Shown here: piece after piece, positions 1 to 64,000 of the stretch
Numbering within the stretch: position 1 is the first letter of the stretch
How the letters are laid out: every line of letters starts with the position of its first letter
Source: Nannocystis bainbridge
Lineage (GTDB): Bacteria > Myxococcota_A > Polyangia > Nannocystales > Nannocystaceae
DNA: 64,000 nucleotides
Direction: 5' to 3'
Assembly: GCF_028368995.1 (NCBI RefSeq)
Contig: NZ_JAQNDL010000001.1
Coordinates: forward strand, 3,840,001 to 3,904,000
The notes under the pieces: generated by a model
What the model saw: the letters and a program-made list of their open reading frames with translations, nothing else
Databases searched by the model: none
Told to the model about the DNA's origin: nothing
Position numbers and translations under genes: made by a program

Positions 1-71
1 TCGGTCGAGCGAGACCGCGTGCACCCGCGGCATCGCCCGCGAACTCGCGTCCGCCCGCAAGCGCACGGCTC

Positions 72-145
72 TATGCCCCAAAGGACATGACATCGCGGAC
101 ATGCCCCAAAGGACATGACCTCACGGACATGTCCTCGCGGCCATC
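72..145. repeat. Tandem array of degenerate 14-bp palindromes (TGTCY-N4-RGACA family)
   Basis: CATG cores at 86, 100, 114, 128 (TATG at 72, CATC at 142): exact 14-bp period. Confidence 0.8.
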
Positions 146-950
146 AGGCTCGCAGCGCCGGCCGCTCGCGCGCCGGGGGCAGGGCTGCCACCACGTCGCT
201 CGCGCACGCCTCGAAGCACTTTTTGAAGGCCGTCTCCTGCGTCGGCTCGAGCTGCTTCGCCGCCGCGCGGCGGGACAGGCCCTTGCGGTGGGCGTCGAGG
301 GCCAGCGCGTAGCTGGCCTCCGGCAGCGACAGGCCGGCCCGCATGTTCCGCAGGTCGATCCCGCAGCCGCCGCCGCAGCAGGCGTTCTCGAACATGTACG
401 CGCCGTTGGCCACCCACACGCCGAGCCCGAGGGAGATCGCCGCCAGCTCGGCCGCGGCCTCGCCGTCGATCTGCGCCACCGCGGGGGACTGCGTCGGTTG
501 TATCCACAAGCCGATCCGCCCCAGCTCGCGGGCCAGGTTGCCGAGCAGCAGCGACGGCGCCTTGAACACCTGCGGCATCACCACCAGCGCGAGTTCGGAC
601 CCGCGCACGAACGTGTGAAGCAGGTGCCCCGACGGATCGCCGAGCACCTTGAAGCCCGGCGGTACTGCCGCGTTGCCGGCCCCCGGCGGCGCCAGCGTGA
701 TGTCGACGTCGCCCTGGCCGATGTGCTCCTGCGCGGCGCAGACCAGCTCGAACAGCGCGTCGAGGTCGCGCGGCGGGGCGGCCTTCTTCAGCGGTGACTC
801 GGACACCCACTGCTGCTTGCGCGCCGGTGGCCCCAGGTGGGCGACCACGTCGGCGAGGCTCTGCGCCAGCCACGTGCGAGTCTCGAGGTCGGGGATGAAC
901 TCCGGGGCCTTCGCGGCCCGCTCTCCGAACTGCAGCATGTTCCCCGCCAA
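144..950 (-). CDS. Hypothetical protein (possible degenerate zincin-like fold; Cys-rich CCGGGCG patch)
   Basis: 268-aa ORF with normal protein-like composition; LARELGR resembles a degenerate HExxH; start may be ATG at 938. Confidence 0.65.
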   Translation of the reverse strand: MAGNMLQFGERAAKAPEFIPDLETRTWLAQSLADVVAHLGPPARKQQWVSESPLKKAAPPRDLDALFELVCAAQEHIGQGDVDITLAPPGAGNAAVPPGFKVLGDPSGHLLHTFVRGSELALVVMPQVFKAPSLLLGNLARELGRIGLWIQPTQSPAVAQIDGEAAAELAAISLGLGVWVANGAYMFENACCGGGCGIDLRNMRAGLSLPEASYALALDAHRKGLSRRAAAKQLEPTQETAFKKCFEACASDVVAALPPARERPALRA

Positions 951-1235
951 GATAGCAGCAGCCGCGCGGCTCTGCAGGCGCGTGCGCGACGCCTCGCGGG
1001 CTTGCGGGTCTGCAAGGCAGGTATGACGCCCGTGTCCCGGTCAGCGTCGGCTCAGCATCGGTCGTCCTCGATCGGTCTCGATCGGTCACAGTCGGTCTCC
1101 GCGGGCGGCGTCGCGTCGAGCCCCGCGTCCCGTCGGCTGCACATGCTCGCGATCACCCGCGCGCTGTGCTTCGCACCCCTCGGTGCGCACCGCGCAGTTT
1201 TTTTCTTCTGCGTTTCGAGTAATGTCGATCCTCGG

Positions 1236-1937
1236 GTGATACTGGCCTCGCGTCTTCGTCGGCTCGTCGGTCCGCGCCTCCCAGCGCTGGTGAGTCTGTT
1301 CGTCGCCGCGATGTGGTTCACCCCGGCCCGCGCCGCCGACCGGCACGTCGTGCCCGACATCCGCGGCGAGTCGCAGCCCGAGCTGCGCGCCGGCGCCCGG
1401 CTCGTGCGCCTGCCGCTGACGATCCACGTCGCCACCGGGGCCGACAAGGTCGTGTTCGACCTGCGCCGCCTCAACCGCGCCGTCGGCCGCGCCAACGAGG
1501 CCCTGCGCGCCTCCGGCATCGAGGTCTACGTCGCCCGCGTCGAGCTCCTGCCCGAGGGCTTCGCCGAGATCCGCCACCGCCGCGACCGTCGGCGCCTCTC
1601 CAGCTTCGCCCCGCCCGACGGCACCGTGCACGTGTTCCTCGTCGGCAACCTCGAGCTCGGCGGCACGCTCCGCGCCGACCGCAGCGTCCGCGGCCTCCAC
1701 TGGCGCTACCGCGGCCTGCTCGGCAAGATGCGCAACCGCGAGTACCTCATCGTCAGCAACGACGCCCCCGCCACCACCTTCGTCCACGAGCTCGGCCACC
1801 TGTTCGGCCTCGAGCACGACACCTCGACGCAGAACCTGATGTGCTCCTGCCGCCAGGGCCCGCGCCAGATCTTCACGCTCGACCAGGGCCGGCGCATGCG
1901 CAGCGGCGCCCTGGCCTTCGCCGCCCGCCAGCGCTGA
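1236..1937 (+). CDS. Secreted zinc metalloprotease, metzincin type (matrixin/M12/M43-like)
   Basis: HELGHLFGLEH motif followed by Met-turn (NLM); hydrophobic signal-like segment ending PARA; start uncertain. Confidence 0.8.
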   Translation: MILASRLRRLVGPRLPALVSLFVAAMWFTPARAADRHVVPDIRGESQPELRAGARLVRLPLTIHVATGADKVVFDLRRLNRAVGRANEALRASGIEVYVARVELLPEGFAEIRHRRDRRRLSSFAPPDGTVHVFLVGNLELGGTLRADRSVRGLHWRYRGLLGKMRNREYLIVSNDAPATTFVHELGHLFGLEHDTSTQNLMCSCRQGPRQIFTLDQGRRMRSGALAFAARQR

Positions 1938-2063
1938 GCCCCGAGCCGAGCGCCCGCGGCTCCGCGCCGCAGCGGAAAGCCCCGGCACGCCACGGACGCA
2001 GCGAGCCCTCGCGCTCGTAGCCTCGCTTCAACGCCACGGCACCGTCGAGCACATCCTGCCGGT

Positions 2064-2137
2064 CATGTCCTTGAGGACATTCCCCTCAGAGCATGTTCCT
2101 ATGAACATGCTCCTTCGCACATATCCCGAGAGACACC
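2064..2137. repeat. Tandem array of 14-bp palindromes between convergent genes
   Basis: CAT/CATG cores at 2064, 2078, 2092, 2106, 2120; exact TGTCCTTGAGGACA at 2066-2079. Confidence 0.8.
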
Positions 2138-4018
2138 CTACTCGTCGTCGTCTTCGACGACCTCGCCCACTTCTTCGAGCGCGGCCGCGGCGTCGGCCGT
2201 GATCCGCTTCGGCGGCGGCGCCACGACCGGCTGCAGGCGCGCGCGCGGGGGCGGCGGCGCGGCGATGGCCGCCCACTCGCCGCCGAGCGGCTGCAGCAGC
2301 GCCGCCAGCCCCTCGATGCCCGCGCGCACCAGCTCCGGGTCGCCGCCGGCCAGCACCGCCCGCGCGTCGCGCAGGCCGCCCTCCACCGTCGCGCGCACCT
2401 CGGGCGCCAGCTTCTCCTGCTCGGCGACGATCCGCTCGCAGCGCTGGACCATCCCCTCGAGCCGCGCCCGTCGCTCGTGCGCCTCGCGCTCGAGCCGGCC
2501 CGCCGCCTCGCGCTCGCGCGCCGCCTCGACCATCGCGCTCAGCTGCTCCTCCGCCAGCCCGCCGCGCTCGCGCACATGCAGCCGCGCCTCCTTGCCGCGC
2601 AGCAGCTCGCGCACCGACAGCTCGAGCACCTGATTGTCGTCGATCCGCAGCTTGACCTCGACCTCCGGCCGACCGGTCACCACGAAGCTGGCGAGCAGGT
2701 CATCCTCCTCGGCCCCGCGGTCGCCCTGGAACAGCCGCGCCTCGGCCGAGGCTCGCCCGTCGCCCGGCGTATTCAGGGTCACCGCCGTCTCGGCCGGCAC
2801 CGCCGCGCGCGCCGTCAGCAGCGTCTGCACCTCGCCGCCCGACAGCCGCACGACCAGCGGCTGCACCAGCGCCTCGTGCACCCGCACCTCCGGGTGCCGC
2901 GACGCCATCAGCCCGGCGAGGATCGCCGCCCCGCGCGCGACCGTGTCGATCGTATCGAGCTTGCTCGACGGGATCTTTTTAAAGATGGCCTCGATCTTCT
3001 CGTGCAGCGCCGGCACCCGGCTGGTCCCGCCGAGCAGCATGACCTCGCCGACGCGCCCCTCCGCCACCCCTGACTCCTCGAACACGCGGCCCACCAGCCC
3101 GGCGATCCGCTGGACCACGTCGCCGGCCAGCTTCTCGAGCCGCGCCTGCGTCAGCTTGGCCGCCAGGTGCTTCGGGCCCGCCTCGTCGGCGCTGAGGAAC
3201 GGCAGGTGGACCTCGACGTCCTTGCGCTCCGACAGCGCGATCTTGGCCTTCTCCGCCGCGTCGCGGACCCGCGAGCGCACCAGCTCCGCGTCGCCGCCCT
3301 CCTCGCCGCGCTCGCTCAGCAGCCACTCGACCAGCCGCCCGTCGATGTCCTCGCCGCCGAGCGCCAGCCCGCGCTGAGCCAGCACCGAGACCTCGCGCTC
3401 CTTGATCTCCACCACCGCGCAGCTGGCCCCGCCCGCGCCGACGTCGACGAGCACGATCACCTCGTCCTCGACGCCTGTCCTTTCGGCCTGGTACAGCAGC
3501 GCCGCCGCCGTCGTCGCGTGCACCAGCCGCCGCACCTCGAGCCCGCCGAGCCGGCACGCGTGCAGCAGCGCCCGCCGCTGCGCGTCGCCGAAGTGGACCG
3601 GCACCGTCACGACCGCGTGCAGCACCGGCTCGCCGAGCTGCTCCTCGGCGATCGCCCGCACCTCGGCGACCTGCGCGGCCACCAGCGCCTGCGGCAAGAT
3701 CGCGTGCTCGCCCAGCTTGACCGACGCCTCGCCGTGCTCGGCCCGCACCAGCGTCTGCGGCTGCCACACCCCCGGCGTCACCGCCTCGAACCGGCGCCCG
3801 AGCAGCCGGAGCACGTAGAGCTGGCTGCCGTCGGGCCGCAGCAGCGCCATCCGCCGCGCCCGGTCGCCGACCACCACCGCGCCCTCGCCGTCGATCGCCA
3901 CCGCCGCCGGCAGCACCATCACGCCCTTGCCCTGCAGCAGCGCCGAGGCCCGACCGTGCTCGAAGATCCCCACCGTGCAGCGCGTCGTCCCCAGATCGAT
4001 CCCGATCGCCGTGCTCAT
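2138..4018 (-). CDS. Hsp70/DnaK-family protein (divergent paralogue)
   Basis: N-terminal AIGIDLGTT, AVVTVPVHF, LGGEDID, AEKAKIALS, LLGGTSRVP motifs; acidic C-terminus. Confidence 0.9.
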   Translation of the reverse strand: MSTAIGIDLGTTRCTVGIFEHGRASALLQGKGVMVLPAAVAIDGEGAVVVGDRARRMALLRPDGSQLYVLRLLGRRFEAVTPGVWQPQTLVRAEHGEASVKLGEHAILPQALVAAQVAEVRAIAEEQLGEPVLHAVVTVPVHFGDAQRRALLHACRLGGLEVRRLVHATTAAALLYQAERTGVEDEVIVLVDVGAGGASCAVVEIKEREVSVLAQRGLALGGEDIDGRLVEWLLSERGEEGGDAELVRSRVRDAAEKAKIALSERKDVEVHLPFLSADEAGPKHLAAKLTQARLEKLAGDVVQRIAGLVGRVFEESGVAEGRVGEVMLLGGTSRVPALHEKIEAIFKKIPSSKLDTIDTVARGAAILAGLMASRHPEVRVHEALVQPLVVRLSGGEVQTLLTARAAVPAETAVTLNTPGDGRASAEARLFQGDRGAEEDDLLASFVVTGRPEVEVKLRIDDNQVLELSVRELLRGKEARLHVRERGGLAEEQLSAMVEAAREREAAGRLEREAHERRARLEGMVQRCERIVAEQEKLAPEVRATVEGGLRDARAVLAGGDPELVRAGIEGLAALLQPLGGEWAAIAAPPPPRARLQPVVAPPPKRITADAAAALEEVGEVVEDDDE

Positions 4019-4270
4019 GCGCGGCGCACTCTTGCAACCCCCGCCAGCGCTGTCAACACCCGCACGACATGTCCCAAGGGACATGTCCAGAAGTCGCGAC
4101 CTCGGAGGACGAGGTCCGCCGCGGAGCGAGCGGCGCTCGCTCCGCGGTCCATCACCTGCGACCGAGCGACGGCGACTCGCGGCCCGCGACCCACATCACG
4201 CGACGCGAGCGCTGCCTCGTCGGCGGGACGAGGCGGCCGATGACCTCGCGCGGATCGAGCCGCGCTGGCC

Positions 4271-6436
4271 TCAGTCCGCGTGACCGAGGCGTTGCGCCAG
4301 CGCGTCGATGATCGACTCTGCCGCGGTCGTCAGCACCGTGCCCGGGCCGAACACCGCGGCCACGCCCATCGCCTCGAGCGTGGCCACGTCGCGCGGCGGA
4401 ATCACCCCGCCGACCACCACCATCATGTCGTCGCGGCCGAGCTGCTCCAGCGCCGCGCGCAGCTCCGGCACCAGCGTCAGGTGGCCGGCCGCCAGCGACG
4501 ACACCCCGACCACGTGCACGTCGTTCTCGACCGCCTGCATCGCCGTCTCGGCCGGCGTCTGGAACAGCGGGCCGATGTCGACATCGAAGCCCATGTCGGC
4601 GAACGCCGTGGCGATCACCTTGGCCCCGCGGTCATGGCCGTCCTGGCCCATCTTCGCCACCAGCAGGCGCGGCCGGCGGCCCTCCGCCGCGGCGAACGCC
4701 GCGGCCCTCGCCTGCACGCGCGCGACGCTGCGGTCGTCGTCCACCGCCGCACTATAGACCCCGCGGATCGTCCGCGTCACCGCCTGATGGCGGCCCCACA
4801 CCTGCTCGAGCGCCGCGCTCACCTCGCCGACCGTCGCCTTGGCCCGCACCGCGTCGATCGCCAGCGCCAGCAGGTTGCCCTGGCCGTCGCTCGCGCTGCG
4901 GCCCAGAGCCGCGAGCGCCGCCTGCGTCGCCGCCTCGTCGCGCCCGCGCTTCAGCTCCTCGAGCCGCGCCAGCTGGGCCGCGCGCACCGCCGAGTTGTCG
5001 ACCACCAGCACCTCGAGCGGCTCCTCTTGCTCGAGTCGCTGACGGTTGACCCCGATCACCGCCTGCGACCCGCTGTCGATGCGCCCCTGCGTCCGCGCCG
5101 CCGCCTCCTCGATGCGCAGCTTCGGCAGGCCCTGCACGATCGCCTGCGCCATTCCGCCGAGCGACTCGACCTCCTCGATCAGCGACCATGCGCTGCGCGC
5201 CAGCTCGTGCGTCAGCGACTCGATGTAGTAACTGCCGCCGAGCGCGTCGATCGTGCGGCACACCCCCGCCTCTTCTTGCAGGAAGATCTGGGTGTTGCGG
5301 GCGATCCGCGCCGAGAAGTCGGTCGGCAGCGCCAGCGCCTCGTCGAAGCTGTTGGTGTGCAGCGACTGCGTCCCGCCGAGCACCGCCGCCAGCGCCTCGA
5401 CGCACGTGCGCGCCACGTTGTTGTAGGGGTCCTGGGCCGCCAGGCTCCACCCCGAAGTCTGGCAGTGCGTGCGCAGGGCCAGGCTCTTGTCGCTCTTGGC
5501 CCCGAAGCCGCGCACGATCTTGGCCCACAGCAGCCGCGCCGCCCGCAGCTTGGCCACCTCCATCGCCAGGTTCATGCCGATGCCGAAGAAGAACGACAGC
5601 CGCGGCGCGAACGCGTCGACATCGAGCCCCGCGCGGACCCCCGTGCGCACGTACTCGAGCCCGTCGGCCAGCGTGTACGCCAGCTCGAGGTCCGCCGTCG
5701 CCCCCGCCTCCTGCATGTGATAGCCGGAGATGCTGATGCTGTTGAAGCGCGGCATGTGCTTCGCCGTGTAGGCGAAGATATCCGCCACGATCCGCATCGA
5801 CGGCTCGGGCGGATAGATGTACGTGTTGCGGACCATGAACTCTTTTAAAATGTCGTTCTGGATGGTCCCGCTGAGCTGCTCCGGGCGCACTCCTTGCTCC
5901 TCGGCCGCGACCACGTAGAGCGCGAGGATCGGCAGCACCGCCCCGTTCATCGTCATCGACACCGACATCTGGTCGAGCGGGATGCCGGCGAACAGCACCC
6001 GCATGTCGAGGATCGAGTCGATCGCCACCCCCGCCATGCCGACGTCGCCGAGCACGCGCGGGTGGTCGGAGTCGTAGCCGCGGTGGGTCGCCAGGTCGAA
6101 CGCGATCGACAGGCCCTTCTGCCCGGCCGCCAGGTTGCGCCGATAGAACGCGTTGCTCTCCTCCGCGGTCGAGAACCCGGCGTACTGGCGGATCGTCCAC
6201 GGCCGCTGGGTGTACATCGTCGCGTACGGCCCGCGCGTGAACGGCGGCAGGCCCGGCAGCGTGCGCAGGCAGGCCGGCTCGATCGCCTGCAGCGCCTCGG
6301 GCCCGTACACCGGCGGCACCGCGATGCCCTCCGGCGTCGCCCACGCCTGTCCTTCGGGACCTGTCGGAAGAGACACTTGAGGCAGATCGTCGTAGGCGAG
6401 CTGCGCGAGGTCGGGGAACGGCCGTGTCGTCGTCAC
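4271..6436 (-). CDS. mutB: Methylmalonyl-CoA mutase large (catalytic, B12-binding) subunit
   Basis: [42 protein letters not shown]12-binding motif; GTG start overlaps the upstream stop (GTGA). Confidence 0.97.
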
Positions 6437-8475
6437 GCGAGCACCTCCAGGCGCTCTTGCACCGCGCCGAGCGCCGCCAGGGCGTCGGCCCCCGCGGCGA
6501 TGAAGACATCGACGCCCGCGGCCGCGAGCGCCTCCCATGAATCCTTGGGCCGGCCGGCCAGCACGATCACGTGCGCGCCCGCGGCCCGCAGCCCCGGCAC
6601 CAGCTCGGGCACCGCCGCCGCGTAGCGAGCGTCGGTCCCGCAGATCACCGCGACCCGGGCCCCGCTGTTGGCGAACCGCGCCGCCGCCACCTGCAGCTCC
6701 TCCGTCGCCTCGACCTCGACCACCTCGAAGCCGCCGACCGGGAAGTACGCCCGCGCGTACTCGACCCGCGGCCGCACCTCACTCGCCGTGCCGAGCGGCA
6801 CCAGAGCGACCCTCGGCTCGCCGAGCGCCGCCCCGCGGGCCCGCAGCGCCTCGAACGGCCCCGCCAGCCGCCCGCGCGCCAGCGGCGTCGCCCGCGGCCC
6901 CGGCCCCGGCCGCCGGAACCCGCCGAGCCCGCGCGCGCCCGTGAACGCAGCTTGCACTTCGGACATGCTCTTAAAAGCATGTCCTTCGGACCATGTCGCT
7001 TGCGACAGGACCTCTCGGACAGCCGCCCCGCCCGCCGTCGCGCCCGAAGAATCACTCGCGGCCGGCACCTTCGCCCCCAGCGGCGGCCCCATCGGCCGCG
7101 TCGCATAGCGGCTCGCGCCGACGATCGGCAGCCGCAGCGTCGCCGCCGCCTGCGCTTGCGCCTGCGCCTGCGCGGCCACCCGCCCCTGCGCCGCGCCCGC
7201 GCGCAGCGAAGCCAGCAGCCCGCCCTCGCGCTCGATCGCCTGCAGCCGGGTCCAGGCCGCCCGCGCCAGCGCATCGGTCGCGCGCTCAATCGTGTGGCTG
7301 CCGCCGGCCGGATCGGTCACCGCCCCCAGGTGCGACTCGTCGCGCAGCAGCAGCTGCGTGTTGCGAGCCAGCCGGCGGCCCAGCGTCGACGGCTCGCCGA
7401 GCCCCTCGTCGAGGCTCGGCAGCGCGATCGAGTCGGCCCCGGCCAGCGCCGCCGTCACCCCCTCCGTCGTCGCGCGGATCAGGTTCACCCACGGGTCGAG
7501 GTTGCTCAGCTCGCGCCGCGACGCCCGCGCGTGCAGCCGCATCACCTGGCCTTCGGGACCGACCCCACAGGCGGCCGCCACCCGGGCCCACAGGCTCCGC
7601 GCCGCCCGCAGCTTGGCCAGCTCGAGCGCCAGGTCGCGCCCGACCGCCAGCACGAACACCAGCGCCCCTGCGGCCGCGTCGACTGTCACGCCCGCGGCCT
7701 GCAGCCCGCGCAGGTGCTCCAGCGCGGCCGCCAGCGCCCCCGCGACCTCGTCGGCCGCGCTCGCCCCGGCCTCGTGCCACGGCGTCGCGTCGACCAGCGC
7801 CGTGCGCAGCCCCGGCGCGTGGGCCCGCGCCCAGCCTGTCAGTTCGGCCATGTCCTCATAGACATGCTCGATCGGCCAGCCGAGCTCCCCCGTCGCCAGC
7901 AGCAGCGCCAGCGGGTCGCCGGCGACCGCCCCACGCAGCTGCCCGGGCGCGACTCCGCGCCGCTGGGCCTCGGCCACCAGCGCCGCCGCGACCGGCAGCG
8001 CCCGCGCCCCTGCGTCGATCACCACCTCGGCCTGCGCCAGATCGATCCCCGCCACCAGCGCCGCGACGTCGGCCGCGCCCGCGACCACCACCCCGGTGCC
8101 TCGCCCGTGCCCGTCATGCGCGCCGCCCGTCAGCCCCGCCGCGATCGCCTCGTCGAGCACGAACCACGCCGCCTCTGTCCCATGAGACAGATCTTCCGCC
8201 GCCGCCGCGCCCGCGATCTTCGCCGCGGCTTGCCGGTACTCCTGGGCGATCGCCCACCCGCGCCTGCCGCGGGCCAGCAGCGGCGCGCGCGGCACCGCGG
8301 CGCCCGCGTCCTCGGCCGTCACCAGCGGCGTCAGCTCGAGCCCCTCCGCGGTGCGCGTCACGAGCTTTTGGGTGGATGCGCCCCCCAGCTCGCGCGTCGC
8401 CAGCTCGCGCCAGGCGTCGATGGTGACCGGTGGGAATCCGCAGAGGCTGTCGCGCGTCGCGTCGTCGTCCGCCAC
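6433..8475 (-). CDS. mutA: Methylmalonyl-CoA mutase small subunit
   Basis: [38 protein letters not shown] motifs; lacks DxHxxG; directly upstream of the large subunit. Confidence 0.92.
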
Positions 8476-8537
8476 GCGCCAGATGATACGCCGCGCCCCA
8501 GCGACCAGGCTATAGTGCGCCTCGCCCCGAGCCCGCG

Positions 8538-10046
8538 ATGAACCAGCCGCTGCCCGTGACCTCGCCCTCGTCGCCGCCCCCGTTCCGCCCGTCGCGCAAC
8601 CCCATCGTCCGCCTGGTCCTGTGGTTCACCGAACCATCGATGATCAAGGGCATGGCGGTGGGCGTCGTGCTGGCGCTGCTCGGCGGCGTCGCGCTCAAGC
8701 TCGACGCCGCCTGGTACATCGCCAGCGGCCTGATGCTCGTGCTGGCCGCGCTGGTGTTCGGCGCCGTCGTCGGCCACTACATGTTCGAGGCGCGCCGCAA
8801 GCGCTTGCAGCGGCACGGGCTCGACATGCTGCGCCAGGCCGGCAGCGAGCTGCCCGGCCTCGGCGACGAGCTCGCCGTCGTGGTCCTGCAGCGCGACATG
8901 AGCCACCTCCCGAGCGTCTGGGAGCGCCTCCGTCGCCTGCGCCCCGCCGTCGAGGAGGTCGCCGGCCTCGGCTTCGCCGCCTTCTTCCGCATGGCCGCGC
9001 TGTCGGCCCTGTTCGCGGTCCTCGGCAGCGCGATCAGCTTCGCCGTGTTCCTCACCTCGTTCATGCAGGTCGAGCGCATGACCGAGCAGAACGAGCTCAT
9101 CCGGGTCCAGACCGACCTCACGATCAAGCAGCTCGCGTTCGAGGAGAAGCGCCAGGCCGTCGAGATCGCCCTCAGCATCGCCGACCGGCGCCAGACCACC
9201 GCCCGCGAGGTGTTCGCCGCGATCGCCAGCGACCCCGGCAAGGGCGGCGGCGAGCGCAAGGAGCTGACCCAAGGGACACGTCTCCTCATCACCGCCACCG
9301 TCTCGCAGCTGCAGCCGTACAAGGGCGTCGACCCGGTCGACAACGCCGTCACCGAGGACATCAAGAGCCCCGAGCAGGAGCAGGTCCTGCGCTACCTCTC
9401 GGCCGTCAACGTCGATGTCAGCGAGATCGACCTGTCTCGCGCCTTCCTCAACCACGTCGACCTGCACAGCACCGAGCTGCCGCAGCTCCAGCTCCCGGGC
9501 GTCAGCATCCGCCAGGCCGCGCTCTACGACGCCAAGTTCCCGGCCGCCAACCTGGCCCTCGCCGACCTGTCGATCTCCCAGCTCGCGCGCACCGACCTGT
9601 CCGGCGCCAACCTCACCGACGCCAAGCTGGTCGACGCCATCCTCGTCGACGCCGTGCTCACCGACGCCAACCTCGTGCGCGCCGACCTCACCCGCGCCAG
9701 CCTGCGCAAGACTGTGCTCACCAAGGCCCAGCTCGGCAGCGCCATCCTGCACGGCGTCGACTTCACGCAGTGCGACCTCGCCACCACCGACCTCACCGAC
9801 GCCGACCTGGCGCTTGCCGACCTCAGCGCCCTCGACCGCACCCCACTGGTCCCCAAGACCCGCGCCGCCGGCTCGTGGTGGCTGGCCGTCTACAGCGACG
9901 ACTACGCCGCCAAGCTCGGCGTCAGCCCGGCCCAGAACGCCAAGAACCGCGAAGCCATGACCCGCATGCGCGCCGCCCCGACGATCGACGAGGCGCGAGC
10001 GATCGTCGCCGAGGCCAAGGCCGCCGCCCCGAGCGCACCAGGGTGA
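8538..10046 (+). CDS. Membrane-anchored pentapeptide-repeat protein
   Basis: N-terminal hydrophobic helices; A(D/N)Lxx pentapeptide repeats (ANLALADLS, TDLSGANLTDAKL, ANLVRADLTRASL). Confidence 0.9.
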   Translation: MNQPLPVTSPSSPPPFRPSRNPIVRLVLWFTEPSMIKGMAVGVVLALLGGVALKLDAAWYIASGLMLVLAALVFGAVVGHYMFEARRKRLQRHGLDMLRQAGSELPGLGDELAVVVLQRDMSHLPSVWERLRRLRPAVEEVAGLGFAAFFRMAALSALFAVLGSAISFAVFLTSFMQVERMTEQNELIRVQTDLTIKQLAFEEKRQAVEIALSIADRRQTTAREVFAAIASDPGKGGGERKELTQGTRLLITATVSQLQPYKGVDPVDNAVTEDIKSPEQEQVLRYLSAVNVDVSEIDLSRAFLNHVDLHSTELPQLQLPGVSIRQAALYDAKFPAANLALADLSISQLARTDLSGANLTDAKLVDAILVDAVLTDANLVRADLTRASLRKTVLTKAQLGSAILHGVDFTQCDLATTDLTDADLALADLSALDRTPLVPKTRAAGSWWLAVYSDDYAAKLGVSPAQNAKNREAMTRMRAAPTIDEARAIVAEAKAAAPSAPG

Positions 10047-10440
10047 CATGGCGTAATGGGCATGTCTGTTCGCACATGTCCCTTCGACCCGGCGCTCAGC
10101 AGCATCCATCACCCGGAGCCCGCAAACGTTTCGCGGCGTCCATCCCGCGCTCGTCTCGCGGCTGCGCGTGGCTGCGTCTCCCACCTCGAGCAGACGGAGA
10201 TCCCAGCGGCGCGCTCCCTCGCTTCGCTCTCGCGCGGAGCTCCCGCTCGCTCGCTTCGCCCTCGCGCGCTCCCTCGCGCCCTCGCTCGTCCGCGCGGCGC
10301 TCGCCGTGTCGACCGCCGCGCCGCGCCGCGCGTCCGGTTCAGCGCTCGTGGCGCCCACGGCGTCGCGCTCGCGTCTTCACCCGGGTTGACGGCCCCTGCG
10401 GCCCGGTGATAAGCGAGCACTTAATCAACGACGAGGCGTC

Positions 10441-12561
10441 ATGGCGTACCTCCTTCACAGCCCGCTCTGCCTGCTCATCGCGCAACTCGTCGTCATCATC
10501 ATCACGGCGCGCCTCCTCGGCCTCGCGGCGCGGAAGATCCACCAGCCGCTGGTGATCGCCGAGGTCGTCGCCGGCATCCTGCTCGGGCCCTCGCTGCTCG
10601 GCGCGGTCGCGCCCGACGTCAAGGCCGCGCTGTTCCCCACGGCCTCGCTCGGCATCCTCGGCATGCTCAGCCAGGTCGGCCTGCTGCTCTTCATGTTCCT
10701 GGTCGGCCTCGAGATGGACCTCGGCCTGCTGCGCGGGCGCGGCCGCGCCTCGGTGCTCATCAGCCACACCAGCATCGTCGCCCCGTTCGCGCTCGGCACC
10801 GTGCTGGCGCTCTACATCTACCCGACGCTCATGCCCGAGGGCGTCGCGTTCTCGTCGTTCACCCTGTTCATGGGCGTGGCGATGAGCATCACCGCCTTCC
10901 CGGTGCTGGCGCGCATCCTCACCGAACGCCGCCTGCTCCGCACCAAGGTCGGCGCCGTCACCATCACCTGCGCCGCCGTCGACGACGTGACCGCGTGGTG
11001 CATCCTCGCCTTCGTCGTCTCGATCGTCCGGGCCACCGCGCTGACCGAGGCCGTCGTCACCACCGTCCTCGCCGTCGCCTACACCGTCGGCATGCTGACG
11101 GTCGTGCGGCCGTTCCTGGCCCGCCTGGCCGCGCGCGGCACCGGCCGCGAGGGCCTGACGCAGAACGTCGTCGCCTTCACCTTCGTGCTGCTGTTCCTGT
11201 CGGCCTGGGCGACCGAGCTGATCGGCATCCACGCGCTGTTCGGCGCCTTTTTGATGGGCGCGATCATCCCGCGCGAGGGCGGCTTCGCCCGCGTGCTGGC
11301 GGAGAAGCTCGAGGACATCGTCGTCATCGTCCTGCTGCCGACCTTCTTCGCGCTCAGCGGCCTGCGCACCCACATCGGCCTGCTCAACACGCCCGAGGCG
11401 TGGGTCCAGTGCCTGCTCATCATCGTCGTCGCCTGCCTCGGCAAGTTCGGCGGCAGCTACGTGGCCGCCCGCTGGACCGGCCTCGGCTGGCGCGAGTCGA
11501 CGGCGCTCGGCATCCTGATGAACACCCGCGGGTTGATGGAGCTGATCGTCCTCAACATCGGCCTCGACCTCGGGGTGATCTCTCCGACGCTGTTCACGAT
11601 GATGGTCATCATGGCGCTGGTCACGACCTTCATGACGACGCCGATCTTGCAGCTGGTGTACCCGCCGGAGCTGCTGGCCCAGGAGCTGGTCGAGCCGCCG
11701 CCGACCGACATGCGCGCGACCTTGCCCGAGGGCTTCAGCGTCCTGATGTGCGTCGCCTTCGACCGCTCCGGCCCCGGCATGGCCCAGATCGCCGGCGCCC
11801 TGGTCGGCAAGCAGAACCCCGCCGATCGCCTCTACGGCTTGCAGCTGCACCGACCGGCCGAGCGCACCTCGACCCTGGTCGAGGGCGGCGACGACCTCGA
11901 GAGCCCCAGCGCGCTCGACCCGCTGCTCGCGCGCGGCCGCGACCACGGGCTCAACGTGCGGCCGATGTCGTTCGTCTCCGGCGAGCCGGCGCACGACATC
12001 TGCAGCGTCGCCGAGGTCAAGGACGTCGACCTGATCCTGCTCGGCTGGCACAAGACCCTGTTCGGTCAGGCCCTGCTCGGCGGCATGGTGCACGACGTCA
12101 TGAAGGACGCGCCGGCCGACGTCGCCGTGCTCGTCAGCCGCGACCTCGGGGCGGTGCGCCGGGTCCTGGTCCCGTTCTGCGGCTCGCTGCACGACGAGGT
12201 CGCGGTCCGCCTGGCGCGGCGCATGGCCTTCGCCATCGGCGCCGAGATCACGATCCTCCGCATCCGCGTGCGCGACGCCAACGCCCCGCGCGTCGACGCC
12301 TTCCTCGCCGACATGGCCGCCGACCGCGTCACCGTGGTCGAGGCCGACGACGACGGCAACAGCGCGGTCGACCTGGTGGTCAAGGCCGCCGCGGGCCAGG
12401 ACCTCGTCATTCTCGGCGCCACCCCGCTGTCGGCCGACGAGATCATGACGCGCTGCCCGACCTCGTTCCTGGTCGTGCATCACCGCGAGCGGCCCCAGAC
12501 CGCCGCGCGGCGCCCCCGGCCGCTCACCGAACCGCAGGCCGGGGCCGTCGCGAACGGCTAG
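10441..12561 (+). CDS. Cation/H+ antiporter (CPA2, CHX/Kha1-like) with C-terminal USP-like domains
   Basis: About 12 TM helices; AGILLGPS, SITAFPVLARIL, AAVDDV, MNTRGLMELIVLNIG motifs; USP-like VDLILLGWH. Confidence 0.93.
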   Translation: MAYLLHSPLCLLIAQLVVIIITARLLGLAARKIHQPLVIAEVVAGILLGPSLLGAVAPDVKAALFPTASLGILGMLSQVGLLLFMFLVGLEMDLGLLRGRGRASVLISHTSIVAPFALGTVLALYIYPTLMPEGVAFSSFTLFMGVAMSITAFPVLARILTERRLLRTKVGAVTITCAAVDDVTAWCILAFVVSIVRATALTEAVVTTVLAVAYTVGMLTVVRPFLARLAARGTGREGLTQNVVAFTFVLLFLSAWATELIGIHALFGAFLMGAIIPREGGFARVLAEKLEDIVVIVLLPTFFALSGLRTHIGLLNTPEAWVQCLLIIVVACLGKFGGSYVAARWTGLGWRESTALGILMNTRGLMELIVLNIGLDLGVISPTLFTMMVIMALVTTFMTTPILQLVYPPELLAQELVEPPPTDMRATLPEGFSVLMCVAFDRSGPGMAQIAGALVGKQNPADRLYGLQLHRPAERTSTLVEGGDDLESPSALDPLLARGRDHGLNVRPMSFVSGEPAHDICSVAEVKDVDLILLGWHKTLFGQALLGGMVHDVMKDAPADVAVLVSRDLGAVRRVLVPFCGSLHDEVAVRLARRMAFAIGAEITILRIRVRDANAPRVDAFLADMAADRVTVVEADDDGNSAVDLVVKAAAGQDLVILGATPLSADEIMTRCPTSFLVVHHRERPQTAARRPRPLTEPQAGAVANG

Positions 12562-12582
12562 GCATCACCCCGCGAGCCACCC

Positions 12583-13395
12583 ATGCACTTCGGCGCCACC
12601 CTCCGCCTCCTCCGCGTCGACGCCGGCGTCAGCCTCCGCGCCCTCGCGCAGAAGATCGGCGTCTCGAGCGCGTACCTCAGCCGGGTCGAGAACGGCCACG
12701 ATCAGGCCCCCACGCCCGATCGCCTGCTGGCCATCGCCCGCGAGCTCGAGCTCCCGCCGACCCTCCTCATCGACCTGGCCCAGCGCGTCTCGCCGTTCGT
12801 CGCTCGCTACCTCGAGGATGTGCCCGCGGCCAACTCGCTGTTCCTCGAGATCGCGCGGCGCAAGCTCAACGCGGCCCAGCTCGCGCGCGTGCACGCCTTC
12901 CTCGAGGCCGAGTTCCCGGCCCGCAGCGTCGCTCGCTCGACCACCCCGCGCCTGCATCAGCTGCTCGCGCCGGAGCGGGTGATCCTCAAGCTGTCGTGCA
13001 GCTACCTCGGCGACGCCATCGACGTCGCCGCCGTGCGCCTCGCCGGCGCCGCCCCCGGCCTCAACGCCGCCGTCATCGCCGGCGAGATCCGCGAACGCGA
13101 GCGCGAATCGCCGACCGGCATCGGTCACGGCGTCGCCGTCCCTCACGCCCTCACCCCGGACATCCAGCCCGTCGCCGCGCTCGTCACCCTCGCCCGGCCG
13201 CTGCAGGTCGCCACGCCCGACGACATCCCGCTGCAGATGCTCCTCGTGATCCTCGGCGGCGGCAAAGCGCCGCTCGAGCTGCTGGCCCGCGCCGCCCGCC
13301 TCGCCACCCCCGAGACCGTCGCCGAGCTGTGCCAGGCGAGCTCGCCCGAGGCCGCGCTGGGGCGCGTGCGCAGCGTCGAGAGCGAGTTCGACTGA
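12583..13395 (+). CDS. XRE-type HTH regulator fused to a PTS EIIA (fructose/mannitol/Ntr type) domain
   Basis: FGATLRLLR...SLRALAQKIGVSSAYLSRVENG HTH; RERESPTGIGHGVAVPHA EIIA signature with the phospho-His retained. Confidence 0.9.
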   Translation: MHFGATLRLLRVDAGVSLRALAQKIGVSSAYLSRVENGHDQAPTPDRLLAIARELELPPTLLIDLAQRVSPFVARYLEDVPAANSLFLEIARRKLNAAQLARVHAFLEAEFPARSVARSTTPRLHQLLAPERVILKLSCSYLGDAIDVAAVRLAGAAPGLNAAVIAGEIRERERESPTGIGHGVAVPHALTPDIQPVAALVTLARPLQVATPDDIPLQMLLVILGGGKAPLELLARAARLATPETVAELCQASSPEAALGRVRSVESEFD

Positions 13396-13396
13396 C

Positions 13397-14050
13397 ATGC
13401 GGGCCGACGATCCGCCGGGAGACTTCGCGCGGGTCCGCGAGCTGCTTCAGGGCGCGCCCTTCACCTCGCGGCCGCGATCCGTCGTCACGACGATGCTGCG
13501 CGTCCTGTTCACCGGCGACACCGACACCGAGATCAGCGCGCGCGGGTTCACCGTCAGGTTCATCGGCGGCCGCACCCTGTCGTACGTCACCGAGCCGGCA
13601 GCGGCCACGCTGCACGTGCTGCTGAGCCGCGCGAACATCTGTCCTCGAGGACAGCCGCTCGCGTTCCGCCTCGCCGAGGAGGACGGCCACGCGCTGGTGG
13701 GCTTCGCCGACGCCGCGCGCTGGGTGTGGATCTTCCCTGGCGACGATCTGGTGCTGGTGTCGTTGCGCCGGCCGACATGCCCCGGACCGCCGCCCGCCGA
13801 TCTCCCGCCGCTGCCGCTGCCGACGCCGGTCAAGAAGCTCTACGCCCACCTGGCGCTGCCGCTGCCGTGCCCGTGTTGCGGTCGCTCTGCGACCGTCTAT
13901 CGCGCGGCCCCGGATGCGTGGATCTGCGGCGACCCGCGTTGCGGGCGATCGTTCAGCCCGCCGCAGCGGACCCGCGCGCTCGCGGAGCTGCGCGAGGACG
14001 CTGGCGTCGTCGTGCGCGAGTCGAGCGCCCGCCCGAAGATCTACCGCTGA
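13397..14050 (+). CDS. Hypothetical protein with C-terminal zinc-ribbon (CPCC...CGDPRC)
   Basis: 217-aa ORF 1 nt after the upstream stop; two Cys pairs near the C-terminus. Confidence 0.6.
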   Translation: MRADDPPGDFARVRELLQGAPFTSRPRSVVTTMLRVLFTGDTDTEISARGFTVRFIGGRTLSYVTEPAAATLHVLLSRANICPRGQPLAFRLAEEDGHALVGFADAARWVWIFPGDDLVLVSLRRPTCPGPPPADLPPLPLPTPVKKLYAHLALPLPCPCCGRSATVYRAAPDAWICGDPRCGRSFSPPQRTRALAELREDAGVVVRESSARPKIYR

Positions 14051-14060
14051 CGAAAAAGGC

Positions 14061-14190
14061 GGGTCGCGACGAAGTTCGAAGTGACATTTTACCACGCGCT
14101 CTACCAGGCTGAGCCACCGCCCCGAAGGGCGGGCTGGATTCGAACCAGCGACCTCGTGGTCCCTTGTAGTCACTTCGGCATTCGCGACCC
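14061..14190 (-). ncRNA. Y RNA (YrlA-like) unit 7, with permuted tRNA-like module
   Basis: Outer stem GGGTCGCGA/TCGCGACCC; CGAATG motif; T-arm GCTGG-TTCGAAT-CCAGC; acceptor-like stem CCGCCC-TTCG-GGGCGG; D-arm GCTC-AGCCTGGTA-GAGC; followed by GCCTTTTT. Confidence 0.88.
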
Positions 14191-14200
14191 TGAAGAAGGC

Positions 14201-14267
14201 AGCTGCGACGAGAAATCGGCGAGACGTGCGTCGTGAAAGGATGTAGTCCCGCCAAGCATTCGCAGCC
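14201..14267 (-). ncRNA. Short Y RNA unit 6 (no tRNA-like module)
   Basis: GGCTGCGAATGC...GGCGGGACTACA...GTCTCGCC...TCGCAGCT: same outer stems and motifs as the long units, closed by a short loop. Confidence 0.78.
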
Positions 14268-14277
14268 AAAGATAGGT

Positions 14278-14410
14278 GGACCTCGACGAAAGGTACGGAG
14301 ACATTCGTGCTCTACCGGGCTGAGCTACCGCCCCGTGGAGATGGAGCGGGTCGGATTCGAACCGACGACCTCGACATTAAAAATGTAGTCCCCGCGGGCA
14401 TTCGAGGCCC
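14278..14410 (-). ncRNA. Y RNA (YrlA-like) unit 5
   Basis: T-arm GTCGG-TTCGAAT-CCGAC; stem CCGCTCC-(ATCTCCAC)-GGGGCGG; D-arm GCTC-AGCCCGGTA-GAGC; CGAATGC and GACTACA motifs. Confidence 0.88.
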
Positions 14411-14437
14411 AAAACGGTATGTGTGCACAGAGAAGGT

Positions 14438-14572
14438 GGACCCCGACGAGGGTCGAAGAGACGTTTACGCGCTCTGCCGCTGAGCTACCGCCCCGTACGA
14501 GTGGAGCGGGCTGGATTCGAACCAGCGACCTCGATCCCTGGAAGATGTAGTCTCTCCGGGCATTCGGAGTCC
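14438..14572 (-). ncRNA. Y RNA (YrlA-like) unit 4
   Basis: T-arm GCTGG-TTCGAAT-CCAGC; stem CCGCTCC-(ACTCGTAC)-GGGGCGG; D-arm GCTC-AGCGGCA-GAGC. Confidence 0.88.
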
Positions 14573-14596
14573 AAAAGCCGGGTGTGAAGAAAAGGT

Positions 14597-14732
14597 GGGC
14601 CTCGACGAGGGATCGAAGAGACGAACTGCGGTCCGCTCTACCGCTGAGCTACCGCTCCATGGGTTCGGAGCGGGCCGGATTCGAACCGACGACCGTACCG
14701 TTAAAATGTAGTCCCCTCGGCATTCGGGGCCC
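14597..14732 (-). ncRNA. Y RNA (YrlA-like) unit 3
   Basis: T-arm GTCGG-TTCGAAT-CCGGC; stem CCGCTCC-(GAACCCAT)-GGAGCGG; D-arm GCTC-AGCGGTA-GAGC. Confidence 0.88.
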
Positions 14733-14755
14733 GAAATCGTCGGGCGTAAAAAGGT

Positions 14756-14881
14756 GGGCTTCGACCAGGTGTTGAAGAGACATACGGGCGTTCTACCCCT
14801 GAACCACCGACCCTCGCGGGCCGGGCCGGACTCGAACCGGCGTCCCCCTTTGGAATGTAGTCCCTTCGGCATTCGAAGCCC
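14756..14881 (-). ncRNA. Y RNA (YrlA-like) unit 2
   Basis: Outer stem GGGCTTCGA/TCGAAGCCC; T-arm GCCGG-TTCGAGT-CCGGC; stem CCGGCCC-GCGA-GGGTCGG; D-arm GTTC-AGGGGTA-GAAC. Confidence 0.86.
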
Positions 14882-14890
14882 GAAGAAGGC

Positions 14891-14955
14891 GGCTGCGACG
14901 AGGGTGGGCGAGACATCGTCAAACCAAGATGTAGTCCCGCCCTGCATTCGCAGCC
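14891..14955 (-). ncRNA. Short Y RNA unit 1 (no tRNA-like module)
   Basis: GGCTGCGA/TCGCAGCC outer stem, GGGCGGGAC/GTCTCGCCC inner stem, CGAATG motif; begins 14 nt after the rsr stop codon. Confidence 0.78.
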
Positions 14956-14969
14956 AAGGTTTCAGGCGT

Positions 14970-16523
14970 TCACAGCGTGACCGCCTCGATCGCGCGGACC
15001 CAGTGCTCGCCCGCGAGGCCGCCGCGCGCGAACGCGGCGATGAGTGAGAAGACGTCGTCCGAGAAGCCGCCGACGTTGAGGATGTCCTTTCGGTCAGGCG
15101 CCTGCGTGGTCGCCCCCGGCTGGATGTCGATGCAGACCAGCTTCGCCGCGGGGTTGCGGCCCTTGTAGGCCCGCCACTCCTCCATCACCTGGGTCCCGCG
15201 CCGGTACGTGTTGCGGGTGTCGATCCACGACTCGTTGTCCGACACGAAGATCACCAGGTCGCCCTTGGCCTTGCGGCGGTTCAGCTCCTGCAGGGGCGCC
15301 GCGCAGTTGGTCCCGCCGGACGGGAGCTTCGCCAGGCGCTGCGCGTTGGTGAGGACGCTGTCGTGGCCGTCGATCTTGCACGGCACGACCTTGTCGTGGA
15401 ACGGGATCACCTCGGTGTCACGGTTCTTGCGGAGGAACGCCGCCGCGACCAGGGCCGCCGCGTCGATGCACCGCACCGCCGAGGTCGCCCCCTTGCGGAA
15501 CCCCGTGGCCGGGGAGTGCATCGATCCCGAGACGTCGAGCAGGACATAGATCTGGCCCTCGACCTCGGGCACGTTGGTGAGCGCCGCCTCCATGGCGTCG
15601 TGGAGCGCGTCCCGGATCTTCTTCGGGATGGCGTCGTCGGCCTGCTTGTAGGCCATGAGCAGCTGGTACGGGAACACCCGCGCCTTCCGCACCTCGTCGG
15701 GCGACGCCAGCTTCTTGGCGAGCGCCTTGGTGAGCGTCGCGTCGTCGAAGACGCCGTGACGCAGGAAGGTGTTGAGGTTCATGCGCAGCATCTGCCAGCC
15801 GGCCCGGGCGGCGATGGCCCGCCACGCGCTCTCGCGCAGCGGCGTCCCGGTGAGCAGCTGGAACGGCACGTCCGGGACCTCGTCGGTGCGGCCGGCCTTG
15901 AAGTCCTCGAAGGCGCGCACGCACGCGGGCAGGGCCGCGGCGTCGTGCGGGCGGCCGAGCAGGTAGCCGTAGAGGGCCCGGCGGCCGTCGTTGGCCGGCT
16001 TGGGGTGGACCATCCGGACCACGTCCGTCAGCGACGGGTCGTTGCCGACCGAGTCACCGAGCACCTGCGCGTCGCTGCGGCGGTCGAGCCACCGCTGCAC
16101 CAGCCGCTTGGGCCGCGTCCCGAACGAACGCCGACCCGTCGCCCCCGACCGCACGATCTGCACGAAGTTGCGCAGCATCTTGCCGTTGTCGCACACCCGC
16201 CCGAACACCTTGTCGAGCATCAACCCGTTGCGGCTCGCCAGCTCCGCCAGGAGCAGCGCCGGCATGTCCTTCATGTGGCTGTGCTGCCGGGTGTACACGG
16301 CCGTCTTGGCGACGAACTCGGCGTCGACCTTGGCGACCAGCGCCTGCACCGCCTCGAGCTGCTTCTGACCGGACGCGTAGTAGGTGTTGTTGAGGCAACC
16401 GGTCGCGGCGTACTGAGCCAGCGCGTGCTTGTCGCTCAGGGCGTACGCCCGACCCCCTGCCTCGTTCACCGCGTCAGCGACGGGAGCGGCCTTGCGGGTG
16501 GTGAAGATCGAGAGGTTGACCAT
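14970..16523 (-). CDS. rsr: Ro60/TROVE-domain RNA-binding protein with C-terminal vWA domain
   Basis: NEAGGRAY, MKDMP, MLRMNLNTFLRHGVF, VFPYQLL TROVE motifs; vWA MIDAS LDVSGSM, GGT, FVSDNE; AAGGAG RBS before ATG at 16523. Confidence 0.95.
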   Translation of the reverse strand: MVNLSIFTTRKAAPVADAVNEAGGRAYALSDKHALAQYAATGCLNNTYYASGQKQLEAVQALVAKVDAEFVAKTAVYTRQHSHMKDMPALLLAELASRNGLMLDKVFGRVCDNGKMLRNFVQIVRSGATGRRSFGTRPKRLVQRWLDRRSDAQVLGDSVGNDPSLTDVVRMVHPKPANDGRRALYGYLLGRPHDAAALPACVRAFEDFKAGRTDEVPDVPFQLLTGTPLRESAWRAIAARAGWQMLRMNLNTFLRHGVFDDATLTKALAKKLASPDEVRKARVFPYQLLMAYKQADDAIPKKIRDALHDAMEAALTNVPEVEGQIYVLLDVSGSMHSPATGFRKGATSAVRCIDAAALVAAAFLRKNRDTEVIPFHDKVVPCKIDGHDSVLTNAQRLAKLPSGGTNCAAPLQELNRRKAKGDLVIFVSDNESWIDTRNTYRRGTQVMEEWRAYKGRNPAAKLVCIDIQPGATTQAPDRKDILNVGGFSDDVFSLIAAFARGGLAGEHWVRAIEAVTL

Positions 16524-16851
16524 GACGGGCTCCTTGTCAGACCCCTTGAGCAGGCATCGGACCGTGACCATGATGGCTTGCTGGATCTGCGTCATTCCGC
16601 GGAGTTGAATGGCTTTGCCCGGGGAAGAATGCAGCTTTGTTCTTATCCTTTGCTATCTACCGGTAGACGACCGTCGCGCGCGCGGATGAACACATGTCTC
16701 TTGGGTCACCTCGCATCGCACGCACGTCGACGCCTGCAGACCGCGGAGCACATGTCCTCCGAGACAGCCGGTCGCGCGTTGGGTTCTCGGATGTCCCTCG
16801 GGACAGGCCTGCGTCGCGCTACGCCTGACCTTCGAGACAGCTCGCGGAGCG

Positions 16852-17997
16852 TCAGCGCTTCGGCGCGTCGGGCTTGCCGTCGAGGTCGGGGCGGCCGTCG
16901 AACAGGTCACGGCCCACGGCGACCGCCCGGTGGATCATCGCGTTGAGCGAGCTCGAGCGGGCCAGGTCGGGGTGGCGGGCGCACACGTGGTCCACCACCT
17001 GCTCCACCTTCACCGCGCCGTCCTGCTTCAGCTCCTGCAGGATCGCCAGCAACATCCGCTCGCTGCGTTCGCGCTCGTCCTGCTCGCGGCGGCGCACCAC
17101 GATCGCACGGGCCAGCAGCAGCCCGAGGATCACGACGATGAGCGCGAGGATCCACGCGATCGTCTCGCCGACCTTCGCGCCCTTGCTGAGCGTGCCGTCG
17201 ATGCGGCCCCAGAAGCGCTCGCGGAATTTTTCGTATTGCGGGTCGGTCTCGACGCGGTCGAGGGCATCGACCGCGCCGAGCAGCGCCTCGCGGCTGACCT
17301 CGCGCGACACCTTGCCGGCCGCCGGCGCGAGCTCGGTGTTCAGCGCGTCGCGCAGCGCCGGCGCCAGGTCCTTCTCGATCGTGTGGCGCAGCGCCGGCCC
17401 GACGTTGTCCTCGACCACCCGCTGGATCGCCGGCCCGACGTTGCGCTCGAGCACCGTCTGCGTCGCCGGCCCCAGCTCGTCGCGCAGGCCCTCGCTCAGG
17501 GTCGTCAGCGTCCTGCGCGTCAGCGCCTCGGCCAGGTTCGCCGCGCCGCGCCGCGTCGCCGGTGACAGCGCCGCCTGGATCGCCTGCTCGACCGCGCGGC
17601 GGCTGGTCTCGACCACCGCGGGGCTCACGTCCTCGCGCAGCCCCTGGCCGACCGCCTTTGACAGGGCGCCGACGAAGTCCTCGCTGAACTGGCGGACCTT
17701 GGCCAGGCGCTGCGGTTCGGTCAGCCCGTCGAACGCCCCGGCCGCCACCTGCTCGGCCAGGTCGCGCGCCGCTTGCTGGACCTCGGGCAGGTCGAGCAGC
17801 CCCTCGATGCGCCGCTGCACCTTCGGGTCCTCGAGCGTCGTCAGCGTCTCGTCGATGCCGGCCGGCACCGCGCGGCGGATCATCCGCTCGGTGGCTGTCC
17901 CGCAGGACATGTCCCCAAGGACAAGTCCGAGCAGCAGCGCGGAGGCGCGCGGCCCGGCCGACCTGCGGCCACCTGCGCGCGCTCGCGGGACCATCAC
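16852..17997 (-). CDS. Hypothetical helical membrane protein or lipoprotein
   Basis: 381-aa ORF; hydrophobic N-terminal stretch ending in Cys; amphipathic helical repeats; one C-proximal TM helix. Confidence 0.7.
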   Translation of the reverse strand: MMVPRARAGGRRSAGPRASALLLGLVLGDMSCGTATERMIRRAVPAGIDETLTTLEDPKVQRRIEGLLDLPEVQQAARDLAEQVAAGAFDGLTEPQRLAKVRQFSEDFVGALSKAVGQGLREDVSPAVVETSRRAVEQAIQAALSPATRRGAANLAEALTRRTLTTLSEGLRDELGPATQTVLERNVGPAIQRVVEDNVGPALRHTIEKDLAPALRDALNTELAPAAGKVSREVSREALLGAVDALDRVETDPQYEKFRERFWGRIDGTLSKGAKVGETIAWILALIVVILGLLLARAIVVRRREQDERERSERMLLAILQELKQDGAVKVEQVVDHVCARHPDLARSSSLNAMIHRAVAVGRDLFDGRPDLDGKPDAPKR

Positions 17998-18093
17998 GAA
18001 AGGATAGGAGAGCTGCGCCCTGGCCGCCAGTTCATCGCCGGCTCGCCGCGCCGATGAACCGCCGTCGTCACCGCGGCGGCTGCTTCGGGTTCG

Positions 18094-19008
18094 TCAGCGG
18101 TTCGGCGCCGCGCCGCTGACGACCCGGTCGATCCCGGCCAGGTCGCGGCGGATCTCGACCGCCTCGTAGCCGCGCGCCAGCAGCAGCTCGCGGGTCGCCT
18201 CGGCCTGGCCGAGCCCGATCTCGAGGAACAGCCGGCCTTCGGGCACCAGCACCTCCGGCGCCGCGCACTGGTCGATGAGGCGTCGCACCAGATCGAGGCC
18301 GTCGCTACCGCCGTCGAGGGCGAGGCGGGGCTCGTAGTCGCGGACCTCGGGCTGGAGCTCGGCGATCTCGGGCGAGGCGATGTAGGGGAGGTTGGCGGCG
18401 ATCGCCGCGAAGCCGCCGGCGGGGATCGTCGGTCCGCGCAGGAGATCGCCGCGCACGAACTCGACCTGCAGGCCGAGGCTGCCCGCGTTTTCGCGCGCCA
18501 CCGCGAGCGCGTCGGGCGACACGTCGACCGCCGTGACCGCGACATCGCGGCGCGCGTGCTTGACCGCCAGCGCGATCGCCCCCGAGCCCGTGCCGACGTC
18601 GAGCACGTGCAGCGGGTACGGCGGCGGCGACGGCGGCAGCCGCTCGAGCAACCAGTCGACCAGCAGCTCCGTCTCCGGCCGCGGGATCAACACGCGCCGG
18701 TCGACCGCGAGCTCGAGCCCCAGCCCGTGGAAGCCGCGCTTGCCGGCGATGTACGCCACCGGCTCGCGCGCCAGGCGGCGGCGGATCAGCTCGCGCAGCG
18801 CGCCCCGCTGGGTGTCGTCGACCAGCGCGTCGTAGCGGAGGAAGATCTGCATGCGCGTGCACCCGAGCGCCTGCGCCACCAGGTGCTGCCCGTCGGCGCG
18901 GGCCTCGGCGAAGCCGGCGCGCTCGAACCGCTCGACGGTCCACTGCAGCACCTCCTGGACGGTCCAGAGCTGCTGGCGCGCGGGGCGGGGCGGGGACGCG
19001 GACGACAT
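18094..19008 (-). CDS. prmC: Release factor glutamine N5-methyltransferase (HemK)
   Basis: EPVAYIAG, VLIPRPETE, LDVGTGSGAIA, NLPY, EPRLALDGGSDGL. Confidence 0.96.
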   Translation of the reverse strand: MSSASPPRPARQQLWTVQEVLQWTVERFERAGFAEARADGQHLVAQALGCTRMQIFLRYDALVDDTQRGALRELIRRRLAREPVAYIAGKRGFHGLGLELAVDRRVLIPRPETELLVDWLLERLPPSPPPYPLHVLDVGTGSGAIALAVKHARRDVAVTAVDVSPDALAVARENAGSLGLQVEFVRGDLLRGPTIPAGGFAAIAANLPYIASPEIAELQPEVRDYEPRLALDGGSDGLDLVRRLIDQCAAPEVLVPEGRLFLEIGLGQAEATRELLLARGYEAVEIRRDLAGIDRVVSGAAPNR

Positions 19009-19045
19009 CGGCGAGGGCGCGGAGTGTAGCCCGGACCGCGCGGTC

Positions 19046-19528
19046 TCAGGGCGCGGCGGTGTGGCCGCCAGCGGGGATCTCGAGCTGTCGGCGGAGCTCG
19101 GCGATGGGGATCTTCAGCACCGCCTCGACGTCGCGGCCGTCGACGTAGAGGCTGCGCTGGCCCTTCGCAGCGCGAAACGCCCGCAGCGTCCGCAGCGGCG
19201 CGACGAACAGCCCGCCGACCACCGCGGTGAGGTTGATCATCCACAAGAAGGGCGTGTTGCAGCCGGCGCGCAGCTCCCAGGCCCCGATCTCCGACTCGCC
19301 GGCGAGGTCCGTCCCGTAGCCCGTCAGCACGTGGTGGAGGTCGTGCAGCGCCACCACACGCCGGCGCGCCGGCGGGTTCGGCACCTGCACGGCGCGGCCG
19401 AAGATGTAGAACGCGAACTTCGGCGCCGAGTACTCGGCCATCGAGAACCCGTTCTGCGCCAGGTAGCGGTCGCGGCCCTCGCCGAGCGGCAGGTCGGAGG
19501 GCACGTGGGTCACGCGCTGCAGCGGCAT
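19046..19528 (-). CDS. Coq4-like metal-binding protein
   Basis: HDLHHVLTGYGTDLAGESE matches the Coq4 HDxxH-x11-E motif. Confidence 0.7.
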   Translation of the reverse strand: MPLQRVTHVPSDLPLGEGRDRYLAQNGFSMAEYSAPKFAFYIFGRAVQVPNPPARRRVVALHDLHHVLTGYGTDLAGESEIGAWELRAGCNTPFLWMINLTAVVGGLFVAPLRTLRAFRAAKGQRSLYVDGRDVEAVLKIPIAELRRQLEIPAGGHTAAP

Positions 19529-19631
19529 GGTCTCCTCGGGTCGCGCGGCCCGCGGCGGCTCGCCAGTCGTCGCCGCGAGCGCGCGAGCGCGCCAATCACA
19601 TGTCTCTCGGGACAGCCACGGGCGAAACGGC

Positions 19632-20153
19632 TCAGGACGACGCCTTGATCGGCTCCTCGAGCGGCGCCTCGATCTGCGCGACCATGCGCCGCAGCAGCCC
19701 CTCGACCATCAGCGCGCGCTCGCCCGAGTCGTAGACCCCGTCGTGGTAGCGGGCCTGGATGTCCTCGTACTTCTCGCGGGTGTCGTTGATCAGCTGCTTG
19801 TAGGGCTTGCGGCGGGCCAGGACCTCTTTTTGGTTCTGCCAGAAGAACGAGACCATGGCCGCCACCGTGAAACCGGTCAGCGCGACGCCGATCGGGCCGC
19901 TGACGATGTACGCCAGGCCGTAGCGGAGGGCGACGACGCCGCCGACCCCGACGGCGAGCTCGCGGATCCCGCTCTTGCGCATCTTGCCCCAGGCCATCGG
20001 CAGCAGCTCGCCGGAGGCCAGCACCAGGGCCACGAATTCCGGCCGCTTGGCCCCGCGCTCGTAGGTGTCCTTGATCACCTGCTGCATGAAGGCGTCGAAG
20101 GACTCGTACACCTCGCTCGGGTAGGCCGTGTGACTGCTGCTGCTGGCTGCCAT
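19632..20153 (-). CDS. Hypothetical membrane protein
   Basis: Protein-like composition, glycine-rich hydrophobic segment; ATG at 20153. Confidence 0.7.
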   Translation of the reverse strand: MAASSSSHTAYPSEVYESFDAFMQQVIKDTYERGAKRPEFVALVLASGELLPMAWGKMRKSGIRELAVGVGGVVALRYGLAYIVSGPIGVALTGFTVAAMVSFFWQNQKEVLARRKPYKQLINDTREKYEDIQARYHDGVYDSGERALMVEGLLRRMVAQIEAPLEEPIKASS

Positions 20154-20224
20154 GCGCGCCAGCATAGCAGAGCCCCCGGATTCCTTTGACAGGGCCGCGC
20201 GTGGCTCGCACAATTCCGGCCCGC

Positions 20225-23101
20225 ATGCCGCGCTCATGGTCGTCCCGTCCGCGCGCCGCGTGGCCCGTGCGCTTGCTCGCGGTCCTCGCCGCCGCCTCCG
20301 CCGCGTGTCGCACGGCGCCGCCGTCCGCAGCCCCGCCGGCGAGCTCTGACCTGTCCGAACGCACAGCTCCGCCGCCGCTCGAGCTGGGCGGGCCCCAGGA
20401 CCTCGAAGAGGGCGAGGAGCCGGTCGCCAAGCAGCCGCCGAAGCGACCCGAGCCGGTCGTCGTCAGCGATCTGCCGGGCGCCTTCGCGGCGCTCGAGCAG
20501 GGCAATCCCGAGGGCGCCGCGGCGTTCCTCGCCGGCGCCCTGCGCCAAAAGCCAGGTGACGAGAAGGTCCGCCTCGCGCTCGCCCACGCCCACCTGGCCA
20601 CCGGCGCCAACGACCTCGCCGCCGCCGCGCTCGACCCCAAGCTCGGTCAACCGAGCGCCGCGCGGCTGCGCCTGCTCGCGCGCCTGCTCGCGGCCCGCGG
20701 CGATCGGGCCGGCGCGATCGCCTTGCTGCAGAAGGCCACCGCCGAGCCCGCCGAGCTGCCCGCGCGCGGTGAGCTGCTCAGCCTGCTGGTCGCGGCCGGG
20801 CAGGACAAAGATCCCAGGGCCGTCGCCCTGCGCGAGCAGCTCTATGACGCCTACGACGCCGGCAAGGCCAAGACCGTCGAGGAGCTCACGGCGGTGGCCC
20901 GGGCGGCGCTGGCCCGCGGCTCGACGGGCGCGTTCCACGACGCCAACATGGTGCTCGGCGAGGCGGAGAAGCTGCCCCTCGAGACAGGTGCGCCCGAGCC
21001 CGGCTACGTGCTGCGCGACCGGGCGCTGCTGCTGCGCGGGGCGATGTTCCGCGAGAAGTACGCGGCGACCGAGGCGATCGAGACCTACGAGCAGATCTTG
21101 CGGCGCGACGCGTGGCACGCGGAGGCGCTCGCGGGCGTGGCCGTGGCCCACCTCGAGGAGCTGCGCCTGGCCGCCGCGAGCGACGCGGCCCAGCGGGCGC
21201 TGCAGGTCAACCCGCGCCAGACCGAGGCGCTCGGGGTGCTGGCCAAGGTGGCGCTGGTCGAGGGTCGCCGCGACGAGGCGACCGCGCGCGCGCAGGGCGA
21301 CATGCTGGCGGCCAGCCCCGGTCACCCCGACGCGCTGGCGGTGCTCGCCGGCGCGGCGCTGGCCCGCGACGACCAGGCCGCCTACGCCCGCCTGCGCGAC
21401 CAGGCCGCGGCTGGCAACCCGCTGCCGTTTTACCTCGCGCTGGCCGACCTGCTCGTCTCGATGCACATGTACGAACAGACAGGTACGGTCCTCGACGAGG
21501 CGGCGGGGCGCGCCCCCGACAACGCCTACGTGCAGTCGGCCAAGGGCCTCAACCTGCTGCGCCTCGGCAAGGAGACCGAGGGCCGGGCCGCGCTCAAGGC
21601 CGCGTGGAAGCGCGACCGCTTCAACGAGCGCACCCGCAACACCCTCGACCTCTACGACCAGCGCATCGACCCGCTCTACACCGACGTCAGCGACGGCGAC
21701 CTCAGCCTGCGCCTCCTCAAGGAGGACCAGGAGTATGTCTCCGGGGACATGTTGGCGATCATCGCCCGCGCCCGCCAGAGCCTCGACAAGCGCTACGCCC
21801 TGCGCCCGACCCCGCTGCGCATCGAAGTGTTCGCCGACCCCAGCGACTTCTCGGTCCGCACGATCGGCGTGCCCAGCCTCGGCGCCGTCGGCGTCTGCTT
21901 CGGCCGCCTCATCACCGCCGTCGGCCCGTATGCCGGCACCCACAACTTCCATCAGGTCGTGTGGCACGAGCTCGCCCACGTCTACGCCGTCCAGCTCAGC
22001 AAGGGCCGCGTGCCACGGTGGTTCACCGAGGGCCTGTCCGAGTGGGAGTCCGAGCTCGCCGACCCGTCGTGGGCCCGCGAGAGCGCCGAGCTGCTGGCCG
22101 CCGCGCGCCGCAAGGGCACCCTGCGCCGCCTGTCCGAGCTCGAGCTGGCGTTCCTGCGGGCCGGCAGCGCCCAGGCCATGGAGGTCGCCTACACCACCGC
22201 CGCCTACGCCATCCGCTACCTCGGCCAGACCTACGGCCTGCCGCGCCTGATCGCCATGCTCAAGGGCTACGGCGAGGGCGGCACCACCGAGGCGCTGATG
22301 GAGCGCCACCTCGGCAAGCCGCTCGCGGTGGTCGAGAAGGATTTCGAGACCTGGCTGTTCGGCCAGCTCGACGCCAAGGTCAAGGGCTGGGAGCCGGCCA
22401 AGAGCCGCGGCGACAAGCCCGACGAGCGCGACAAGCTGCTGTCGACCGCGCTCGGCCACGCGCAAAAGAAAGACATGACCTCGGCCGCGCGGGCGCTGCA
22501 GCAGCTGATCCAGGGCCGCGGCGACGGCTACATCCCGCGCATGACCCTGGCCGAGGTGCTGATGCAGGGCCCGAGCTGGAAGCAGGCCGCCGATCACTAT
22601 GAAAAGGCCCGCGGCTTCCGCCCCGAGGCGGTCGAGCCGATCATCCGCCTGGGCGAGCTGGCCCGCCGCGACGGCGACGTGGCCCGCGAAAAGGCGCTGC
22701 TGCGCGAGGGCCTGGCGATCGACGGCATGAGCTACGACCCGGCCGCGCGCCTGGTGATGCTGGCGGCCGTCACCGCCGACGCCCCGAACCGCGACTACGC
22801 GCTCGACCGCGCCGCCGCGATCGCCCCGCTCCACCCGCTCACGCTCGGCGGCCAGGCTCTGCGCGCCGCCGCGGCCGGCGACAAGCCGCGCGCCCGCAGC
22901 CTCAGCGACCGCGCGCTCAAGCACATGAACGACGGCCCGCTCGCCAAGGGCCCCGTCGACACCCTGGTGGTCCTGGCCCTCGCCGCCGAGGCCGCCGGCG
23001 ACGACACCCGCGCGAAGATCCTCGCCGCCCGCGCCGGCGCCGAGCCGAAGCTGCCCGCGCCGGCGAAGCAGGCGATGGAGCGGGTCCGCACCGCGAAGTA
23101 G
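20225..23101 (+). CDS. TPR-repeat lipoprotein with a peptidase MA (zincin) domain
   Basis: Lipobox-like SAAC; TPR helices; WHELAHVY...VPRWFTEGLSE gluzincin motif. Confidence 0.88.
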   Translation: MPRSWSSRPRAAWPVRLLAVLAAASAACRTAPPSAAPPASSDLSERTAPPPLELGGPQDLEEGEEPVAKQPPKRPEPVVVSDLPGAFAALEQGNPEGAAAFLAGALRQKPGDEKVRLALAHAHLATGANDLAAAALDPKLGQPSAARLRLLARLLAARGDRAGAIALLQKATAEPAELPARGELLSLLVAAGQDKDPRAVALREQLYDAYDAGKAKTVEELTAVARAALARGSTGAFHDANMVLGEAEKLPLETGAPEPGYVLRDRALLLRGAMFREKYAATEAIETYEQILRRDAWHAEALAGVAVAHLEELRLAAASDAAQRALQVNPRQTEALGVLAKVALVEGRRDEATARAQGDMLAASPGHPDALAVLAGAALARDDQAAYARLRDQAAAGNPLPFYLALADLLVSMHMYEQTGTVLDEAAGRAPDNAYVQSAKGLNLLRLGKETEGRAALKAAWKRDRFNERTRNTLDLYDQRIDPLYTDVSDGDLSLRLLKEDQEYVSGDMLAIIARARQSLDKRYALRPTPLRIEVFADPSDFSVRTIGVPSLGAVGVCFGRLITAVGPYAGTHNFHQVVWHELAHVYAVQLSKGRVPRWFTEGLSEWESELADPSWARESAELLAAARRKGTLRRLSELELAFLRAGSAQAMEVAYTTAAYAIRYLGQTYGLPRLIAMLKGYGEGGTTEALMERHLGKPLAVVEKDFETWLFGQLDAKVKGWEPAKSRGDKPDERDKLLSTALGHAQKKDMTSAARALQQLIQGRGDGYIPRMTLAEVLMQGPSWKQAADHYEKARGFRPEAVEPIIRLGELARRDGDVAREKALLREGLAIDGMSYDPAARLVMLAAVTADAPNRDYALDRAAAIAPLHPLTLGGQALRAAAAGDKPRARSLSDRALKHMNDGPLAKGPVDTLVVLALAAEAAGDDTRAKILAARAGAEPKLPAPAKQAMERVRTAK

Positions 23102-23105
23102 CGGC

Positions 23106-23195
23106 TGTCTTAAAAGACATGCCCGCGAGGGCATGTCCCCTCGGCCATGCTTTTTCAGACAGGTCCGTTCGGGCATTTCTGATCGGACATGTTCC
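23106..23195. repeat. Tandem array of 14-bp palindromes directly after a stop codon
   Basis: TGTCTTAAAAGACA at 23106; cores at 23118, 23132, 23146, 23160, 23174, 23188. Confidence 0.8.
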
Positions 23196-23582
23196 TTTCG
23201 CCAGACGTGCGCTCGAGCGCAGACGAACGCCTTCGGGCCGGTCGCGCCGGCGGCCGCGTCACGGCGACGGCCCTGCGCGTCCGCGACGCGGCCCTCGCCC
23301 ATGAACGGCCTGTCATGGTCCCCCCGCCTCGCCCCTGCGCGTCTGCGCCGCGGCCTTCGTCACGCGTCGCGCTCCGCCTCTCGCCACTTCCGCGGCGCGA
23401 CTGTCCGCGGACAGCCCCCGCCGGCCCGCGGCGCCCGTCCCGCTGCGCGTGCGCGGCTGGTCAGGCGTCCGCGCGCGTGAGGTCGCGTGCATCGGCCAGC
23501 CCGCGGCGCGCAGCGACCTCTCGTCGCGCGCCGGCCCGTCAGGGTTGCGCTGCCGGGCCGGCCTGGTAGCGTGGGCCCCGCC

Positions 23583-24527
23583 ATGGCCGCGCTGTTCCCG
23601 TTCACGACCGACGAGGCGAAAGCAGTTCTCCAGGCCCTGAAGACCGTGGCGATGGCCGACGGCACCTTTGCGGTCAAGGAGCGGTCGCTGCTGGCGGCCT
23701 CGGCCGAGCTGCTCGGCGTCGACGCCGATCCCGACGCCGTCACCACGCTCTCGCCCGACGAGCTCGCCGCCGCGCTGAACGATCCGGAGCGGCGCCTCAT
23801 GGCCCTCAAGGCCTGCCTCGTGATGGGCATCGTCGACGGCCAGGTCTCGCCGGAGGAGTGGCGCGTGCTGTCGGCCTTCCGCTCGGCCCTCGGGGTCGAG
23901 GAGGGCGCCATGCAGGTGTTCCACGACCTCGTGCAGCAGCACCGGCAGCGGACTCAGTACGAGCTGCAGCGCCGCCTCGGCTCGCCGCAGGTCGGCACCC
24001 TGTACGCCGCCCAGGGCTGGCAGGGCGTCCTCAGCTTCTTCACCGAGGACCTGCTCGCCCTGCCGAAGATCCGCGAGAACAGCGAGCTCGCGTGGCGCTA
24101 TCGCCGGGTCGGTCTGCTGCCCGAGGGCACGCTCGGGCGCGAGCTGTGGCGGTACTACCGCGAGCGACAGTTCGCGTTCGCCGGCGAGCTGGGTGGCGTG
24201 CCCGAGGCGCTCGTGCACCACGACATCACCCACATCCTGGCCGGCTACGAGGCCGACCTCCAGGGCGAGCTCGAGACCCTGGCCTTCATCGCCGGCCTGC
24301 GCCGCGAGGACCCGTCGAGCGCGCTGTTCCTGGTCCTGCTTCAGCACGCCGTCGGCGCGCGCGTCGGCGACCCCGTCGGCCTCACTTTCGAGCCGGCGCG
24401 GATCCTCGCCGCGCGCGATCGCGGGCGCGCGACCACCGAGGACTTCACGCGCCGCCACGACTTCTGGGACGTGATGGACCGACCGCTCGCCGAGCTCTTG
24501 CAGCGCTTCGGAGTCCCGCCGCGGTGA
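23583..24527 (+). CDS. TerB-like domain fused to a Coq4-like domain
   Basis: VAMADG...KE and VDGQVSPEE TerB metal-binding motifs; LPEGTLGRE and HDITHILAGYEADLQGE Coq4 motifs. Confidence 0.8.
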   Translation: MAALFPFTTDEAKAVLQALKTVAMADGTFAVKERSLLAASAELLGVDADPDAVTTLSPDELAAALNDPERRLMALKACLVMGIVDGQVSPEEWRVLSAFRSALGVEEGAMQVFHDLVQQHRQRTQYELQRRLGSPQVGTLYAAQGWQGVLSFFTEDLLALPKIRENSELAWRYRRVGLLPEGTLGRELWRYYRERQFAFAGELGGVPEALVHHDITHILAGYEADLQGELETLAFIAGLRREDPSSALFLVLLQHAVGARVGDPVGLTFEPARILAARDRGRATTEDFTRRHDFWDVMDRPLAELLQRFGVPPR

Positions 24528-24742
24528 GCGGCGCGCCGCAGGTGTTCGACCTGTCCGAGGTCGACGCCGACGCGCCCGAGGTCGTGCTCGCGTGGGTCGA
24601 GCGCCTGCGCGCCGCCGCGGCCCACGGCCCGGTGATCGTCCGCGAGTGCCCGCAGATGCTCGCCCACACGCTTTATAAATGTGCCCTGCTCGGCGACGCG
24701 ATCGTGCTCGAGTCGGTGCGCGCCGAAGAAGCCTACGGCTGA
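24524..24742 (+). CDS. Small STAS-like protein (72 aa)
   Basis: GTG start overlapping the upstream TGA; VFDLSEVD...WVERLR...VIVRECPQML resembles STAS_2/MlaB-type domains. Confidence 0.55.
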   Translation: MSGAPQVFDLSEVDADAPEVVLAWVERLRAAAAHGPVIVRECPQMLAHTLYKCALLGDAIVLESVRAEEAYG

Positions 24743-24919
24743 GCGACTCTAGCGTCGCGACGCGGACGGCTACGGTTCAGCGACGGCCGCGCCGGCGGCA
24801 GGCCTCGGCGCGCCGGCTCGCACGACCCCGTCGATCGGCCGCGAGTTTCAGCCCTCGCGCTCGCCCGCCCGCTTCGCGCCCGCGAGCGCGGCCGACTCGC
24901 CATGCTACGCTGCCCTTCG

Positions 24920-25687
24920 ATGTCCTCCGCAGCGCGCGCCTTCGCCAGAGCCCACGACCACGTCCAGGTCACGCGGCGGGCCCGCGGCGCCCTGTTCGCC
25001 AGCGCCGCGATCACCCTCCTGCTCTACCTGGTCCCGTTCGGCGGCCTGCTCATCTATCCGCTGCTGCTGCTGTCGACCCTGGCCCACGAGCTCGGCCACG
25101 GCCTGGCCGCGCTCGCCACCGGCGGCACGTTCCATGCCTTCTACTTGTGGCCGGACGGTTCGGGCATGGCTGTTCATTCCGGTCCCGAAGGACATGTCCT
25201 TCAGGCCATCGTCGCCGCCGGCGGGCTGATCGGTCCGGCGATCGTCGCGGGCCTGTGCTTCGCCCTCGCGCGCCGGCCCGCCGTCGCCCGCGTGGTGCTC
25301 GGCCTGCTCGGGCTCGGCTTCCTGGCCGCCGTCGCGCTCGTCGTCGAGAACCCGTTCGGCTTCTGGTACATCAGCGGCGTCGGCCTGCTGCTGCTGGCCC
25401 TCGCCGCCCGCGCCAGCGCCACCACGGCCCAGACCGCGCTGGTCTTCGTCGCGGTGCAGCTGGCCCTCAGCGTGTTCTCCCGCGCCGATTACCTGTTCAC
25501 CGCCAGCGCCCAGACCTCGGCGGGCGTGATGCCGTCCGACTCGGCCCACATCGCCGCCGCGCTCGGCGGCTCCTACCTGCTGTGGGGCGCCGTCTGCGGG
25601 CTGTTCTCGGTCCTGGTCCTGGTCCTCGGCCTGTGGCTGTTCACCCGCGGCGAGAGCCGCGTCAGCCTGGCCAACCTCCGCCGGTGA
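24920..25687 (+). CDS. M50-family (M50B-like) intramembrane metallopeptidase
   Basis: HELGHG within a TM segment, AAGGLIGP, PSD motif; multiple TM helices. Confidence 0.88.
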   Translation: MSSAARAFARAHDHVQVTRRARGALFASAAITLLLYLVPFGGLLIYPLLLLSTLAHELGHGLAALATGGTFHAFYLWPDGSGMAVHSGPEGHVLQAIVAAGGLIGPAIVAGLCFALARRPAVARVVLGLLGLGFLAAVALVVENPFGFWYISGVGLLLLALAARASATTAQTALVFVAVQLALSVFSRADYLFTASAQTSAGVMPSDSAHIAAALGGSYLLWGAVCGLFSVLVLVLGLWLFTRGESRVSLANLRR

Positions 25688-25690
25688 TCC

Positions 25691-26836
25691 GTGACCCCCG
25701 AGCTGCGCGCGCTGGCCTCCCGCGCCCTGGCGATCGAGCATGTCCCTGAGGACATGCTCTTATGGACATGTCTTAAAATTCATGTGATGTGCGCGGCGGT
25801 CTGGCGCGTCGACTCCCCCGCGGGCGCGATCGTCCTCAAGCAGCACCGCCACCCGCGCCCGTTCGCGCAGGAGCTGCAGGCCTATCGCGACTGGCTGCCG
25901 GGCCTGCTCGACGCGCGGGACGCTCCTCACCTCCGCGGTCCGTCGGACTCGCAGCAGCCTCACCACCGCGGTCCGTCGGACTCGCAGCAGCCTCACCTCC
26001 GCGGTCCGTCGGACTCGCAGCAGCCTCACCTCCGCGGTCCGTCGGACTCGCAGCACCCTCACCTCCGCGGTCCGTCGGGCCCGCAGGAGCCTCACCTCCG
26101 CAGTTCATCGGACTCGCACAGTCCCCTCCTCGGCCTGCCGGAGCCGCTTCCTCCCGCGCCCGCGCGTGAACCTGGCGTGCATGACCTGCTCGCCGTTCGT
26201 GTCCCCGCGCTGCTCGCCAGCGATCGCCGCAGCCTGGGCCTCGCGCTGTCCGCCGCGCCCGGCGAGCGCCTGTATCTCGGGACACATGATTCTCCCTCGA
26301 CCCTCGCCGCCCACGCGGCCGCGGGCCGGTTCCTCCGCGCCCTTCACCAGCTCCCCGCCGTCGACGACGATCCCATCCCGCTCGTCGCCGCCGTCGCCGC
26401 GCGCCTCGACGCCTGGCACGCCCGCGCCCGCGACATCCTGAGCCCGGCCGAGCGCGACGCGCTGCAGCGGCTCGCCGCCCGCCGAGACGCCTTTGCCGGC
26501 GTGCGCCGCGTGCCCTGTCATCGCGACTTCACCCCCGACAACTGGTTGCTCGCCGGCGATGCCCTGCACGTCCTCGACTTCGAGCACGCCCGCCTCGACG
26601 CCGCCGAGGCCGACCTCGTCAAGCTCTGCGCCGACACCTGGGCCGAGAACCCTGCGCTCGCCGAGGCCTTCCTCGCCGGTCACGGATCGCTGGACACCGA
26701 CGCCGCCGCCCGCCTCGACGTCCTGCTCGCCCTGCACGCGGTGGCCACCCTGGCCTGGGCCGAACGCCACGCCGACCCGGACTTCCACGCGCTCGGCCGC
26801 CGCGCCCTGGCCGTCGCGCTCGACCGTGTCACTTGA
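25691..26836 (+). CDS. Aminoglycoside phosphotransferase / choline kinase-like protein with an internal tandem repeat
   Basis: CHRDFTPDNWL (Brenner motif) and VLDFEHA; LRALH. Confidence 0.85.
   Translation: MTPELRALASRALAIEHVPEDMLLWTCLKIHVMCAAVWRVDSPAGAIVLKQHRHPRPFAQELQAYRDWLPGLLDARDAPHLRGPSDSQQPHHRGPSDSQQPHLRGPSDSQQPHLRGPSDSQHPHLRGPSGPQEPHLRSSSDSHSPLLGLPEPLPPAPAREPGVHDLLAVRVPALLASDRRSLGLALSAAPGERLYLGTHDSPSTLAAHAAAGRFLRALHQLPAVDDDPIPLVAAVAARLDAWHARARDILSPAERDALQRLAARRDAFAGVRRVPCHRDFTPDNWLLAGDALHVLDFEHARLDAAEADLVKLCADTWAENPALAEAFLAGHGSLDTDAAARLDVLLALHAVATLAWAERHADPDFHALGRRALAVALDRVT
25925..26122 (+). repeat. 33-bp coding tandem repeat x6 (PHLRGPSDSQQ)
   Basis: cctcacctccgcggtccgtcggactcgcagcag repeated with few mismatches. 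Confidence 0.95.
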
Positions 26837-26910
26837 GACATGTCCCTCGAGACACCTTATGGCGATCTTTGGACATGCCCGTACGGACATGCCCCGGAAG
26901 ACATCCCCGA
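26825..26910. repeat. 14-bp palindrome cluster between convergent genes
   Basis: TGTCCCTCGAGACA at 26841; further cores at 26874, 26888, 26902. Confidence 0.75.
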
Positions 26911-26925
26911 ACAAAAATCGACCCC

Positions 26926-27783
26926 TCAGTTCAGCGCTGCCAGCTTCTCCGGGTTGACCATGATGTGCAGCGCGTGGATCTGGTCGTCGTCGGCCTCGAT
27001 CGACACAGCAGCCACCGCCACGCCGCCGTCCCACAGCACCGCGGCCGGCCAGCCGTTGATCTCGATCAGCGAGATCGTGCCGTGAGCGCCGCCCTTCTTG
27101 GCGATCCCGACCATCATGCGGCCCACGCGTTCGGGCCCGAACACCGGGTTGCGAGCGGCTCGCGCTCGCCCGCCGCCGTCCGACCACGCGACCACGTCGT
27201 CGGCCAGCAGCCGCTGCAGCCCGTCGAGGTCGCCCTGGGCGACCGCCCCGAGGAAGGCGCCGAGCAGCTGCTCGTGCTGCTCGCGCGAGCGGGCGAACCG
27301 CGGCCGCTTCGAGCGCACGTGCTCGCGCGCGCGGTGGGCCAGCTGGCGGCACGCAGCCTCCTCGCGGCCGACGATCGCCGCGACCTCGGCGAAGTCGTAA
27401 TCAAACACCTCGCGCAGCACGAACACCGCCCGCTCGAGCGGGCTCAGGGCCTCGAGCAGGACTAAAAAAGCGAGCGAGATCGACTCGAGATCCGGCGTCC
27501 GCTCGAGCTGCTCGGTCGGCAGCGGCTCGGGCAGCCAGGTGCCGACGTAGGCCTCGCGCCGCGACCGCGCCGACTTCAGTTGATCGAGGCACAGGCGCGA
27601 GACGACGGTGGTCAGCCACCCGCCCGGCGCCTCGATCGCCGCGTGCTCGGCCGCCTGCCAGCGCACGTGCGCCTCCTGCAGCACGTCCTCGGCCTCGGCC
27701 GCGCTGCCGAGCATGCGGTACGCCAGCCCGAACAGCCGCGAGCGGTGAGCCCCGAACAGGGTCGCCGCCTCGTCCGGGCTCAT
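26926..27783 (-). CDS. sigJ: ECF41 (SigJ-type) RNA polymerase sigma factor with SnoaL-like extension
   Basis: AYRMLGSAAEAEDVLQEA, YVGTWLPEP, LSPLERAVFVLREVF, DGGG, NPEKL motifs. Confidence 0.92.
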   Translation of the reverse strand: MSPDEAATLFGAHRSRLFGLAYRMLGSAAEAEDVLQEAHVRWQAAEHAAIEAPGGWLTTVVSRLCLDQLKSARSRREAYVGTWLPEPLPTEQLERTPDLESISLAFLVLLEALSPLERAVFVLREVFDYDFAEVAAIVGREEAACRQLAHRAREHVRSKRPRFARSREQHEQLLGAFLGAVAQGDLDGLQRLLADDVVAWSDGGGRARAARNPVFGPERVGRMMVGIAKKGGAHGTISLIEINGWPAAVLWDGGVAVAAVSIEADDDQIHALHIMVNPEKLAALN

Positions 27784-28937
27784 CGCACCGCCTCCACCGC
27801 CACCAGCGGCCGCACGGCCCCGTGCTGCCAGCGGTACGCCATCAGTCGCCGCTGCTCGGCCCGCAGCGCGAACACGGTGTAGCGACACACCCGCTCCTTG
27901 ATCCACGCCGCCACGCGCCCCTTCAAGATGCGCTCGCGGGGCTGCCCGGCCGCGTCCACGAACTGCACGATGCCATCCCGGCGGCCCAGGCTCACGCAGT
28001 AGCCCGGGTCGCCGAAGCTGAAGGCATCCATCTGACCTCCGGTCATCTCGGCCACTGCCGTGTCGGCCGCGTGCGCCGCCATCGGCATCGCAGTCTTGCA
28101 GCCGGCCGCCAGCCAGCCGCCCGGCGTGGCGAAGGCCGCGGCGTCACCGGCGACCAGCAGGTCCGGCCGCGCGTAAAGGTGGCTGTCGACGATCACCCGC
28201 CCGTCGGCCGCCATCGGCAAGCCGAGCCCGGCAAGCAGCGGCATCGCCCGGAACCCGGCCGCCCAGGCGCACAGGTCAAAGGCGATCGGCCCGGCCGCGG
28301 TGTCGAGGTGGTCGGCCGCCACGGCCGTCACCCGCACGCCCTCCCGCACCGTCACGCCGAGCCGCCGCAGGGCCGCCCGCGCGTGTTCGCGCGCCTTGTG
28401 GCTCAGCGCCGGCACGATCTCGCTCGCCGACACCAGCTCGACCCGCAGCCCGGGCACGGCCTCCGCCAGCTCCGTGGCGATCTCGACGCCGGTGAGGCCA
28501 CCGCCGCATACGGCGAGCCGGCCGCCGCACTCGGCAATGCGCCGCGCCTCGCCGAACAGCCGGGCCATGCGGTCGCCGTCGATGGCAAAGGCGTGCTCGC
28601 GCGCCCCGGGCACGAGGTCGAGGTCGACCGAGCCGCCCGTGCACACGATGGCGCGGTCGAATTGGATGACGCCAGCGTCGGTGACGAGGCGGCCCGGGGC
28701 GACTTCGAGCGCGCGGGCGTGGACGAAGCGGACCGCGGTGCCGGCGAGCAGCGCGGCGATGGGGTGGGCGACGCTGCGGCCGCTGGCCGCCTGCTCGTGG
28801 AGGCGGACGCGCTCGACGAGTTGGTCGCTGGCGCCGACGAGGGTGACGGTGAGACGGCCGCGGGCGATCCGGGCGGCGCGAAGGGCCGCGAGCAGGCCGG
28901 CGTAGCCGGTACCGATGACGACGAGATGGGGGGACAT
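27780..28937 (-). CDS. FAD/NAD(P)-dependent oxidoreductase (NDH-2/SQR-like)
   Basis: VVIGTGYAG and CGGGLTGVEIATE dinucleotide-binding motifs, AGD; stop overlaps the sigJ start. Confidence 0.9.
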   Translation of the reverse strand: MSPHLVVIGTGYAGLLAALRAARIARGRLTVTLVGASDQLVERVRLHEQAASGRSVAHPIAALLAGTAVRFVHARALEVAPGRLVTDAGVIQFDRAIVCTGGSVDLDLVPGAREHAFAIDGDRMARLFGEARRIAECGGRLAVCGGGLTGVEIATELAEAVPGLRVELVSASEIVPALSHKAREHARAALRRLGVTVREGVRVTAVAADHLDTAAGPIAFDLCAWAAGFRAMPLLAGLGLPMAADGRVIVDSHLYARPDLLVAGDAAAFATPGGWLAAGCKTAMPMAAHAADTAVAEMTGGQMDAFSFGDPGYCVSLGRRDGIVQFVDAAGQPRERILKGRVAAWIKERVCRYTVFALRAEQRRLMAYRWQHGAVRPLVAVEAVR

Positions 28938-29067
28938 GCGAGTTCTCCTGGTTCGCCAGGAGGACGAGGCAGCCCCTCCGCGGCGTGACACGATTTTTTT
29001 CGCGCCCTGCTTTCTGTCTGCGGCCCACGGCAGCGCCCCCTCCTCCTCCTCGTGCGATGGTGCCGTC

Positions 29068-29599
29068 GTGTCCGCGATCCTCCGCCTCGGCGACCCGCGG
29101 TTGCGTGCCGTCGCTCGCCCCGTCGACCTCGCCGACCCTGAATTCCCGGCCGCCGTCGCGCGGGCTGCACCACGCGCTCGCCGAGTTCCGGGCCGAGCAC
29201 GGCTTCGGCCGCGCGATCGCGGCGCCACAGCTCGGCATCGGCCTGCGGCTCGTCGCCATGAACCTCGGCGACGGCCCACGCACCCTCGTCGACCCCGAGA
29301 TCGTGTGGCACAGCGATGAGACCTTCACGCTGTGGGACGACTGCATGTGCTTCCCCGAGCTGCTCGTGCGGGTCAGGCGGTGGACCTCGATCTCCGTGCG
29401 CCACCGCGACGAGCACGGCCGGCTCCACCTGCGCGAGCGCCTGCCCGCCGCCGAGTCCGAGCTCTTACAGCACGAGCTCGACCACCTCGACGGGGTGCTC
29501 GCCGTCGACCGCGCCGAGGGCCCCGGCGCGATCGTCAAACGCGACGATCATGATCGCGAGCAGCTCGCGGCCATGATCGATCGCCGCGAAGATCAGTAG
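29068..29599 (+). pseudogene. def: Peptide deformylase-like gene interrupted by a +1 frameshift near 29162-29164 (or a sequencing error)
   Basis: ILRLGDPRLRAVARPV lies in one frame; GRAIAAPQLG, DDCMCFP and LQHELDHLDG lie in the next frame. Confidence 0.8.
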
Positions 29600-32013
29600 A
29601 GGATGCAGAAGCCGAAGCTGGTCGTGCCCTGGGCCGCGACCTCGGCGTTGTAGGGCTCGCCGGTCCACAGCAGGTGCGACGCGTCCTGCGTGTACTTGGC
29701 GTTCCACGCGTTCTGGATCGTGCCCTGCATCGCGATCACCACCTGCCACACGATCGGCGCGCCGGTCGTGTTGCTGACGGTGACCGAGTTGCACTCGCCC
29801 TGCTCCCACTTCGAGTCCTGGGTGATCTGCACGTCGATGCCCGGCGTCGTCATCGGCCCCGACATCGGCCCGCCGGTGGTGCCGTCGCCCGTCGTGGTCT
29901 CGTCCTCGCCGGTCGTCGCCGGGCCGCCGGTGGTCGGGTCGCCGCCCGTCGTCGGGTCGGGGTCGCTGCTCGGCGCCCCGCCGCGCTCGCGGAAGAACCG
30001 CGTGCCGACCAGCGCCAGCACCAGGCTGTCGAGCCGCCCCTCGGCCTCGGAGAAGGCCGCCCGCAACTCGTCCTGCACGCACTGCAGCTCGCTGCCCGCC
30101 GCCGAGCCGACAGCGTAACGGGCCCACTGCAGGGTGAAGCAGGCCTCGACGTCGGGGCTGCCCGCCAGCAGCTGCGCCAGCTCGTCGGCGCCGTCGAACG
30201 GCCCGTCCGAATTGTCGGTCAGCAGCACCTCGCCGCTGGCGTCGATCGGGTGGATCCCGTCCATCGTCCGCGTGCGACCGACCGCGTCATAGTGCTCGAA
30301 GCCGAAGCCGATCGGATCGATGCGCGCGTGGCAACCAGCGCAGGTCGGGTCGCTCGAGTGCTGGGTGTAGCGCTCGCGCGTGCTCAGGCCCGGGTCGACC
30401 GGCGGCGGCGAGGTGTCGAGCGCCGGCGGCGGCGGCGGCATGTCCTGGCACAGCAGCCGCTCGCGCACCAGCTTGCCGCGGTGGATCGGCGACGACGAGG
30501 TCGGCAGCGCGTGCGTCGTCATCACCGCGCCGTGCGTCAGCAGGCCCGCCGCCGCGCCGGTCTCGGCCTTCTTGAAGCCGCCCGGATCGGGCTCGCCCGC
30601 GCCGGCCGGGACGCCGTAGTAACCGGCGAGGTCGTCGGTCATGTACGAGTAATCGGCCGTCAGCAGCTCGGCCAGCGAACCACCGCCGCGGTACACGTCG
30701 CCGACGAACCGGTGCGTCTCGCCGAGCATGGCGTCGCGGATCTGCGGCGTCAGCTCGGGGTACAGCGCCGCGTCGCGCGGGACCGTGCGCAGGCGATCGA
30801 TGTGCAGCCACTCGTCGACGAAGCGGTGCAGCGTGGCGTCGGCGTCGGCGTCGGCGAGCAGGCGGGCGGCCTGCTTCTTGAGCTCCGGCGGATCTTTCAA
30901 GGTCCCGTCGTCGGCGGCGGCCATGAGCTGGGCGTCAGGCGGGCCGCCGACGATCAGGTACGACAGCTCGCTGGCCAGCTCGTGCGGCGTGAGCTGATAG
31001 ATGCCGTCGCCCGCGTGCTCGCCGAGCTCGGTGCGGTAGAGGAACCCGGGCGACTGCAACATCGCGGCGATGGTCCAGCGGATCCCGCCGGCGAATTTCT
31101 CGATCGCGGCGGCCTCCTTCCACAGCGTCTCGTAGCGGGCCTGCTCGTCGGCGGTGAGCGGCCGGCGGAACACCTGCTTGCCGAAGCGGGCGATGAACGC
31201 GTGGGCGCACGCCTGCTCGCCGTCGGCCTCCGGATCGCAGCCGAGCCGCGCCGGCAGGTCGGCGACGATGAGGTCGGCGATCTTCTCGGCCGCGTCGCGG
31301 TACTGGTCGGCCAGCAGCCCCGAGACCACCAGCGCCCCGGCGTTGTTGGTGTAGCCGTGGACCACCGTGTCGGCCGCGAAGCCGAGCCCGAGGTCGGTCG
31401 GGGCGCCGAGCACCGCCGCGAGGCTGCGGTTGTACTCGACGTGGCTGAGCCGGCGCACCCGCCGGACCCCCGCGCCGCCCTCGTCGCAGCCGGCCGCGCC
31501 CTCGCCGTCGGGCGCCGTGCACGAGAACGTGCCCTGGCTGCGCGCGACGAACTCCGCCAGCGCGTCGTAGGCCTCGGTGTCGGGCGTGACGACCATCCCG
31601 CCCTTGTGCATGTCGGGGTGCTGGTTGGTCGGCTTGAGCAGCAGCAGCGACACGCCGCCGTCCTCGTCGAGCGCGACCTCCTTGACCGCCGCGAGGTTGG
31701 CCTCGAGCCAGCCCTCCGCGCCCTCGGCCAGCAGGACCATCCGCGTGTCCTTGGCCAGGCCGTCGGGGTTGTGACAGGTGATGCAGGTCTTGCTAAGGAT
31801 CGGCGTCCACACGCTGGTCTCGAAGAACTGCGCGTCGCTCGGGCAGTCGCCGCCGCCGTCGGTCGGGTCGCCGTTGCCGGTGGCCATCGTGTCGGTGCCG
31901 CCCGTGGCGGCGTCGGTGTCGGAGTCGGTGCTCGCCCCGCCGCCGCCGCTCGGGCAGGCCGCGAGCGCGAGGAGGAGCGCGAGGTTGCTGGCGTAGATCG
32001 TTCGCATGGTCAT
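29593..32013 (-). CDS. DUF1592/DUF1588/DUF1595-family lipoprotein with N-terminal c-type heme motif and C-terminal CBM2-like domain
   Basis: Lipobox LAAC; CITCH; RRLSHVEYN; FRRPLT; LQSPGFLYR; SSPIHRG; CAGCHARIDPIGFGFEHYD; C-terminal WEQGECNSVTV...WNA...SFGFC. Confidence 0.9.
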   Translation of the reverse strand: MTMRTIYASNLALLLALAACPSGGGGASTDSDTDAATGGTDTMATGNGDPTDGGGDCPSDAQFFETSVWTPILSKTCITCHNPDGLAKDTRMVLLAEGAEGWLEANLAAVKEVALDEDGGVSLLLLKPTNQHPDMHKGGMVVTPDTEAYDALAEFVARSQGTFSCTAPDGEGAAGCDEGGAGVRRVRRLSHVEYNRSLAAVLGAPTDLGLGFAADTVVHGYTNNAGALVVSGLLADQYRDAAEKIADLIVADLPARLGCDPEADGEQACAHAFIARFGKQVFRRPLTADEQARYETLWKEAAAIEKFAGGIRWTIAAMLQSPGFLYRTELGEHAGDGIYQLTPHELASELSYLIVGGPPDAQLMAAADDGTLKDPPELKKQAARLLADADADATLHRFVDEWLHIDRLRTVPRDAALYPELTPQIRDAMLGETHRFVGDVYRGGGSLAELLTADYSYMTDDLAGYYGVPAGAGEPDPGGFKKAETGAAAGLLTHGAVMTTHALPTSSSPIHRGKLVRERLLCQDMPPPPPALDTSPPPVDPGLSTRERYTQHSSDPTCAGCHARIDPIGFGFEHYDAVGRTRTMDGIHPIDASGEVLLTDNSDGPFDGADELAQLLAGSPDVEACFTLQWARYAVGSAAGSELQCVQDELRAAFSEAEGRLDSLVLALVGTRFFRERGGAPSSDPDPTTGGDPTTGGPATTGEDETTTGDGTTGGPMSGPMTTPGIDVQITQDSKWEQGECNSVTVSNTTGAPIVWQVVIAMQGTIQNAWNAKYTQDASHLLWTGEPYNAEVAAQGTTSFGFCILY

Positions 32014-32021
32014 CGTCCTCC

Positions 32022-33308
32022 TCACACCAGGCTCGGGAGCGGGCCGTTGCCGACCATGGAGTTGCCGAAGGTCTCGTTGCTCAGGCCCATCGCCTGACAC
32101 AGCGAGACCATCAGCTTGCCGTGCGACTCGCCGGCGAACTTGAGGTAACGACCGGTCTGCCAGCGCCCGCCCGCGCCGCCGGCAATCACGAACGGCACGC
32201 CGGAGCAGGTGTGCAGCCGCGAGTCGCCCATCTCCTTGGCCCACACCACCACCGAGTTGTCGAGCATCGAGCCCTGCATGTCGGCCTCGGGCGTCATCGC
32301 CAGCTTCTGCACGAGGTACTTGAACTGCTCGGCCATCCACCGCTCGCACTCGACGAACTGGGCCACGCCGGCCACGTTCGAGTCGTCGATGTGCGACAGC
32401 GAGTGGTGACCCTCGGACACGCCGAGCCACGAGCACACCGTCGGGCTGACCGTGTGCGACAGCTGCAGCGAGGCCACGCGCGTCATGTCGCACGCCAGCG
32501 CCGCCACCATCATGTCGATCTGCGCCGCGGTGATGTTCGGGAAGTTGGCGTTGTCCTGCGTGCCCCCGCCCATCGGCGCGTCGGGCAAGCCGCAGCCGAC
32601 CGCGCCCATCAAGCCCTTCTCGACCTTGGCCAGCGCGTCGAGGTGAGCGTCGAGCTTGGGCCGCTCCTCGCTGCCGAGCCGCCCGCGCAGGCTGGTAGCC
32701 TCGTCGACCAGCAGGTCGACCACCCGCTGCCGCCGGGCTCGCAGCGCCGCCGCGGCCTCGTCCCCGCCCATGAAGTCGCCGAACAGCCGGCCGTACACGT
32801 GCATCGGGTCGTCGTCGGGCGTGACCCACGCGCCCGGACCCGAGTACGACATGCGCGTCTGCACGCCGCCGCCCCACGCCGACGTCTGGACCCCGAACTC
32901 GAGCGAGGAGAAGCGCGTGTCCTGACCGATCTGCGCCGCCACGTATTGATCGATCGACATCCCGCCCGACTCGTCGGAGGCGGTGCCGCTGGCGGTCAAC
33001 ATCGCCGCCATGCCGCCCTCATGGTTGTCGGCGCCGAAGAAATCGAGGCCCTCGACCACGATCAGCTGATCTTGGATCTCCGTCAGCGGCTCGAGGATCG
33101 AGCCCGGCGGAAAGCTGAAGTTCGTCTCGGTCCCGCTCGGCTTCCACTGCTGCGGGATGGTGCCGTTGGGGCTGAAGAACACGATCAGCCGCTTGGCGGT
33201 CGGTCCGCCGTCAGCCCGACTGCTCGGCGCCGACAGCAGGTTCAAAAACGGGGCGGCGACCAGACCGATCCCGAGGCCGTGCAAGACGCTTCGACGACGT
33301 ATCGACAT
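32022..33308 (-). CDS. DUF1552-family Tat-exported protein
   Basis: RRRSVL twin-arginine signal; KRLIVFFSPNG, SIDQ, ALACDMTRVAS, HHSLSH, SMLDNS motifs; usual partner of DUF1592. Confidence 0.9.
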   Translation of the reverse strand: MSIRRRSVLHGLGIGLVAAPFLNLLSAPSSRADGGPTAKRLIVFFSPNGTIPQQWKPSGTETNFSFPPGSILEPLTEIQDQLIVVEGLDFFGADNHEGGMAAMLTASGTASDESGGMSIDQYVAAQIGQDTRFSSLEFGVQTSAWGGGVQTRMSYSGPGAWVTPDDDPMHVYGRLFGDFMGGDEAAAALRARRQRVVDLLVDEATSLRGRLGSEERPKLDAHLDALAKVEKGLMGAVGCGLPDAPMGGGTQDNANFPNITAAQIDMMVAALACDMTRVASLQLSHTVSPTVCSWLGVSEGHHSLSHIDDSNVAGVAQFVECERWMAEQFKYLVQKLAMTPEADMQGSMLDNSVVVWAKEMGDSRLHTCSGVPFVIAGGAGGRWQTGRYLKFAGESHGKLMVSLCQAMGLSNETFGNSMVGNGPLPSLV

Positions 33309-33779
33309 AGACTCGCACCTGAATAGCGAGGAGCGGCAGCTCTGTCGATACGCGTCGATTCGGGACATGGCGGGTCGTGTAAGCGAGCCCAGGCGCAGGC
33401 CCGCGCCGCTGCTCGCAGTTCACGCGCCCCGAGCCGCGCTCGCAGACTCCGCACAATGACAGCAGCGGGCGAGCGCATCGATCTGTCTCTCGGGACAGCA
33501 CGCCTCCGCGCCGCAGCCATGATTCGCGACGCGCCGCGGGGGGCCTGTCCCCCGGGACATGTCAGCTCCACGGCCGAGCCCGCCGGACCGTCGGCCGGAC
33601 ACGGCGCGAGGTCACCGGACCGCCGCTGCGTGCAATCGGCTCCTGGGGATCCGCCCGAGCTTCGCGCGTACCATATGTCCCAAGAGACATATGAATTGCG
33701 GTCGCTGACCTCGCATGGCCGCGAGGACAGGTCGAGTCCGCCGGAGACGATGTCCCCGAGTCACTCCGGACGCTCGCGC

Positions 33780-35153
33780 TCACCCGCGCGGGCGCACGTG
33801 CATGAGGATGCTGCCGCGCGGGCCGACGGGGATGTTGAAGCGGTGGCGGGCGTCGCTGTTCTCGGCGACCGGCGCGAACTCGTAGCGCAGCGCCAGGCGC
33901 GACAGCACGATCTTCGCCTCGAGCAGCGAGAAGTGCTGGCCGACGCAGCTGCGCGGGCCGGTGATGAAGGGCAGCCAGCGGTGGCCGACCGGCTCGTCGC
34001 CGAGGAAGCGGTCGGGGCGGAACGCCTCGGGCTCGGGCCAGTGGCGCGGGTCCTTGTGCAGCGCCTGCATGTGCACCATCACCTTGGTGCCGCGCGGGAT
34101 GACGAGCTCGCCGAAGCGGTCGTCGACGATCGCCTCGCGCACGACGATCGGCACGATGTTGTAGAGCCGCAGCGCCTCCTTGAGGCACGCGCCGGCGAAA
34201 TCGAGGCGCTTGAGCTGCTCGTAGTCGGGCACGCCGTCGCCCTTGAACACCAGGGCCGCGTCGGCGCGCAGCCGCTCGAGCTCGGCCGGCTGCTGCGTCA
34301 ACGCGTGCAGCGTCCACGTCAGCATCGCGCTCGAGGTGTCGTGGCCGGCGAACAGCATGGTCTTGAGCTCGTCGCTGACGAGCCGCTCGCTGTCCTCGGA
34401 CCAGGTGCCGTCGTCGAGGCTGGCGAGCAGCATGTCGAGCATGTCGCTCGGGCGCGCCTTGGGGTCGGCGCGCCGCTTCTGCATGCGCGCGCGGATCTTC
34501 TCGAGCAAAAAGGCGTCGAGCTGGGCCAGCGAGCGGTCGTAGCGGAACTTCGCGGGCGTCGGTAAATAGCCGCGGAAGGGCAGCCAGACCCGCTTGTTGG
34601 CCTCTTCGACGAGGGGCTCGTAGAGCCGCGGCAGCACGTCGTCGCTCTGGTGCGGCGGCATCTGCAGCGTCGCCTCGGCGATCACCTGCAGGGTCACCCG
34701 CCGCATCTGCGCGCCGATGTCGACCGGGAGGCCGCTGCGCGCGTGGGCGTCGAGCACCGCCCCCATGCGGTCGACCGCGCGGATCGACGCCTCGGCGACG
34801 TTGCGCAGCGCGTCGATGCGGAACGCCCGGGCCAGCACCGCCCGCTGGCGCTTCCACAGCTCGCCGTCGCTGGTCAAAAGGCCATGTCCGAGGATGTCGA
34901 GGAAGGCGCCCATGGCGCGCAGATCCTTGACGTAGTGATCGGCGGCGCCGACGATCACGTGGCGGATGAACTCGGGGTCCGAGGTGACGAGGTAGCTGGC
35001 GCCGGGGATCCGCAGCCGCACGGTGGGCCCGCGCTCCCGCAGCCAGCGCTCCGTCACGTCCCACGGCGCGCCCGCCATGAGCGCGGCCATGTGACCGACG
35101 ACGGGCAGCTTCTGCGGCGCATGCGGGACCTGATCGAGCATGCGGCGGAGCAT
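33780..35153 (-). CDS. Cytochrome P450
   Basis: FAGHDT I-helix, EALR (ExxR), FRPDRF, FITGPRSCVG heme-thiolate motif. Confidence 0.96.
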   Translation of the reverse strand: MLRRMLDQVPHAPQKLPVVGHMAALMAGAPWDVTERWLRERGPTVRLRIPGASYLVTSDPEFIRHVIVGAADHYVKDLRAMGAFLDILGHGLLTSDGELWKRQRAVLARAFRIDALRNVAEASIRAVDRMGAVLDAHARSGLPVDIGAQMRRVTLQVIAEATLQMPPHQSDDVLPRLYEPLVEEANKRVWLPFRGYLPTPAKFRYDRSLAQLDAFLLEKIRARMQKRRADPKARPSDMLDMLLASLDDGTWSEDSERLVSDELKTMLFAGHDTSSAMLTWTLHALTQQPAELERLRADAALVFKGDGVPDYEQLKRLDFAGACLKEALRLYNIVPIVVREAIVDDRFGELVIPRGTKVMVHMQALHKDPRHWPEPEAFRPDRFLGDEPVGHRWLPFITGPRSCVGQHFSLLEAKIVLSRLALRYEFAPVAENSDARHRFNIPVGPRGSILMHVRPRG

Positions 35154-35275
35154 CGACCCCAGGCCCGGGCCCGCGCAAGACCGGCCGGCCCCGAGTGTGC
35201 GGTGAGCCCGCTCAAGATCACGCGGATGCTCGCGAATTTGCCCGGGGTGCGCCTCCCTGTGCTAGAAACCCGGGC

Positions 35276-35731
35276 ATGCGCGCCCTCGGCCTCGACGTCG
35301 GTAGCAAGACGATCGGCGTCGCCGTGTCCGACCCGAGCGGCACGATCGCCAGCCCGCGCGAGGTCCTCACGCGCCGGGGTCACGCGGAGGACGCAGCCGC
35401 CATCGCCGCGCTCGCCCGCGACCTCGAAGCCGCCGACGTCGTCGTCGGCCTCCCGCTCGAGCTCGACGGCTCGGTCGGCCACCGCGCCCGCCAGGTCCAG
35501 CGCTTCCTCGCCGTCCTCGAGCCCCTGCTCGCCGCGCTGCCCGGCTCGCCGCGCGCGTCCACCTGGGACGAGCGCTTCAGCACCGCCGGGGCCGAGCGCG
35601 CCCTGCTGCAGGCCGACGTGTCCCGCACCCGCCGCAAGCAGGTCATCGACGCCGCCGCGGCCCAGTTCATCCTCGAGGGCTGGCTCGAAGGCCAGCGCCG
35701 AAGGGACATGTCCGGAGGGACAGGTACATGA
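35276..35731 (+). CDS. ruvX: YqgF/RuvX pre-16S rRNA nuclease
   Basis: [41 protein letters not shown]. Confidence 0.95.
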
Positions 35732-36909
35732 CGCGGGCCGCCGGCAAGCGCCTGCCGTGGTGGCGCCCGCGACGGTCCCGCTGGGCGCAGTACGTCGCCC
35801 TCGCGGTGGTGGCGGTCACGCTGGTGGTCGGCGGCGTGTGGCTGTCGCGCACGTACCAGCGGGTGATCGACTATCCGGAGCGGCCGGGGGTCGGCAGCGC
35901 CGAGCCGATCGCCGTCGAGGTCGCCAAGGGCGCCAGCTTCCCGCAGGTGTTGACGCAGCTGCTCGAGGCCGGCGTGATCCCCGAGGACGAGGGCCTCTAC
36001 TTCAAGCTGTTCGTGCTCCACCGCGGCGCCGCCGGCAAGATCACCGCCGGCGCGCACAGCTTCCGCGGCGACATGACGCCCGAGCAGGTGCTCGCCGAGC
36101 TGATCCGGGCCCAGCGCACCGAAGAGACGCGGGTGACGATCCCCGAGGGCCGCAACATCCTCGAGGTCGCCGACATCCTCGCGGTCGCCGGCTACGGCGA
36201 CGCCTCGGTGATCCTGGCCGCGATGCGCGATCCTGCCCTGCTCAAGGAGTTCGGGATCGAGGGCGAGAGCGTCGAGGGTTACCTCTACCCCGACACTTAC
36301 AAGTTCCCGACCGAGGCCACGCCCGAGCAGGTGGTCCGCCGCATGGTCGAGCAGCACCGCAAGGTCTACGACAACCTCAAGCGCAGCCATCGCGAGGCGC
36401 TCGAGGAGCTGCGCAAGACCCTCGGCTGGGGCGACCGCGAGATCATCATCATGGCGTCGCTGGTCGAGAAGGAGACCGCCGCCAAGCACGAGCGGCCGCT
36501 CATCGCCGGCGTGTTCCTCAACCGCCTGCGCTTCTCGTCGTTCCAGCCCAAGCGGCTCGAGACCGACCCGACGATCATCTACGGCTGCACGGCGGCGGTG
36601 AAGAAGTCGGCGGCCTGCGAGAAGTTCGAGGGCCGCATCCGCCGGATCCACCTGCGCGACCCCGACAACCCGTACAACACATACACGCACGAGGGCCTGC
36701 CGCCGGGCCCGATCACGAACGCCGGCAAGTCCGCGTTCGAGGCCGTGCTGGCGCCGAAGAAGTCGCGCTTCCTGTACTTCGTGTCGCGCAACGACAAGAC
36801 CCACCAGTTCTCGAAGACGCTCGCCGAGCACGAGGCCGCGGTCGAGAAGTACATGCGCCAGGGCGCCGTGGGCGACGGCTCCGCCGCTGGCGCCGCCGAC
36901 GCCGAGTGA
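35728..36909 (+). CDS. mltG: Endolytic transglycosylase MltG (YceG)
   Basis: TM anchor, [45 protein letters not shown]. Confidence 0.95.
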
Positions 36910-36912
36910 CGG

Positions 36913-36998
36913 CATGTCCCTCGGGGCATGTCGATCTCAACATGCCCGAAACGCCATGTCCGAAGAGACATGGCCGGTCGCGCATGTCCCTCGGGACA
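36913..36998. repeat. Tandem array of six 14-bp palindromes between convergent genes
   Basis: CATG at 36913, 36927, 36941, 36955, 36969, 36983. Confidence 0.85.
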
Positions 36999-37019
36999 CG
37001 TAGCGAGGACGCCGCGGGC

Positions 37020-37778
37020 TCAGGGCTTCGGCGCGCTCGCCAGGGCGAGCTGCAGCTCGACGAGGGCCCAGCGATCGCCGGTGCGGGCGAACGTCAGCCG
37101 GTGCGGTGGTTCACGCGTCGTCACGATCACCCGCCGCTCGCCGACCGGCTCGCGCGAGGCGATCACCAGCTCGCCGGCGAGGGCTGCCAGCAGCCCGGGC
37201 AGGCGGTTCTCGGTGAACAGCAGGTGATCGTCGAGCGCGCGCGTGAGGCTGGCCAGGGCCTCCGCGCGCAGCTCCGGGCTGGCGGCCTCGTCGCGGACCG
37301 TCGCCGCCAGGCGCTGCAATTCGGCGACGATCGCCTCCGGCTCGCCGTCGAGGCCGCGCATGCGCACGAACTCGTTGCCCGGGCGGGCGATCGCCGTGCG
37401 AATCGCGTCGAGCTGACCGCGGGCCTCGCGGGGCGCGTCGAGGGCGACCAGCTCGCGCGCCTCGCCGACCCGCTGAAGCCGCTCTTTCGGGTTGTTCTGG
37501 CTGAATTCCCACACTTCGAGCCGCGGCGCCGCGCCCGGACTCGCCACCGCCACGCCGATCTCCGCCCGGCCCTTGTGACCGTCGGCGAGCTCGAACACCG
37601 GGCGAACCGCGAGCCCCGCCGGAATCGCCTCGTGCAGCGCCGGCGCGTACAGCCACGGCTCGGGCGCGCGTGCGGGGGTCTGCGCGGGCGGCGGCGGCAG
37701 GTCGACCGCGGGCCCTTGCGGGCAGCCGGGCGCGAACGCGAGCGAAGCGGCGAGCAGAGCGGTGCGGAGGGGAGTCAC
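37020..37778 (-). CDS. Hypothetical lipoprotein
   Basis: Signal peptide ending APGC; 252 aa. Confidence 0.65.
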   Translation of the reverse strand: MTPLRTALLAASLAFAPGCPQGPAVDLPPPPAQTPARAPEPWLYAPALHEAIPAGLAVRPVFELADGHKGRAEIGVAVASPGAAPRLEVWEFSQNNPKERLQRVGEARELVALDAPREARGQLDAIRTAIARPGNEFVRMRGLDGEPEAIVAELQRLAATVRDEAASPELRAEALASLTRALDDHLLFTENRLPGLLAALAGELVIASREPVGERRVIVTTREPPHRLTFARTGDRWALVELQLALASAPKP

Positions 37779-37840
37779 CGGGCTTGCACAGGGTGGGACG
37801 GTGGAGGCGCCAAGGTCAAGCGTGATAGCCTCGGCTCGAG

Positions 37841-38950
37841 ATGGACCTCGCGCGACGGAGCCTTGCGGTGGCGATGGCCGCCAGTGTGTGCCTCAGCACT
37901 TCGGGGATCGGTGAGGCAGCCGCGGCGGCCTCGCGGCCCGTGCTGGCGCTCGCGGCCCCTGGCGAGGGTGGCGAGCAGCAGGGGTCCAAGCTGGCGATCT
38001 TGCCGCTGGTGGTCGAGGGTTCGCTGAGCGAGGCCGACCAGAACTCGCTGACGCAATCGCTCATCAGCGGCCTGCAGCGCGGCAGCTTCACCGTCCTCGC
38101 GCCCGAGCAGGTCATCGCCGCCGACAGCGGCGCCGCCAGCTGCGACAACGCCGTCTGTTACAAGTCGATCGCCACCAAGACCAGCGCCGCCTACATCGTC
38201 CGCGCCGCCGTCACCGTGCGCGACCGCGACTACAACGTCCACGTCGACCTCTTCAACGGCGCCGACGGTCAGCGCATCGCCGCCACCCAGGATGGTTGCG
38301 AGATCTGCGGCGTCGTCGACGCCAGCGGTCTCATCGACTCCGCCGCCGCCACCCTGCGCCTCAAGCTCGACGCCCTCGCCAAGGGTCCGGCCTCCTTCAA
38401 GCTGCAGACCGACCCGCCCGGCGCGCTCGTCACCATCGACGGCGAGATCGCCGGCACCACCCCGCTGAACCGCCCCACGGTCCCCGGCAAGCACATCATC
38501 CGGATCAGCAAGGAGGGCTTCATCGCCCTCGAGCGCGAGGTGACCTTCGTCGAGGGCGTCGGCGAGGAGCTGCAGTACTCGCTGGAGAAGCTGCCGAGCC
38601 GTCTGCCCGGCAAGCGCTGGGGCTACGCCTCGATCGCCGTCGGCATCCTCGGGATCGGCGGCGGCATCGCCCTCACCGCCATCGACGGCCGCAACTACTC
38701 GCTCGACTGCGCCGGCGAGAACGTGATGAACCCCGGCATCACCGGCGAAAAGGAGTGCAAGTACCTCTTCAACACGAAGTGGTACGGCGTCGCCGCCACC
38801 CTCGCCGGCGCGGCCCTCCTCACCCTCGGCACCGTCATCCTCATCAACTCCCGCTCCAAGACCGACGCCGGTGACAAGCGCGCCGCTCGCCGCGGCACCC
38901 GGCAGCTCGGCATCGGCCCGGGCAGCCTGATCTTCCGCGGACAATTCTGA
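37841..38950 (+). CDS. PEGA-domain protein
   Basis: TDPPGALVTIDG...GTTPL...PGKH...KEGF; C-terminal TM helices and terminal Phe. Confidence 0.88.
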   Translation: MDLARRSLAVAMAASVCLSTSGIGEAAAAASRPVLALAAPGEGGEQQGSKLAILPLVVEGSLSEADQNSLTQSLISGLQRGSFTVLAPEQVIAADSGAASCDNAVCYKSIATKTSAAYIVRAAVTVRDRDYNVHVDLFNGADGQRIAATQDGCEICGVVDASGLIDSAAATLRLKLDALAKGPASFKLQTDPPGALVTIDGEIAGTTPLNRPTVPGKHIIRISKEGFIALEREVTFVEGVGEELQYSLEKLPSRLPGKRWGYASIAVGILGIGGGIALTAIDGRNYSLDCAGENVMNPGITGEKECKYLFNTKWYGVAATLAGAALLTLGTVILINSRSKTDAGDKRAARRGTRQLGIGPGSLIFRGQF

Positions 38951-39143
38951 TCGCTGCCTGCCTGAGCTTCGGGACATGTCCGATGCGGCATGTCCTGAGA
39001 GTCAGCTGAACGCTCGCCGACCCGGGCGGCTGCCCGCGGGACCACGAGGCTGAATCAGCCCGTCGCGGCCCGTTTGGGTCACGAGCGGCGAGTGCAGCGA
39101 GCCTTCGCTGTCCCAGGTCTCGTGCCGATTCACCGGCCCGCGC

Positions 39144-39848
39144 TCACGCGCCGGTCATCTGCGCCCACGCGTCCACCGCCAGCCACGTCGTGCTCGTCGC
39201 CGCGAACGGCATCACCCCCAGGCACGGCAGCCCGCTCGCCGCCGCGATCACGGCCGGGTTGTGGGTGCGCGCCGCGTCCGGGCTGCTGTGCGTGTCGACC
39301 AGGAAGAACCCACGCGGCGGCAGGCCCAGCGCCCGCAGGCCGAAGATCGTCAGCAGCGCGTGGTTGACCCCGCCGAGGCCGAGGCGGCCGACCACCACCG
39401 GCGCCGCGGCCAGCCCGGCGATCCACGCCGGCAGCCACGTCCCGCCGGGCATCGGCACCCACAGCCCGCCCGCGCCCTCGATCAGCGTCACCGCGGGCCG
39501 GTGCTTCGCCTCGAGCGCCTCCATGGTCCTTCGGACATGCCCGATCGGCCCTGTCTCTCGCAGCATGTCCTGGGAGACATCCAGCCGCGGACCCTGCGAG
39601 AACCTCTGCGCGTCCTCGACGATGCCGGGCGCCAGCGGCTCGGCGAAGCGCAGCGGGCAGATCTCGCTGGCGGTCACGCCGAGGTCGCTGGCGGCGGCGA
39701 GGCGCTCGGGGTCACCGCTCGGCCCCTCGGGTCCGCTCGCGGCCGGCTTGAACGGCAGCGCACGCAGGCCCGCCCCCGCGGCCGCTCGCAGGAGCGCGCA
39801 CGCGAGGGTCGTCTTGCCGCAGTCGGTGTCGGTGCCGACCAGGAACAC
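39144..39848 (-). CDS. bioD: Dethiobiotin synthase
   Basis: GTDTDCGKT, FKP, IEGAGGL, LGGVNHALLT; true start may be slightly upstream. Confidence 0.92.
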   Translation of the reverse strand: MFLVGTDTDCGKTTLACALLRAAAGAGLRALPFKPAASGPEGPSGDPERLAAASDLGVTASEICPLRFAEPLAPGIVEDAQRFSQGPRLDVSQDMLRETGPIGHVRRTMEALEAKHRPAVTLIEGAGGLWVPMPGGTWLPAWIAGLAAAPVVVGRLGLGGVNHALLTIFGLRALGLPPRGFFLVDTHSSPDAARTHNPAVIAAASGLPCLGVMPFAATSTTWLAVDAWAQMTGA

Positions 39849-39895
39849 CCGCGGCGGGCCTGCCCACGCGGCAGGCCCGGGGTCGCCGCTCGGGC

Positions 39896-40972
<1,077 letters not shown>

Positions 40973-41022
40973 GGTCGCTCCGGTGCTGCTGGTGGTTCGA
41001 GGGGGTGATGCGGCCGGTGGTT

Positions 41023-41400
41023 TCAGGCCAGGCCCGCGCCGAGGGCCTCGGTCTCGAGCTCGACGAACTCGAGGTTGCTCAGGCCGAACACATCGGCGAG
41101 CTCGGCGAGCGCGCGGCGCTCGGCCAGGCTGGTGTGCCCGTCACGGTGGACCAGGGCGATCGCGGTCTTGAGGAAGATCCGCCGCAGGTAGGTCTTGTCG
41201 AGCACCTGCACCGCCTCGAACTTGCTGAAGCTGCTGGCCTTCAGGTCGTCGAGCGTGATCTCTGCCCCCGACTCGCGCAGGAATTCGCCGATGAGCTCCG
41301 CCTCCCGCGGATCGATGCCGTCGACGCTGGCGAGGTGGTGCAGACCGCGGGCGAACACGTCGATCTCCTCGGGGGTCATGCTGCCTTGCTGGCTCTCCAT
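41023..41400 (-). CDS. TerB-family protein
   Basis: LASVDGIDPRE and RDGHTSLAE paired motifs. Confidence 0.75.
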   Translation of the reverse strand: MESQQGSMTPEEIDVFARGLHHLASVDGIDPREAELIGEFLRESGAEITLDDLKASSFSKFEAVQVLDKTYLRRIFLKTAIALVHRDGHTSLAERRALAELADVFGLSNLEFVELETEALGAGLA

Positions 41401-41520
41401 GGCCCGGAATGGTACGGGCATGGCACCGTCGCCGCCAGCGCCGGCCGCAAATAGAAAACGCCCGCGGTCCAGCTTGGACCGCGGGCGTCGCACGACTCGA
41501 CGCCACCAAGCAGAGAGCGT

Positions 41521-42009
41521 CTAGAGAACCTCGAATTCGCGGGTGAGCAGCAGTTGCGCGGGCTCGTCCCCCGCCAGCGTGAACACTTCGACCTTCCACG
41601 GGCCGCGCTGCTCAGGCCCCAGCGGATGGCTGGCCGCGAGCGCGAGCGTGGTCGTCGGCGCGAGGACGCCCGGGACCTCTTCGCGCGAGTCACCGTACGT
41701 CCACACGAAAGTCACGGGCCGCGGCTCGAGCAGCCTGTCGGCGCGCAGGTGCAGGTGCACCGAGCCCGACTCGGCCGGGAACGTCGCAGCGTCGACCAGC
41801 GGCCCGGCCGCCTGCGCCGCCAGCACGGCCGCGACCTGCACGGCGTGTCCGACCGGGCGGGCGGGCGTGGCCGCGAACGCGGCCTGGGACGACGAGAGAT
41901 CGGAGCGGAGTTGCCCGTCGGGCAGGATGTGCTCGGGAGTGATGGGCGCGTCGACGCAGCCCACCACGAGCACGGCCGTAACCAGGGAGAGCAGGTTCGT
42001 GGTCCGCAA
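41521..42009 (-). CDS. DUF2914-like lipoprotein
   Basis: Lipobox VVGC; VTFVW...GPWKVEV...FEV Ig-like pattern; start uncertain (TTG). Confidence 0.6.
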   Translation of the reverse strand: MRTTNLLSLVTAVLVVGCVDAPITPEHILPDGQLRSDLSSSQAAFAATPARPVGHAVQVAAVLAAQAAGPLVDAATFPAESGSVHLHLRADRLLEPRPVTFVWTYGDSREEVPGVLAPTTTLALAASHPLGPEQRGPWKVEVFTLAGDEPAQLLLTREFEVL

Positions 42010-42024
42010 GCAGAAAACTTGACA

Positions 42025-42040
42025 TGCCGGTCCCGTGCCA
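42025..42040 (-). promoter_or_regulatory. Possible sigma-54 (-24/-12) promoter
   Basis: TGGCACGGGACCGGCA on the minus strand: perfect -24 box with GG-N10-GC spacing; imperfect -12 box. Confidence 0.4.
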
Positions 42041-42178
42041 GGGCCCATGATCAGTGTTTCAGGTGACTTGGCTATGAGCGCGAGAACCGCTCGCGACAAA
42101 AACCATCATGGTCGCGATGATTCGTAGATTTGCGCCGGAGGCCCCTACATCGACCCTCGGCTGGGGCCGGCGAACGTT

Positions 42179-45100
42179 ATGCTAGCGCCGATGGTCGCTC
42201 GTCGCCTCGCCGCGGGTCTCGCCTCCGTTTTGCTCTGCGCCTGCTCCGCGAAGCACCCCGGCGAGGCCGCGGCGGCCGCCCGCCCGGCGGAGGAAGTGGC
42301 CGAGCCCGAAGTCGACGTCGCCACGCGCCTGCAGCTCGACCGCCGTCGCTTCCCGCTGACCGTGTGGACCGCCTACGTGGTCCAGCAGGACTACTTCGAC
42401 AAGGAGCGCATCGACCCGCGCGAGCAGTTCGCCGAGGCCCTGCGCCACCTCGGCCTCAACACGCCGGAGTTCTTCGCCACCGTCGCCGGCGACACCGCCA
42501 CCGTCACCGTCGCCGATTTCCGCCGCGAGTTCTCGCTGGCCGGTCTCGGCGACCTGCCGGCCGTCGCCGACCGCCTCGAGGAGGTGCTCGCGTTCGTGCA
42601 GGAGAGCCTGCGCCTCGACGCCGAGGCCACGCACAAGGTCGAGTACGCGGCGATCAACGGCATGCTCGCGCCGCTCGACCCGCACACGATCCTCCTGACG
42701 CCCGAGGAGCACACCGACCTGGGCGTCAAGACGCGCGGTCAGTTCGGCGGGATCGGGGCCGAGATCCGCGAGGACGAGCGGCGGATCCGGATCGTCAAGG
42801 TCCTGCCGAACAGCCCGGCCGCGGCCGCGGGCCTCAAGGACGGCGACCTGCTGCTGCAGATCGACAAGCAGAGCACGGTCAACCTGCGCTCGTCCGACGC
42901 GCAACTGCTGCTGCGCGGGCCGATCGACACCAAGGTGTCGGTCAAGATCCAGCGCGGCCAGGAGACGCTGACGCTGACGATCACGCGCAAGATCATCCGC
43001 GTCGACAGCGTCACCGCCTCGCTGCTGCCGGGCAAGATCGCCCTGCTCGAGATCTCGACCTTCCAGGAGAACACCGGCGAGCAAGTGCGCAAGGCCATCG
43101 CCGAGCTCACGCCGGAGGGCGAGGCGCTGCGCGGGCTGGTGCTCGACCTGCGCGACAACAGCGGCGGGCTGCTCACGCAGGCGGTCGAGGTCGTCGACGC
43201 GCTGGTCGCCGCGGGCGAGCTGGTGATCGTGCGCTCGGCGCTCGGCCGCGAGGCGGAGGACGCCAAGCCCGAGGTCAACCTGCCGGCCGACGCCGCCGTG
43301 GTCGCGCTGATCAACGAGGACTCGGCGTCGGCGGCGGAGATCGTCAGCGGCGGCGTCAAGGCGCTCGGCCGCGGCGTCGTGCTCGGCCGCCCGAGCTTCG
43401 GCAAGGGCACCGTGCAGCTGCTCAAGCCGCAGAACCTGTACGGCCGCGAGCTCGCGCTCAAGATGACGATCGCCGAATACCGCGTCGCCGGCGACACCAA
43501 GATCCAGACCGTCGGCGTGCGCCCCGACCTCTCGCTCTACCCGGTCGAGCTCAGCGAGATCGTCGCCGTCGCCAACTACTACGATACCGAGCGGTTCGAG
43601 CGCCGCCGCGAGTCGACCCAGGTCGCGCACCTGCCCTCGGGCAAGCACGAGGCCGCGTTCGCCGGCAAGGCCGCCGGCGACGGGCCGCGCCTGCGCTACT
43701 TCGCCGGCCGCCAGGGCACGCCGCTGCCGCGCCCCGCCGAGGGTCCGGCGGCGATGGCCGATCCGGAGGTCCAGCTCGCCCGCGACGTGGCCGACGCGCT
43801 GGCTGGCCTTTCGGACAGCAAGCAACGGACCGAGCGCCTGGCCGCGCTCACCGGCGAGCTCGCCGCGCGCGAGGACGAGAAGATCGCCGCCGGCATCGCC
43901 GCCACCAAGATCGACTGGGCCGGCACGCTCGGGCTCGGCAGCGACCCCACGCTCGAGCTGCGCGCCCGCGTGGTCGACGACAAGAAGATCGCCGCCGGTC
44001 AGCCGTTCACGCTGCGCGTCGAGGTCACCAACAGCGGCAGCGAGGCCGCCGAGCGCGTCCACGTGATCACCGACTGCCTGCGCGACGAACTCGACGGCAT
44101 CGAGCTGCTGCTCGGCCGCATCGAGCCCGGCGCGACCGTGACCCGCGACGTCCGCCTCTACGTCATGGCCTGGCACACCGACCTCGTCGACACCCTGCGC
44201 GTCGACCTCCACGCCGGCGAGCCGGGCCCACAGGCCGACGCCAGCACCACGGTGCGCTTCGACATCGGCGGCCTGCCGCGACCGCGCTTCGCCTACGACT
44301 ACTGGATCGTCGACGACCCCGAGCTGGTGGCCGCCGCGCCGCAGCGGCCCAAGTCGCCGCCGATCCCGGGCGAGCCGCCGTTCGTGGTCAAGGGCAACGG
44401 CGACGGCGTGCTGCAACCCGGCGAGCAGGTCCTGCTCGCGCTCGAGATCCGCAACGACAGCGGCGCCGACAGCTCCGACGCGCGCGCCCTCATCCACAAC
44501 ATGTCCGGCGCCCAGGTGCTGCTCGAAGAGGGCTTCTTGCAGCTGGGGAAGATCCCCGCCAAGGGCGCGGTGCGCGGCGCGTTCGGCCTCAGCGTCAGCG
44601 AGCAGGCCGACCCGAGCAAACCCGTCGAGCTCGAGGTCATCGTCGCCGACGTCGTCGTCCGCGAGAGCGTGCGCCACAAGTTCGAGGTCCCGCTCGGCCC
44701 GCCCGCCTCCGGGTTCGTCGCCGGGCCCGCGCGCGTGGTCGCCGGCGAGGAGCCGGTGCGGCTCTACAACGCGGCCGACAGCGGCTCGCGCCAGCTCTCC
44801 GAGGTCGCCGGCGGCACCGCGCTCGACATCCTGGGCGCCGCCGGCGGATGGAGCGCCGTCGCGGCCGGTCCGGGCCGCCGCGCCTGGCTCCCCAGCGATC
44901 TCGTGAAGATCGGCGGCGCCGTCGGCAAGGGCAGCAAGCTGCCGGAGCGGCCGGCCCTGCTGGTGCAGCCGCCGGTGATCGAGGTCGAACCGGTGGCACC
45001 CGTGGCTGCGGGCGAGACGGTGGAGCTCCGCGGGACGGCCCGCCACGAGGGTCGGGTCCGCGACGTCGTCATCGCTGTCAAACCGCCGGGCACGGCCCAG

Positions 45101-45274
45101 GTCGAGCGCAAACTCGACTATCGGGCCAATCCCGCGCATCAGGGCGCCGCCGCCCGCAGCCTCCAGTTCTCCGCGCAGGTGCCGCTGGAGCCCGGGAGCA
45201 ACCGGATCCTCGTCACCGCCCGCGACGGCGACGATATCGAGGCGACCCGCGAAGTATGGGTCTTTCGCGAGTGA
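42179..45274 (+). CDS. Large S41-family carboxy-terminal processing protease (PDZ, C-terminal Ig-like and SH3-like extensions)
   Basis: LDPHT, FGGIG PDZ, VLDLRDNSGG, SASAAEI catalytic Ser, SFGKGTVQ catalytic Lys; lipobox LCAC. Confidence 0.93.
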   Translation: MLAPMVARRLAAGLASVLLCACSAKHPGEAAAAARPAEEVAEPEVDVATRLQLDRRRFPLTVWTAYVVQQDYFDKERIDPREQFAEALRHLGLNTPEFFATVAGDTATVTVADFRREFSLAGLGDLPAVADRLEEVLAFVQESLRLDAEATHKVEYAAINGMLAPLDPHTILLTPEEHTDLGVKTRGQFGGIGAEIREDERRIRIVKVLPNSPAAAAGLKDGDLLLQIDKQSTVNLRSSDAQLLLRGPIDTKVSVKIQRGQETLTLTITRKIIRVDSVTASLLPGKIALLEISTFQENTGEQVRKAIAELTPEGEALRGLVLDLRDNSGGLLTQAVEVVDALVAAGELVIVRSALGREAEDAKPEVNLPADAAVVALINEDSASAAEIVSGGVKALGRGVVLGRPSFGKGTVQLLKPQNLYGRELALKMTIAEYRVAGDTKIQTVGVRPDLSLYPVELSEIVAVANYYDTERFERRRESTQVAHLPSGKHEAAFAGKAAGDGPRLRYFAGRQGTPLPRPAEGPAAMADPEVQLARDVADALAGLSDSKQRTERLAALTGELAAREDEKIAAGIAATKIDWAGTLGLGSDPTLELRARVVDDKKIAAGQPFTLRVEVTNSGSEAAERVHVITDCLRDELDGIELLLGRIEPGATVTRDVRLYVMAWHTDLVDTLRVDLHAGEPGPQADASTTVRFDIGGLPRPRFAYDYWIVDDPELVAAAPQRPKSPPIPGEPPFVVKGNGDGVLQPGEQVLLALEIRNDSGADSSDARALIHNMSGAQVLLEEGFLQLGKIPAKGAVRGAFGLSVSEQADPSKPVELEVIVADVVVRESVRHKFEVPLGPPASGFVAGPARVVAGEEPVRLYNAADSGSRQLSEVAGGTALDILGAAGGWSAVAAGPGRRAWLPSDLVKIGGAVGKGSKLPERPALLVQPPVIEVEPVAPVAAGETVELRGTARHEGRVRDVVIAVKPPGTAQVERKLDYRANPAHQGAAARSLQFSAQVPLEPGSNRILVTARDGDDIEATREVWVFRE

Positions 45275-45330
45275 CGGGGGAACCTCCCCCCGCGGCGACG
45301 GTCCCACGGCCACACGCCACGTGTGATATA

Positions 45331-45403
45331 GCTGCACGGGCCTCCGGCCCTGGCGGCTGCACGGGCCTCCGGCCCTGGCGGCTGCACGGGCCTCCGGCCC
45401 TGG
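45331..45403. repeat. 25-bp tandem repeat x3, each containing a GGGCC-TCC-GGCCC hairpin
   Basis: gctgcacgggcctccggccctggcg at 45331, 45356, 45381. Confidence 0.93.
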
Positions 45404-45419
45404 ATTTTGCGAGGTTGTC

Positions 45420-46622
45420 GTGAGCGAAGCGACGGATCCAGCAGACGACTTTCCCCCGGCCGATGCCCCGCGTCGGCGCCGTTCTCCGATCATCGATGTC
45501 GCGGTGGTCGCGCTCGGCGGCTACATGCTGTTCTGGATGTTCGGCGACGTCCGCTACTTCCTCCAGGGTAGCGAGCCGCGCGACCTCGGCGACGCCGCCG
45601 CCCTGGTCGCCAAGGGCGTCGATCCCGGCCTCGACGACACCTTCGTCGTCCTCCGCGGCACCCCCGACGTCCAGCACGCCGCCCGCCTGCGCATCGAGCC
45701 CAAGTCCGGCCAGGCCGGGCGGACGATCGGCTACCTGCGCCTCATCGAGGGCGGCGGCAGCCTGTTCGCCGCCATCCCGCGGACCACCGAGGCCGCGCCG
45801 CAGCAGTTCGAGGGCGTGTTCGAGGGCCGCATGCGCCGGCTTTCCGAGTCGCCCAACTTCGCCGCCATCCAGCAGCACTTTGACGGCGAGCGCATCGTCG
45901 AGGGCCGCGACGCCACCCCCGCGGCCCTGCTCGAAGCGCTCGGCAAGCGCCAGGGCGACGGCATCACCGTCGTCGACACCGACGGCCAGAGCATCACGCT
46001 CGGCACCAAGGCCACCGTCACCATCGTGGTCGAGCAGCCCGACGTGCAGGCCCAGCTCGGGCGCAGCAGCTTCGACTCGCCGGCCGCCGCGGAGGCCGCC
46101 GTGGCCGCGCTCGGCTTCCCGTACTACGCCCCGCCCGAGCAGAGCAGCGCCCGCTTCTACAACTTCTACGTGCGCTTGCCCGCGGGCGAGCGTGAGTCGG
46201 CGCAGGCCAAGCTGTCGGCCGCCGCGGTCATCCCCGCGGACGCCAAGCCGGCCGACCCGAGCGTGGGCGCGGCGATCTTGCCGTGGATCACCAGCTACCC
46301 GGTGCCTGCGAGTGACATCACTGGCGACGGCGGCAAGTTCGGCTTCGTGCCCGGCGACAACGCCAAGCCGGGCTTCGACCTCCAGGACGGCAAGCTCGTC
46401 CCGCGGCCCCTGCAGGCCGGCCGGCTCGTGCTCGATCCCGGCGACGTCAAGGCCGTGCGGCTCGAGCGGCCCGTCACCGTCGACCCGCAGGGCTACGTGA
46501 TCGACGTCGGCGTCCGCCCGCGCGACCGCTGGCTCGAGGTCGTGATGTGGTGCCTGGTGCTGATCGTCGTCGGCTGGAACGTCACCAGCCTGGTCGCCGG
46601 GTGGCGCGCGCGGCGGGCTTGA
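45420..46622 (+). CDS. Hypothetical membrane protein (N- and C-terminal TM helices)
   Basis: 400-aa ORF with protein-like composition. Confidence 0.75.
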   Translation: MSEATDPADDFPPADAPRRRRSPIIDVAVVALGGYMLFWMFGDVRYFLQGSEPRDLGDAAALVAKGVDPGLDDTFVVLRGTPDVQHAARLRIEPKSGQAGRTIGYLRLIEGGGSLFAAIPRTTEAAPQQFEGVFEGRMRRLSESPNFAAIQQHFDGERIVEGRDATPAALLEALGKRQGDGITVVDTDGQSITLGTKATVTIVVEQPDVQAQLGRSSFDSPAAAEAAVAALGFPYYAPPEQSSARFYNFYVRLPAGERESAQAKLSAAAVIPADAKPADPSVGAAILPWITSYPVPASDITGDGGKFGFVPGDNAKPGFDLQDGKLVPRPLQAGRLVLDPGDVKAVRLERPVTVDPQGYVIDVGVRPRDRWLEVVMWCLVLIVVGWNVTSLVAGWRARRA

Positions 46623-46642
46623 GGCACACTGCCTCGCCCGAG

Positions 46643-48223
<1,581 letters not shown>

Positions 48224-48296
48224 GCCCGTCCCCCCGGCCCCGTGGCCCGGGGGCTTGCATCCCCGCAGCCGAGCGCTTCACTACAACCTCAAGGTC

Positions 48297-49175
48297 GTGT
48301 CCGCCAGCAGTCAAACCATCTCGCTGCGCCTGTTCGGGGCCGGCGGCGCGTTCTCCCGTCGCTACGGGACGACCTGCTCGATGGTCACCCTGCGCGACGG
48401 CAAGCGGTGGCTCATCGACTGCGGGCGTCAGGCGCCGGACCAGCTGTACGCGGCCGGCTACGCCTGGCACGACATCCACGGCCAGATCATCACCCACTGC
48501 CACGGCGACCACGTCTTCGGCCTCGAGGACTTCGCTTTCGTCCGCTACTTCGAGACCCACGCCGAGGTGATGGCCTCGAGCCGCGGCGGGCCGCTGCCCA
48601 AGTACGTCTCGCACAGCGCCGTGCGCGACGAGGTGTGGGAGACGCTGGCGCCCTCGCTGCGCTACGTCCAGGACGGCCGCGGCAACCTGCGCAGCGGCAC
48701 CCTGCAGCACTTCTTTCAGGTCATCCCTCCGGCCGCGGTCGAGCCGCCGCGCAAGAACCCCTGGAACCACGCCGAGGCCTTCGAGGTCGACGGCCTGCGC
48801 GTGGTCACCCGCGAGAACGAGCACGTGCCCGGCAAGCCGTCGTGCGCGCTCGAGCTGCACGTCGGCGAGGACCCGCGGGACCCGCGGATCGCCTGGTGGT
48901 CCGGCGACGGCGTCGTCGACCCCGCCTTCCTCCACAGCATCGAGCCGCGCACCAGCATCTTCTTCCACGACTGCACCTTCATCGACTACCCCGGTCAGGT
49001 CCACGGCTTCTTCGACCGGCTCGAGGCCCTGCCCGAGGCGGTCCGGCGCAAGCTCGTGATCATGCACCACGAGGACAACCTCGAGCTCTACCGCCCGCGC
49101 GTCGAGGCGGCGGGCTTCCGGATCGCCCTGCCCGGCCACGTCTTCGACCTGGTCGCCGGCCAGCAGATGCTGTAG
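48297..49175 (+). CDS. Metallo-beta-lactamase-fold hydrolase (RNase Z / phosphodiesterase-like)
   Basis: LIDCG, THCHGDH, EHVP, WSGD, FHDC, MH motifs; start uncertain. Confidence 0.88.
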
Positions 49176-49180
49176 CGGCC

Positions 49181-49260
49181 TGTCCTCGGGGACATGCCCC
49201 CGGGAGCATGCCCGAGCGAGCATGTCCCGCGAGACATGTCCACGGCGACATGTCCCGATT
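49181..49260. repeat. Tandem array of 14-bp palindromes between convergent genes
   Basis: CATG at 49193, 49207, 49221, 49235, 49249. Confidence 0.88.
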
Positions 49261-49269
49261 GTCGGCCGC

Positions 49270-49803
49270 TCAGCCCGGCCGTTCGCCGCGGATGCGCGGC
49301 AGCAGCTCGACGAAGTTGCAGGGCTTGTGGCGGTGGTCGAGCTGCTGCAGCAGGATCTTGTCGAACGCCGTGCGCACCGCCCCGGTCGAGCCGGGCAGCA
49401 GGAACACGTAGGTCGTGCCGCACAGGGCCGCCTCGGCGCGGCTCTGGATCGTCGAAGTCCCGATCTCCGCGAAGCTGAGCCAGCGGAACAGCTCGCCGAA
49501 GCCGGGGATCGGCTTGGTCACCAGGGGCGCCAGCGCCTCGGGCGTCACGTCGCGCGGCGTCACCCCGGTGCCGCCGGTGGTGATCACCACCTCGACCTCC
49601 GGGTCGTCGATGAAGCCTTGCAGGGCTGCGCGGATCTCCTCGCGGTCGTCGCGGACGATCGCGCGGCGGACCACCTTGTGCCCGGCCTCGGTGAGGCGGT
49701 CGACCGCCGTCTGGCCTGACGTATCGGTCGCCAGCGTGCGGGTGTCGGAGACCGTCAGCACGGCGGCGTGCACGGGGATGAACTCGCGGACGGCTTGGTT
49801 CAT
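49270..49803 (-). CDS. moaB: Molybdenum cofactor biosynthesis protein B
   Basis: [41 protein letters not shown]. Confidence 0.95.
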
Positions 49804-49809
49804 GGCGCG

Positions 49810-50694
49810 TCAGTACTCCTGGATCTCCGGCGCCACCACGAACTCCAGCTCCTGGATGCTCGCCGGCTCGCCGAACGTGCTCAGCTCGATGTGGACCAAC
49901 CCGGGCTTGTTCGTCAGCGTCTGCGGGTCGGCGATCGCGTCGGGCACGATGATGGCGATGTACATGTGCTCGAGCGTGCCCATGCCGTCCCCTATCGGAT
50001 AGAAGCCGACCGAATAGTTGTTGAGGCGGGCGAAGTGGCCGCCGAAGCCGACGTTGTGGCCCTCGATATCGACCCACATGTCCACGTGCGGCATCTTCGG
50101 GTTGTCCCAGTCGTTGGGGTCCTCGGTGATCACGAAGTTCTTGCCGCGCAGGCTGAACGCCAGCATCAGCAGCCCCTGACCGCCGCGAACCACCGGCAGC
50201 GTCCCCCCGGCTTCGAGTTTCGCGTACACCGGCGGCAGGAACGGGTCGACCGGGTCGAACACTGCCTGCCCGATCTCGAACTCGACGTCCGAAACGATCC
50301 CCTCGTCCTCGCAGGCTGTGAGGTCGGGGAACGCCGCCGCGTAGTTGCGCAGCTGCGCGTCGCACAGCGCCAGGCAGTCGGCCGCCTCCTCTTCGTTGCC
50401 CGACCAGCAGCTGCCCTCCGCCCCGTGGGTCGCCTCGGCCTCGGCTCCGGCGGCGGCGTCGACCTCCTTCAGGCAGGCCACGTAGCGCAGGCACACCTCT
50501 GGCGCGCCATCGCCGGCCGAGGTCGCCTCGCTGCTGCTGTCGCTCTCGCTCGCCGTCTCGTTGTGCACGCGGAGCTCGCACGCGAGGCAGGCGATCCCGG
50601 CGAGCAGCGGCAGGACGGCCGCCCGCCACCTCTCGGTGAAGACGCCGGGCGGGCGGGCTCCTGGGGCCTCGCGCGGCGAAATAAGCGAAGTCAT
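49810..50694 (-). CDS. Hypothetical Cys-rich lipoprotein
   Basis: Signal peptide with LAC; acidic linker; Cys-rich helical region; [10 protein letters not shown]. Confidence 0.7.
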
Positions 50695-50820
50695 GGCTGG
50701 ATGGTGCGCCAGGCGCCGGGCGGCGGCAACACACATCGCGGGCGGCGGCCGGGCCGCGCGGATTTTCGCTATGATGGCGCCGCCTTGCTCGTCGCCGGTC
50801 GTCGCCTCGTCACCGCACGG

Positions 50821-51783
50821 ATGCGCCCCGCGCTGGCGCTCGCGGTCGGCCTCCTCGGCGGCTGTTACAGCAGCGACTACCTCGAGGGCCTGTGCGCAAA
50901 CACGGGCGTCTGTCCTGACCCGCCGCCCGAGAGCCCCGTCGCGTTTCGGATCACCTCGCTCGAGCTCGTCGACCCGCACACCTACACCTTCGACCCCGTG
51001 CTCGGCGTGTGCACCGATTCGACCGCCACCCTCAACGGCTTCATCGCCCAGGGCATCGCCGACTACGACGTCAGCAACGTGCTCGTGCTGCGCCCGCTCG
51101 ACCTCAAGAGCGCCGTCGCCAAGCTGCAGTTCGTCTCGGCGCTGTGCATCGCCGGCTCGCCGACCAACTGCACCGACCGCATGATCGCCGGCACCCACAC
51201 CGTCGACATCGACGCCTTCAACCGCGAGGCCGGCGCCTGCGGGAACACCGAGCCCAACTCGCTCAACGCCGCCTACGACGCCCCGCCGCGGCCCCCCGCG
51301 CCGTGCCTCGTCAGCGCCAAGATCGCCGGCACCCCCGTGCGGCTGGCGGCGCAGGCCGGCATGACCCCGCTCGACCTCGCCCTCGTCGAGGTCGAGATCG
51401 CCGCCGCCTACGCGATCGACGGCCAGCCGCAGAAGCTCGTCCAGGGCGTCCTGCGCGGCTTCATGCCCGCGGCCACCGCCATGCTGGCGGCCGGGCAGGC
51501 CAACGGCATCAGCTTCGTCCCGTGGAACGTCCTCGCTGGCGGCGCCGGCTGCCAGGCCGACGCCATGAACACCTTCAGCGACATCGACAACCACGGCCTC
51601 TACGGCCAGGGCGTGTGGATGTACTTCAACTTCACGGCCGAGCGCGTGCAGTGGGCCACCGACCGCCCCGAGCCGATGGCCGAGACCGCTGGCACCGGCG
51701 ACACCGACGGCACCGGCGGCACCGCGGCCACCACGGGCGCCACCGCAGATGGTACGGCGACGACGGTTGGCACCGGCCCGTGA
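50821..51783 (+). CDS. Hypothetical Cys-rich lipoprotein
   Basis: MRPALALAVGLLGGC lipobox; Thr/Gly-rich tail. Confidence 0.75.
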   Translation: MRPALALAVGLLGGCYSSDYLEGLCANTGVCPDPPPESPVAFRITSLELVDPHTYTFDPVLGVCTDSTATLNGFIAQGIADYDVSNVLVLRPLDLKSAVAKLQFVSALCIAGSPTNCTDRMIAGTHTVDIDAFNREAGACGNTEPNSLNAAYDAPPRPPAPCLVSAKIAGTPVRLAAQAGMTPLDLALVEVEIAAAYAIDGQPQKLVQGVLRGFMPAATAMLAAGQANGISFVPWNVLAGGAGCQADAMNTFSDIDNHGLYGQGVWMYFNFTAERVQWATDRPEPMAETAGTGDTDGTGGTAATTGATADGTATTVGTGP

Positions 51784-51805
51784 ATCACGCATCCTCACCC
51801 ATCGG

Positions 51806-53047
51806 ATGGCCGAGACGCCGCAGGACCCGAAGATCGAGCCCACTGAAGCCAGCGCCGTCCCGCCCGCGCCGCCCGTGCCGCCCGTGGGCACGCCGACCGC
51901 CGCGCTGAGCCCCGAGCTGCAGGTCGCCGCCGCCGAGCTGGCGCAGGTCGGCGACGAGACCGGCGAGCCTGTCGATGTCCCCAAGGACATGACGGCCGGC
52001 GAGATCGCCACCGTCAAGCGCTTCGCCAGGTTCCGCGCCTTCTTTGCCAAGCACGGTCACCTGCTGTGGTGGCTGCACTCGGCCTACGCCATGACCTTCG
52101 GCGCGTTCGTCATGATGTACGCCGCCGAGGGCTACGACCGCGCCCGCTGGATGGTCGTGCTGTTGTGCGCCGGCTGGCTGGTGATCGTCATGTTCTTCCG
52201 CCACTTCGGCCAGGGCCGCGGGCAGAAGGACAGGGTCACCGACGCCAAGTCGAAGCTGCGCTTCTACGTGATGACCACGGCGCTGAAGAACCTCTACCAG
52301 AGCATGCTGTTCTTCCTGGTGCCCTTCTATTGGAAGGCCGCCACGCTCGACGCCGACAACCGCTTCTTCCTCTACCTGCTCGGCCTGCTCGCGCTGCTGT
52401 CGACCGTCGACGTCGTGTTCGACCAGGTCTTGATGCGCTACAAGGCCCCGGCCTCGGTCGTCTACCTGTTCATCCTGTTCGCCTGCCTCAACCTGGTGTT
52501 GCCGGCGATCTTCCCTGACACGCGCACGCTCGTCACCTTGCTGGCCGCAGCCGCGCTGGCGACGGTGGTGTTCTTCACCATGCACGTGCCGTTCAAGAAC
52601 CTGCTCAAGCCGGCGTGGTTCTTCGCCCTGGTGGCCGCCGTCGGCATGGCCGTGTTCATCGCCTACGCCGGCCGGCGCGGCATCCCGCCGGTGCCGATGT
52701 ACGTCGCCGTCGGCGCGGTCGGCCCGACCCTCTTGCCCGACGGTCGCCTCAGCATGCACGTCAGCGCCCTCCACGAGTCGCTGATCACCGAGATGCACGC
52801 GATCACCGACGTCGTCACCCCGGGCGGCCGCGGCGACAACCTCCTGCACGTCTGGCGTCACCGCGGCCTCGAGGTCCAGCGCGGCGCCAGCGAGCCCGCC
52901 GTCGACCCACCGCCCGGCAGCGTCCGCCTGCGTTCCACCTTGCGTTCGTTCCACATCCCCTCGGACCGCACCGGCCCGTGGAGCATCGACGTCGTCACCG
53001 AGGACGACCAGTTGGTCGGGCGCGTCGAATTCGAGGTCATCCAATGA
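51806..53047 (+). CDS. Multi-pass membrane protein with C-terminal DUF2914-like domain
   Basis: About 8 TM helices; LLHVWRH...GPWSIDVVTEDDQLVGRVEFEV. Confidence 0.78.
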   Translation: MAETPQDPKIEPTEASAVPPAPPVPPVGTPTAALSPELQVAAAELAQVGDETGEPVDVPKDMTAGEIATVKRFARFRAFFAKHGHLLWWLHSAYAMTFGAFVMMYAAEGYDRARWMVVLLCAGWLVIVMFFRHFGQGRGQKDRVTDAKSKLRFYVMTTALKNLYQSMLFFLVPFYWKAATLDADNRFFLYLLGLLALLSTVDVVFDQVLMRYKAPASVVYLFILFACLNLVLPAIFPDTRTLVTLLAAAALATVVFFTMHVPFKNLLKPAWFFALVAAVGMAVFIAYAGRRGIPPVPMYVAVGAVGPTLLPDGRLSMHVSALHESLITEMHAITDVVTPGGRGDNLLHVWRHRGLEVQRGASEPAVDPPPGSVRLRSTLRSFHIPSDRTGPWSIDVVTEDDQLVGRVEFEVIQ

Positions 53048-54330
53048 CGAGCGAAGTCCGCGTCCGCCCCCCACCCGGCCCGATCTTGGCCGCCCTCACC
53101 CCGCCTGGCTCGAAGAGCCTGACCAACCGCGCGCTTGTCCTTGCGGCCATGTCCGAAGGGACATCCATGCTGCGCGGCTGCCTCGACTCCGAGGACACCC
53201 AGGTCATGCGCGCCGCGCTGGCCCGCTGCGGCGTCGTCTGCGAGGCCAGCGAGGACGCCAGCGAGGTCCGCGTCACCGGCGTCGGCGGCCCGCTGACGCG
53301 CGTCGACGAGCCCGAGCGGCCGATCGACGTCGCCACCGCCGGCACCGCCGCTCGCTTCCTCGCCGCCGTGTTCGCCGCCTCGCCGATCACCTGCCTCGTC
53401 GACGGCAGCGCGCGCATGCGCGAACGGCCCATGGAGGGCCTCCTGCAGGCTCTGCGGGCCCAGGGCGCCGACATCCGCTGCACCGCCGCCGAGGACATGT
53501 TGCCGTGCGAGATCCGCGGCGCTCGCCTGCGCGGCGGCGAGATCCGCCTCGCTCGCCCGCCCAGCTCCCAGTTCATCTCCGCCCTCCTGATCGCCGCCCC
53601 GCTCGCCGACGCTCCGCTGCGCATCGTGCTCGAGCAGGGCACCCCCGCGCGGCCCTACGTCGACATGACCCTCGCCTGCCTGCGTGACTTCGGGGCCGAC
53701 GCGCGCTGGCTCGAGCGAGATGTGCTCGAGGTCAGCCCCACCACCTTGCGCGGCCGCGACTACCACGTCGAGCCCGACGCCTCCGCCGCCACCTACTTGC
53801 TGTCGCTGGCCGCGATCTTCGGCGGCGAGGTGCGCGTCCCCGGCCTCGGTCGCGCCAGCCAGCAGGGCGACACCCGCTTCTGCGACGTGCTCGGGCGCAT
53901 GGGCGCGAGCGTCCTCCAGGGCCCCGAGATCACCCTCGTGCGCGGCGCCGGCACCCTGCACGGCGTCGACCTCGACCTCTCCGACATGCCCGACACCACG
54001 CTGACCGCCGCCGTGCTCGCGCTGCACGCCGTCGGGCCGACGCGGATCCGCGGCGTCGAGGTCCTGCGTCACCACGAGAGCGACCGGATCGCCGCTGCCG
54101 CCACCGAGCTGCGCAAGCTCGGCGCCGAGGTCGTCGAGCACGAAGACGGCCTCGACATCACCCCGCCGGCGCAGATCGTCGCTGGCGCCGCGATCGACAC
54201 CTACCGCGACCACCGCGTCGCCATGGCCTTCAGTCTCGCCGGCCACGTCACGATCCGCGACCCCGGCTGCGTCGCCAAGACCTTCCCCAAGTACTTCGAG
54301 GTCCTCGCCGGCCTCGGCATGGTCGAGTGA
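53044..54330 (+). CDS. aroA: 3-phosphoshikimate 1-carboxyvinyltransferase (EPSP synthase)
   Basis: PGSKSLTNRAL, AGTAARF, MRERP, SSQFISALL, LRHHESDRI, DHRVAMAF, CVAKTFP. Confidence 0.96.
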   Translation: MTSEVRVRPPPGPILAALTPPGSKSLTNRALVLAAMSEGTSMLRGCLDSEDTQVMRAALARCGVVCEASEDASEVRVTGVGGPLTRVDEPERPIDVATAGTAARFLAAVFAASPITCLVDGSARMRERPMEGLLQALRAQGADIRCTAAEDMLPCEIRGARLRGGEIRLARPPSSQFISALLIAAPLADAPLRIVLEQGTPARPYVDMTLACLRDFGADARWLERDVLEVSPTTLRGRDYHVEPDASAATYLLSLAAIFGGEVRVPGLGRASQQGDTRFCDVLGRMGASVLQGPEITLVRGAGTLHGVDLDLSDMPDTTLTAAVLALHAVGPTRIRGVEVLRHHESDRIAAAATELRKLGAEVVEHEDGLDITPPAQIVAGAAIDTYRDHRVAMAFSLAGHVTIRDPGCVAKTFPKYFEVLAGLGMVE

Positions 54331-55658
54331 GCGTGCGCGCCGGCGACCTCGTCACCGTCGACCTCGAGGTGCTCACGCCCGAGGGCGACGGGCTGTCCGA
54401 AAGCACAGGTACTTCGGTCCATGTCCCCGGGGTTTATCCCGGCGAGCGCGCCGAGGTCCGGGTCGAGCACGTCTCGCGCCAGACCCCGCGGGCCCACGCC
54501 CGCCTGCGCACGCTGCTGCAGGCCCACCCGGCCCGGGTCGCGCCGCCCTGCCCGCACAGCGACGCCGGCATCGCCCCCCGCCGCGGCGCCTGCTCCGGCT
54601 GCCCGCTGCAGGCCCTCGACCTCGCCGCCCAGCGCGAGCTCAAGCGCGCGGCTCTGGTCCGCCGCCACGGCCTCGACCCCGGCCCGCTGGTCGCCGGCCC
54701 CGACGCCTGGGGTTATCGGTGGTCGAGCAAGCGGATCATCACAGGTACTTCGGGACATGTCCTCGTGGGCAGCTACCACCGCGGCTCGCACGCCCCGGCC
54801 GCCATGAATGACTGCCGCGTCGACCACCCGAGCATCGCCGCCGCCGCGCGCGAGCTGCAGGCCGCCGCCTCGGCCCTGGCGATCGTCCCCTACGACGAGG
54901 CCACCGGCAGCGGCGACCTGCGCTACGCCTGGTTCAAGACCGACGGCCGGGACGTCCTCCTCACCCTCATCACCGCCGCCAGCCCGAGCCCCGCGGCCGA
55001 GCTGCTACCCGCCGCCCTGAAGCTGCCCGCCGGCGTCGCCTGGAGCGTGCAGGCCGGCCGCGGCAACGCCGTGCGCGGCGAGCCGCCCGTGCAGCTGCGC
55101 GGACGACCTGTCCTTTCAGTCAGCCTCGCCGGCGTCCCCGTCGAGGTCGGCCCGCTCGGGTTCTTGCAGCCCAATCCGCGCGTCGCCGAGCTCGCCTATC
55201 GCGACCTCGTCGCCGACGAGGCCGGCGCCCCGCACCGCGGCAAACTCGCCTTCGACCTCTACGCCGGCGCCGGGGTGACGACTGCCTTGCTGCGGCGCGA
55301 GTTCGCCGAGGTCGTCCCGTGCGAGGTCTACCCCGAGAGCGCCGCCGCGCTGGGCGTCCCCGCCGAACCCGCCGAGGTCTTCCTCGCCCGCCAGCAGGCC
55401 GAAGGTCGCCACCCCGAGCTCGTCGTCGCCAACCCGCCGCGCGGCGGCATGGGCCCCGCCGTGTGCGCCGCCCTGGTCCGCCAGGCCGCCCCGCGCCTGC
55501 AGATCATGAGCTGCAGCGCCGACGCCCTGGTCCGCGACCTCGCCACGCTGCAGGCCGGCGGCTACGTCCTCCGCCGCCTGCGCGCCTACGACACCCTGCC
55601 CCACACCCCACACCTCGAGCTCGTCGCCTGGCTGTCCCACGGGACAGGCGACGACTGA
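54327..55658 (+). CDS. RlmD/RumA-family RNA m5U methyltransferase (TRAM and Fe-S motifs)
   Basis: CPH...CSGCPLQ, FLQPN, DLYAGAG, NPPRGG, MSC, LPHTPHLE. Confidence 0.88.
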   Translation: MSVRAGDLVTVDLEVLTPEGDGLSESTGTSVHVPGVYPGERAEVRVEHVSRQTPRAHARLRTLLQAHPARVAPPCPHSDAGIAPRRGACSGCPLQALDLAAQRELKRAALVRRHGLDPGPLVAGPDAWGYRWSSKRIITGTSGHVLVGSYHRGSHAPAAMNDCRVDHPSIAAAARELQAAASALAIVPYDEATGSGDLRYAWFKTDGRDVLLTLITAASPSPAAELLPAALKLPAGVAWSVQAGRGNAVRGEPPVQLRGRPVLSVSLAGVPVEVGPLGFLQPNPRVAELAYRDLVADEAGAPHRGKLAFDLYAGAGVTTALLRREFAEVVPCEVYPESAAALGVPAEPAEVFLARQQAEGRHPELVVANPPRGGMGPAVCAALVRQAAPRLQIMSCSADALVRDLATLQAGGYVLRRLRAYDTLPHTPHLELVAWLSHGTGDD

Positions 55659-55765
55659 GCCTCAAGATCACCGCCGCGTCACCTCGACCGACGACCTCGC
55701 TTCGGACGAGCGTCGGCTCGCATCCGGGCGGCGGATCTCTCGGAGTTCATCGACCCCGAATTCAA

Positions 55766-55810
55766 CATGTCTTTCGGAACATGCCCCCACGGGCATGTCC
55801 CTTAAAACAG
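55766..55810. repeat. 14-bp palindrome array between convergent genes
   Basis: CATG at 55766, 55780, 55794. Confidence 0.7.
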
Positions 55811-55812
55811 CA

Positions 55813-56469
55813 TCAGAGCTCGGCCTCGATCTCGCGCAGCAGCCCCGGCAGCGCGCGCAGATCGGCGGCCAGCCAGCGAGCGCCGGCTGCGCGCAGCTCG
55901 TCCTCGCTGCCCATCCCGTGCAGCACCCCGATGGTCGGGATCCCGTGGACCTGCGCGCCGGCCACGTCGTGGCGGCGGTCGCCGACCATCACCAGCCCCT
56001 CGGCGCGGCCGGCGAACGAATGCAGCGCGCGGGCGATCACCGCCGCCTTGGGCTCCACGTCGAGGGCGAGCGAGCGGCCGCAGATCGCCTTGAACAGGTG
56101 CGCCACCCCGAGGCCGGCGAGGATCGGTCGCGCGTACACCTCGGGCTTGCTGGTCGCCACGGCCAGCTCGGTGCGCTGCGCCAGCTCCGTCACCACCTCG
56201 ACCAAACCGGCGGCCGGCCGCGTCTCGTCGACCGAGGTCGCCGCGTAGCGCTCGCGATACGCCGCGATGAAGCGCGCGAGCAGCTGCGGATCGTCGCCGA
56301 TCACCGACTGCGCGCTCTCCTCGAGCGGCGGCCCGATCAGCGGCCGCAGCGACGTCAGGGTCAGCGGCGGGCGGCCGAGCGTCTGGAGCGCGTGGTTGAA
56401 GCAAGCGCCGATCGAGGCCAGCGAGTCGACCAGCACGCCGTCGAGGTCGAAGAGGACGCCGCGGAGCAC
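55813..56469 (-). CDS. HAD-superfamily phosphatase (phosphoglycolate phosphatase / 5'-nucleotidase-like)
   Basis: FDLDGVLVDS, ATSK, MVGDRRHD. Confidence 0.92.
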   Translation of the reverse strand: MLRGVLFDLDGVLVDSLASIGACFNHALQTLGRPPLTLTSLRPLIGPPLEESAQSVIGDDPQLLARFIAAYRERYAATSVDETRPAAGLVEVVTELAQRTELAVATSKPEVYARPILAGLGVAHLFKAICGRSLALDVEPKAAVIARALHSFAGRAEGLVMVGDRRHDVAGAQVHGIPTIGVLHGMGSEDELRAAGARWLAADLRALPGLLREIEAEL

Positions 56470-56975
56470 GAGGGCTGTCTAGCACTCGCAGCGGCTTGAA
56501 GTCGCGCTCGGCGGGAGATCCGGAACTGTGGGACAGATCGTCGTGTGGATGCACACGATTGCATCGCAGCGCCAGGCGGCGGCCGACGCACGCATCGCAG
56601 CGCGTGTCGACTTCGCGACTGCGAAGCTCGCGACGAATGCAGCGCGCTCCGCAGTCGTGATGCGGCGCGGCGAGTCAGCACACGAATTGTCCCGAAGGAC
56701 AGGTTGCGAGCCGCCGGCCGAGCGCCGAGAGAAGTCGTTGAACATCGCCGTAGAACGCCGTTGGAGCCCGAAATTCCGCGATCCGTGCGAGCGCACACGC
56801 GTGCGCGTCCACACGGTTTTGCGACGATCCATGACGACTTCGAGAGTCGCGCGACGATCGCCGATGTTCGCCAAGCAGCTCCCCCGGCCCACCGCACGCA
56901 TCGCGCGAATCGTGCGAGAGCACACGATGCACAGCGGCACACGAAGCGACGAGCCCATGTAATTTTTTGTCTGCG

Positions 56976-58649
<1,674 letters not shown>

Positions 58650-58703
58650 GCACCCCCGACTTCACCCCCGCTCTCCCGCCCGTCTTCGGAGCACACGGAT
58701 CCC

Positions 58704-60128
<1,425 letters not shown>

Positions 60129-60149
60129 TTCGTCGCTCGCTCCACGCCC

Positions 60150-60179
60150 ACGGCCTCGGTTCTCGCGAACCGGGGCCGT
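60150..60179 (+). terminator. GC-rich hairpin downstream of boxB (terminator-like)
   Basis: acggcctcggttc-tcgc-gaaccggggccgt inverted repeat; weak U-tract. Confidence 0.45.
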
Positions 60180-60344
60180 TCGCATTTCGCGGCCTCGTCT
60201 TCGGCGTCGCGACGAAACAGGCCCCGCGCTGCGCGAGCCGGCTCCGGCTCACCGAACCGGGGCCGCTTCTGCGTCGCGCTCACAATGGGGGCAGGAGAGG
60301 TCGCCGCTGCGTCGTTCGAGCAGCGGCGCGACCTGTCCTTTCGC

Positions 60345-61034
60345 TCAGGAGCGGCCGTAGACCGGCACGATCGCCCCGCTCGTCACCCCGAGGCCCGGGG
60401 ACACCAGCGCGTGCACCGTGCGGGCGATCTCCGTCGGCTTGGTCCAGCGCGAGAAGTCGGCGTCCGGCATGCTCTTGCGGTTGATCGGCGTGTCGATGAG
60501 GCCCGGGGCGATCGCGTTGACCGTGATGCCCTCCTCGCGCAGTTCCTCGGCGAGCTGGCCGGTGAGCGCCGCGATGGCTCCCTTGGCCATCGCGTAGGCG
60601 GACAGGCCGGCGGCCGGCTGGCTGACCGCGCGGGCGACGGTGTTGACGATGCGCCCGCCCTGCCCGCCGCTCGCCCGGATCTTCGCCACCGCCGCGCGGC
60701 TGCACAGGAACGCCGTCACCGCGTTGAGCGTCCACTGGCCCTGGACCGTCGCCAGGTCGGTGTCCGCGAGCTTGGCCCAGGTGAAGCCGCCGGCCAGGTG
60801 GACCGAGGCCCACAGCGCCGGCAGCTCGCCGTAGAACCCGGCCACGGCTGCCTCTTGAGACAGGTCGACGCGCGGCACGTAGCGCACCCCGCCGACCCGC
60901 TCACCCGGCCCGTCGTCGATCGCCGGCACCACCACGTTCGCGCCGGCGTCAGCCAGCTCCTGGACGACGGCCCCACCGAGCGCGCCTGCGCCTCCGGTGA
61001 CGACGATGGTGAGCCCCTCGAGATCGCGCTGCAT
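60345..61034 (-). CDS. Short-chain dehydrogenase/reductase (SDR)
   Basis: VTGGAGALG, YAMAK, VNAIAPGLIDT. Confidence 0.93.
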   Translation of the reverse strand: MQRDLEGLTIVVTGGAGALGGAVVQELADAGANVVVPAIDDGPGERVGGVRYVPRVDLSQEAAVAGFYGELPALWASVHLAGGFTWAKLADTDLATVQGQWTLNAVTAFLCSRAAVAKIRASGGQGGRIVNTVARAVSQPAAGLSAYAMAKGAIAALTGQLAEELREEGITVNAIAPGLIDTPINRKSMPDADFSRWTKPTEIARTVHALVSPGLGVTSGAIVPVYGRS

Positions 61035-61107
61035 GTCCTGAGATCCTTCCGTGTCTCTCGTTGTTGTCGCTGTCCGAAAGTACTTGTCCGAACGGTCACC
61101 CGCGGTG

Positions 61108-62184
61108 TCACCCGCGGTGGACGAATACCTTGATCATGTGCCACTCGATGAGGGTCACCTGCTCGGGCGTCACCTTCATCTCGTTGTCGTCGACCATGCG
61201 GCGGATGACCTCGACGACCTCGCCCTCGCTGGTCGGCGGCGCCTTCTCGACCTCCGACAGCTCGTGGCACTGGCTGCACACGCTCTCGTAGGTCTTGCGC
61301 GCGGCGACCTCGTCGACCGGGCGCGGCGCGGCCGGCTCGGTCGCGGTGGCGACGGCCTCGGCCGACGGCGGCGGCGCGGCCAGGGCGGCGTCGGCCTGCA
61401 CGCGCTGCTCCTCCTGGGCCCGGCGCTCCTTGAGCGAGCGCTGGAGGTCGCGCGAGATGGCGATCATGTAGGCCGTGACCTGCCAGCCCTCGAACTCGGA
61501 GATCGGCTCGTTGAAGCTGGGCTTGATGACCATGCGGTCGACGGTGCCGACCCAGTCGAGCGGCGAGCGCGGCCGGTCGAGGATCGTCTTGAGGTCGTGG
61601 CAGGCGACGCACTTCTTGAGCAGCACCTGGCGGCCCGCCTGCAGCGAGTCGACCGTCGACAGCTCGTCGACCGGCGCCTCTTCAGGCAGCTTGGCCGACT
61701 CGAGCAGCCGCTTCACGCGGGCCCGGTTGTCGTCGCCGTAGACGTCGCCCATCTCGCTGGCGAGCACCATCTCGCGGAACGCGTGCGGCATCGACAGCCC
61801 GGCGAGCATGATCGTGCATACCAGCAGCGCCGTGCCCAGCGCCGGCATCCACTCCTCGAGGTGGCGGAAGAACCGCAAGATCGCCACCTTGACCAGCAGG
61901 ATGAAGCCCACCCCCATGCCGAGGCACATGTGCGCGACGGTCCGCGCCGGCCACTCGACCTGGTAGTTCCACATCCGCGGCACCATCTCGAACATCAAGA
62001 CGATGTAGATCAGGACGTAGAACCACCCGAGCTGTCGGTGCAGCCGCATCAGCGACGGCGGGGCCGCGCTCGTGCGCGTGGCTTTGTCGAACGGAAAGCC
62101 CCAGAGGTAGTACATCAGGAACACGGCAGCCGTGCCGACGACCAAAAACAGGAGCCCGAGCGAGGCGCTGAGAATGACGTCCAT
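61108..62184 (-). CDS. Membrane-bound di-heme c-type cytochrome with His-bearing TM domain
   Basis: Four TM helices with His (LHRQLGW, VAHMCLG); CVACH and CSQCH heme-c motifs, each followed by RM. Confidence 0.85.
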   Translation of the reverse strand: MDVILSASLGLLFLVVGTAAVFLMYYLWGFPFDKATRTSAAPPSLMRLHRQLGWFYVLIYIVLMFEMVPRMWNYQVEWPARTVAHMCLGMGVGFILLVKVAILRFFRHLEEWMPALGTALLVCTIMLAGLSMPHAFREMVLASEMGDVYGDDNRARVKRLLESAKLPEEAPVDELSTVDSLQAGRQVLLKKCVACHDLKTILDRPRSPLDWVGTVDRMVIKPSFNEPISEFEGWQVTAYMIAISRDLQRSLKERRAQEEQRVQADAALAAPPPSAEAVATATEPAAPRPVDEVAARKTYESVCSQCHELSEVEKAPPTSEGEVVEVIRRMVDDNEMKVTPEQVTLIEWHMIKVFVHRG

Positions 62185-62202
62185 GTCGTTCGCCTGCGCC
62201 CA

Positions 62203-63063
62203 TCATAACCCCGGGCCGTGCGCCCCGGCGAGGGCGTACAGCAGGATCGCGGTGGCGGCCGCGACCCCCAGCGAGTCGACCCCCGGGCGCATCGGGATCG
62301 CGACCTCGTCGTCGCCGACCGCGCGCAACGCCGCCGGCAGCCCCTGGCCCTCGCTGCCGACCAGGATCACCAGCCGCGCCGGTCGCACCACCGCCCCCAG
62401 GGGCCGCGCTCGCGGACCGGGCGTGGCCGCCAGCACGGTGGCCCCCGCCCCGCGCAGCCGCTGGACCGCCCCGACGAGGTCACCGACGCCGAGGGTCGCC
62501 TGGGCGAACACGTTCCCGGCCGCGGCGCGGATCGCCCGCCGACTCAGTGGGTCCGCGCCGGCGCGGTCGAGCAGGAGCAGGTCGACGCCAAAAGCCCGGG
62601 CAGCCCGGACGATGGCGCCGACATTGGCCGGGTCGGCCAGGCCCTGGGCGAGCAAGACGGTGTACGCCGGGCGCCCGGCGACATCTTCTAAAAGGGTGTC
62701 CTCGAGGACAGGTTGACGATCTGTCTCCGGGGACATGTCATTCCAGCGCAGCCCCGCAGGCCGCAGCCCGCAGGCCGCGACGCCGCGGTGGAAATTCTGG
62801 CCGACGGCCTGCCGCAGCACCGCCTGCTCGCCGACGTAGACCGGGACCTCGGGCCGGGCCGCCAAGATCGGCGCGAGCCGCTCGCAGTGACTGGCCGTCG
62901 TCAGCACCGAGGCCACGCCGTAGTCGCTCCGCAGCAAGCGCTCGACCACCAGCTCGCTCTCGGCGACGAAGCGGTGCGGGTCGGAGCGGTGAGCGAGCGC
63001 CTCCAGAGCCCTGTAGTCGGCGAGGCGCGGGTCGTCGGGATCGTCGACGCGAACCGGGATCAT
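62203..63063 (-). CDS. TrmH/SpoU-family RNA 2'-O-methyltransferase
   Basis: DPANVGAIVRAARAFG, VGSEGQGL, IPM...VDSLGV. Confidence 0.92.
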   Translation of the reverse strand: MIPVRVDDPDDPRLADYRALEALAHRSDPHRFVAESELVVERLLRSDYGVASVLTTASHCERLAPILAARPEVPVYVGEQAVLRQAVGQNFHRGVAACGLRPAGLRWNDMSPETDRQPVLEDTLLEDVAGRPAYTVLLAQGLADPANVGAIVRAARAFGVDLLLLDRAGADPLSRRAIRAAAGNVFAQATLGVGDLVGAVQRLRGAGATVLAATPGPRARPLGAVVRPARLVILVGSEGQGLPAALRAVGDDEVAIPMRPGVDSLGVAAATAILLYALAGAHGPGL

Positions 63064-63130
63064 GCTCGGCCTTGTAACAGCGCGGCGAACTCAGGGAGCC
63101 CGAACGAGTCGCAGGCCCGCCAGGCGCCCC

Positions 63131-64000
63131 TCACCGGCCCTGGACCAGCCGGTGCCAGGTCCGCACCCACGTCGCCCGGCTCGCCGTCCCCGGCATGCCG
63201 CTTCCGGCGAGCAGAGCCACGCAGGCGGGGAACAGCCACGCCTCGCCGGACTCGGCCGCGGCGATCGCCGCGCGCACGTCCGGGTGCTCGCGGCCGAGGT
63301 AGAGCGCCGGCGGCTCCCCGACCACGCGCGGCGAGCCGGCACCAGCGCACAGCTCGACCCGCTCGGGCGACCCGGCCCCGCCATGCACGGCCGCGCGCAG
63401 CGCCGCCAGGAATTGCCGCTCGGCCGACGACAGCGCCGAGTCCGGCAACGGCCGCCGCGCCCCGCCGAACGCCTGCGAGAGCCGCCGCCAGCCGCGCGCC
63501 AGGCTTGCCGAGGCCGGCAACTGCTCGTTTCCGCGCGGCGGTGGCGAGCGAAACCGCAAGTTCAATAATTCGGCCAGGATCCCGCGCTCGGCCGTGCCGA
63601 GGAGCAGGACCGGCGGTCCGGGCAGGGCGAACGCCTCGGGGTCCTGGTCGGGGTCGAGGGCGAACGCCGGCTCCGGTCGGGCCAGCGCCGGCAGGCTCTC
63701 GATCGGCAACCATCGCCGCTCGTCGCGGCTCACCAGCGCCGGCACCACTGGCAGCGCCAGCACCTCGGCCGCGCGTCGCCGCGAGCGCAGCGCCTGCAGC
63801 AGCAGGTGCAGCACCCGCGCCTGGCTGACGGTCGGCAGGCTGGCCGAGCGCGCCCCGGTGGCCAGCATCAACTGCACACCGGCGTCGACGATCGCCTCGA
63901 GCGCCGGTGCGATCGCCTCGCGCAGGTCGGCCGCGGTCGCGGAAGGGGTCAGCTCGCCGGCCGCGATCTTGTCCGCCAGCTCGACCACCGCCTCGAAGCA
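63131..64000 (-). CDS. C-terminal part of a hypothetical protein (runs off the window end)
   Basis: Open frame to the window edge; stop at 63131-63133. Confidence 0.55.
   Translation of the reverse strand, partial: CFEAVVELADKIAAGELTPSATAADLREAIAPALEAIVDAGVQLMLATGARSASLPTVSQARVLHLLLQALRSRRRAAEVLALPVVPALVSRDERRWLPIESLPALARPEPAFALDPDQDPEAFALPGPPVLLLGTAERGILAELLNLRFRSPPPRGNEQLPASASLARGWRRLSQAFGGARRPLPDSALSSAERQFLAALRAAVHGGAGSPERVELCAGAGSPRVVGEPPALYLGREHPDVRAAIAAAESGEAWLFPACVALLAGSGMPGTASRATWVRTWHRLVQGR

Follow-up and report, generated by a model that had tools for sequence, protein, structure and literature searches.

A 14-base palindrome, TGTCYNNNNRGACA, recurs along a 64,000-nt stretch of the Nannocystis bainbridge genome (the window, GC 0.70-0.74), which raises the question of what kind of element it belongs to and what reads it. 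A scan of the window revealed 29 exact matches in total, and these are the 29 positions listed in a preliminary description of this DNA. Dinucleotide-preserving shuffles (n=100) contained 0.06 matches on average and 2 at most, with 29 or more in 0/100, so the strong enrichment claimed earlier is real. The 11.05 Mb genome carries 2,982 exact copies, and 1,173 copies were observed inside genes, as predicted by a crude GC3-based gene caller made for this analysis. A codon-aware null, which the preliminary description had suggested, left the genic copies unexplained: synonymous-codon shuffles keeping every protein gave 29-39 copies and codon-order shuffles 3-13 (n=5 each).

Extension of the palindrome outward revealed R-C-A/C at its left and the mirror image at its right, which had been missed before; the 14-base palindrome is one face, or sub-variant, of a larger repeat element. 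The repeat unit is CATG-YCC-N4-GGR-(CATG), 14 bp in length, or an 18-bp palindrome if both CATG are counted. As CATG is its own reverse complement, adjacent units share it and stack head to tail every 14 bp. CATG-to-CATG distances peaked at 14 (3,736), 28 (2,073), 42 (1,586), 56 (751) and 70 (383), compared with 72 off-phase distances at 13 and 262 at 15; this phase-locking of the arrays at 14 bp had likewise been overlooked. The spacing of the arms is rigid, with 2,828 occurrences of arm-N4-arm vs 93 for N3 and 54 for N5, and 1,771 arm-N0-arm junctions vs 28 for N1. Half-sites are found overwhelmingly in inverted pairs of this rigid spacing. Calling units at a PWM score of at least 12 bits yielded 8,248 units genome-wide (about 0.75 per kb) vs 105 with the reversed matrix used as control, and the units group into 4,380 arrays of 1 to 16 units each. 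The arrays and units in the window are the following:

2064..2123: four-unit array (PWM units 2064, 2078, 2092, 2106; includes the previously listed site 2066) in the gap where ORF 837-1937(+) and an Hsp70-family gene, 2138-4084(-) (Pfam HSP70), converge
4068..4085: single unit overlapping the Hsp70-family gene in its start region; two relatives (G005, G007) keep the arms, the loop differs
6964..7009: three-unit array, in frame within the methylmalonyl-CoA mutase ORF 6433-8475(-); the length of the stretch varies between species
7849..7866: unit within a gene (site 7851); 6/6 genomes are identical in CATG and arms, loop variable
8176..8189: solitary unit within a gene, CTGTCC...GACAG type; 6 genomes keep the arms, loop variable
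10047..10078: two units after the pentapeptide-repeat gene 8538-10046(+), beginning 1 nt past its stop
13640..13653: solitary unit within a gene; 5 genomes have identical arms despite differing flanks
16753..16805: two units in the gap after a Ro60-like gene; at the orthologous place in relatives, with indels around
17896..17923: two abutting units with the common junction ...GGACA/TGTCC..., conserved in 6 genomes
19601..19614: single unit, conserved amid indel-rich intergenic sequence
21734..21751: unit inside the TPR/peptidase-MA gene 20267-23101(+); 6 genomes keep the arms, with CCGG or TCCG as the loop
23104..23191: six-unit array, beginning 3 nt past the stop at 23101
25739..25784: three-unit array past the ORF that ends at 25687; 6 genomes retain the CATG register
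26825..26905: units 26825, 26841, 26874 and 26888 in a gap otherwise unalignable between species
33484..33731: scattered units 33484, 33544, 33674 and 33714 in the long gap beside a cytochrome P450 gene
35707..35724: unit where ruvX and yceG meet, conserved in 6 genomes
36913..37000: six-unit array, beginning 4 nt past the yceG stop (36909) and convergent with 37020-37778(-)
39522..39581: units 39522, 39536 and 39564; arms largely kept in relatives
49179..49252: five-unit array filling the convergent gap 48255-49175(+) / 49270-49803(-); the alignment to relatives, read by eye, has a gap of about one 14-bp unit
51974..51991: unit with conservation in 6 genomes, whose right-hand CATG may contain the true start codon of the downstream gene
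53134..53165: two units within the EPSP synthase gene, with no differences among 6 genomes
55633..55646: solitary unit near the end of 54327-55658(+), 12 nt ahead of its stop
55766..55811: three-unit array that borders directly on the stop codon of a HAD hydrolase gene, 55813-56469(-); the only part of its convergent gap that aligns in 6/6 genomes, besides the first ~20 columns at the upstream gene end
56688..56701: solitary unit between divergent genes; 6/6 genomes keep the arms, with four different loops among them; one C-to-T change in G003, still within the Y of the pattern
62697..62735: two units 25 bp apart, both present in 6/6 genomes

Genome-wide, arrays occupy 53-67% of short convergent gaps, 14-22% of tandem and 1-6% of divergent ones. 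For gaps of 40-200 bp, units were found in 466/773 convergent, 289/1,574 tandem and 21/490 divergent gaps, and unit density differs 30-50-fold between convergent and divergent gaps of this size. A unit follows the stop codon within 150 nt in 2,232 of 7,846 genes and precedes the start within that distance in 707; the first unit begins 0-24 nt past the stop in 1,264 of 2,078 cases. About 2,000 units lie inside genes. Across all contigs, units are present in 53/53 bins of 200 kb (43-246 per bin), and on contig C3 their density remains high across the GC-skew switch. The distribution is tied to gene ends rather than to chromosome position, a pattern that is also that of REP/BIME-type repeats. Judged from sequence, the family seems to mark the 3' ends of transcription units.

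Comparison of six species showed conservation of the arms and CATG, while the loops drift. In units inside genes, arm third-codon positions were identical in 344/376 comparisons (background: 94,909/113,004) and A/T third-codon positions in 113/134 (84%; background: 2,112/5,798, 36%); loop identity was 83/130. Purifying selection on CATG and arms, with a freely drifting 4-nt centre, is well supported, also for the ~2,000 genic units. Of the 35 intergenic units in the window, 24 could not be aligned to relatives. Where gaps can be aligned, the arms are conserved and the loops and the remainder of the gap have diverged. In the clearest cases, compared by eye, arrays are found at the same place in all six species; those at 49179 and 55766 keep their place in the relatives with mostly different loops.

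The perfect 18-mer was detected in 10/10 other Nannocystis genomes, the large ones carrying 180-369 copies depending on the species. In one sister genus (g2) it occurs in 5/5 genomes with 2-6 copies and in another (g20) in 7/7 genomes with 1-43 copies, and it was found in 0/50 genomes of 14 other genera. The repeat family is mainly one of the myxobacterial genus Nannocystis, present at low copy in two sister genera; the motif had been called lineage-specific and undescribed, and the literature searched contained no description of it. Several of the five sites in G011 and G043 (genus g2) lie in AT-rich non-coding flanks, and when a regulator was sought next to the low-copy sister-genus sites, abundant DUF4215 genes were all that turned up. 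A low-copy operator-like site, still present in the sister genera, is the probable origin of the family.

We tentatively favour, at somewhat less than an even chance, a REP/BIME-like, CATG-tagged family at the 3' ends of transcription units that would be read by a dimeric protein on duplex DNA. The putative reader is probably dimeric: a two-fold symmetric protein would recognise the arms with one dimer per unit, so that dimers would coat an array at 14-bp intervals. Coated in this way, the array would flag where the transcription unit ends; it could halt RNA polymerase from both directions or insulate against it or, alternatively, anchor supercoil-relaxing enzymes between converging genes; units would be kept out of promoters because binding there would harm. 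Unit number may change by slippage on the repeated CATG, to judge from one array (49179-49252). The geometry, namely rigid spacing, lack of covariation and strand symmetry, is a better fit to a reader with two-fold symmetry than to a plain hairpin. There is no covariation between Y5 and R14 (Watson-Crick pairing 0.754 observed vs 0.712 expected), and their C/A plus T/G combinations number 695 vs 146 for C/G. Loops have no strand preference (e.g. TTCG 14 vs CGAA 13), and 4,586 units, when oriented by the upstream gene, give a nearly mirror-symmetric logo. The homodimer-site geometry proposed in the preliminary description agrees with these data. Against a protein roadblock, sites within ~2,000 genes seem costly, and the convergent >> tandem >> divergent gradient would equally be expected of a tolerated selfish repeat or an RNA hairpin.

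A role at the RNA level is possible but doubtful. As the 3' untranslated regions of transcripts, arrays would fold into a series of short hairpins; these would terminate transcription or stop exonucleases that work 3'-to-5', perhaps together with a hairpin-binding protein. As the DNA is palindromic, the same hairpin would form whichever strand is transcribed, a good match for convergent gene pairs, and the onset of arrays directly past stops and their orientation gradient are consistent with it. A 5-bp stem had earlier been judged too weak, an argument undercut by the arrays, in which stems of 7 bp and several hairpins are available. The folding energy of the 49170-49270 array is -51.9 kcal/mol (z = -3.7 vs shuffles), and unit-bearing convergent gaps have the largest structure excess over shuffles (-0.143 kcal per nt); since unit-free convergent gaps also fold better than shuffles (-0.056 kcal per nt; divergent gaps -0.007), RNA structure is general among 3' ends in this genome. 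Canonical intrinsic terminators are not enriched (3 vs 4.9 in shuffles; 20 kb scanned). On the sense strand, the middle arm pair is more often T/G than C/A (171 vs 88 in convergent, 122 vs 64 in tandem gaps), which is the direction expected of G-U wobble in RNA and counts against a duplex reader. However, pairs 4 and 5 lack this asymmetry (71:75, 107:78, 67:60, 138:145), and mismatched Y5/R14 combinations outnumber the compensated C/G pair. The stem sequence itself is conserved beyond pairing and no T-run was found 3' of the units; a plain hairpin requires neither a loop fixed at four nor the absence of strand bias. Units inside genes show conservation at synonymous sites, and it is not obvious what a 3'-end hairpin would do there.

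That the family is a selfish, non-autonomous REP/MITE-type repeat without host function, gathering after genes where insertion is harmless, we regard as unlikely. High copy number, narrow lineage and species-variable counts would fit, as would a 3'-end bias like that described for REPs in the text of PMC3733652, and orthologous arrays differ in unit number. Y1/RAYT transposases were, however, detected in 0/11 Nannocystis genomes, while the control search found them in 6/14 well-known genomes, and 1,922 array ends revealed no conserved flanks or terminal repeats beyond the units. Identical loops occur in 3.5% of adjacent units vs 1.6% of random pairs; neighbours are nearly as unlike as random pairs, which suggests that the arrays are old. 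The co-location of the clearest arrays in six species, although most intergenic window units cannot be aligned, and the selection on arms and their synonymous A/T sites also speak against it.

The preliminary description had favoured an undescribed chromosome-marking system, such as a nucleoid protein site or a modification target. On this reading, unlinked to transcription, the motif would be bound by a nucleoid or segregation protein or modified by an enzyme acting at CATG. Symmetric arms with a free centre and rigid spacing, sites in every 200-kb bin and selection inside genes too are compatible with this, but we consider it decidedly unlikely: the sites follow gene ends with the strong convergent bias given above, the arrays abut stop codons, and their density persists across the GC-skew switch. 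Their number is about two orders of magnitude above that of known organisation sites. Of that interpretation, enrichment, lineage specificity and dimer-site geometry are supported, while even chromosome marking and the weak-stem argument are not. An uptake-signal-like molecular drive, with a half-site favoured in DNA uptake or recombination and fixed by bias as with DUS or USS, would match the density, the lineage-specific motif and the conserved synonymous sites of units both genic and intergenic, but is highly improbable: half-sites come overwhelmingly as rigid pairs, and such a drive gives no reason for avoidance of divergent gaps or for phase-locked, stop-hugging arrays of up to 16 units.

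Among known systems, matS, Noc NBS, SlmA SBS and parS are short palindromes with dimeric protein readers, as proposed for the Nannocystis family. They number tens of sites confined to chromosome regions, whereas the Nannocystis sites, which had been likened to them, number thousands, are found in all bins and are concentrated directly past stop codons. Cyanobacterial HIP1 is also a lineage-specific, hugely over-represented and partly genic palindrome, but it is an ungapped octamer that is not known to have phased arrays or a 3'-end bias, in contrast to the gapped Nannocystis palindrome with its free centre, arrays and strong gene-end bias. TRIT of Mycobacterium tuberculosis is similarly a repeated conserved-sequence hairpin at gene ends in a high-GC bacterium with scarce canonical terminators; its copies number about a hundred-odd, and it is not known to form phased arrays. 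A palindrome of 18-20 bp whose 4-bp centre is free recalls the operator of a dimeric transcription factor, and genus g2 has only 2-6 perfect copies per genome; unlike an operator, the Nannocystis element has thousands of sites, arrays and almost none in short divergent gaps.

The closest likeness is to the REP/BIME elements of enterobacteria and pseudomonads. Both are high-copy short palindromes, mostly extragenic and often clustered, located 3' of coding regions, favoured between convergent genes and in part genic, as far as described in PMC3733652. According to the same text, REPs lie predominantly downstream of coding regions and sometimes inside genes, with proposed roles in termination, mRNA stability and supercoiling; its main text contains no match to Myxococc, Sorangium or CATG. 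Units are 14 bp (18 with both tags) in Nannocystis vs 20-40 bp in REPs, and the REP tag is GTAG, whereas the Nannocystis tag CATG is palindromic and present at both ends. Because adjacent units have this tag in common, Nannocystis arrays are locked to a 14-bp phase, unlike REPs. GTAG-tagged REPs come with RAYT transposases, which were found in none of the 11 Nannocystis genomes, and the missing covariation of arm positions is a further difference from REP/BIME. The CGTC-tagged REPs (Di Nocera et al. 2013), a palindromic super-family, differ in tag and unit length but share, on the account in PMC3733652, a conserved tetranucleotide tag and the apparent lack of a dedicated transposase. The Nannocystis family resembles enteric REPs without their transposase.

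All 29 coordinates that the preliminary description had given for a 14-bp palindrome were exact matches to TGTCYNNNNRGACA (29/29), and the window, with a GC content of 0.70-0.74 across its length, holds no further exact match. The strong enrichment it had claimed was borne out: 100 dinucleotide-preserving shuffles of the window gave a mean of 0.06 copies and a largest count of 2, and a whole-genome scan revealed 2,982 exact copies in the source assembly (11,048,555 bp, 5 contigs), in which the window spans C1:3,840,001-3,904,000. Genes were predicted with our own GC3-based caller, on whose coordinates all figures for gene position rest. Exact copies within predicted genes numbered 1,173, compared with 29-39 in five protein-keeping synonymous-codon shuffles and 3-13 in five shuffles of codon order. 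As these codon-aware nulls lie far below the observed number, the enrichment is real inside as well as between genes.

Sequence around the 2,982 copies showed that the palindrome extends past the 14-mer, the left flank reading R, C and A/C and the right flank their mirror image, and many exact copies abut further copies with the arms TGCCC or GGGCA. Genome-wide distances from CATG to CATG peaked at 14 bp (3,736), 28 bp (2,073), 42 bp (1,586), 56 bp (751) and 70 bp (383), compared with 72 cases at 13 bp and 262 at 15 bp. Aligned in register, the units displayed C-A-T-G, Y (T 57%, C 31%), C, C, four free positions (the loop), G, G, R (A 61%, G 25%) and the next CATG. Since CATG is its own reverse complement, units stack without a spacer, the end of one 18-bp palindrome being the start of the next. 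The spacing between arms is rigid (N4 in 2,828 cases, N3 in 93 and N5 in 54), and arms of adjoining units meet at N0 in 1,771 cases versus 28 at N1.

Units were scored with a position matrix of 18 columns at a cut-off of at least 12 bits, which detected 8,248 units in the source genome and 105 when the same matrix was run backwards; 4,560 of 7,160 CATGTCC words lie within scored units. The units form 4,380 arrays (2,577 singles, 842 doubles, 354 triples, 265 with four units, 225 with five, 95 with six and a few longer ones reaching 16), 1,803 of which hold at least two units. At ten of the 29 window sites the unit stands alone and has C-C-T-G in place of CATG on its flanks; as such units escape the matrix, its count is a lower bound. 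At about 8,000 units, the family makes up about 1% of the 11-Mb genome. Logos of 1,922 array ends showed no conservation past the last unit, which rules out a larger mobile element, and no T-run after units or arrays was seen in the flank logos. No long-range pairing between units of one array was found in 45 sampled of the 260 arrays with at least five CATG.

Besides the genic copies, 1,776 exact copies are intergenic and 33 straddle a gene boundary; coding sequence makes up 83% of the genome. The longer arrays are nearly all intergenic. A unit lies within 150 nt after the stop in 2,232 of 7,846 genes, versus 707 of 7,846 with one within 150 nt before the start, and the first unit starts no more than 24 nt from the stop in 1,264 of 2,078 cases. 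For units in tandem gaps, the upstream stop is a median of 41.5 nt away and the downstream start 217 nt. Among gaps of 40-200 bp, 466 of 773 convergent, 289 of 1,574 tandem and 21 of 490 divergent ones are occupied. No pattern was seen among the units listed in divergent gaps of the source genome, and stop codons showed no preference (TGA in 84% of genes with a unit after them and in 82% of those without).

Occupancy of intergenic gaps and unit density by gene orientation
Convergent gaps: 197/372 occupied at 40-100 bp, 269/401 at 100-200 bp; 18-21 units per kb
Tandem gaps: 104/734 occupied at 40-100 bp, 185/840 at 100-200 bp; about 4 units per kb
Divergent gaps: 2/197 occupied at 40-100 bp, 19/293 at 100-200 bp; 0.4-0.6 units per kb

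Individual sites and neighbouring genes of the window were recorded separately:
4068-4085 and 51974-51991, units whose outer CATG, in alignments judged by eye, seems to be the source of the neighbouring gene's ATG start
6433-8475 (-), methylmalonyl-CoA mutase ORF, with a 3-unit array at 6964-7009 in frame and inside the span of the Pfam match
14060-14188, Y RNA-like gene (Rfam YrlA, 74.5 bits)
14666-14813, tRNA-like Rfam match (30.1 bits, just above the cut-off)
14970-16595, Ro60-type gene (TROVE and Ro60 vWA domains), directly adjoining the YrlA-like and tRNA-like matches
48255-49175 (+), metallo-beta-lactamase-fold protein (anti-Pycsar Apyc1 family, 68.2 bits versus a curated cut-off of 50), immediately preceding a 5-unit array

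The stretch around 6964-7009 is about 148 bp longer in G007, the sole relative aligning there, and this array may be a repeat that is tolerated or used as a protein linker. Taken as a whole, the segment 14060-16595 (-) resembles the Ro-Y RNA modules of bacteria, here in a myxobacterial genome. Elsewhere in the assembly, an identical array of seven CATG was found at the start of contig C2 (about 839) and, reverse-complemented, near the end of contig C5 (about 716603); these contig ends probably overlap or have a common repeat.

The window is syntenic with five other species, with about 85-93% identity in coding blocks. CATG and arms are the same in all species whereas the four central bases differ, for example at 7851, 8176, 13640, 17896/17910, 21736, 35709, 56688 and 62697/62722. 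In the convergent gap 55660-55815, the 3-unit array adjoining the stop is the sole stretch that aligns in six genomes, save the first approximately 20 columns, which are the end of the upstream gene. For 49179-49252, three of the five relatives could be aligned, each with an array in the corresponding position; loops compared by eye mostly differ, and a gap opposite the source genome corresponds to about one 14-bp unit (by eye, in an alignment that is fragmented there). Alignment succeeded for 34 of the window's 58 matrix units (23 genic, 11 intergenic); the 24 unalignable ones were all intergenic. Arm and CATG columns were 0.84-1.00 identical versus 0.67-0.89 for loops in the 23 aligned genic units, and 0.53-0.94 versus 0.12-0.41 in the 11 aligned intergenic units. 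A larger measurement covered 225 kb against two relatives (G001 and G010), with 154 units and 106 genic unit-by-relative comparisons.

Identity at third-codon positions in the 225-kb comparison
All third-codon positions: arms 344/376 (91.5%); gene background 94,909/113,004 (84.0%)
A/T third-codon positions (disfavoured in the genome): arms 113/134 (84%); gene background 2,112/5,798 (36%)
Loop third-codon positions: 83/130 (64%)

Fisher p-values overstate the significance of arm conservation, because the comparisons have common ancestry, but the effect size is still large. These alignments argue clearly for purifying selection on the repeat arms, including synonymous sites in genes. Loops were identical in 3.5% of adjacent unit pairs versus 1.6% of random pairs; neighbouring units are thus barely more alike than random ones, and most arrays are therefore old, with arms kept and centres randomised. 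Arrays may lengthen or shorten in 14-bp steps through slippage on their repeated CATG.

A search of bacteria and archaea at one genome per species with the perfect two-unit pattern matched only four records, all Nannocystis, including N. pusilla Na p29. Across 73 genomes of the order, copies of the perfect 18-mer CATGTCC-N4-GGACATG were tallied. The 18-mer occurs 369 times in the source genome and is present in 10/10 other genomes of the genus (180-266 copies in five large assemblies), in 5/5 genomes of the sister genus g2 (2-6 copies) and in 7/7 of genus g20 (1-43 copies), whereas none of 50 genomes from 14 further genera of the order has it (0/50). The backwards 18-mer was found in this set as one copy in a single genome. 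With one mismatch allowed, 11 phased two-unit arrays were detected in one g20 genome (G048) and none in the other four genomes searched alongside. The picture is that of an old low-copy palindromic site which multiplied massively in Nannocystis and, to a modest degree, in a part of g20. In two g2 genomes (G011 and G043) several sites lie within AT-rich non-coding flanks, and among 20 sister-genus loci around perfect sites, two shared loci carry the motif within coding sequence. Public sequencing runs containing the window stretch were mainly soil metagenome DNA, RNA-labelled rows having small shares (0.06-0.16).

A binding protein was sought through the genes adjoining these 20 loci, and nothing specific was found. 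Genes with DUF4215 cysteine-rich repeats adjoin the perfect palindrome at four of the 20 (L040, L041, L046 and L052, all in g2). The DUF4215 family is abundant in myxobacteria; this only family at 4/20 loci may be there by chance and was dropped as a lead.

Taken together, the repeats very probably constitute a REP/BIME-like family of new architecture, which acts where transcription units end (3') and whose reading is sequence-specific. Y5 and R14 showed no covariation (Watson-Crick pairing 0.754 observed versus 0.712 expected from the margins), the middle arm pair being T/A in 1,987 cases, C/A in 381, T/G in 314 and C/G in 146. Loop positions were not complementary past expectation, loops had no strand preference, and when 4,586 units were oriented by the gene upstream of them, their logo was a near-perfect mirror image. 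Because of the exact spacing, the missing covariation, the non-complementary and strand-neutral loops, the mirror-image logo and the conservation of arm sequence beyond pairing, we favour reading of the DNA duplex by a symmetric protein. Such a dimeric protein might coat the arrays on DNA and stop or insulate transcription, or manage supercoils between converging genes, a mechanism that we put forward tentatively as a real possibility.

An RNA-hairpin mechanism for the arrays seems less likely to us. It draws on the position of arrays directly after stops, on one array that folds strongly (-51.9 kcal/mol, z = -3.7), on the excess structure, relative to shuffles, of convergent gaps that bear units (-0.143 kcal per nt; -0.056 in unit-free convergent gaps and -0.007 in divergent gaps) and on the middle arm pair, where the sense strand has more T/G than C/A (convergent gaps 171:88, tandem gaps 122:64). 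This T/G excess could also stem from a transcription-linked C-to-T bias; pairs 4 and 5 showed no strand bias of this type. The arrays are not canonical intrinsic (Rho-independent) terminators, because the T-run is lacking, and this class was ruled out. A simple consensus scan detected 3 hairpin-plus-T terminators in 20 kb versus 4.9 in shuffles, none of them at an array, and no Rfam family was found at arrays in the window, where the YrlA-like gene and the tRNA-like match were the sole Rfam hits.

The analogues suggested in the preliminary description fared less well. Regional chromosome-organisation sites of the matS, NBS, SBS or parS type do not fit repeats that occur in 53/53 bins of 200 kb, at 43-246 units per bin and with no macrodomain pattern of density. 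On contig C3 the GC skew flips from about +0.09 to -0.09 at approximately 1.4-1.6 Mb, suggesting a likely origin or terminus, and unit density stays high across this switch. HIP1 is ungapped and evenly spread, whereas the Nannocystis palindrome is gapped with a free centre and has a density of about 0.25 units per kb in genes versus 18-21 per kb in short convergent gaps. Beyond the analogues suggested there, the repeat also does not resemble a DUS/USS uptake word: its half-sites occur as inverted pairs with rigid spacing, and hardly any short divergent gaps contain a unit.

The DNA-duplex reading can be extended to a 'terminator code', which we regard as rather improbable in this full form. 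Here, one dimeric DNA-binding protein would act on CATG-phased arrays after about a quarter of genes and provide stop or insulation in both directions, the arrays taking the place of the RNA-hairpin terminators of other bacteria. The approximately 2,000 conserved genic units would be further sites of this putative protein, and its ancestral low-copy operator would survive in the sister genera.

Small palindromic repeats located at the ends of genes are known chiefly from proteobacteria; there, RAYT, a Y1 transposase tied to GTAG-tagged REP repeats, explains their spread and a host function is debated. The Nannocystis repeat is a comparable family without RAYT and with an unusual self-overlapping architecture, and offers a good test case for whether repeats of this sort serve the host as tools or are parasites. 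The family bears on the ends of transcription units in very GC-rich myxobacteria, in which textbook terminators are scarce, and its arrays are candidate parts, as terminators or insulators, for the engineering of natural-product clusters in myxobacteria. No description of the repeat was found in the literature searched, subscription journals and supplements being outside its scope, nor by term search in PMC3696898 and PMC3372372.

The Y1 (RAYT) transposase family PF01797 was detected in 0/11 genomes of the genus, including near-closed ones, while the same search hit 6/14 controls; this absence and the CATG tag rule out membership in the RAYT-driven REPs. REP super-families are defined by two tags, GTAG and CGTC, and their units measure 20-40 bp (PMC3733652); the main text of that article, its supplements being beyond reach, has no match to Myxococc, Sorangium or CATG. 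Like REPs and BIMEs, the Nannocystis family is high-copy, short and palindromic, mostly extragenic and downstream of genes, rare in divergent gaps and clustered. In contrast to them, its unit is shorter (14/18 bp versus 20-40 bp; PMC3733652), its arrays are phase-locked at 14 bp, which BIMEs are not, and it carries CATG as a tag on either end (C-C-T-G in solitary units) instead of GTAG or CGTC on one end. With its fixed half-site spacing, the palindrome also resembles the operator of a dimeric transcription factor; however, its sites number thousands and not tens per genome, and they are not placed at promoters (21/490 short divergent gaps). An operator-type low copy number, as in g2 with its 2-6 perfect copies, may hold for the ancestral state.

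Follow-up and report, generated by a model that had tools for sequence, protein, structure and literature searches.

An array of seven Y RNA genes beside rsr in Nannocystis bainbridge contains two YrlA units with an alanine-type acceptor stem and predicted charging

The role of the tRNA-like module in bacterial Y RNAs has been at issue since 2014, and a Nannocystis bainbridge locus in which one Ro60 gene is followed by several such RNAs raises the question of what these modules might do. We analysed a window of 64,000 nucleotides (GCF_028368995.1, NZ_JAQNDL010000001.1:3840001-3904000), in which an initial annotation had described a Ro60/TROVE gene followed by seven co-oriented Y-RNA-like genes. 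Pfam, the structure 2NVO, the Rfam YrlA and YrlB models and a shared sequence motif confirmed this description. The rsr gene (Ro60/TROVE plus vWA; 14970..16523, minus strand) is present in a single copy in the genome and encodes 517 aa from an ATG start preceded by an AAGGAG ribosome site; the start is supported by the proteins of relatives, which align from the same Met. The rsr product matched Pfam vWA_Ro60 (PF25045, E 2e-22) and TROVE (PF05731, E 1e-8), both above cut-off, and the D. radiodurans Rsr structure 2NVO covered its residues 19-502 (E 1e-22). It combines the features by which Rsr proteins are recognised, namely a TROVE HEAT ring with a vWA domain and homology to a solved Ro60, and the nearest named Rsr proteins, at 90-93% identity, come from Nannocystis punicea, N. 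pusilla, N. exedens and Nannocystis sp. RBIL2.

Downstream of rsr and on the same strand lie seven Y RNA genes, of which five are YrlA and two encode short YrlB-like hairpins, all within 0.92 kb of its 3' end, YrlA genes being expected on the same strand at less than 4 kb. The first unit begins 14 nt past the rsr stop, as had been proposed and as the coordinates bear out, and the array runs to 14062. Every unit opens with CGAATGC-N6/7-GACTACA and has paired ends followed by a pyrimidine run, so that the paired 5' and 3' ends and pyrimidine-rich tail first described were found in all seven. The motif itself was likewise found in 7/7 units; the N7 spacer attributed to it is present in four of them and is replaced by N6 in the other three. 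Across the 11.0 Mb genome the motif has 7 occurrences, all of them inside the array. The CGAAUG core of the Rsr motif GNCGAAN0-1G, placed in a stem formed by the paired ends, was found in 7/7 units, and its leading G in units 1, 6 and 7 only. The gaps separating the 8-bp outer stems measure, in order, 10, 25, 26, 29, 11 and 11 nt, in agreement with the 9-27-nt spacers given earlier. No further unit was found elsewhere in the genome by the motif, by Rfam or by our own model; the weaker matches lie at or beside tRNA genes, with the exception of one weak Rfam match on contig C2.

Five units matched Rfam YrlA (RF02553) over their full length, with 74.5, 65.5, 59.6, 58.2 and 50.9 bits (E 3e-16 to 2e-9), although the gathering score of 69 bits was exceeded by unit 7 (74.5) only and the other four lie at 51-66 bits. 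The same five (units 2, 3, 4, 5 and 7) possess the YrlA module order of T arm, acceptor stem and D arm. The two remaining units are short hairpins that carry the motif and the Rsr-binding stem. Unit 1 (14891..14955, minus strand), which has this stem only, scored 50.8 bits with model R1, and unit 6 (14201..14267, minus strand) is 77% identical to it. Like YrlB (RF02565) and D. radiodurans Yrn2, they are short, long-stemmed hairpins that contain the Rsr motif and have a pyrimidine-rich loop; at 65-67 nt, however, they reached only 27.4 and 18.4 bits (E 0.03 and 8.8) against the 97-bit gathering score of YrlB, and with such weak Rfam scores they are classed as YrlB-like only. That the locus as a whole belongs to the Rsr/YrlA family we regard as virtually certain.

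Two other classes of RNA were considered and rejected. A cluster of tRNA genes or pseudogenes does not fit, since no canonical cloverleaf with an anticodon loop was found. ARAGORN called no tRNA in the window, so that the pseudo-tRNA call expected of standard annotation did not appear with this tool. The lone Rfam tRNA match in the array runs across units 2 and 3 and has an 81-nt insert. A tmRNA was rejected because the tmRNA-model matches over the acceptor stems reached 12-27 bits, under the cut-offs, and came without a tag reading frame. The host's own one-piece tmRNA sits on contig C2.

Folding z-scores were -4.2, -3.7 and -3.9 for units 1, 6 and 7 and -1.2 to -1.9 for units 2-5, and a fold of the whole array recovered units 1, 2, 5, 6 and 7 and mis-paired units 3 and 4. 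The initial annotation had read compensatory changes between units as selection on structure, and this reading held up in 62 homologous long units: 98.6% of cells were paired and two-sided changes were seen at 20/32 pairs, with 0/500 shuffles as high and 39-48% paired in slid controls, figures that support the fold and are not a formal test, because the 62 rows are related, were picked for acceptor stems starting with GG and are the same sequences from which the structure was drawn.

The acceptor stems distinguish the long units from one another. Units 4 (14439..14571, minus strand) and 5 (14279..14409, minus strand), assigned by Rfam YrlA and by stem reading, carry in tRNA numbering G1-C72, G2-C71, G3·U70, G4-C69 and A73 on a 7-bp stem with an 8-nt open loop. 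In unit 4, position 70 lies at 14505, A73 at 14502, G1 (the predicted RNase P site) at 14494 and G3 at 14492; the corresponding sites of unit 5 are 14345, 14342, 14334 and 14332. The bacterial alanine identity set comprises A73, G2-C71, G3·U70 and G4-C69, plus G20 (PMC9976931). Both units hold the full acceptor part of this set, that is, the four elements in a 7-bp stem expected of an AlaRS substrate, and both lack G20 in the D loop (C20 in unit 4, U20 in unit 5). The CCA is encoded in 6/53 alanine-type stems and not in units 4 and 5, and a free 3' CCA end would thus need cleavage, trimming and CCA addition. The other three long units, also assigned by Rfam YrlA, read differently: unit 2 (14757..14880, minus strand; stem reading) has a 7-bp acceptor with a GCGA tetraloop and G3-C70; unit 3 (14598..14731, minus strand) has a 7-bp acceptor with an 8-nt loop, A3-U70 and G73, and is not of the alanine type; and unit 7 (14062..14189, minus strand) has a 6-bp acceptor with a UUCG closing loop. 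The earlier description of five permuted tRNA-like modules without an anticodon loop therefore stands, whereas the loop-closed acceptor stem ascribed to them probably fits only the tetraloop units 2 and 7, because units 4 and 5 have the open 7-bp acceptor.

Stems were compared across 173 rsr loci with an Rsr identity of at least 52%, 11 duplicate loci having been dropped before counting; these gave 218 YrlA modules and 197 distinct stems, all from related sequences, and 158 of the stems had at least 6/7 pairs. Among these 158 distinct paired stems, G·U occupies pair 3 in 66 and pairs 1, 2, 4, 5, 6 and 7 in 7, 4, 11, 6, 0 and 9, respectively. When stems were picked only on G1-C72, G2-C71 and A73, G3·U70 was present in 53/61 (30/37 with the host family excluded), and pairs 4-7 of the same 61 stems came in 18 combinations. 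A73 is coupled to G3·U70 (53/62, versus 8/21 with other pair-3 types), and the stem ends at exactly 7 bp in 39/53 alanine-type stems versus 34/105 others. The alanine-type loop measures 6-40 nt, as expected of a spacer that is removed. In the host, G3·U70 occurred in the five tRNA-Ala calls only, among the 30 tRNAs that were pattern-parsed out of 103 calls.

Stems of the alanine type occur in five phyla, represented by the host family, Acidobacteriota, Planctomycetota, Verrucomicrobiota and one gammaproteobacterial bin. Where sister lineages have a lone YrlA, it is in most cases alanine-type as well, which suggests that this form is probably ancestral here. Its distribution is patchy: it was found in 45/95 complete YrlA-bearing loci and in 1/15 units from further viral and myxobacterial loci, and was absent from the Hahella and Labrys units inspected. 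Such patchiness, with many loci lacking an alanine-type unit, would suit a reading in which all five YrlA RNAs stay uncut or uncharged and serve as plain tethers or gates from Rsr to PNPase or some other effector, with G3·U70 and A73 retained for a different reader or as a slow-changing relic of ancestry in tRNA-Ala. We consider this reading a real possibility, though a rather doubtful one. Salmonella YrlA and Deinococcus Yrn1 are uncut (PMC4201824), Y RNAs of both organisms have been found with Rsr and PNPase (PMC4201824; Wang 2018, bioRxiv 312249), and the missing G20 of units 4 and 5 is in line with it. On the Rsr tree, moreover, pair 3 changed 6 times and pairs 4-7 changed 6, 5, 7 and 8 times; pair 3 is thus not more constrained than its neighbours, and only the persistence of the wobble stands out. 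A second conserved G·U, in the Rsr-binding stem of 49/62 units, also indicates that a conserved G·U need not mean AlaRS. What tethering leaves unexplained is that the wobble, which a single transition could turn into either of two stronger pairs, has nevertheless been held across the five phyla, whereas double changes have replaced pairs 6 and 7, and that it goes together with A73 and with a stem ending at 7 bp.

The reading that we prefer, in which units 4 and 5 are charged with alanine, starts from known systems. In Salmonella, the rsr-yrlBA-rtcBA locus (Chen 2014, PMC4201824; Wang 2018, bioRxiv 312249) resembles the present one in its same-strand Y RNA genes adjacent to rsr, the GNCGAAUG motif, the paired ends, the order of T arm, acceptor-like stem and D arm, and the short hairpin partners; its sigma54/RtcR and rtcB linkage is seen in relatives of the window. 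Unlike that locus, with one or two Y RNAs, the window has five YrlA and two short RNAs and its rtcBA genes are unlinked, and in place of the closed 6-bp stem of Salmonella YrlA, units 4 and 5 carry an alanine-type acceptor of 7 bp. M. smegmatis YrlA, also with a 7-bp acceptor, is in vivo cleaved by RNase P and supplied with CCA (PMC4201824), the very processing predicted for the window units, but its stem (A1-U72, G2-C71 and G3-C70 in the alignment of PMC4201824) is without the alanine set. Aminoacylation of YrlA was only raised there as a possibility, judged unlikely to be general by its authors in 2014. In the same alignment, Gloeocapsa YrlA combines G3·U70 and A73 with a 2:71 mismatch, on which the sections consulted make no comment (PMC4201824). 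A further parallel is two-piece tmRNA, likewise a permuted gene with a variable loop joining the acceptor strands, a pair-3 G·U and no anticodon; tmRNA retains this G·U for AlaRS, and maturation by RNase P has been proposed for the permuted form (PMC3985003). In contrast to two-piece tmRNA, the window units have no tag frame or pseudoknots and possess a full D arm and the Rsr-binding stem.

On this comparative basis, the seven Y RNAs, which share one Rsr-binding stem, would likely be made as one stress-induced transcript and then cut apart, with the pyrimidine-rich spacers as putative processing sites. Rsr is known to bind Y RNAs through the 5' motif (PMC4201824; Wang 2018, bioRxiv 312249), and would here bind the CGAAUGC stem. 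For units 4 and 5 the prediction is opening by RNase P, addition of CCA and charging with alanine, in the manner of two-piece tmRNA. The host has the tools that such steps would call for: RNase P RNA, AlaRS, two genes of the CCA/poly(A) polymerase family, RtcR and four RtcB genes. The whole chain, from an inducible transcript cut at its spacers through Rsr capture to opening, CCA tailing and alanylation of units 4 and 5, we see as evenly poised between right and wrong. One Rsr ring would then carry RNAs that are charged, uncharged or free of payload. When charged, the RNA would most likely protect its own 3' end and give Rsr access to EF-Tu and the ribosome; these are the simplest options for what is the least certain step, the function of the charged RNA. 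A bolder version, in which alanine-charged Y RNAs form a second tmRNA-like rescue system and the same ring is tuned by the remaining units as uncharged competitors or adaptors, seems to us unlikely. No RqcH/NFACT gene was detected in the host genome, which is 90% complete; at that completeness its absence leaves room for a rescue role and is not support for one.

All seven units have a single Rsr in common and probably also a promoter. Transcription would be driven by sigma54 and RtcR after tRNA damage, by analogy with Salmonella, whose operon is activated by RtcR sensing tRNA fragments (PMC7790460). Upstream of rsr, we noted a degenerate sigma54-like candidate promoter (GG-N10-GC; 16549..16565, minus strand), of which the -12 part is kept in six close genomes and the -24 GG in four of the six. 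This site fails a 3-mismatch pattern built on the sigma54 consensus, and in 13/23 family loci the rsr upstream region has a better match to that consensus. Tandem GATA words (16642..16657, minus strand), kept in close relatives, are a weak candidate for an RtcR enhancer site; two GATA words per 200 nt are attained in about 2% of random windows. GATA/TATC words of a similar kind lie upstream of the host rtcB, and direct local alignment of the rsr and rtcB upstream regions gave nothing meaningful. The rtcR-rtcB-rtcA genes stand about 740 kb from rsr with no linkage to it, whereas rtcB adjoins rsr in 64/167 related loci and rtcR in 68/167 (~40%). A sigma70 promoter scan returned 0 sites and a terminator scan one terminator-like match, at chance level; a U-run 3' of unit 7 may be the transcript end. 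Among the runs listed, none was RNA from this organism. Related DNA bearing the array appeared in four low-share runs, which were flagged as probably DNA and are uninformative on expression or ends.

Induction by tRNA fragments in Salmonella (PMC7790460) also fits a different role, proposed in the initial annotation, in which the RNAs are decoys that soak up tRNA-attacking nucleases or toxins; the varied acceptor ends would then widen the range of enzymes blocked. Hughes et al. (PMC7790460) have indeed proposed that YrlA inhibits an anticodon nuclease competitively, the acceptor ends vary among units, and close relatives have 6 to 9 copies. However, the units have no anticodon loop, that nuclease does not act on Salmonella YrlA according to the same source, and the position-specific units have been kept between species and are not fast-evolving. 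In addition, a Pfam scan of 11 neighbouring proteins turned up only a TerB domain, 7 kb off, in the way of defence or toxin families. The decoy claim thus found no support here, and we consider it improbable.

The number of units is itself less exceptional than first supposed. Published YrlA counts reach a maximum of four per locus (Hahella chejuensis, Neisseria elongata and Chondromyces apiculatus; Chen 2014 Table S1, PMC4201824), and five small RNAs adjoin rsr in D. radiodurans (PMC4201824). A motif parser alone gave at least 5 units in 12/112 loci, and because it undercounts in distant loci, array sizes were recounted at 52 and 37 loci with a covariance model built here. With this model, 12/52 other rsr loci had at least five full-length units and 4/52 had six, the window scoring six in the same search; a Labrys locus had eight and a Hahella locus seven, to which Rfam adds one short unit. 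The view of the seven-unit array as exceptional in size was therefore overstated: comparable rows exist (about eight units in Labrys and Hahella). Seven units place the locus in the upper tail of a distribution whose long arrays have arisen several times, and its size is only moderately unusual. A plasmid search returned mostly Rhizobium.

Five close genomes, which share the gene neighbourhood of the window, have 6, 7, 8, 9 and 9 units; three more distant genomes of the genus have three each (two short plus one YrlA), and three other family members have two or three. These varying numbers (6, 7, 7, 8, 9, 9 with the window), the two or three units that suffice in sister lineages and the decayed copies at locus L223 (one unit without its 3' stem strand) and locus L225 (one unit with a degenerate T-loop) would be compatible with near-neutral tandem duplicates that raise RNA dosage, only one or two units being functional. 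The long-unit tree of the six genomes (FastTree) speaks against this: positions 2, 3, 4 and the last form groups with supports of 0.996, 0.95, 0.93 and 1.0, and the long units are just 67-79% identical to one another within the genome with their pairing retained. Because the copies group by position across the six genomes, they are maintained paralogues of an array that expanded before the species split and was not homogenised, as the proposed diversified repertoire implied, and we regard simple dosage as very improbable. In three genomes, the additional units look as though the YrlA-plus-short pair had been repeated. In one Nannocystis lineage, tandem duplication may have kept the alanine form twice and produced uncharged variants (the tetraloop units 2 and 7, and unit 3 with G73).

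The Rsr/Y RNA system has been described before, and long arrays are not uncommon; what appears new is the alanine-type subclass and, as a prediction from sequence, the charging of units 4 and 5. Among the matches listed for YrlA, Y RNA, Ro60, RtcB and alanylation, no alanine-type or charged Y RNA appeared, though reviews may mention one; excerpts of a 2025 phage Ro60 paper (PMC12135203) and of a 2026 tRNA-mimic preprint did not contain such a subclass, and a search for Y RNA and Ro60 in myxobacteria found nothing. A widespread alanine-identity subclass makes the role of the module directly testable, and a charged Y RNA, if real, would tie Ro60 to the translation apparatus. The locus has its own controls, with alanine-type (4 and 5), near-miss (3), closed (2 and 7) and payload-free (1 and 6) units side by side. 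The same array is present in named cultured Nannocystis strains.

A pattern search of rsr loci (the gene of the Ro60 protein) from other genomes revealed two further types of Y RNA with tRNA-like parts. In one type, comprising 15 units, the D loop is replaced by the Rsr-binding stem, or handle, and the matched pattern gives the order D arm 3' half, anticodon-like hairpin, T arm, closed acceptor stem and D arm 5' half, a tRNA permuted differently from that of YrlA. Such units were matched by pattern at loci L076, L078, L081 (+555 from rsr), L099, L102, L108, L109 and L130, and further at L136, L141, L145, L148, L149, L194 and L202. In a second type, represented by 5 units (L080, L213, L216, L218 and L221), it is the acceptor stem that is replaced by the handle, leaving the D arm, an anticodon-like arm and the T arm. 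This arm order is the one described for Deinococcus Yrn1; the handle here is of the YrlA type. Approximately 50 further Y RNA units of rsr loci carry non-tRNA payloads. In addition, seven viral contigs (L265, L266, L261, L271, L278, L279 and L281) each encode Rsr together with several Y-like units.

Signs of unit turnover were observed in array-bearing close relatives. In L223, the Rsr stem of the unit at 3627-3740 no longer has a 3' strand, and this unit continues into the next one; in L225, the second unit has a degenerate T loop. In the Nannocystis bainbridge array, unit 2 (acceptor strands at window 14813-14807 and 14824-14818) and a host tRNA-Asn (genome G000, C1:1430604-1430676) have the same acceptor stem, an identity that reflects either chance or gene conversion. 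The host genome also contains 23 mostly divergent tRNA genes clustered within 2.6 kb (C2:2556665-2559233), with smaller clusters of Leu, Ser and Cys tRNAs elsewhere.

On the plus strand, a 217-aa ORF (window 13397-14050) with two CxxC-like motifs converges on the array end; it had no match in Pfam, and five close genomes have it conserved (47-67%) next to their arrays. Upstream of rsr, several imperfect copies of a short palindrome, TGTC..GAGACA/GGACA (window 16690-16840), are probably a dispersed intergenic repeat, and copies are present in relatives too. Four RtcB-family genes were found in the host genome (C1:3113129, C1:3404689, C1:2905312 and C2:2478898), one of which belongs to a cluster that resembles rtcR-rtcB-rtcA and has a good sigma54 site.
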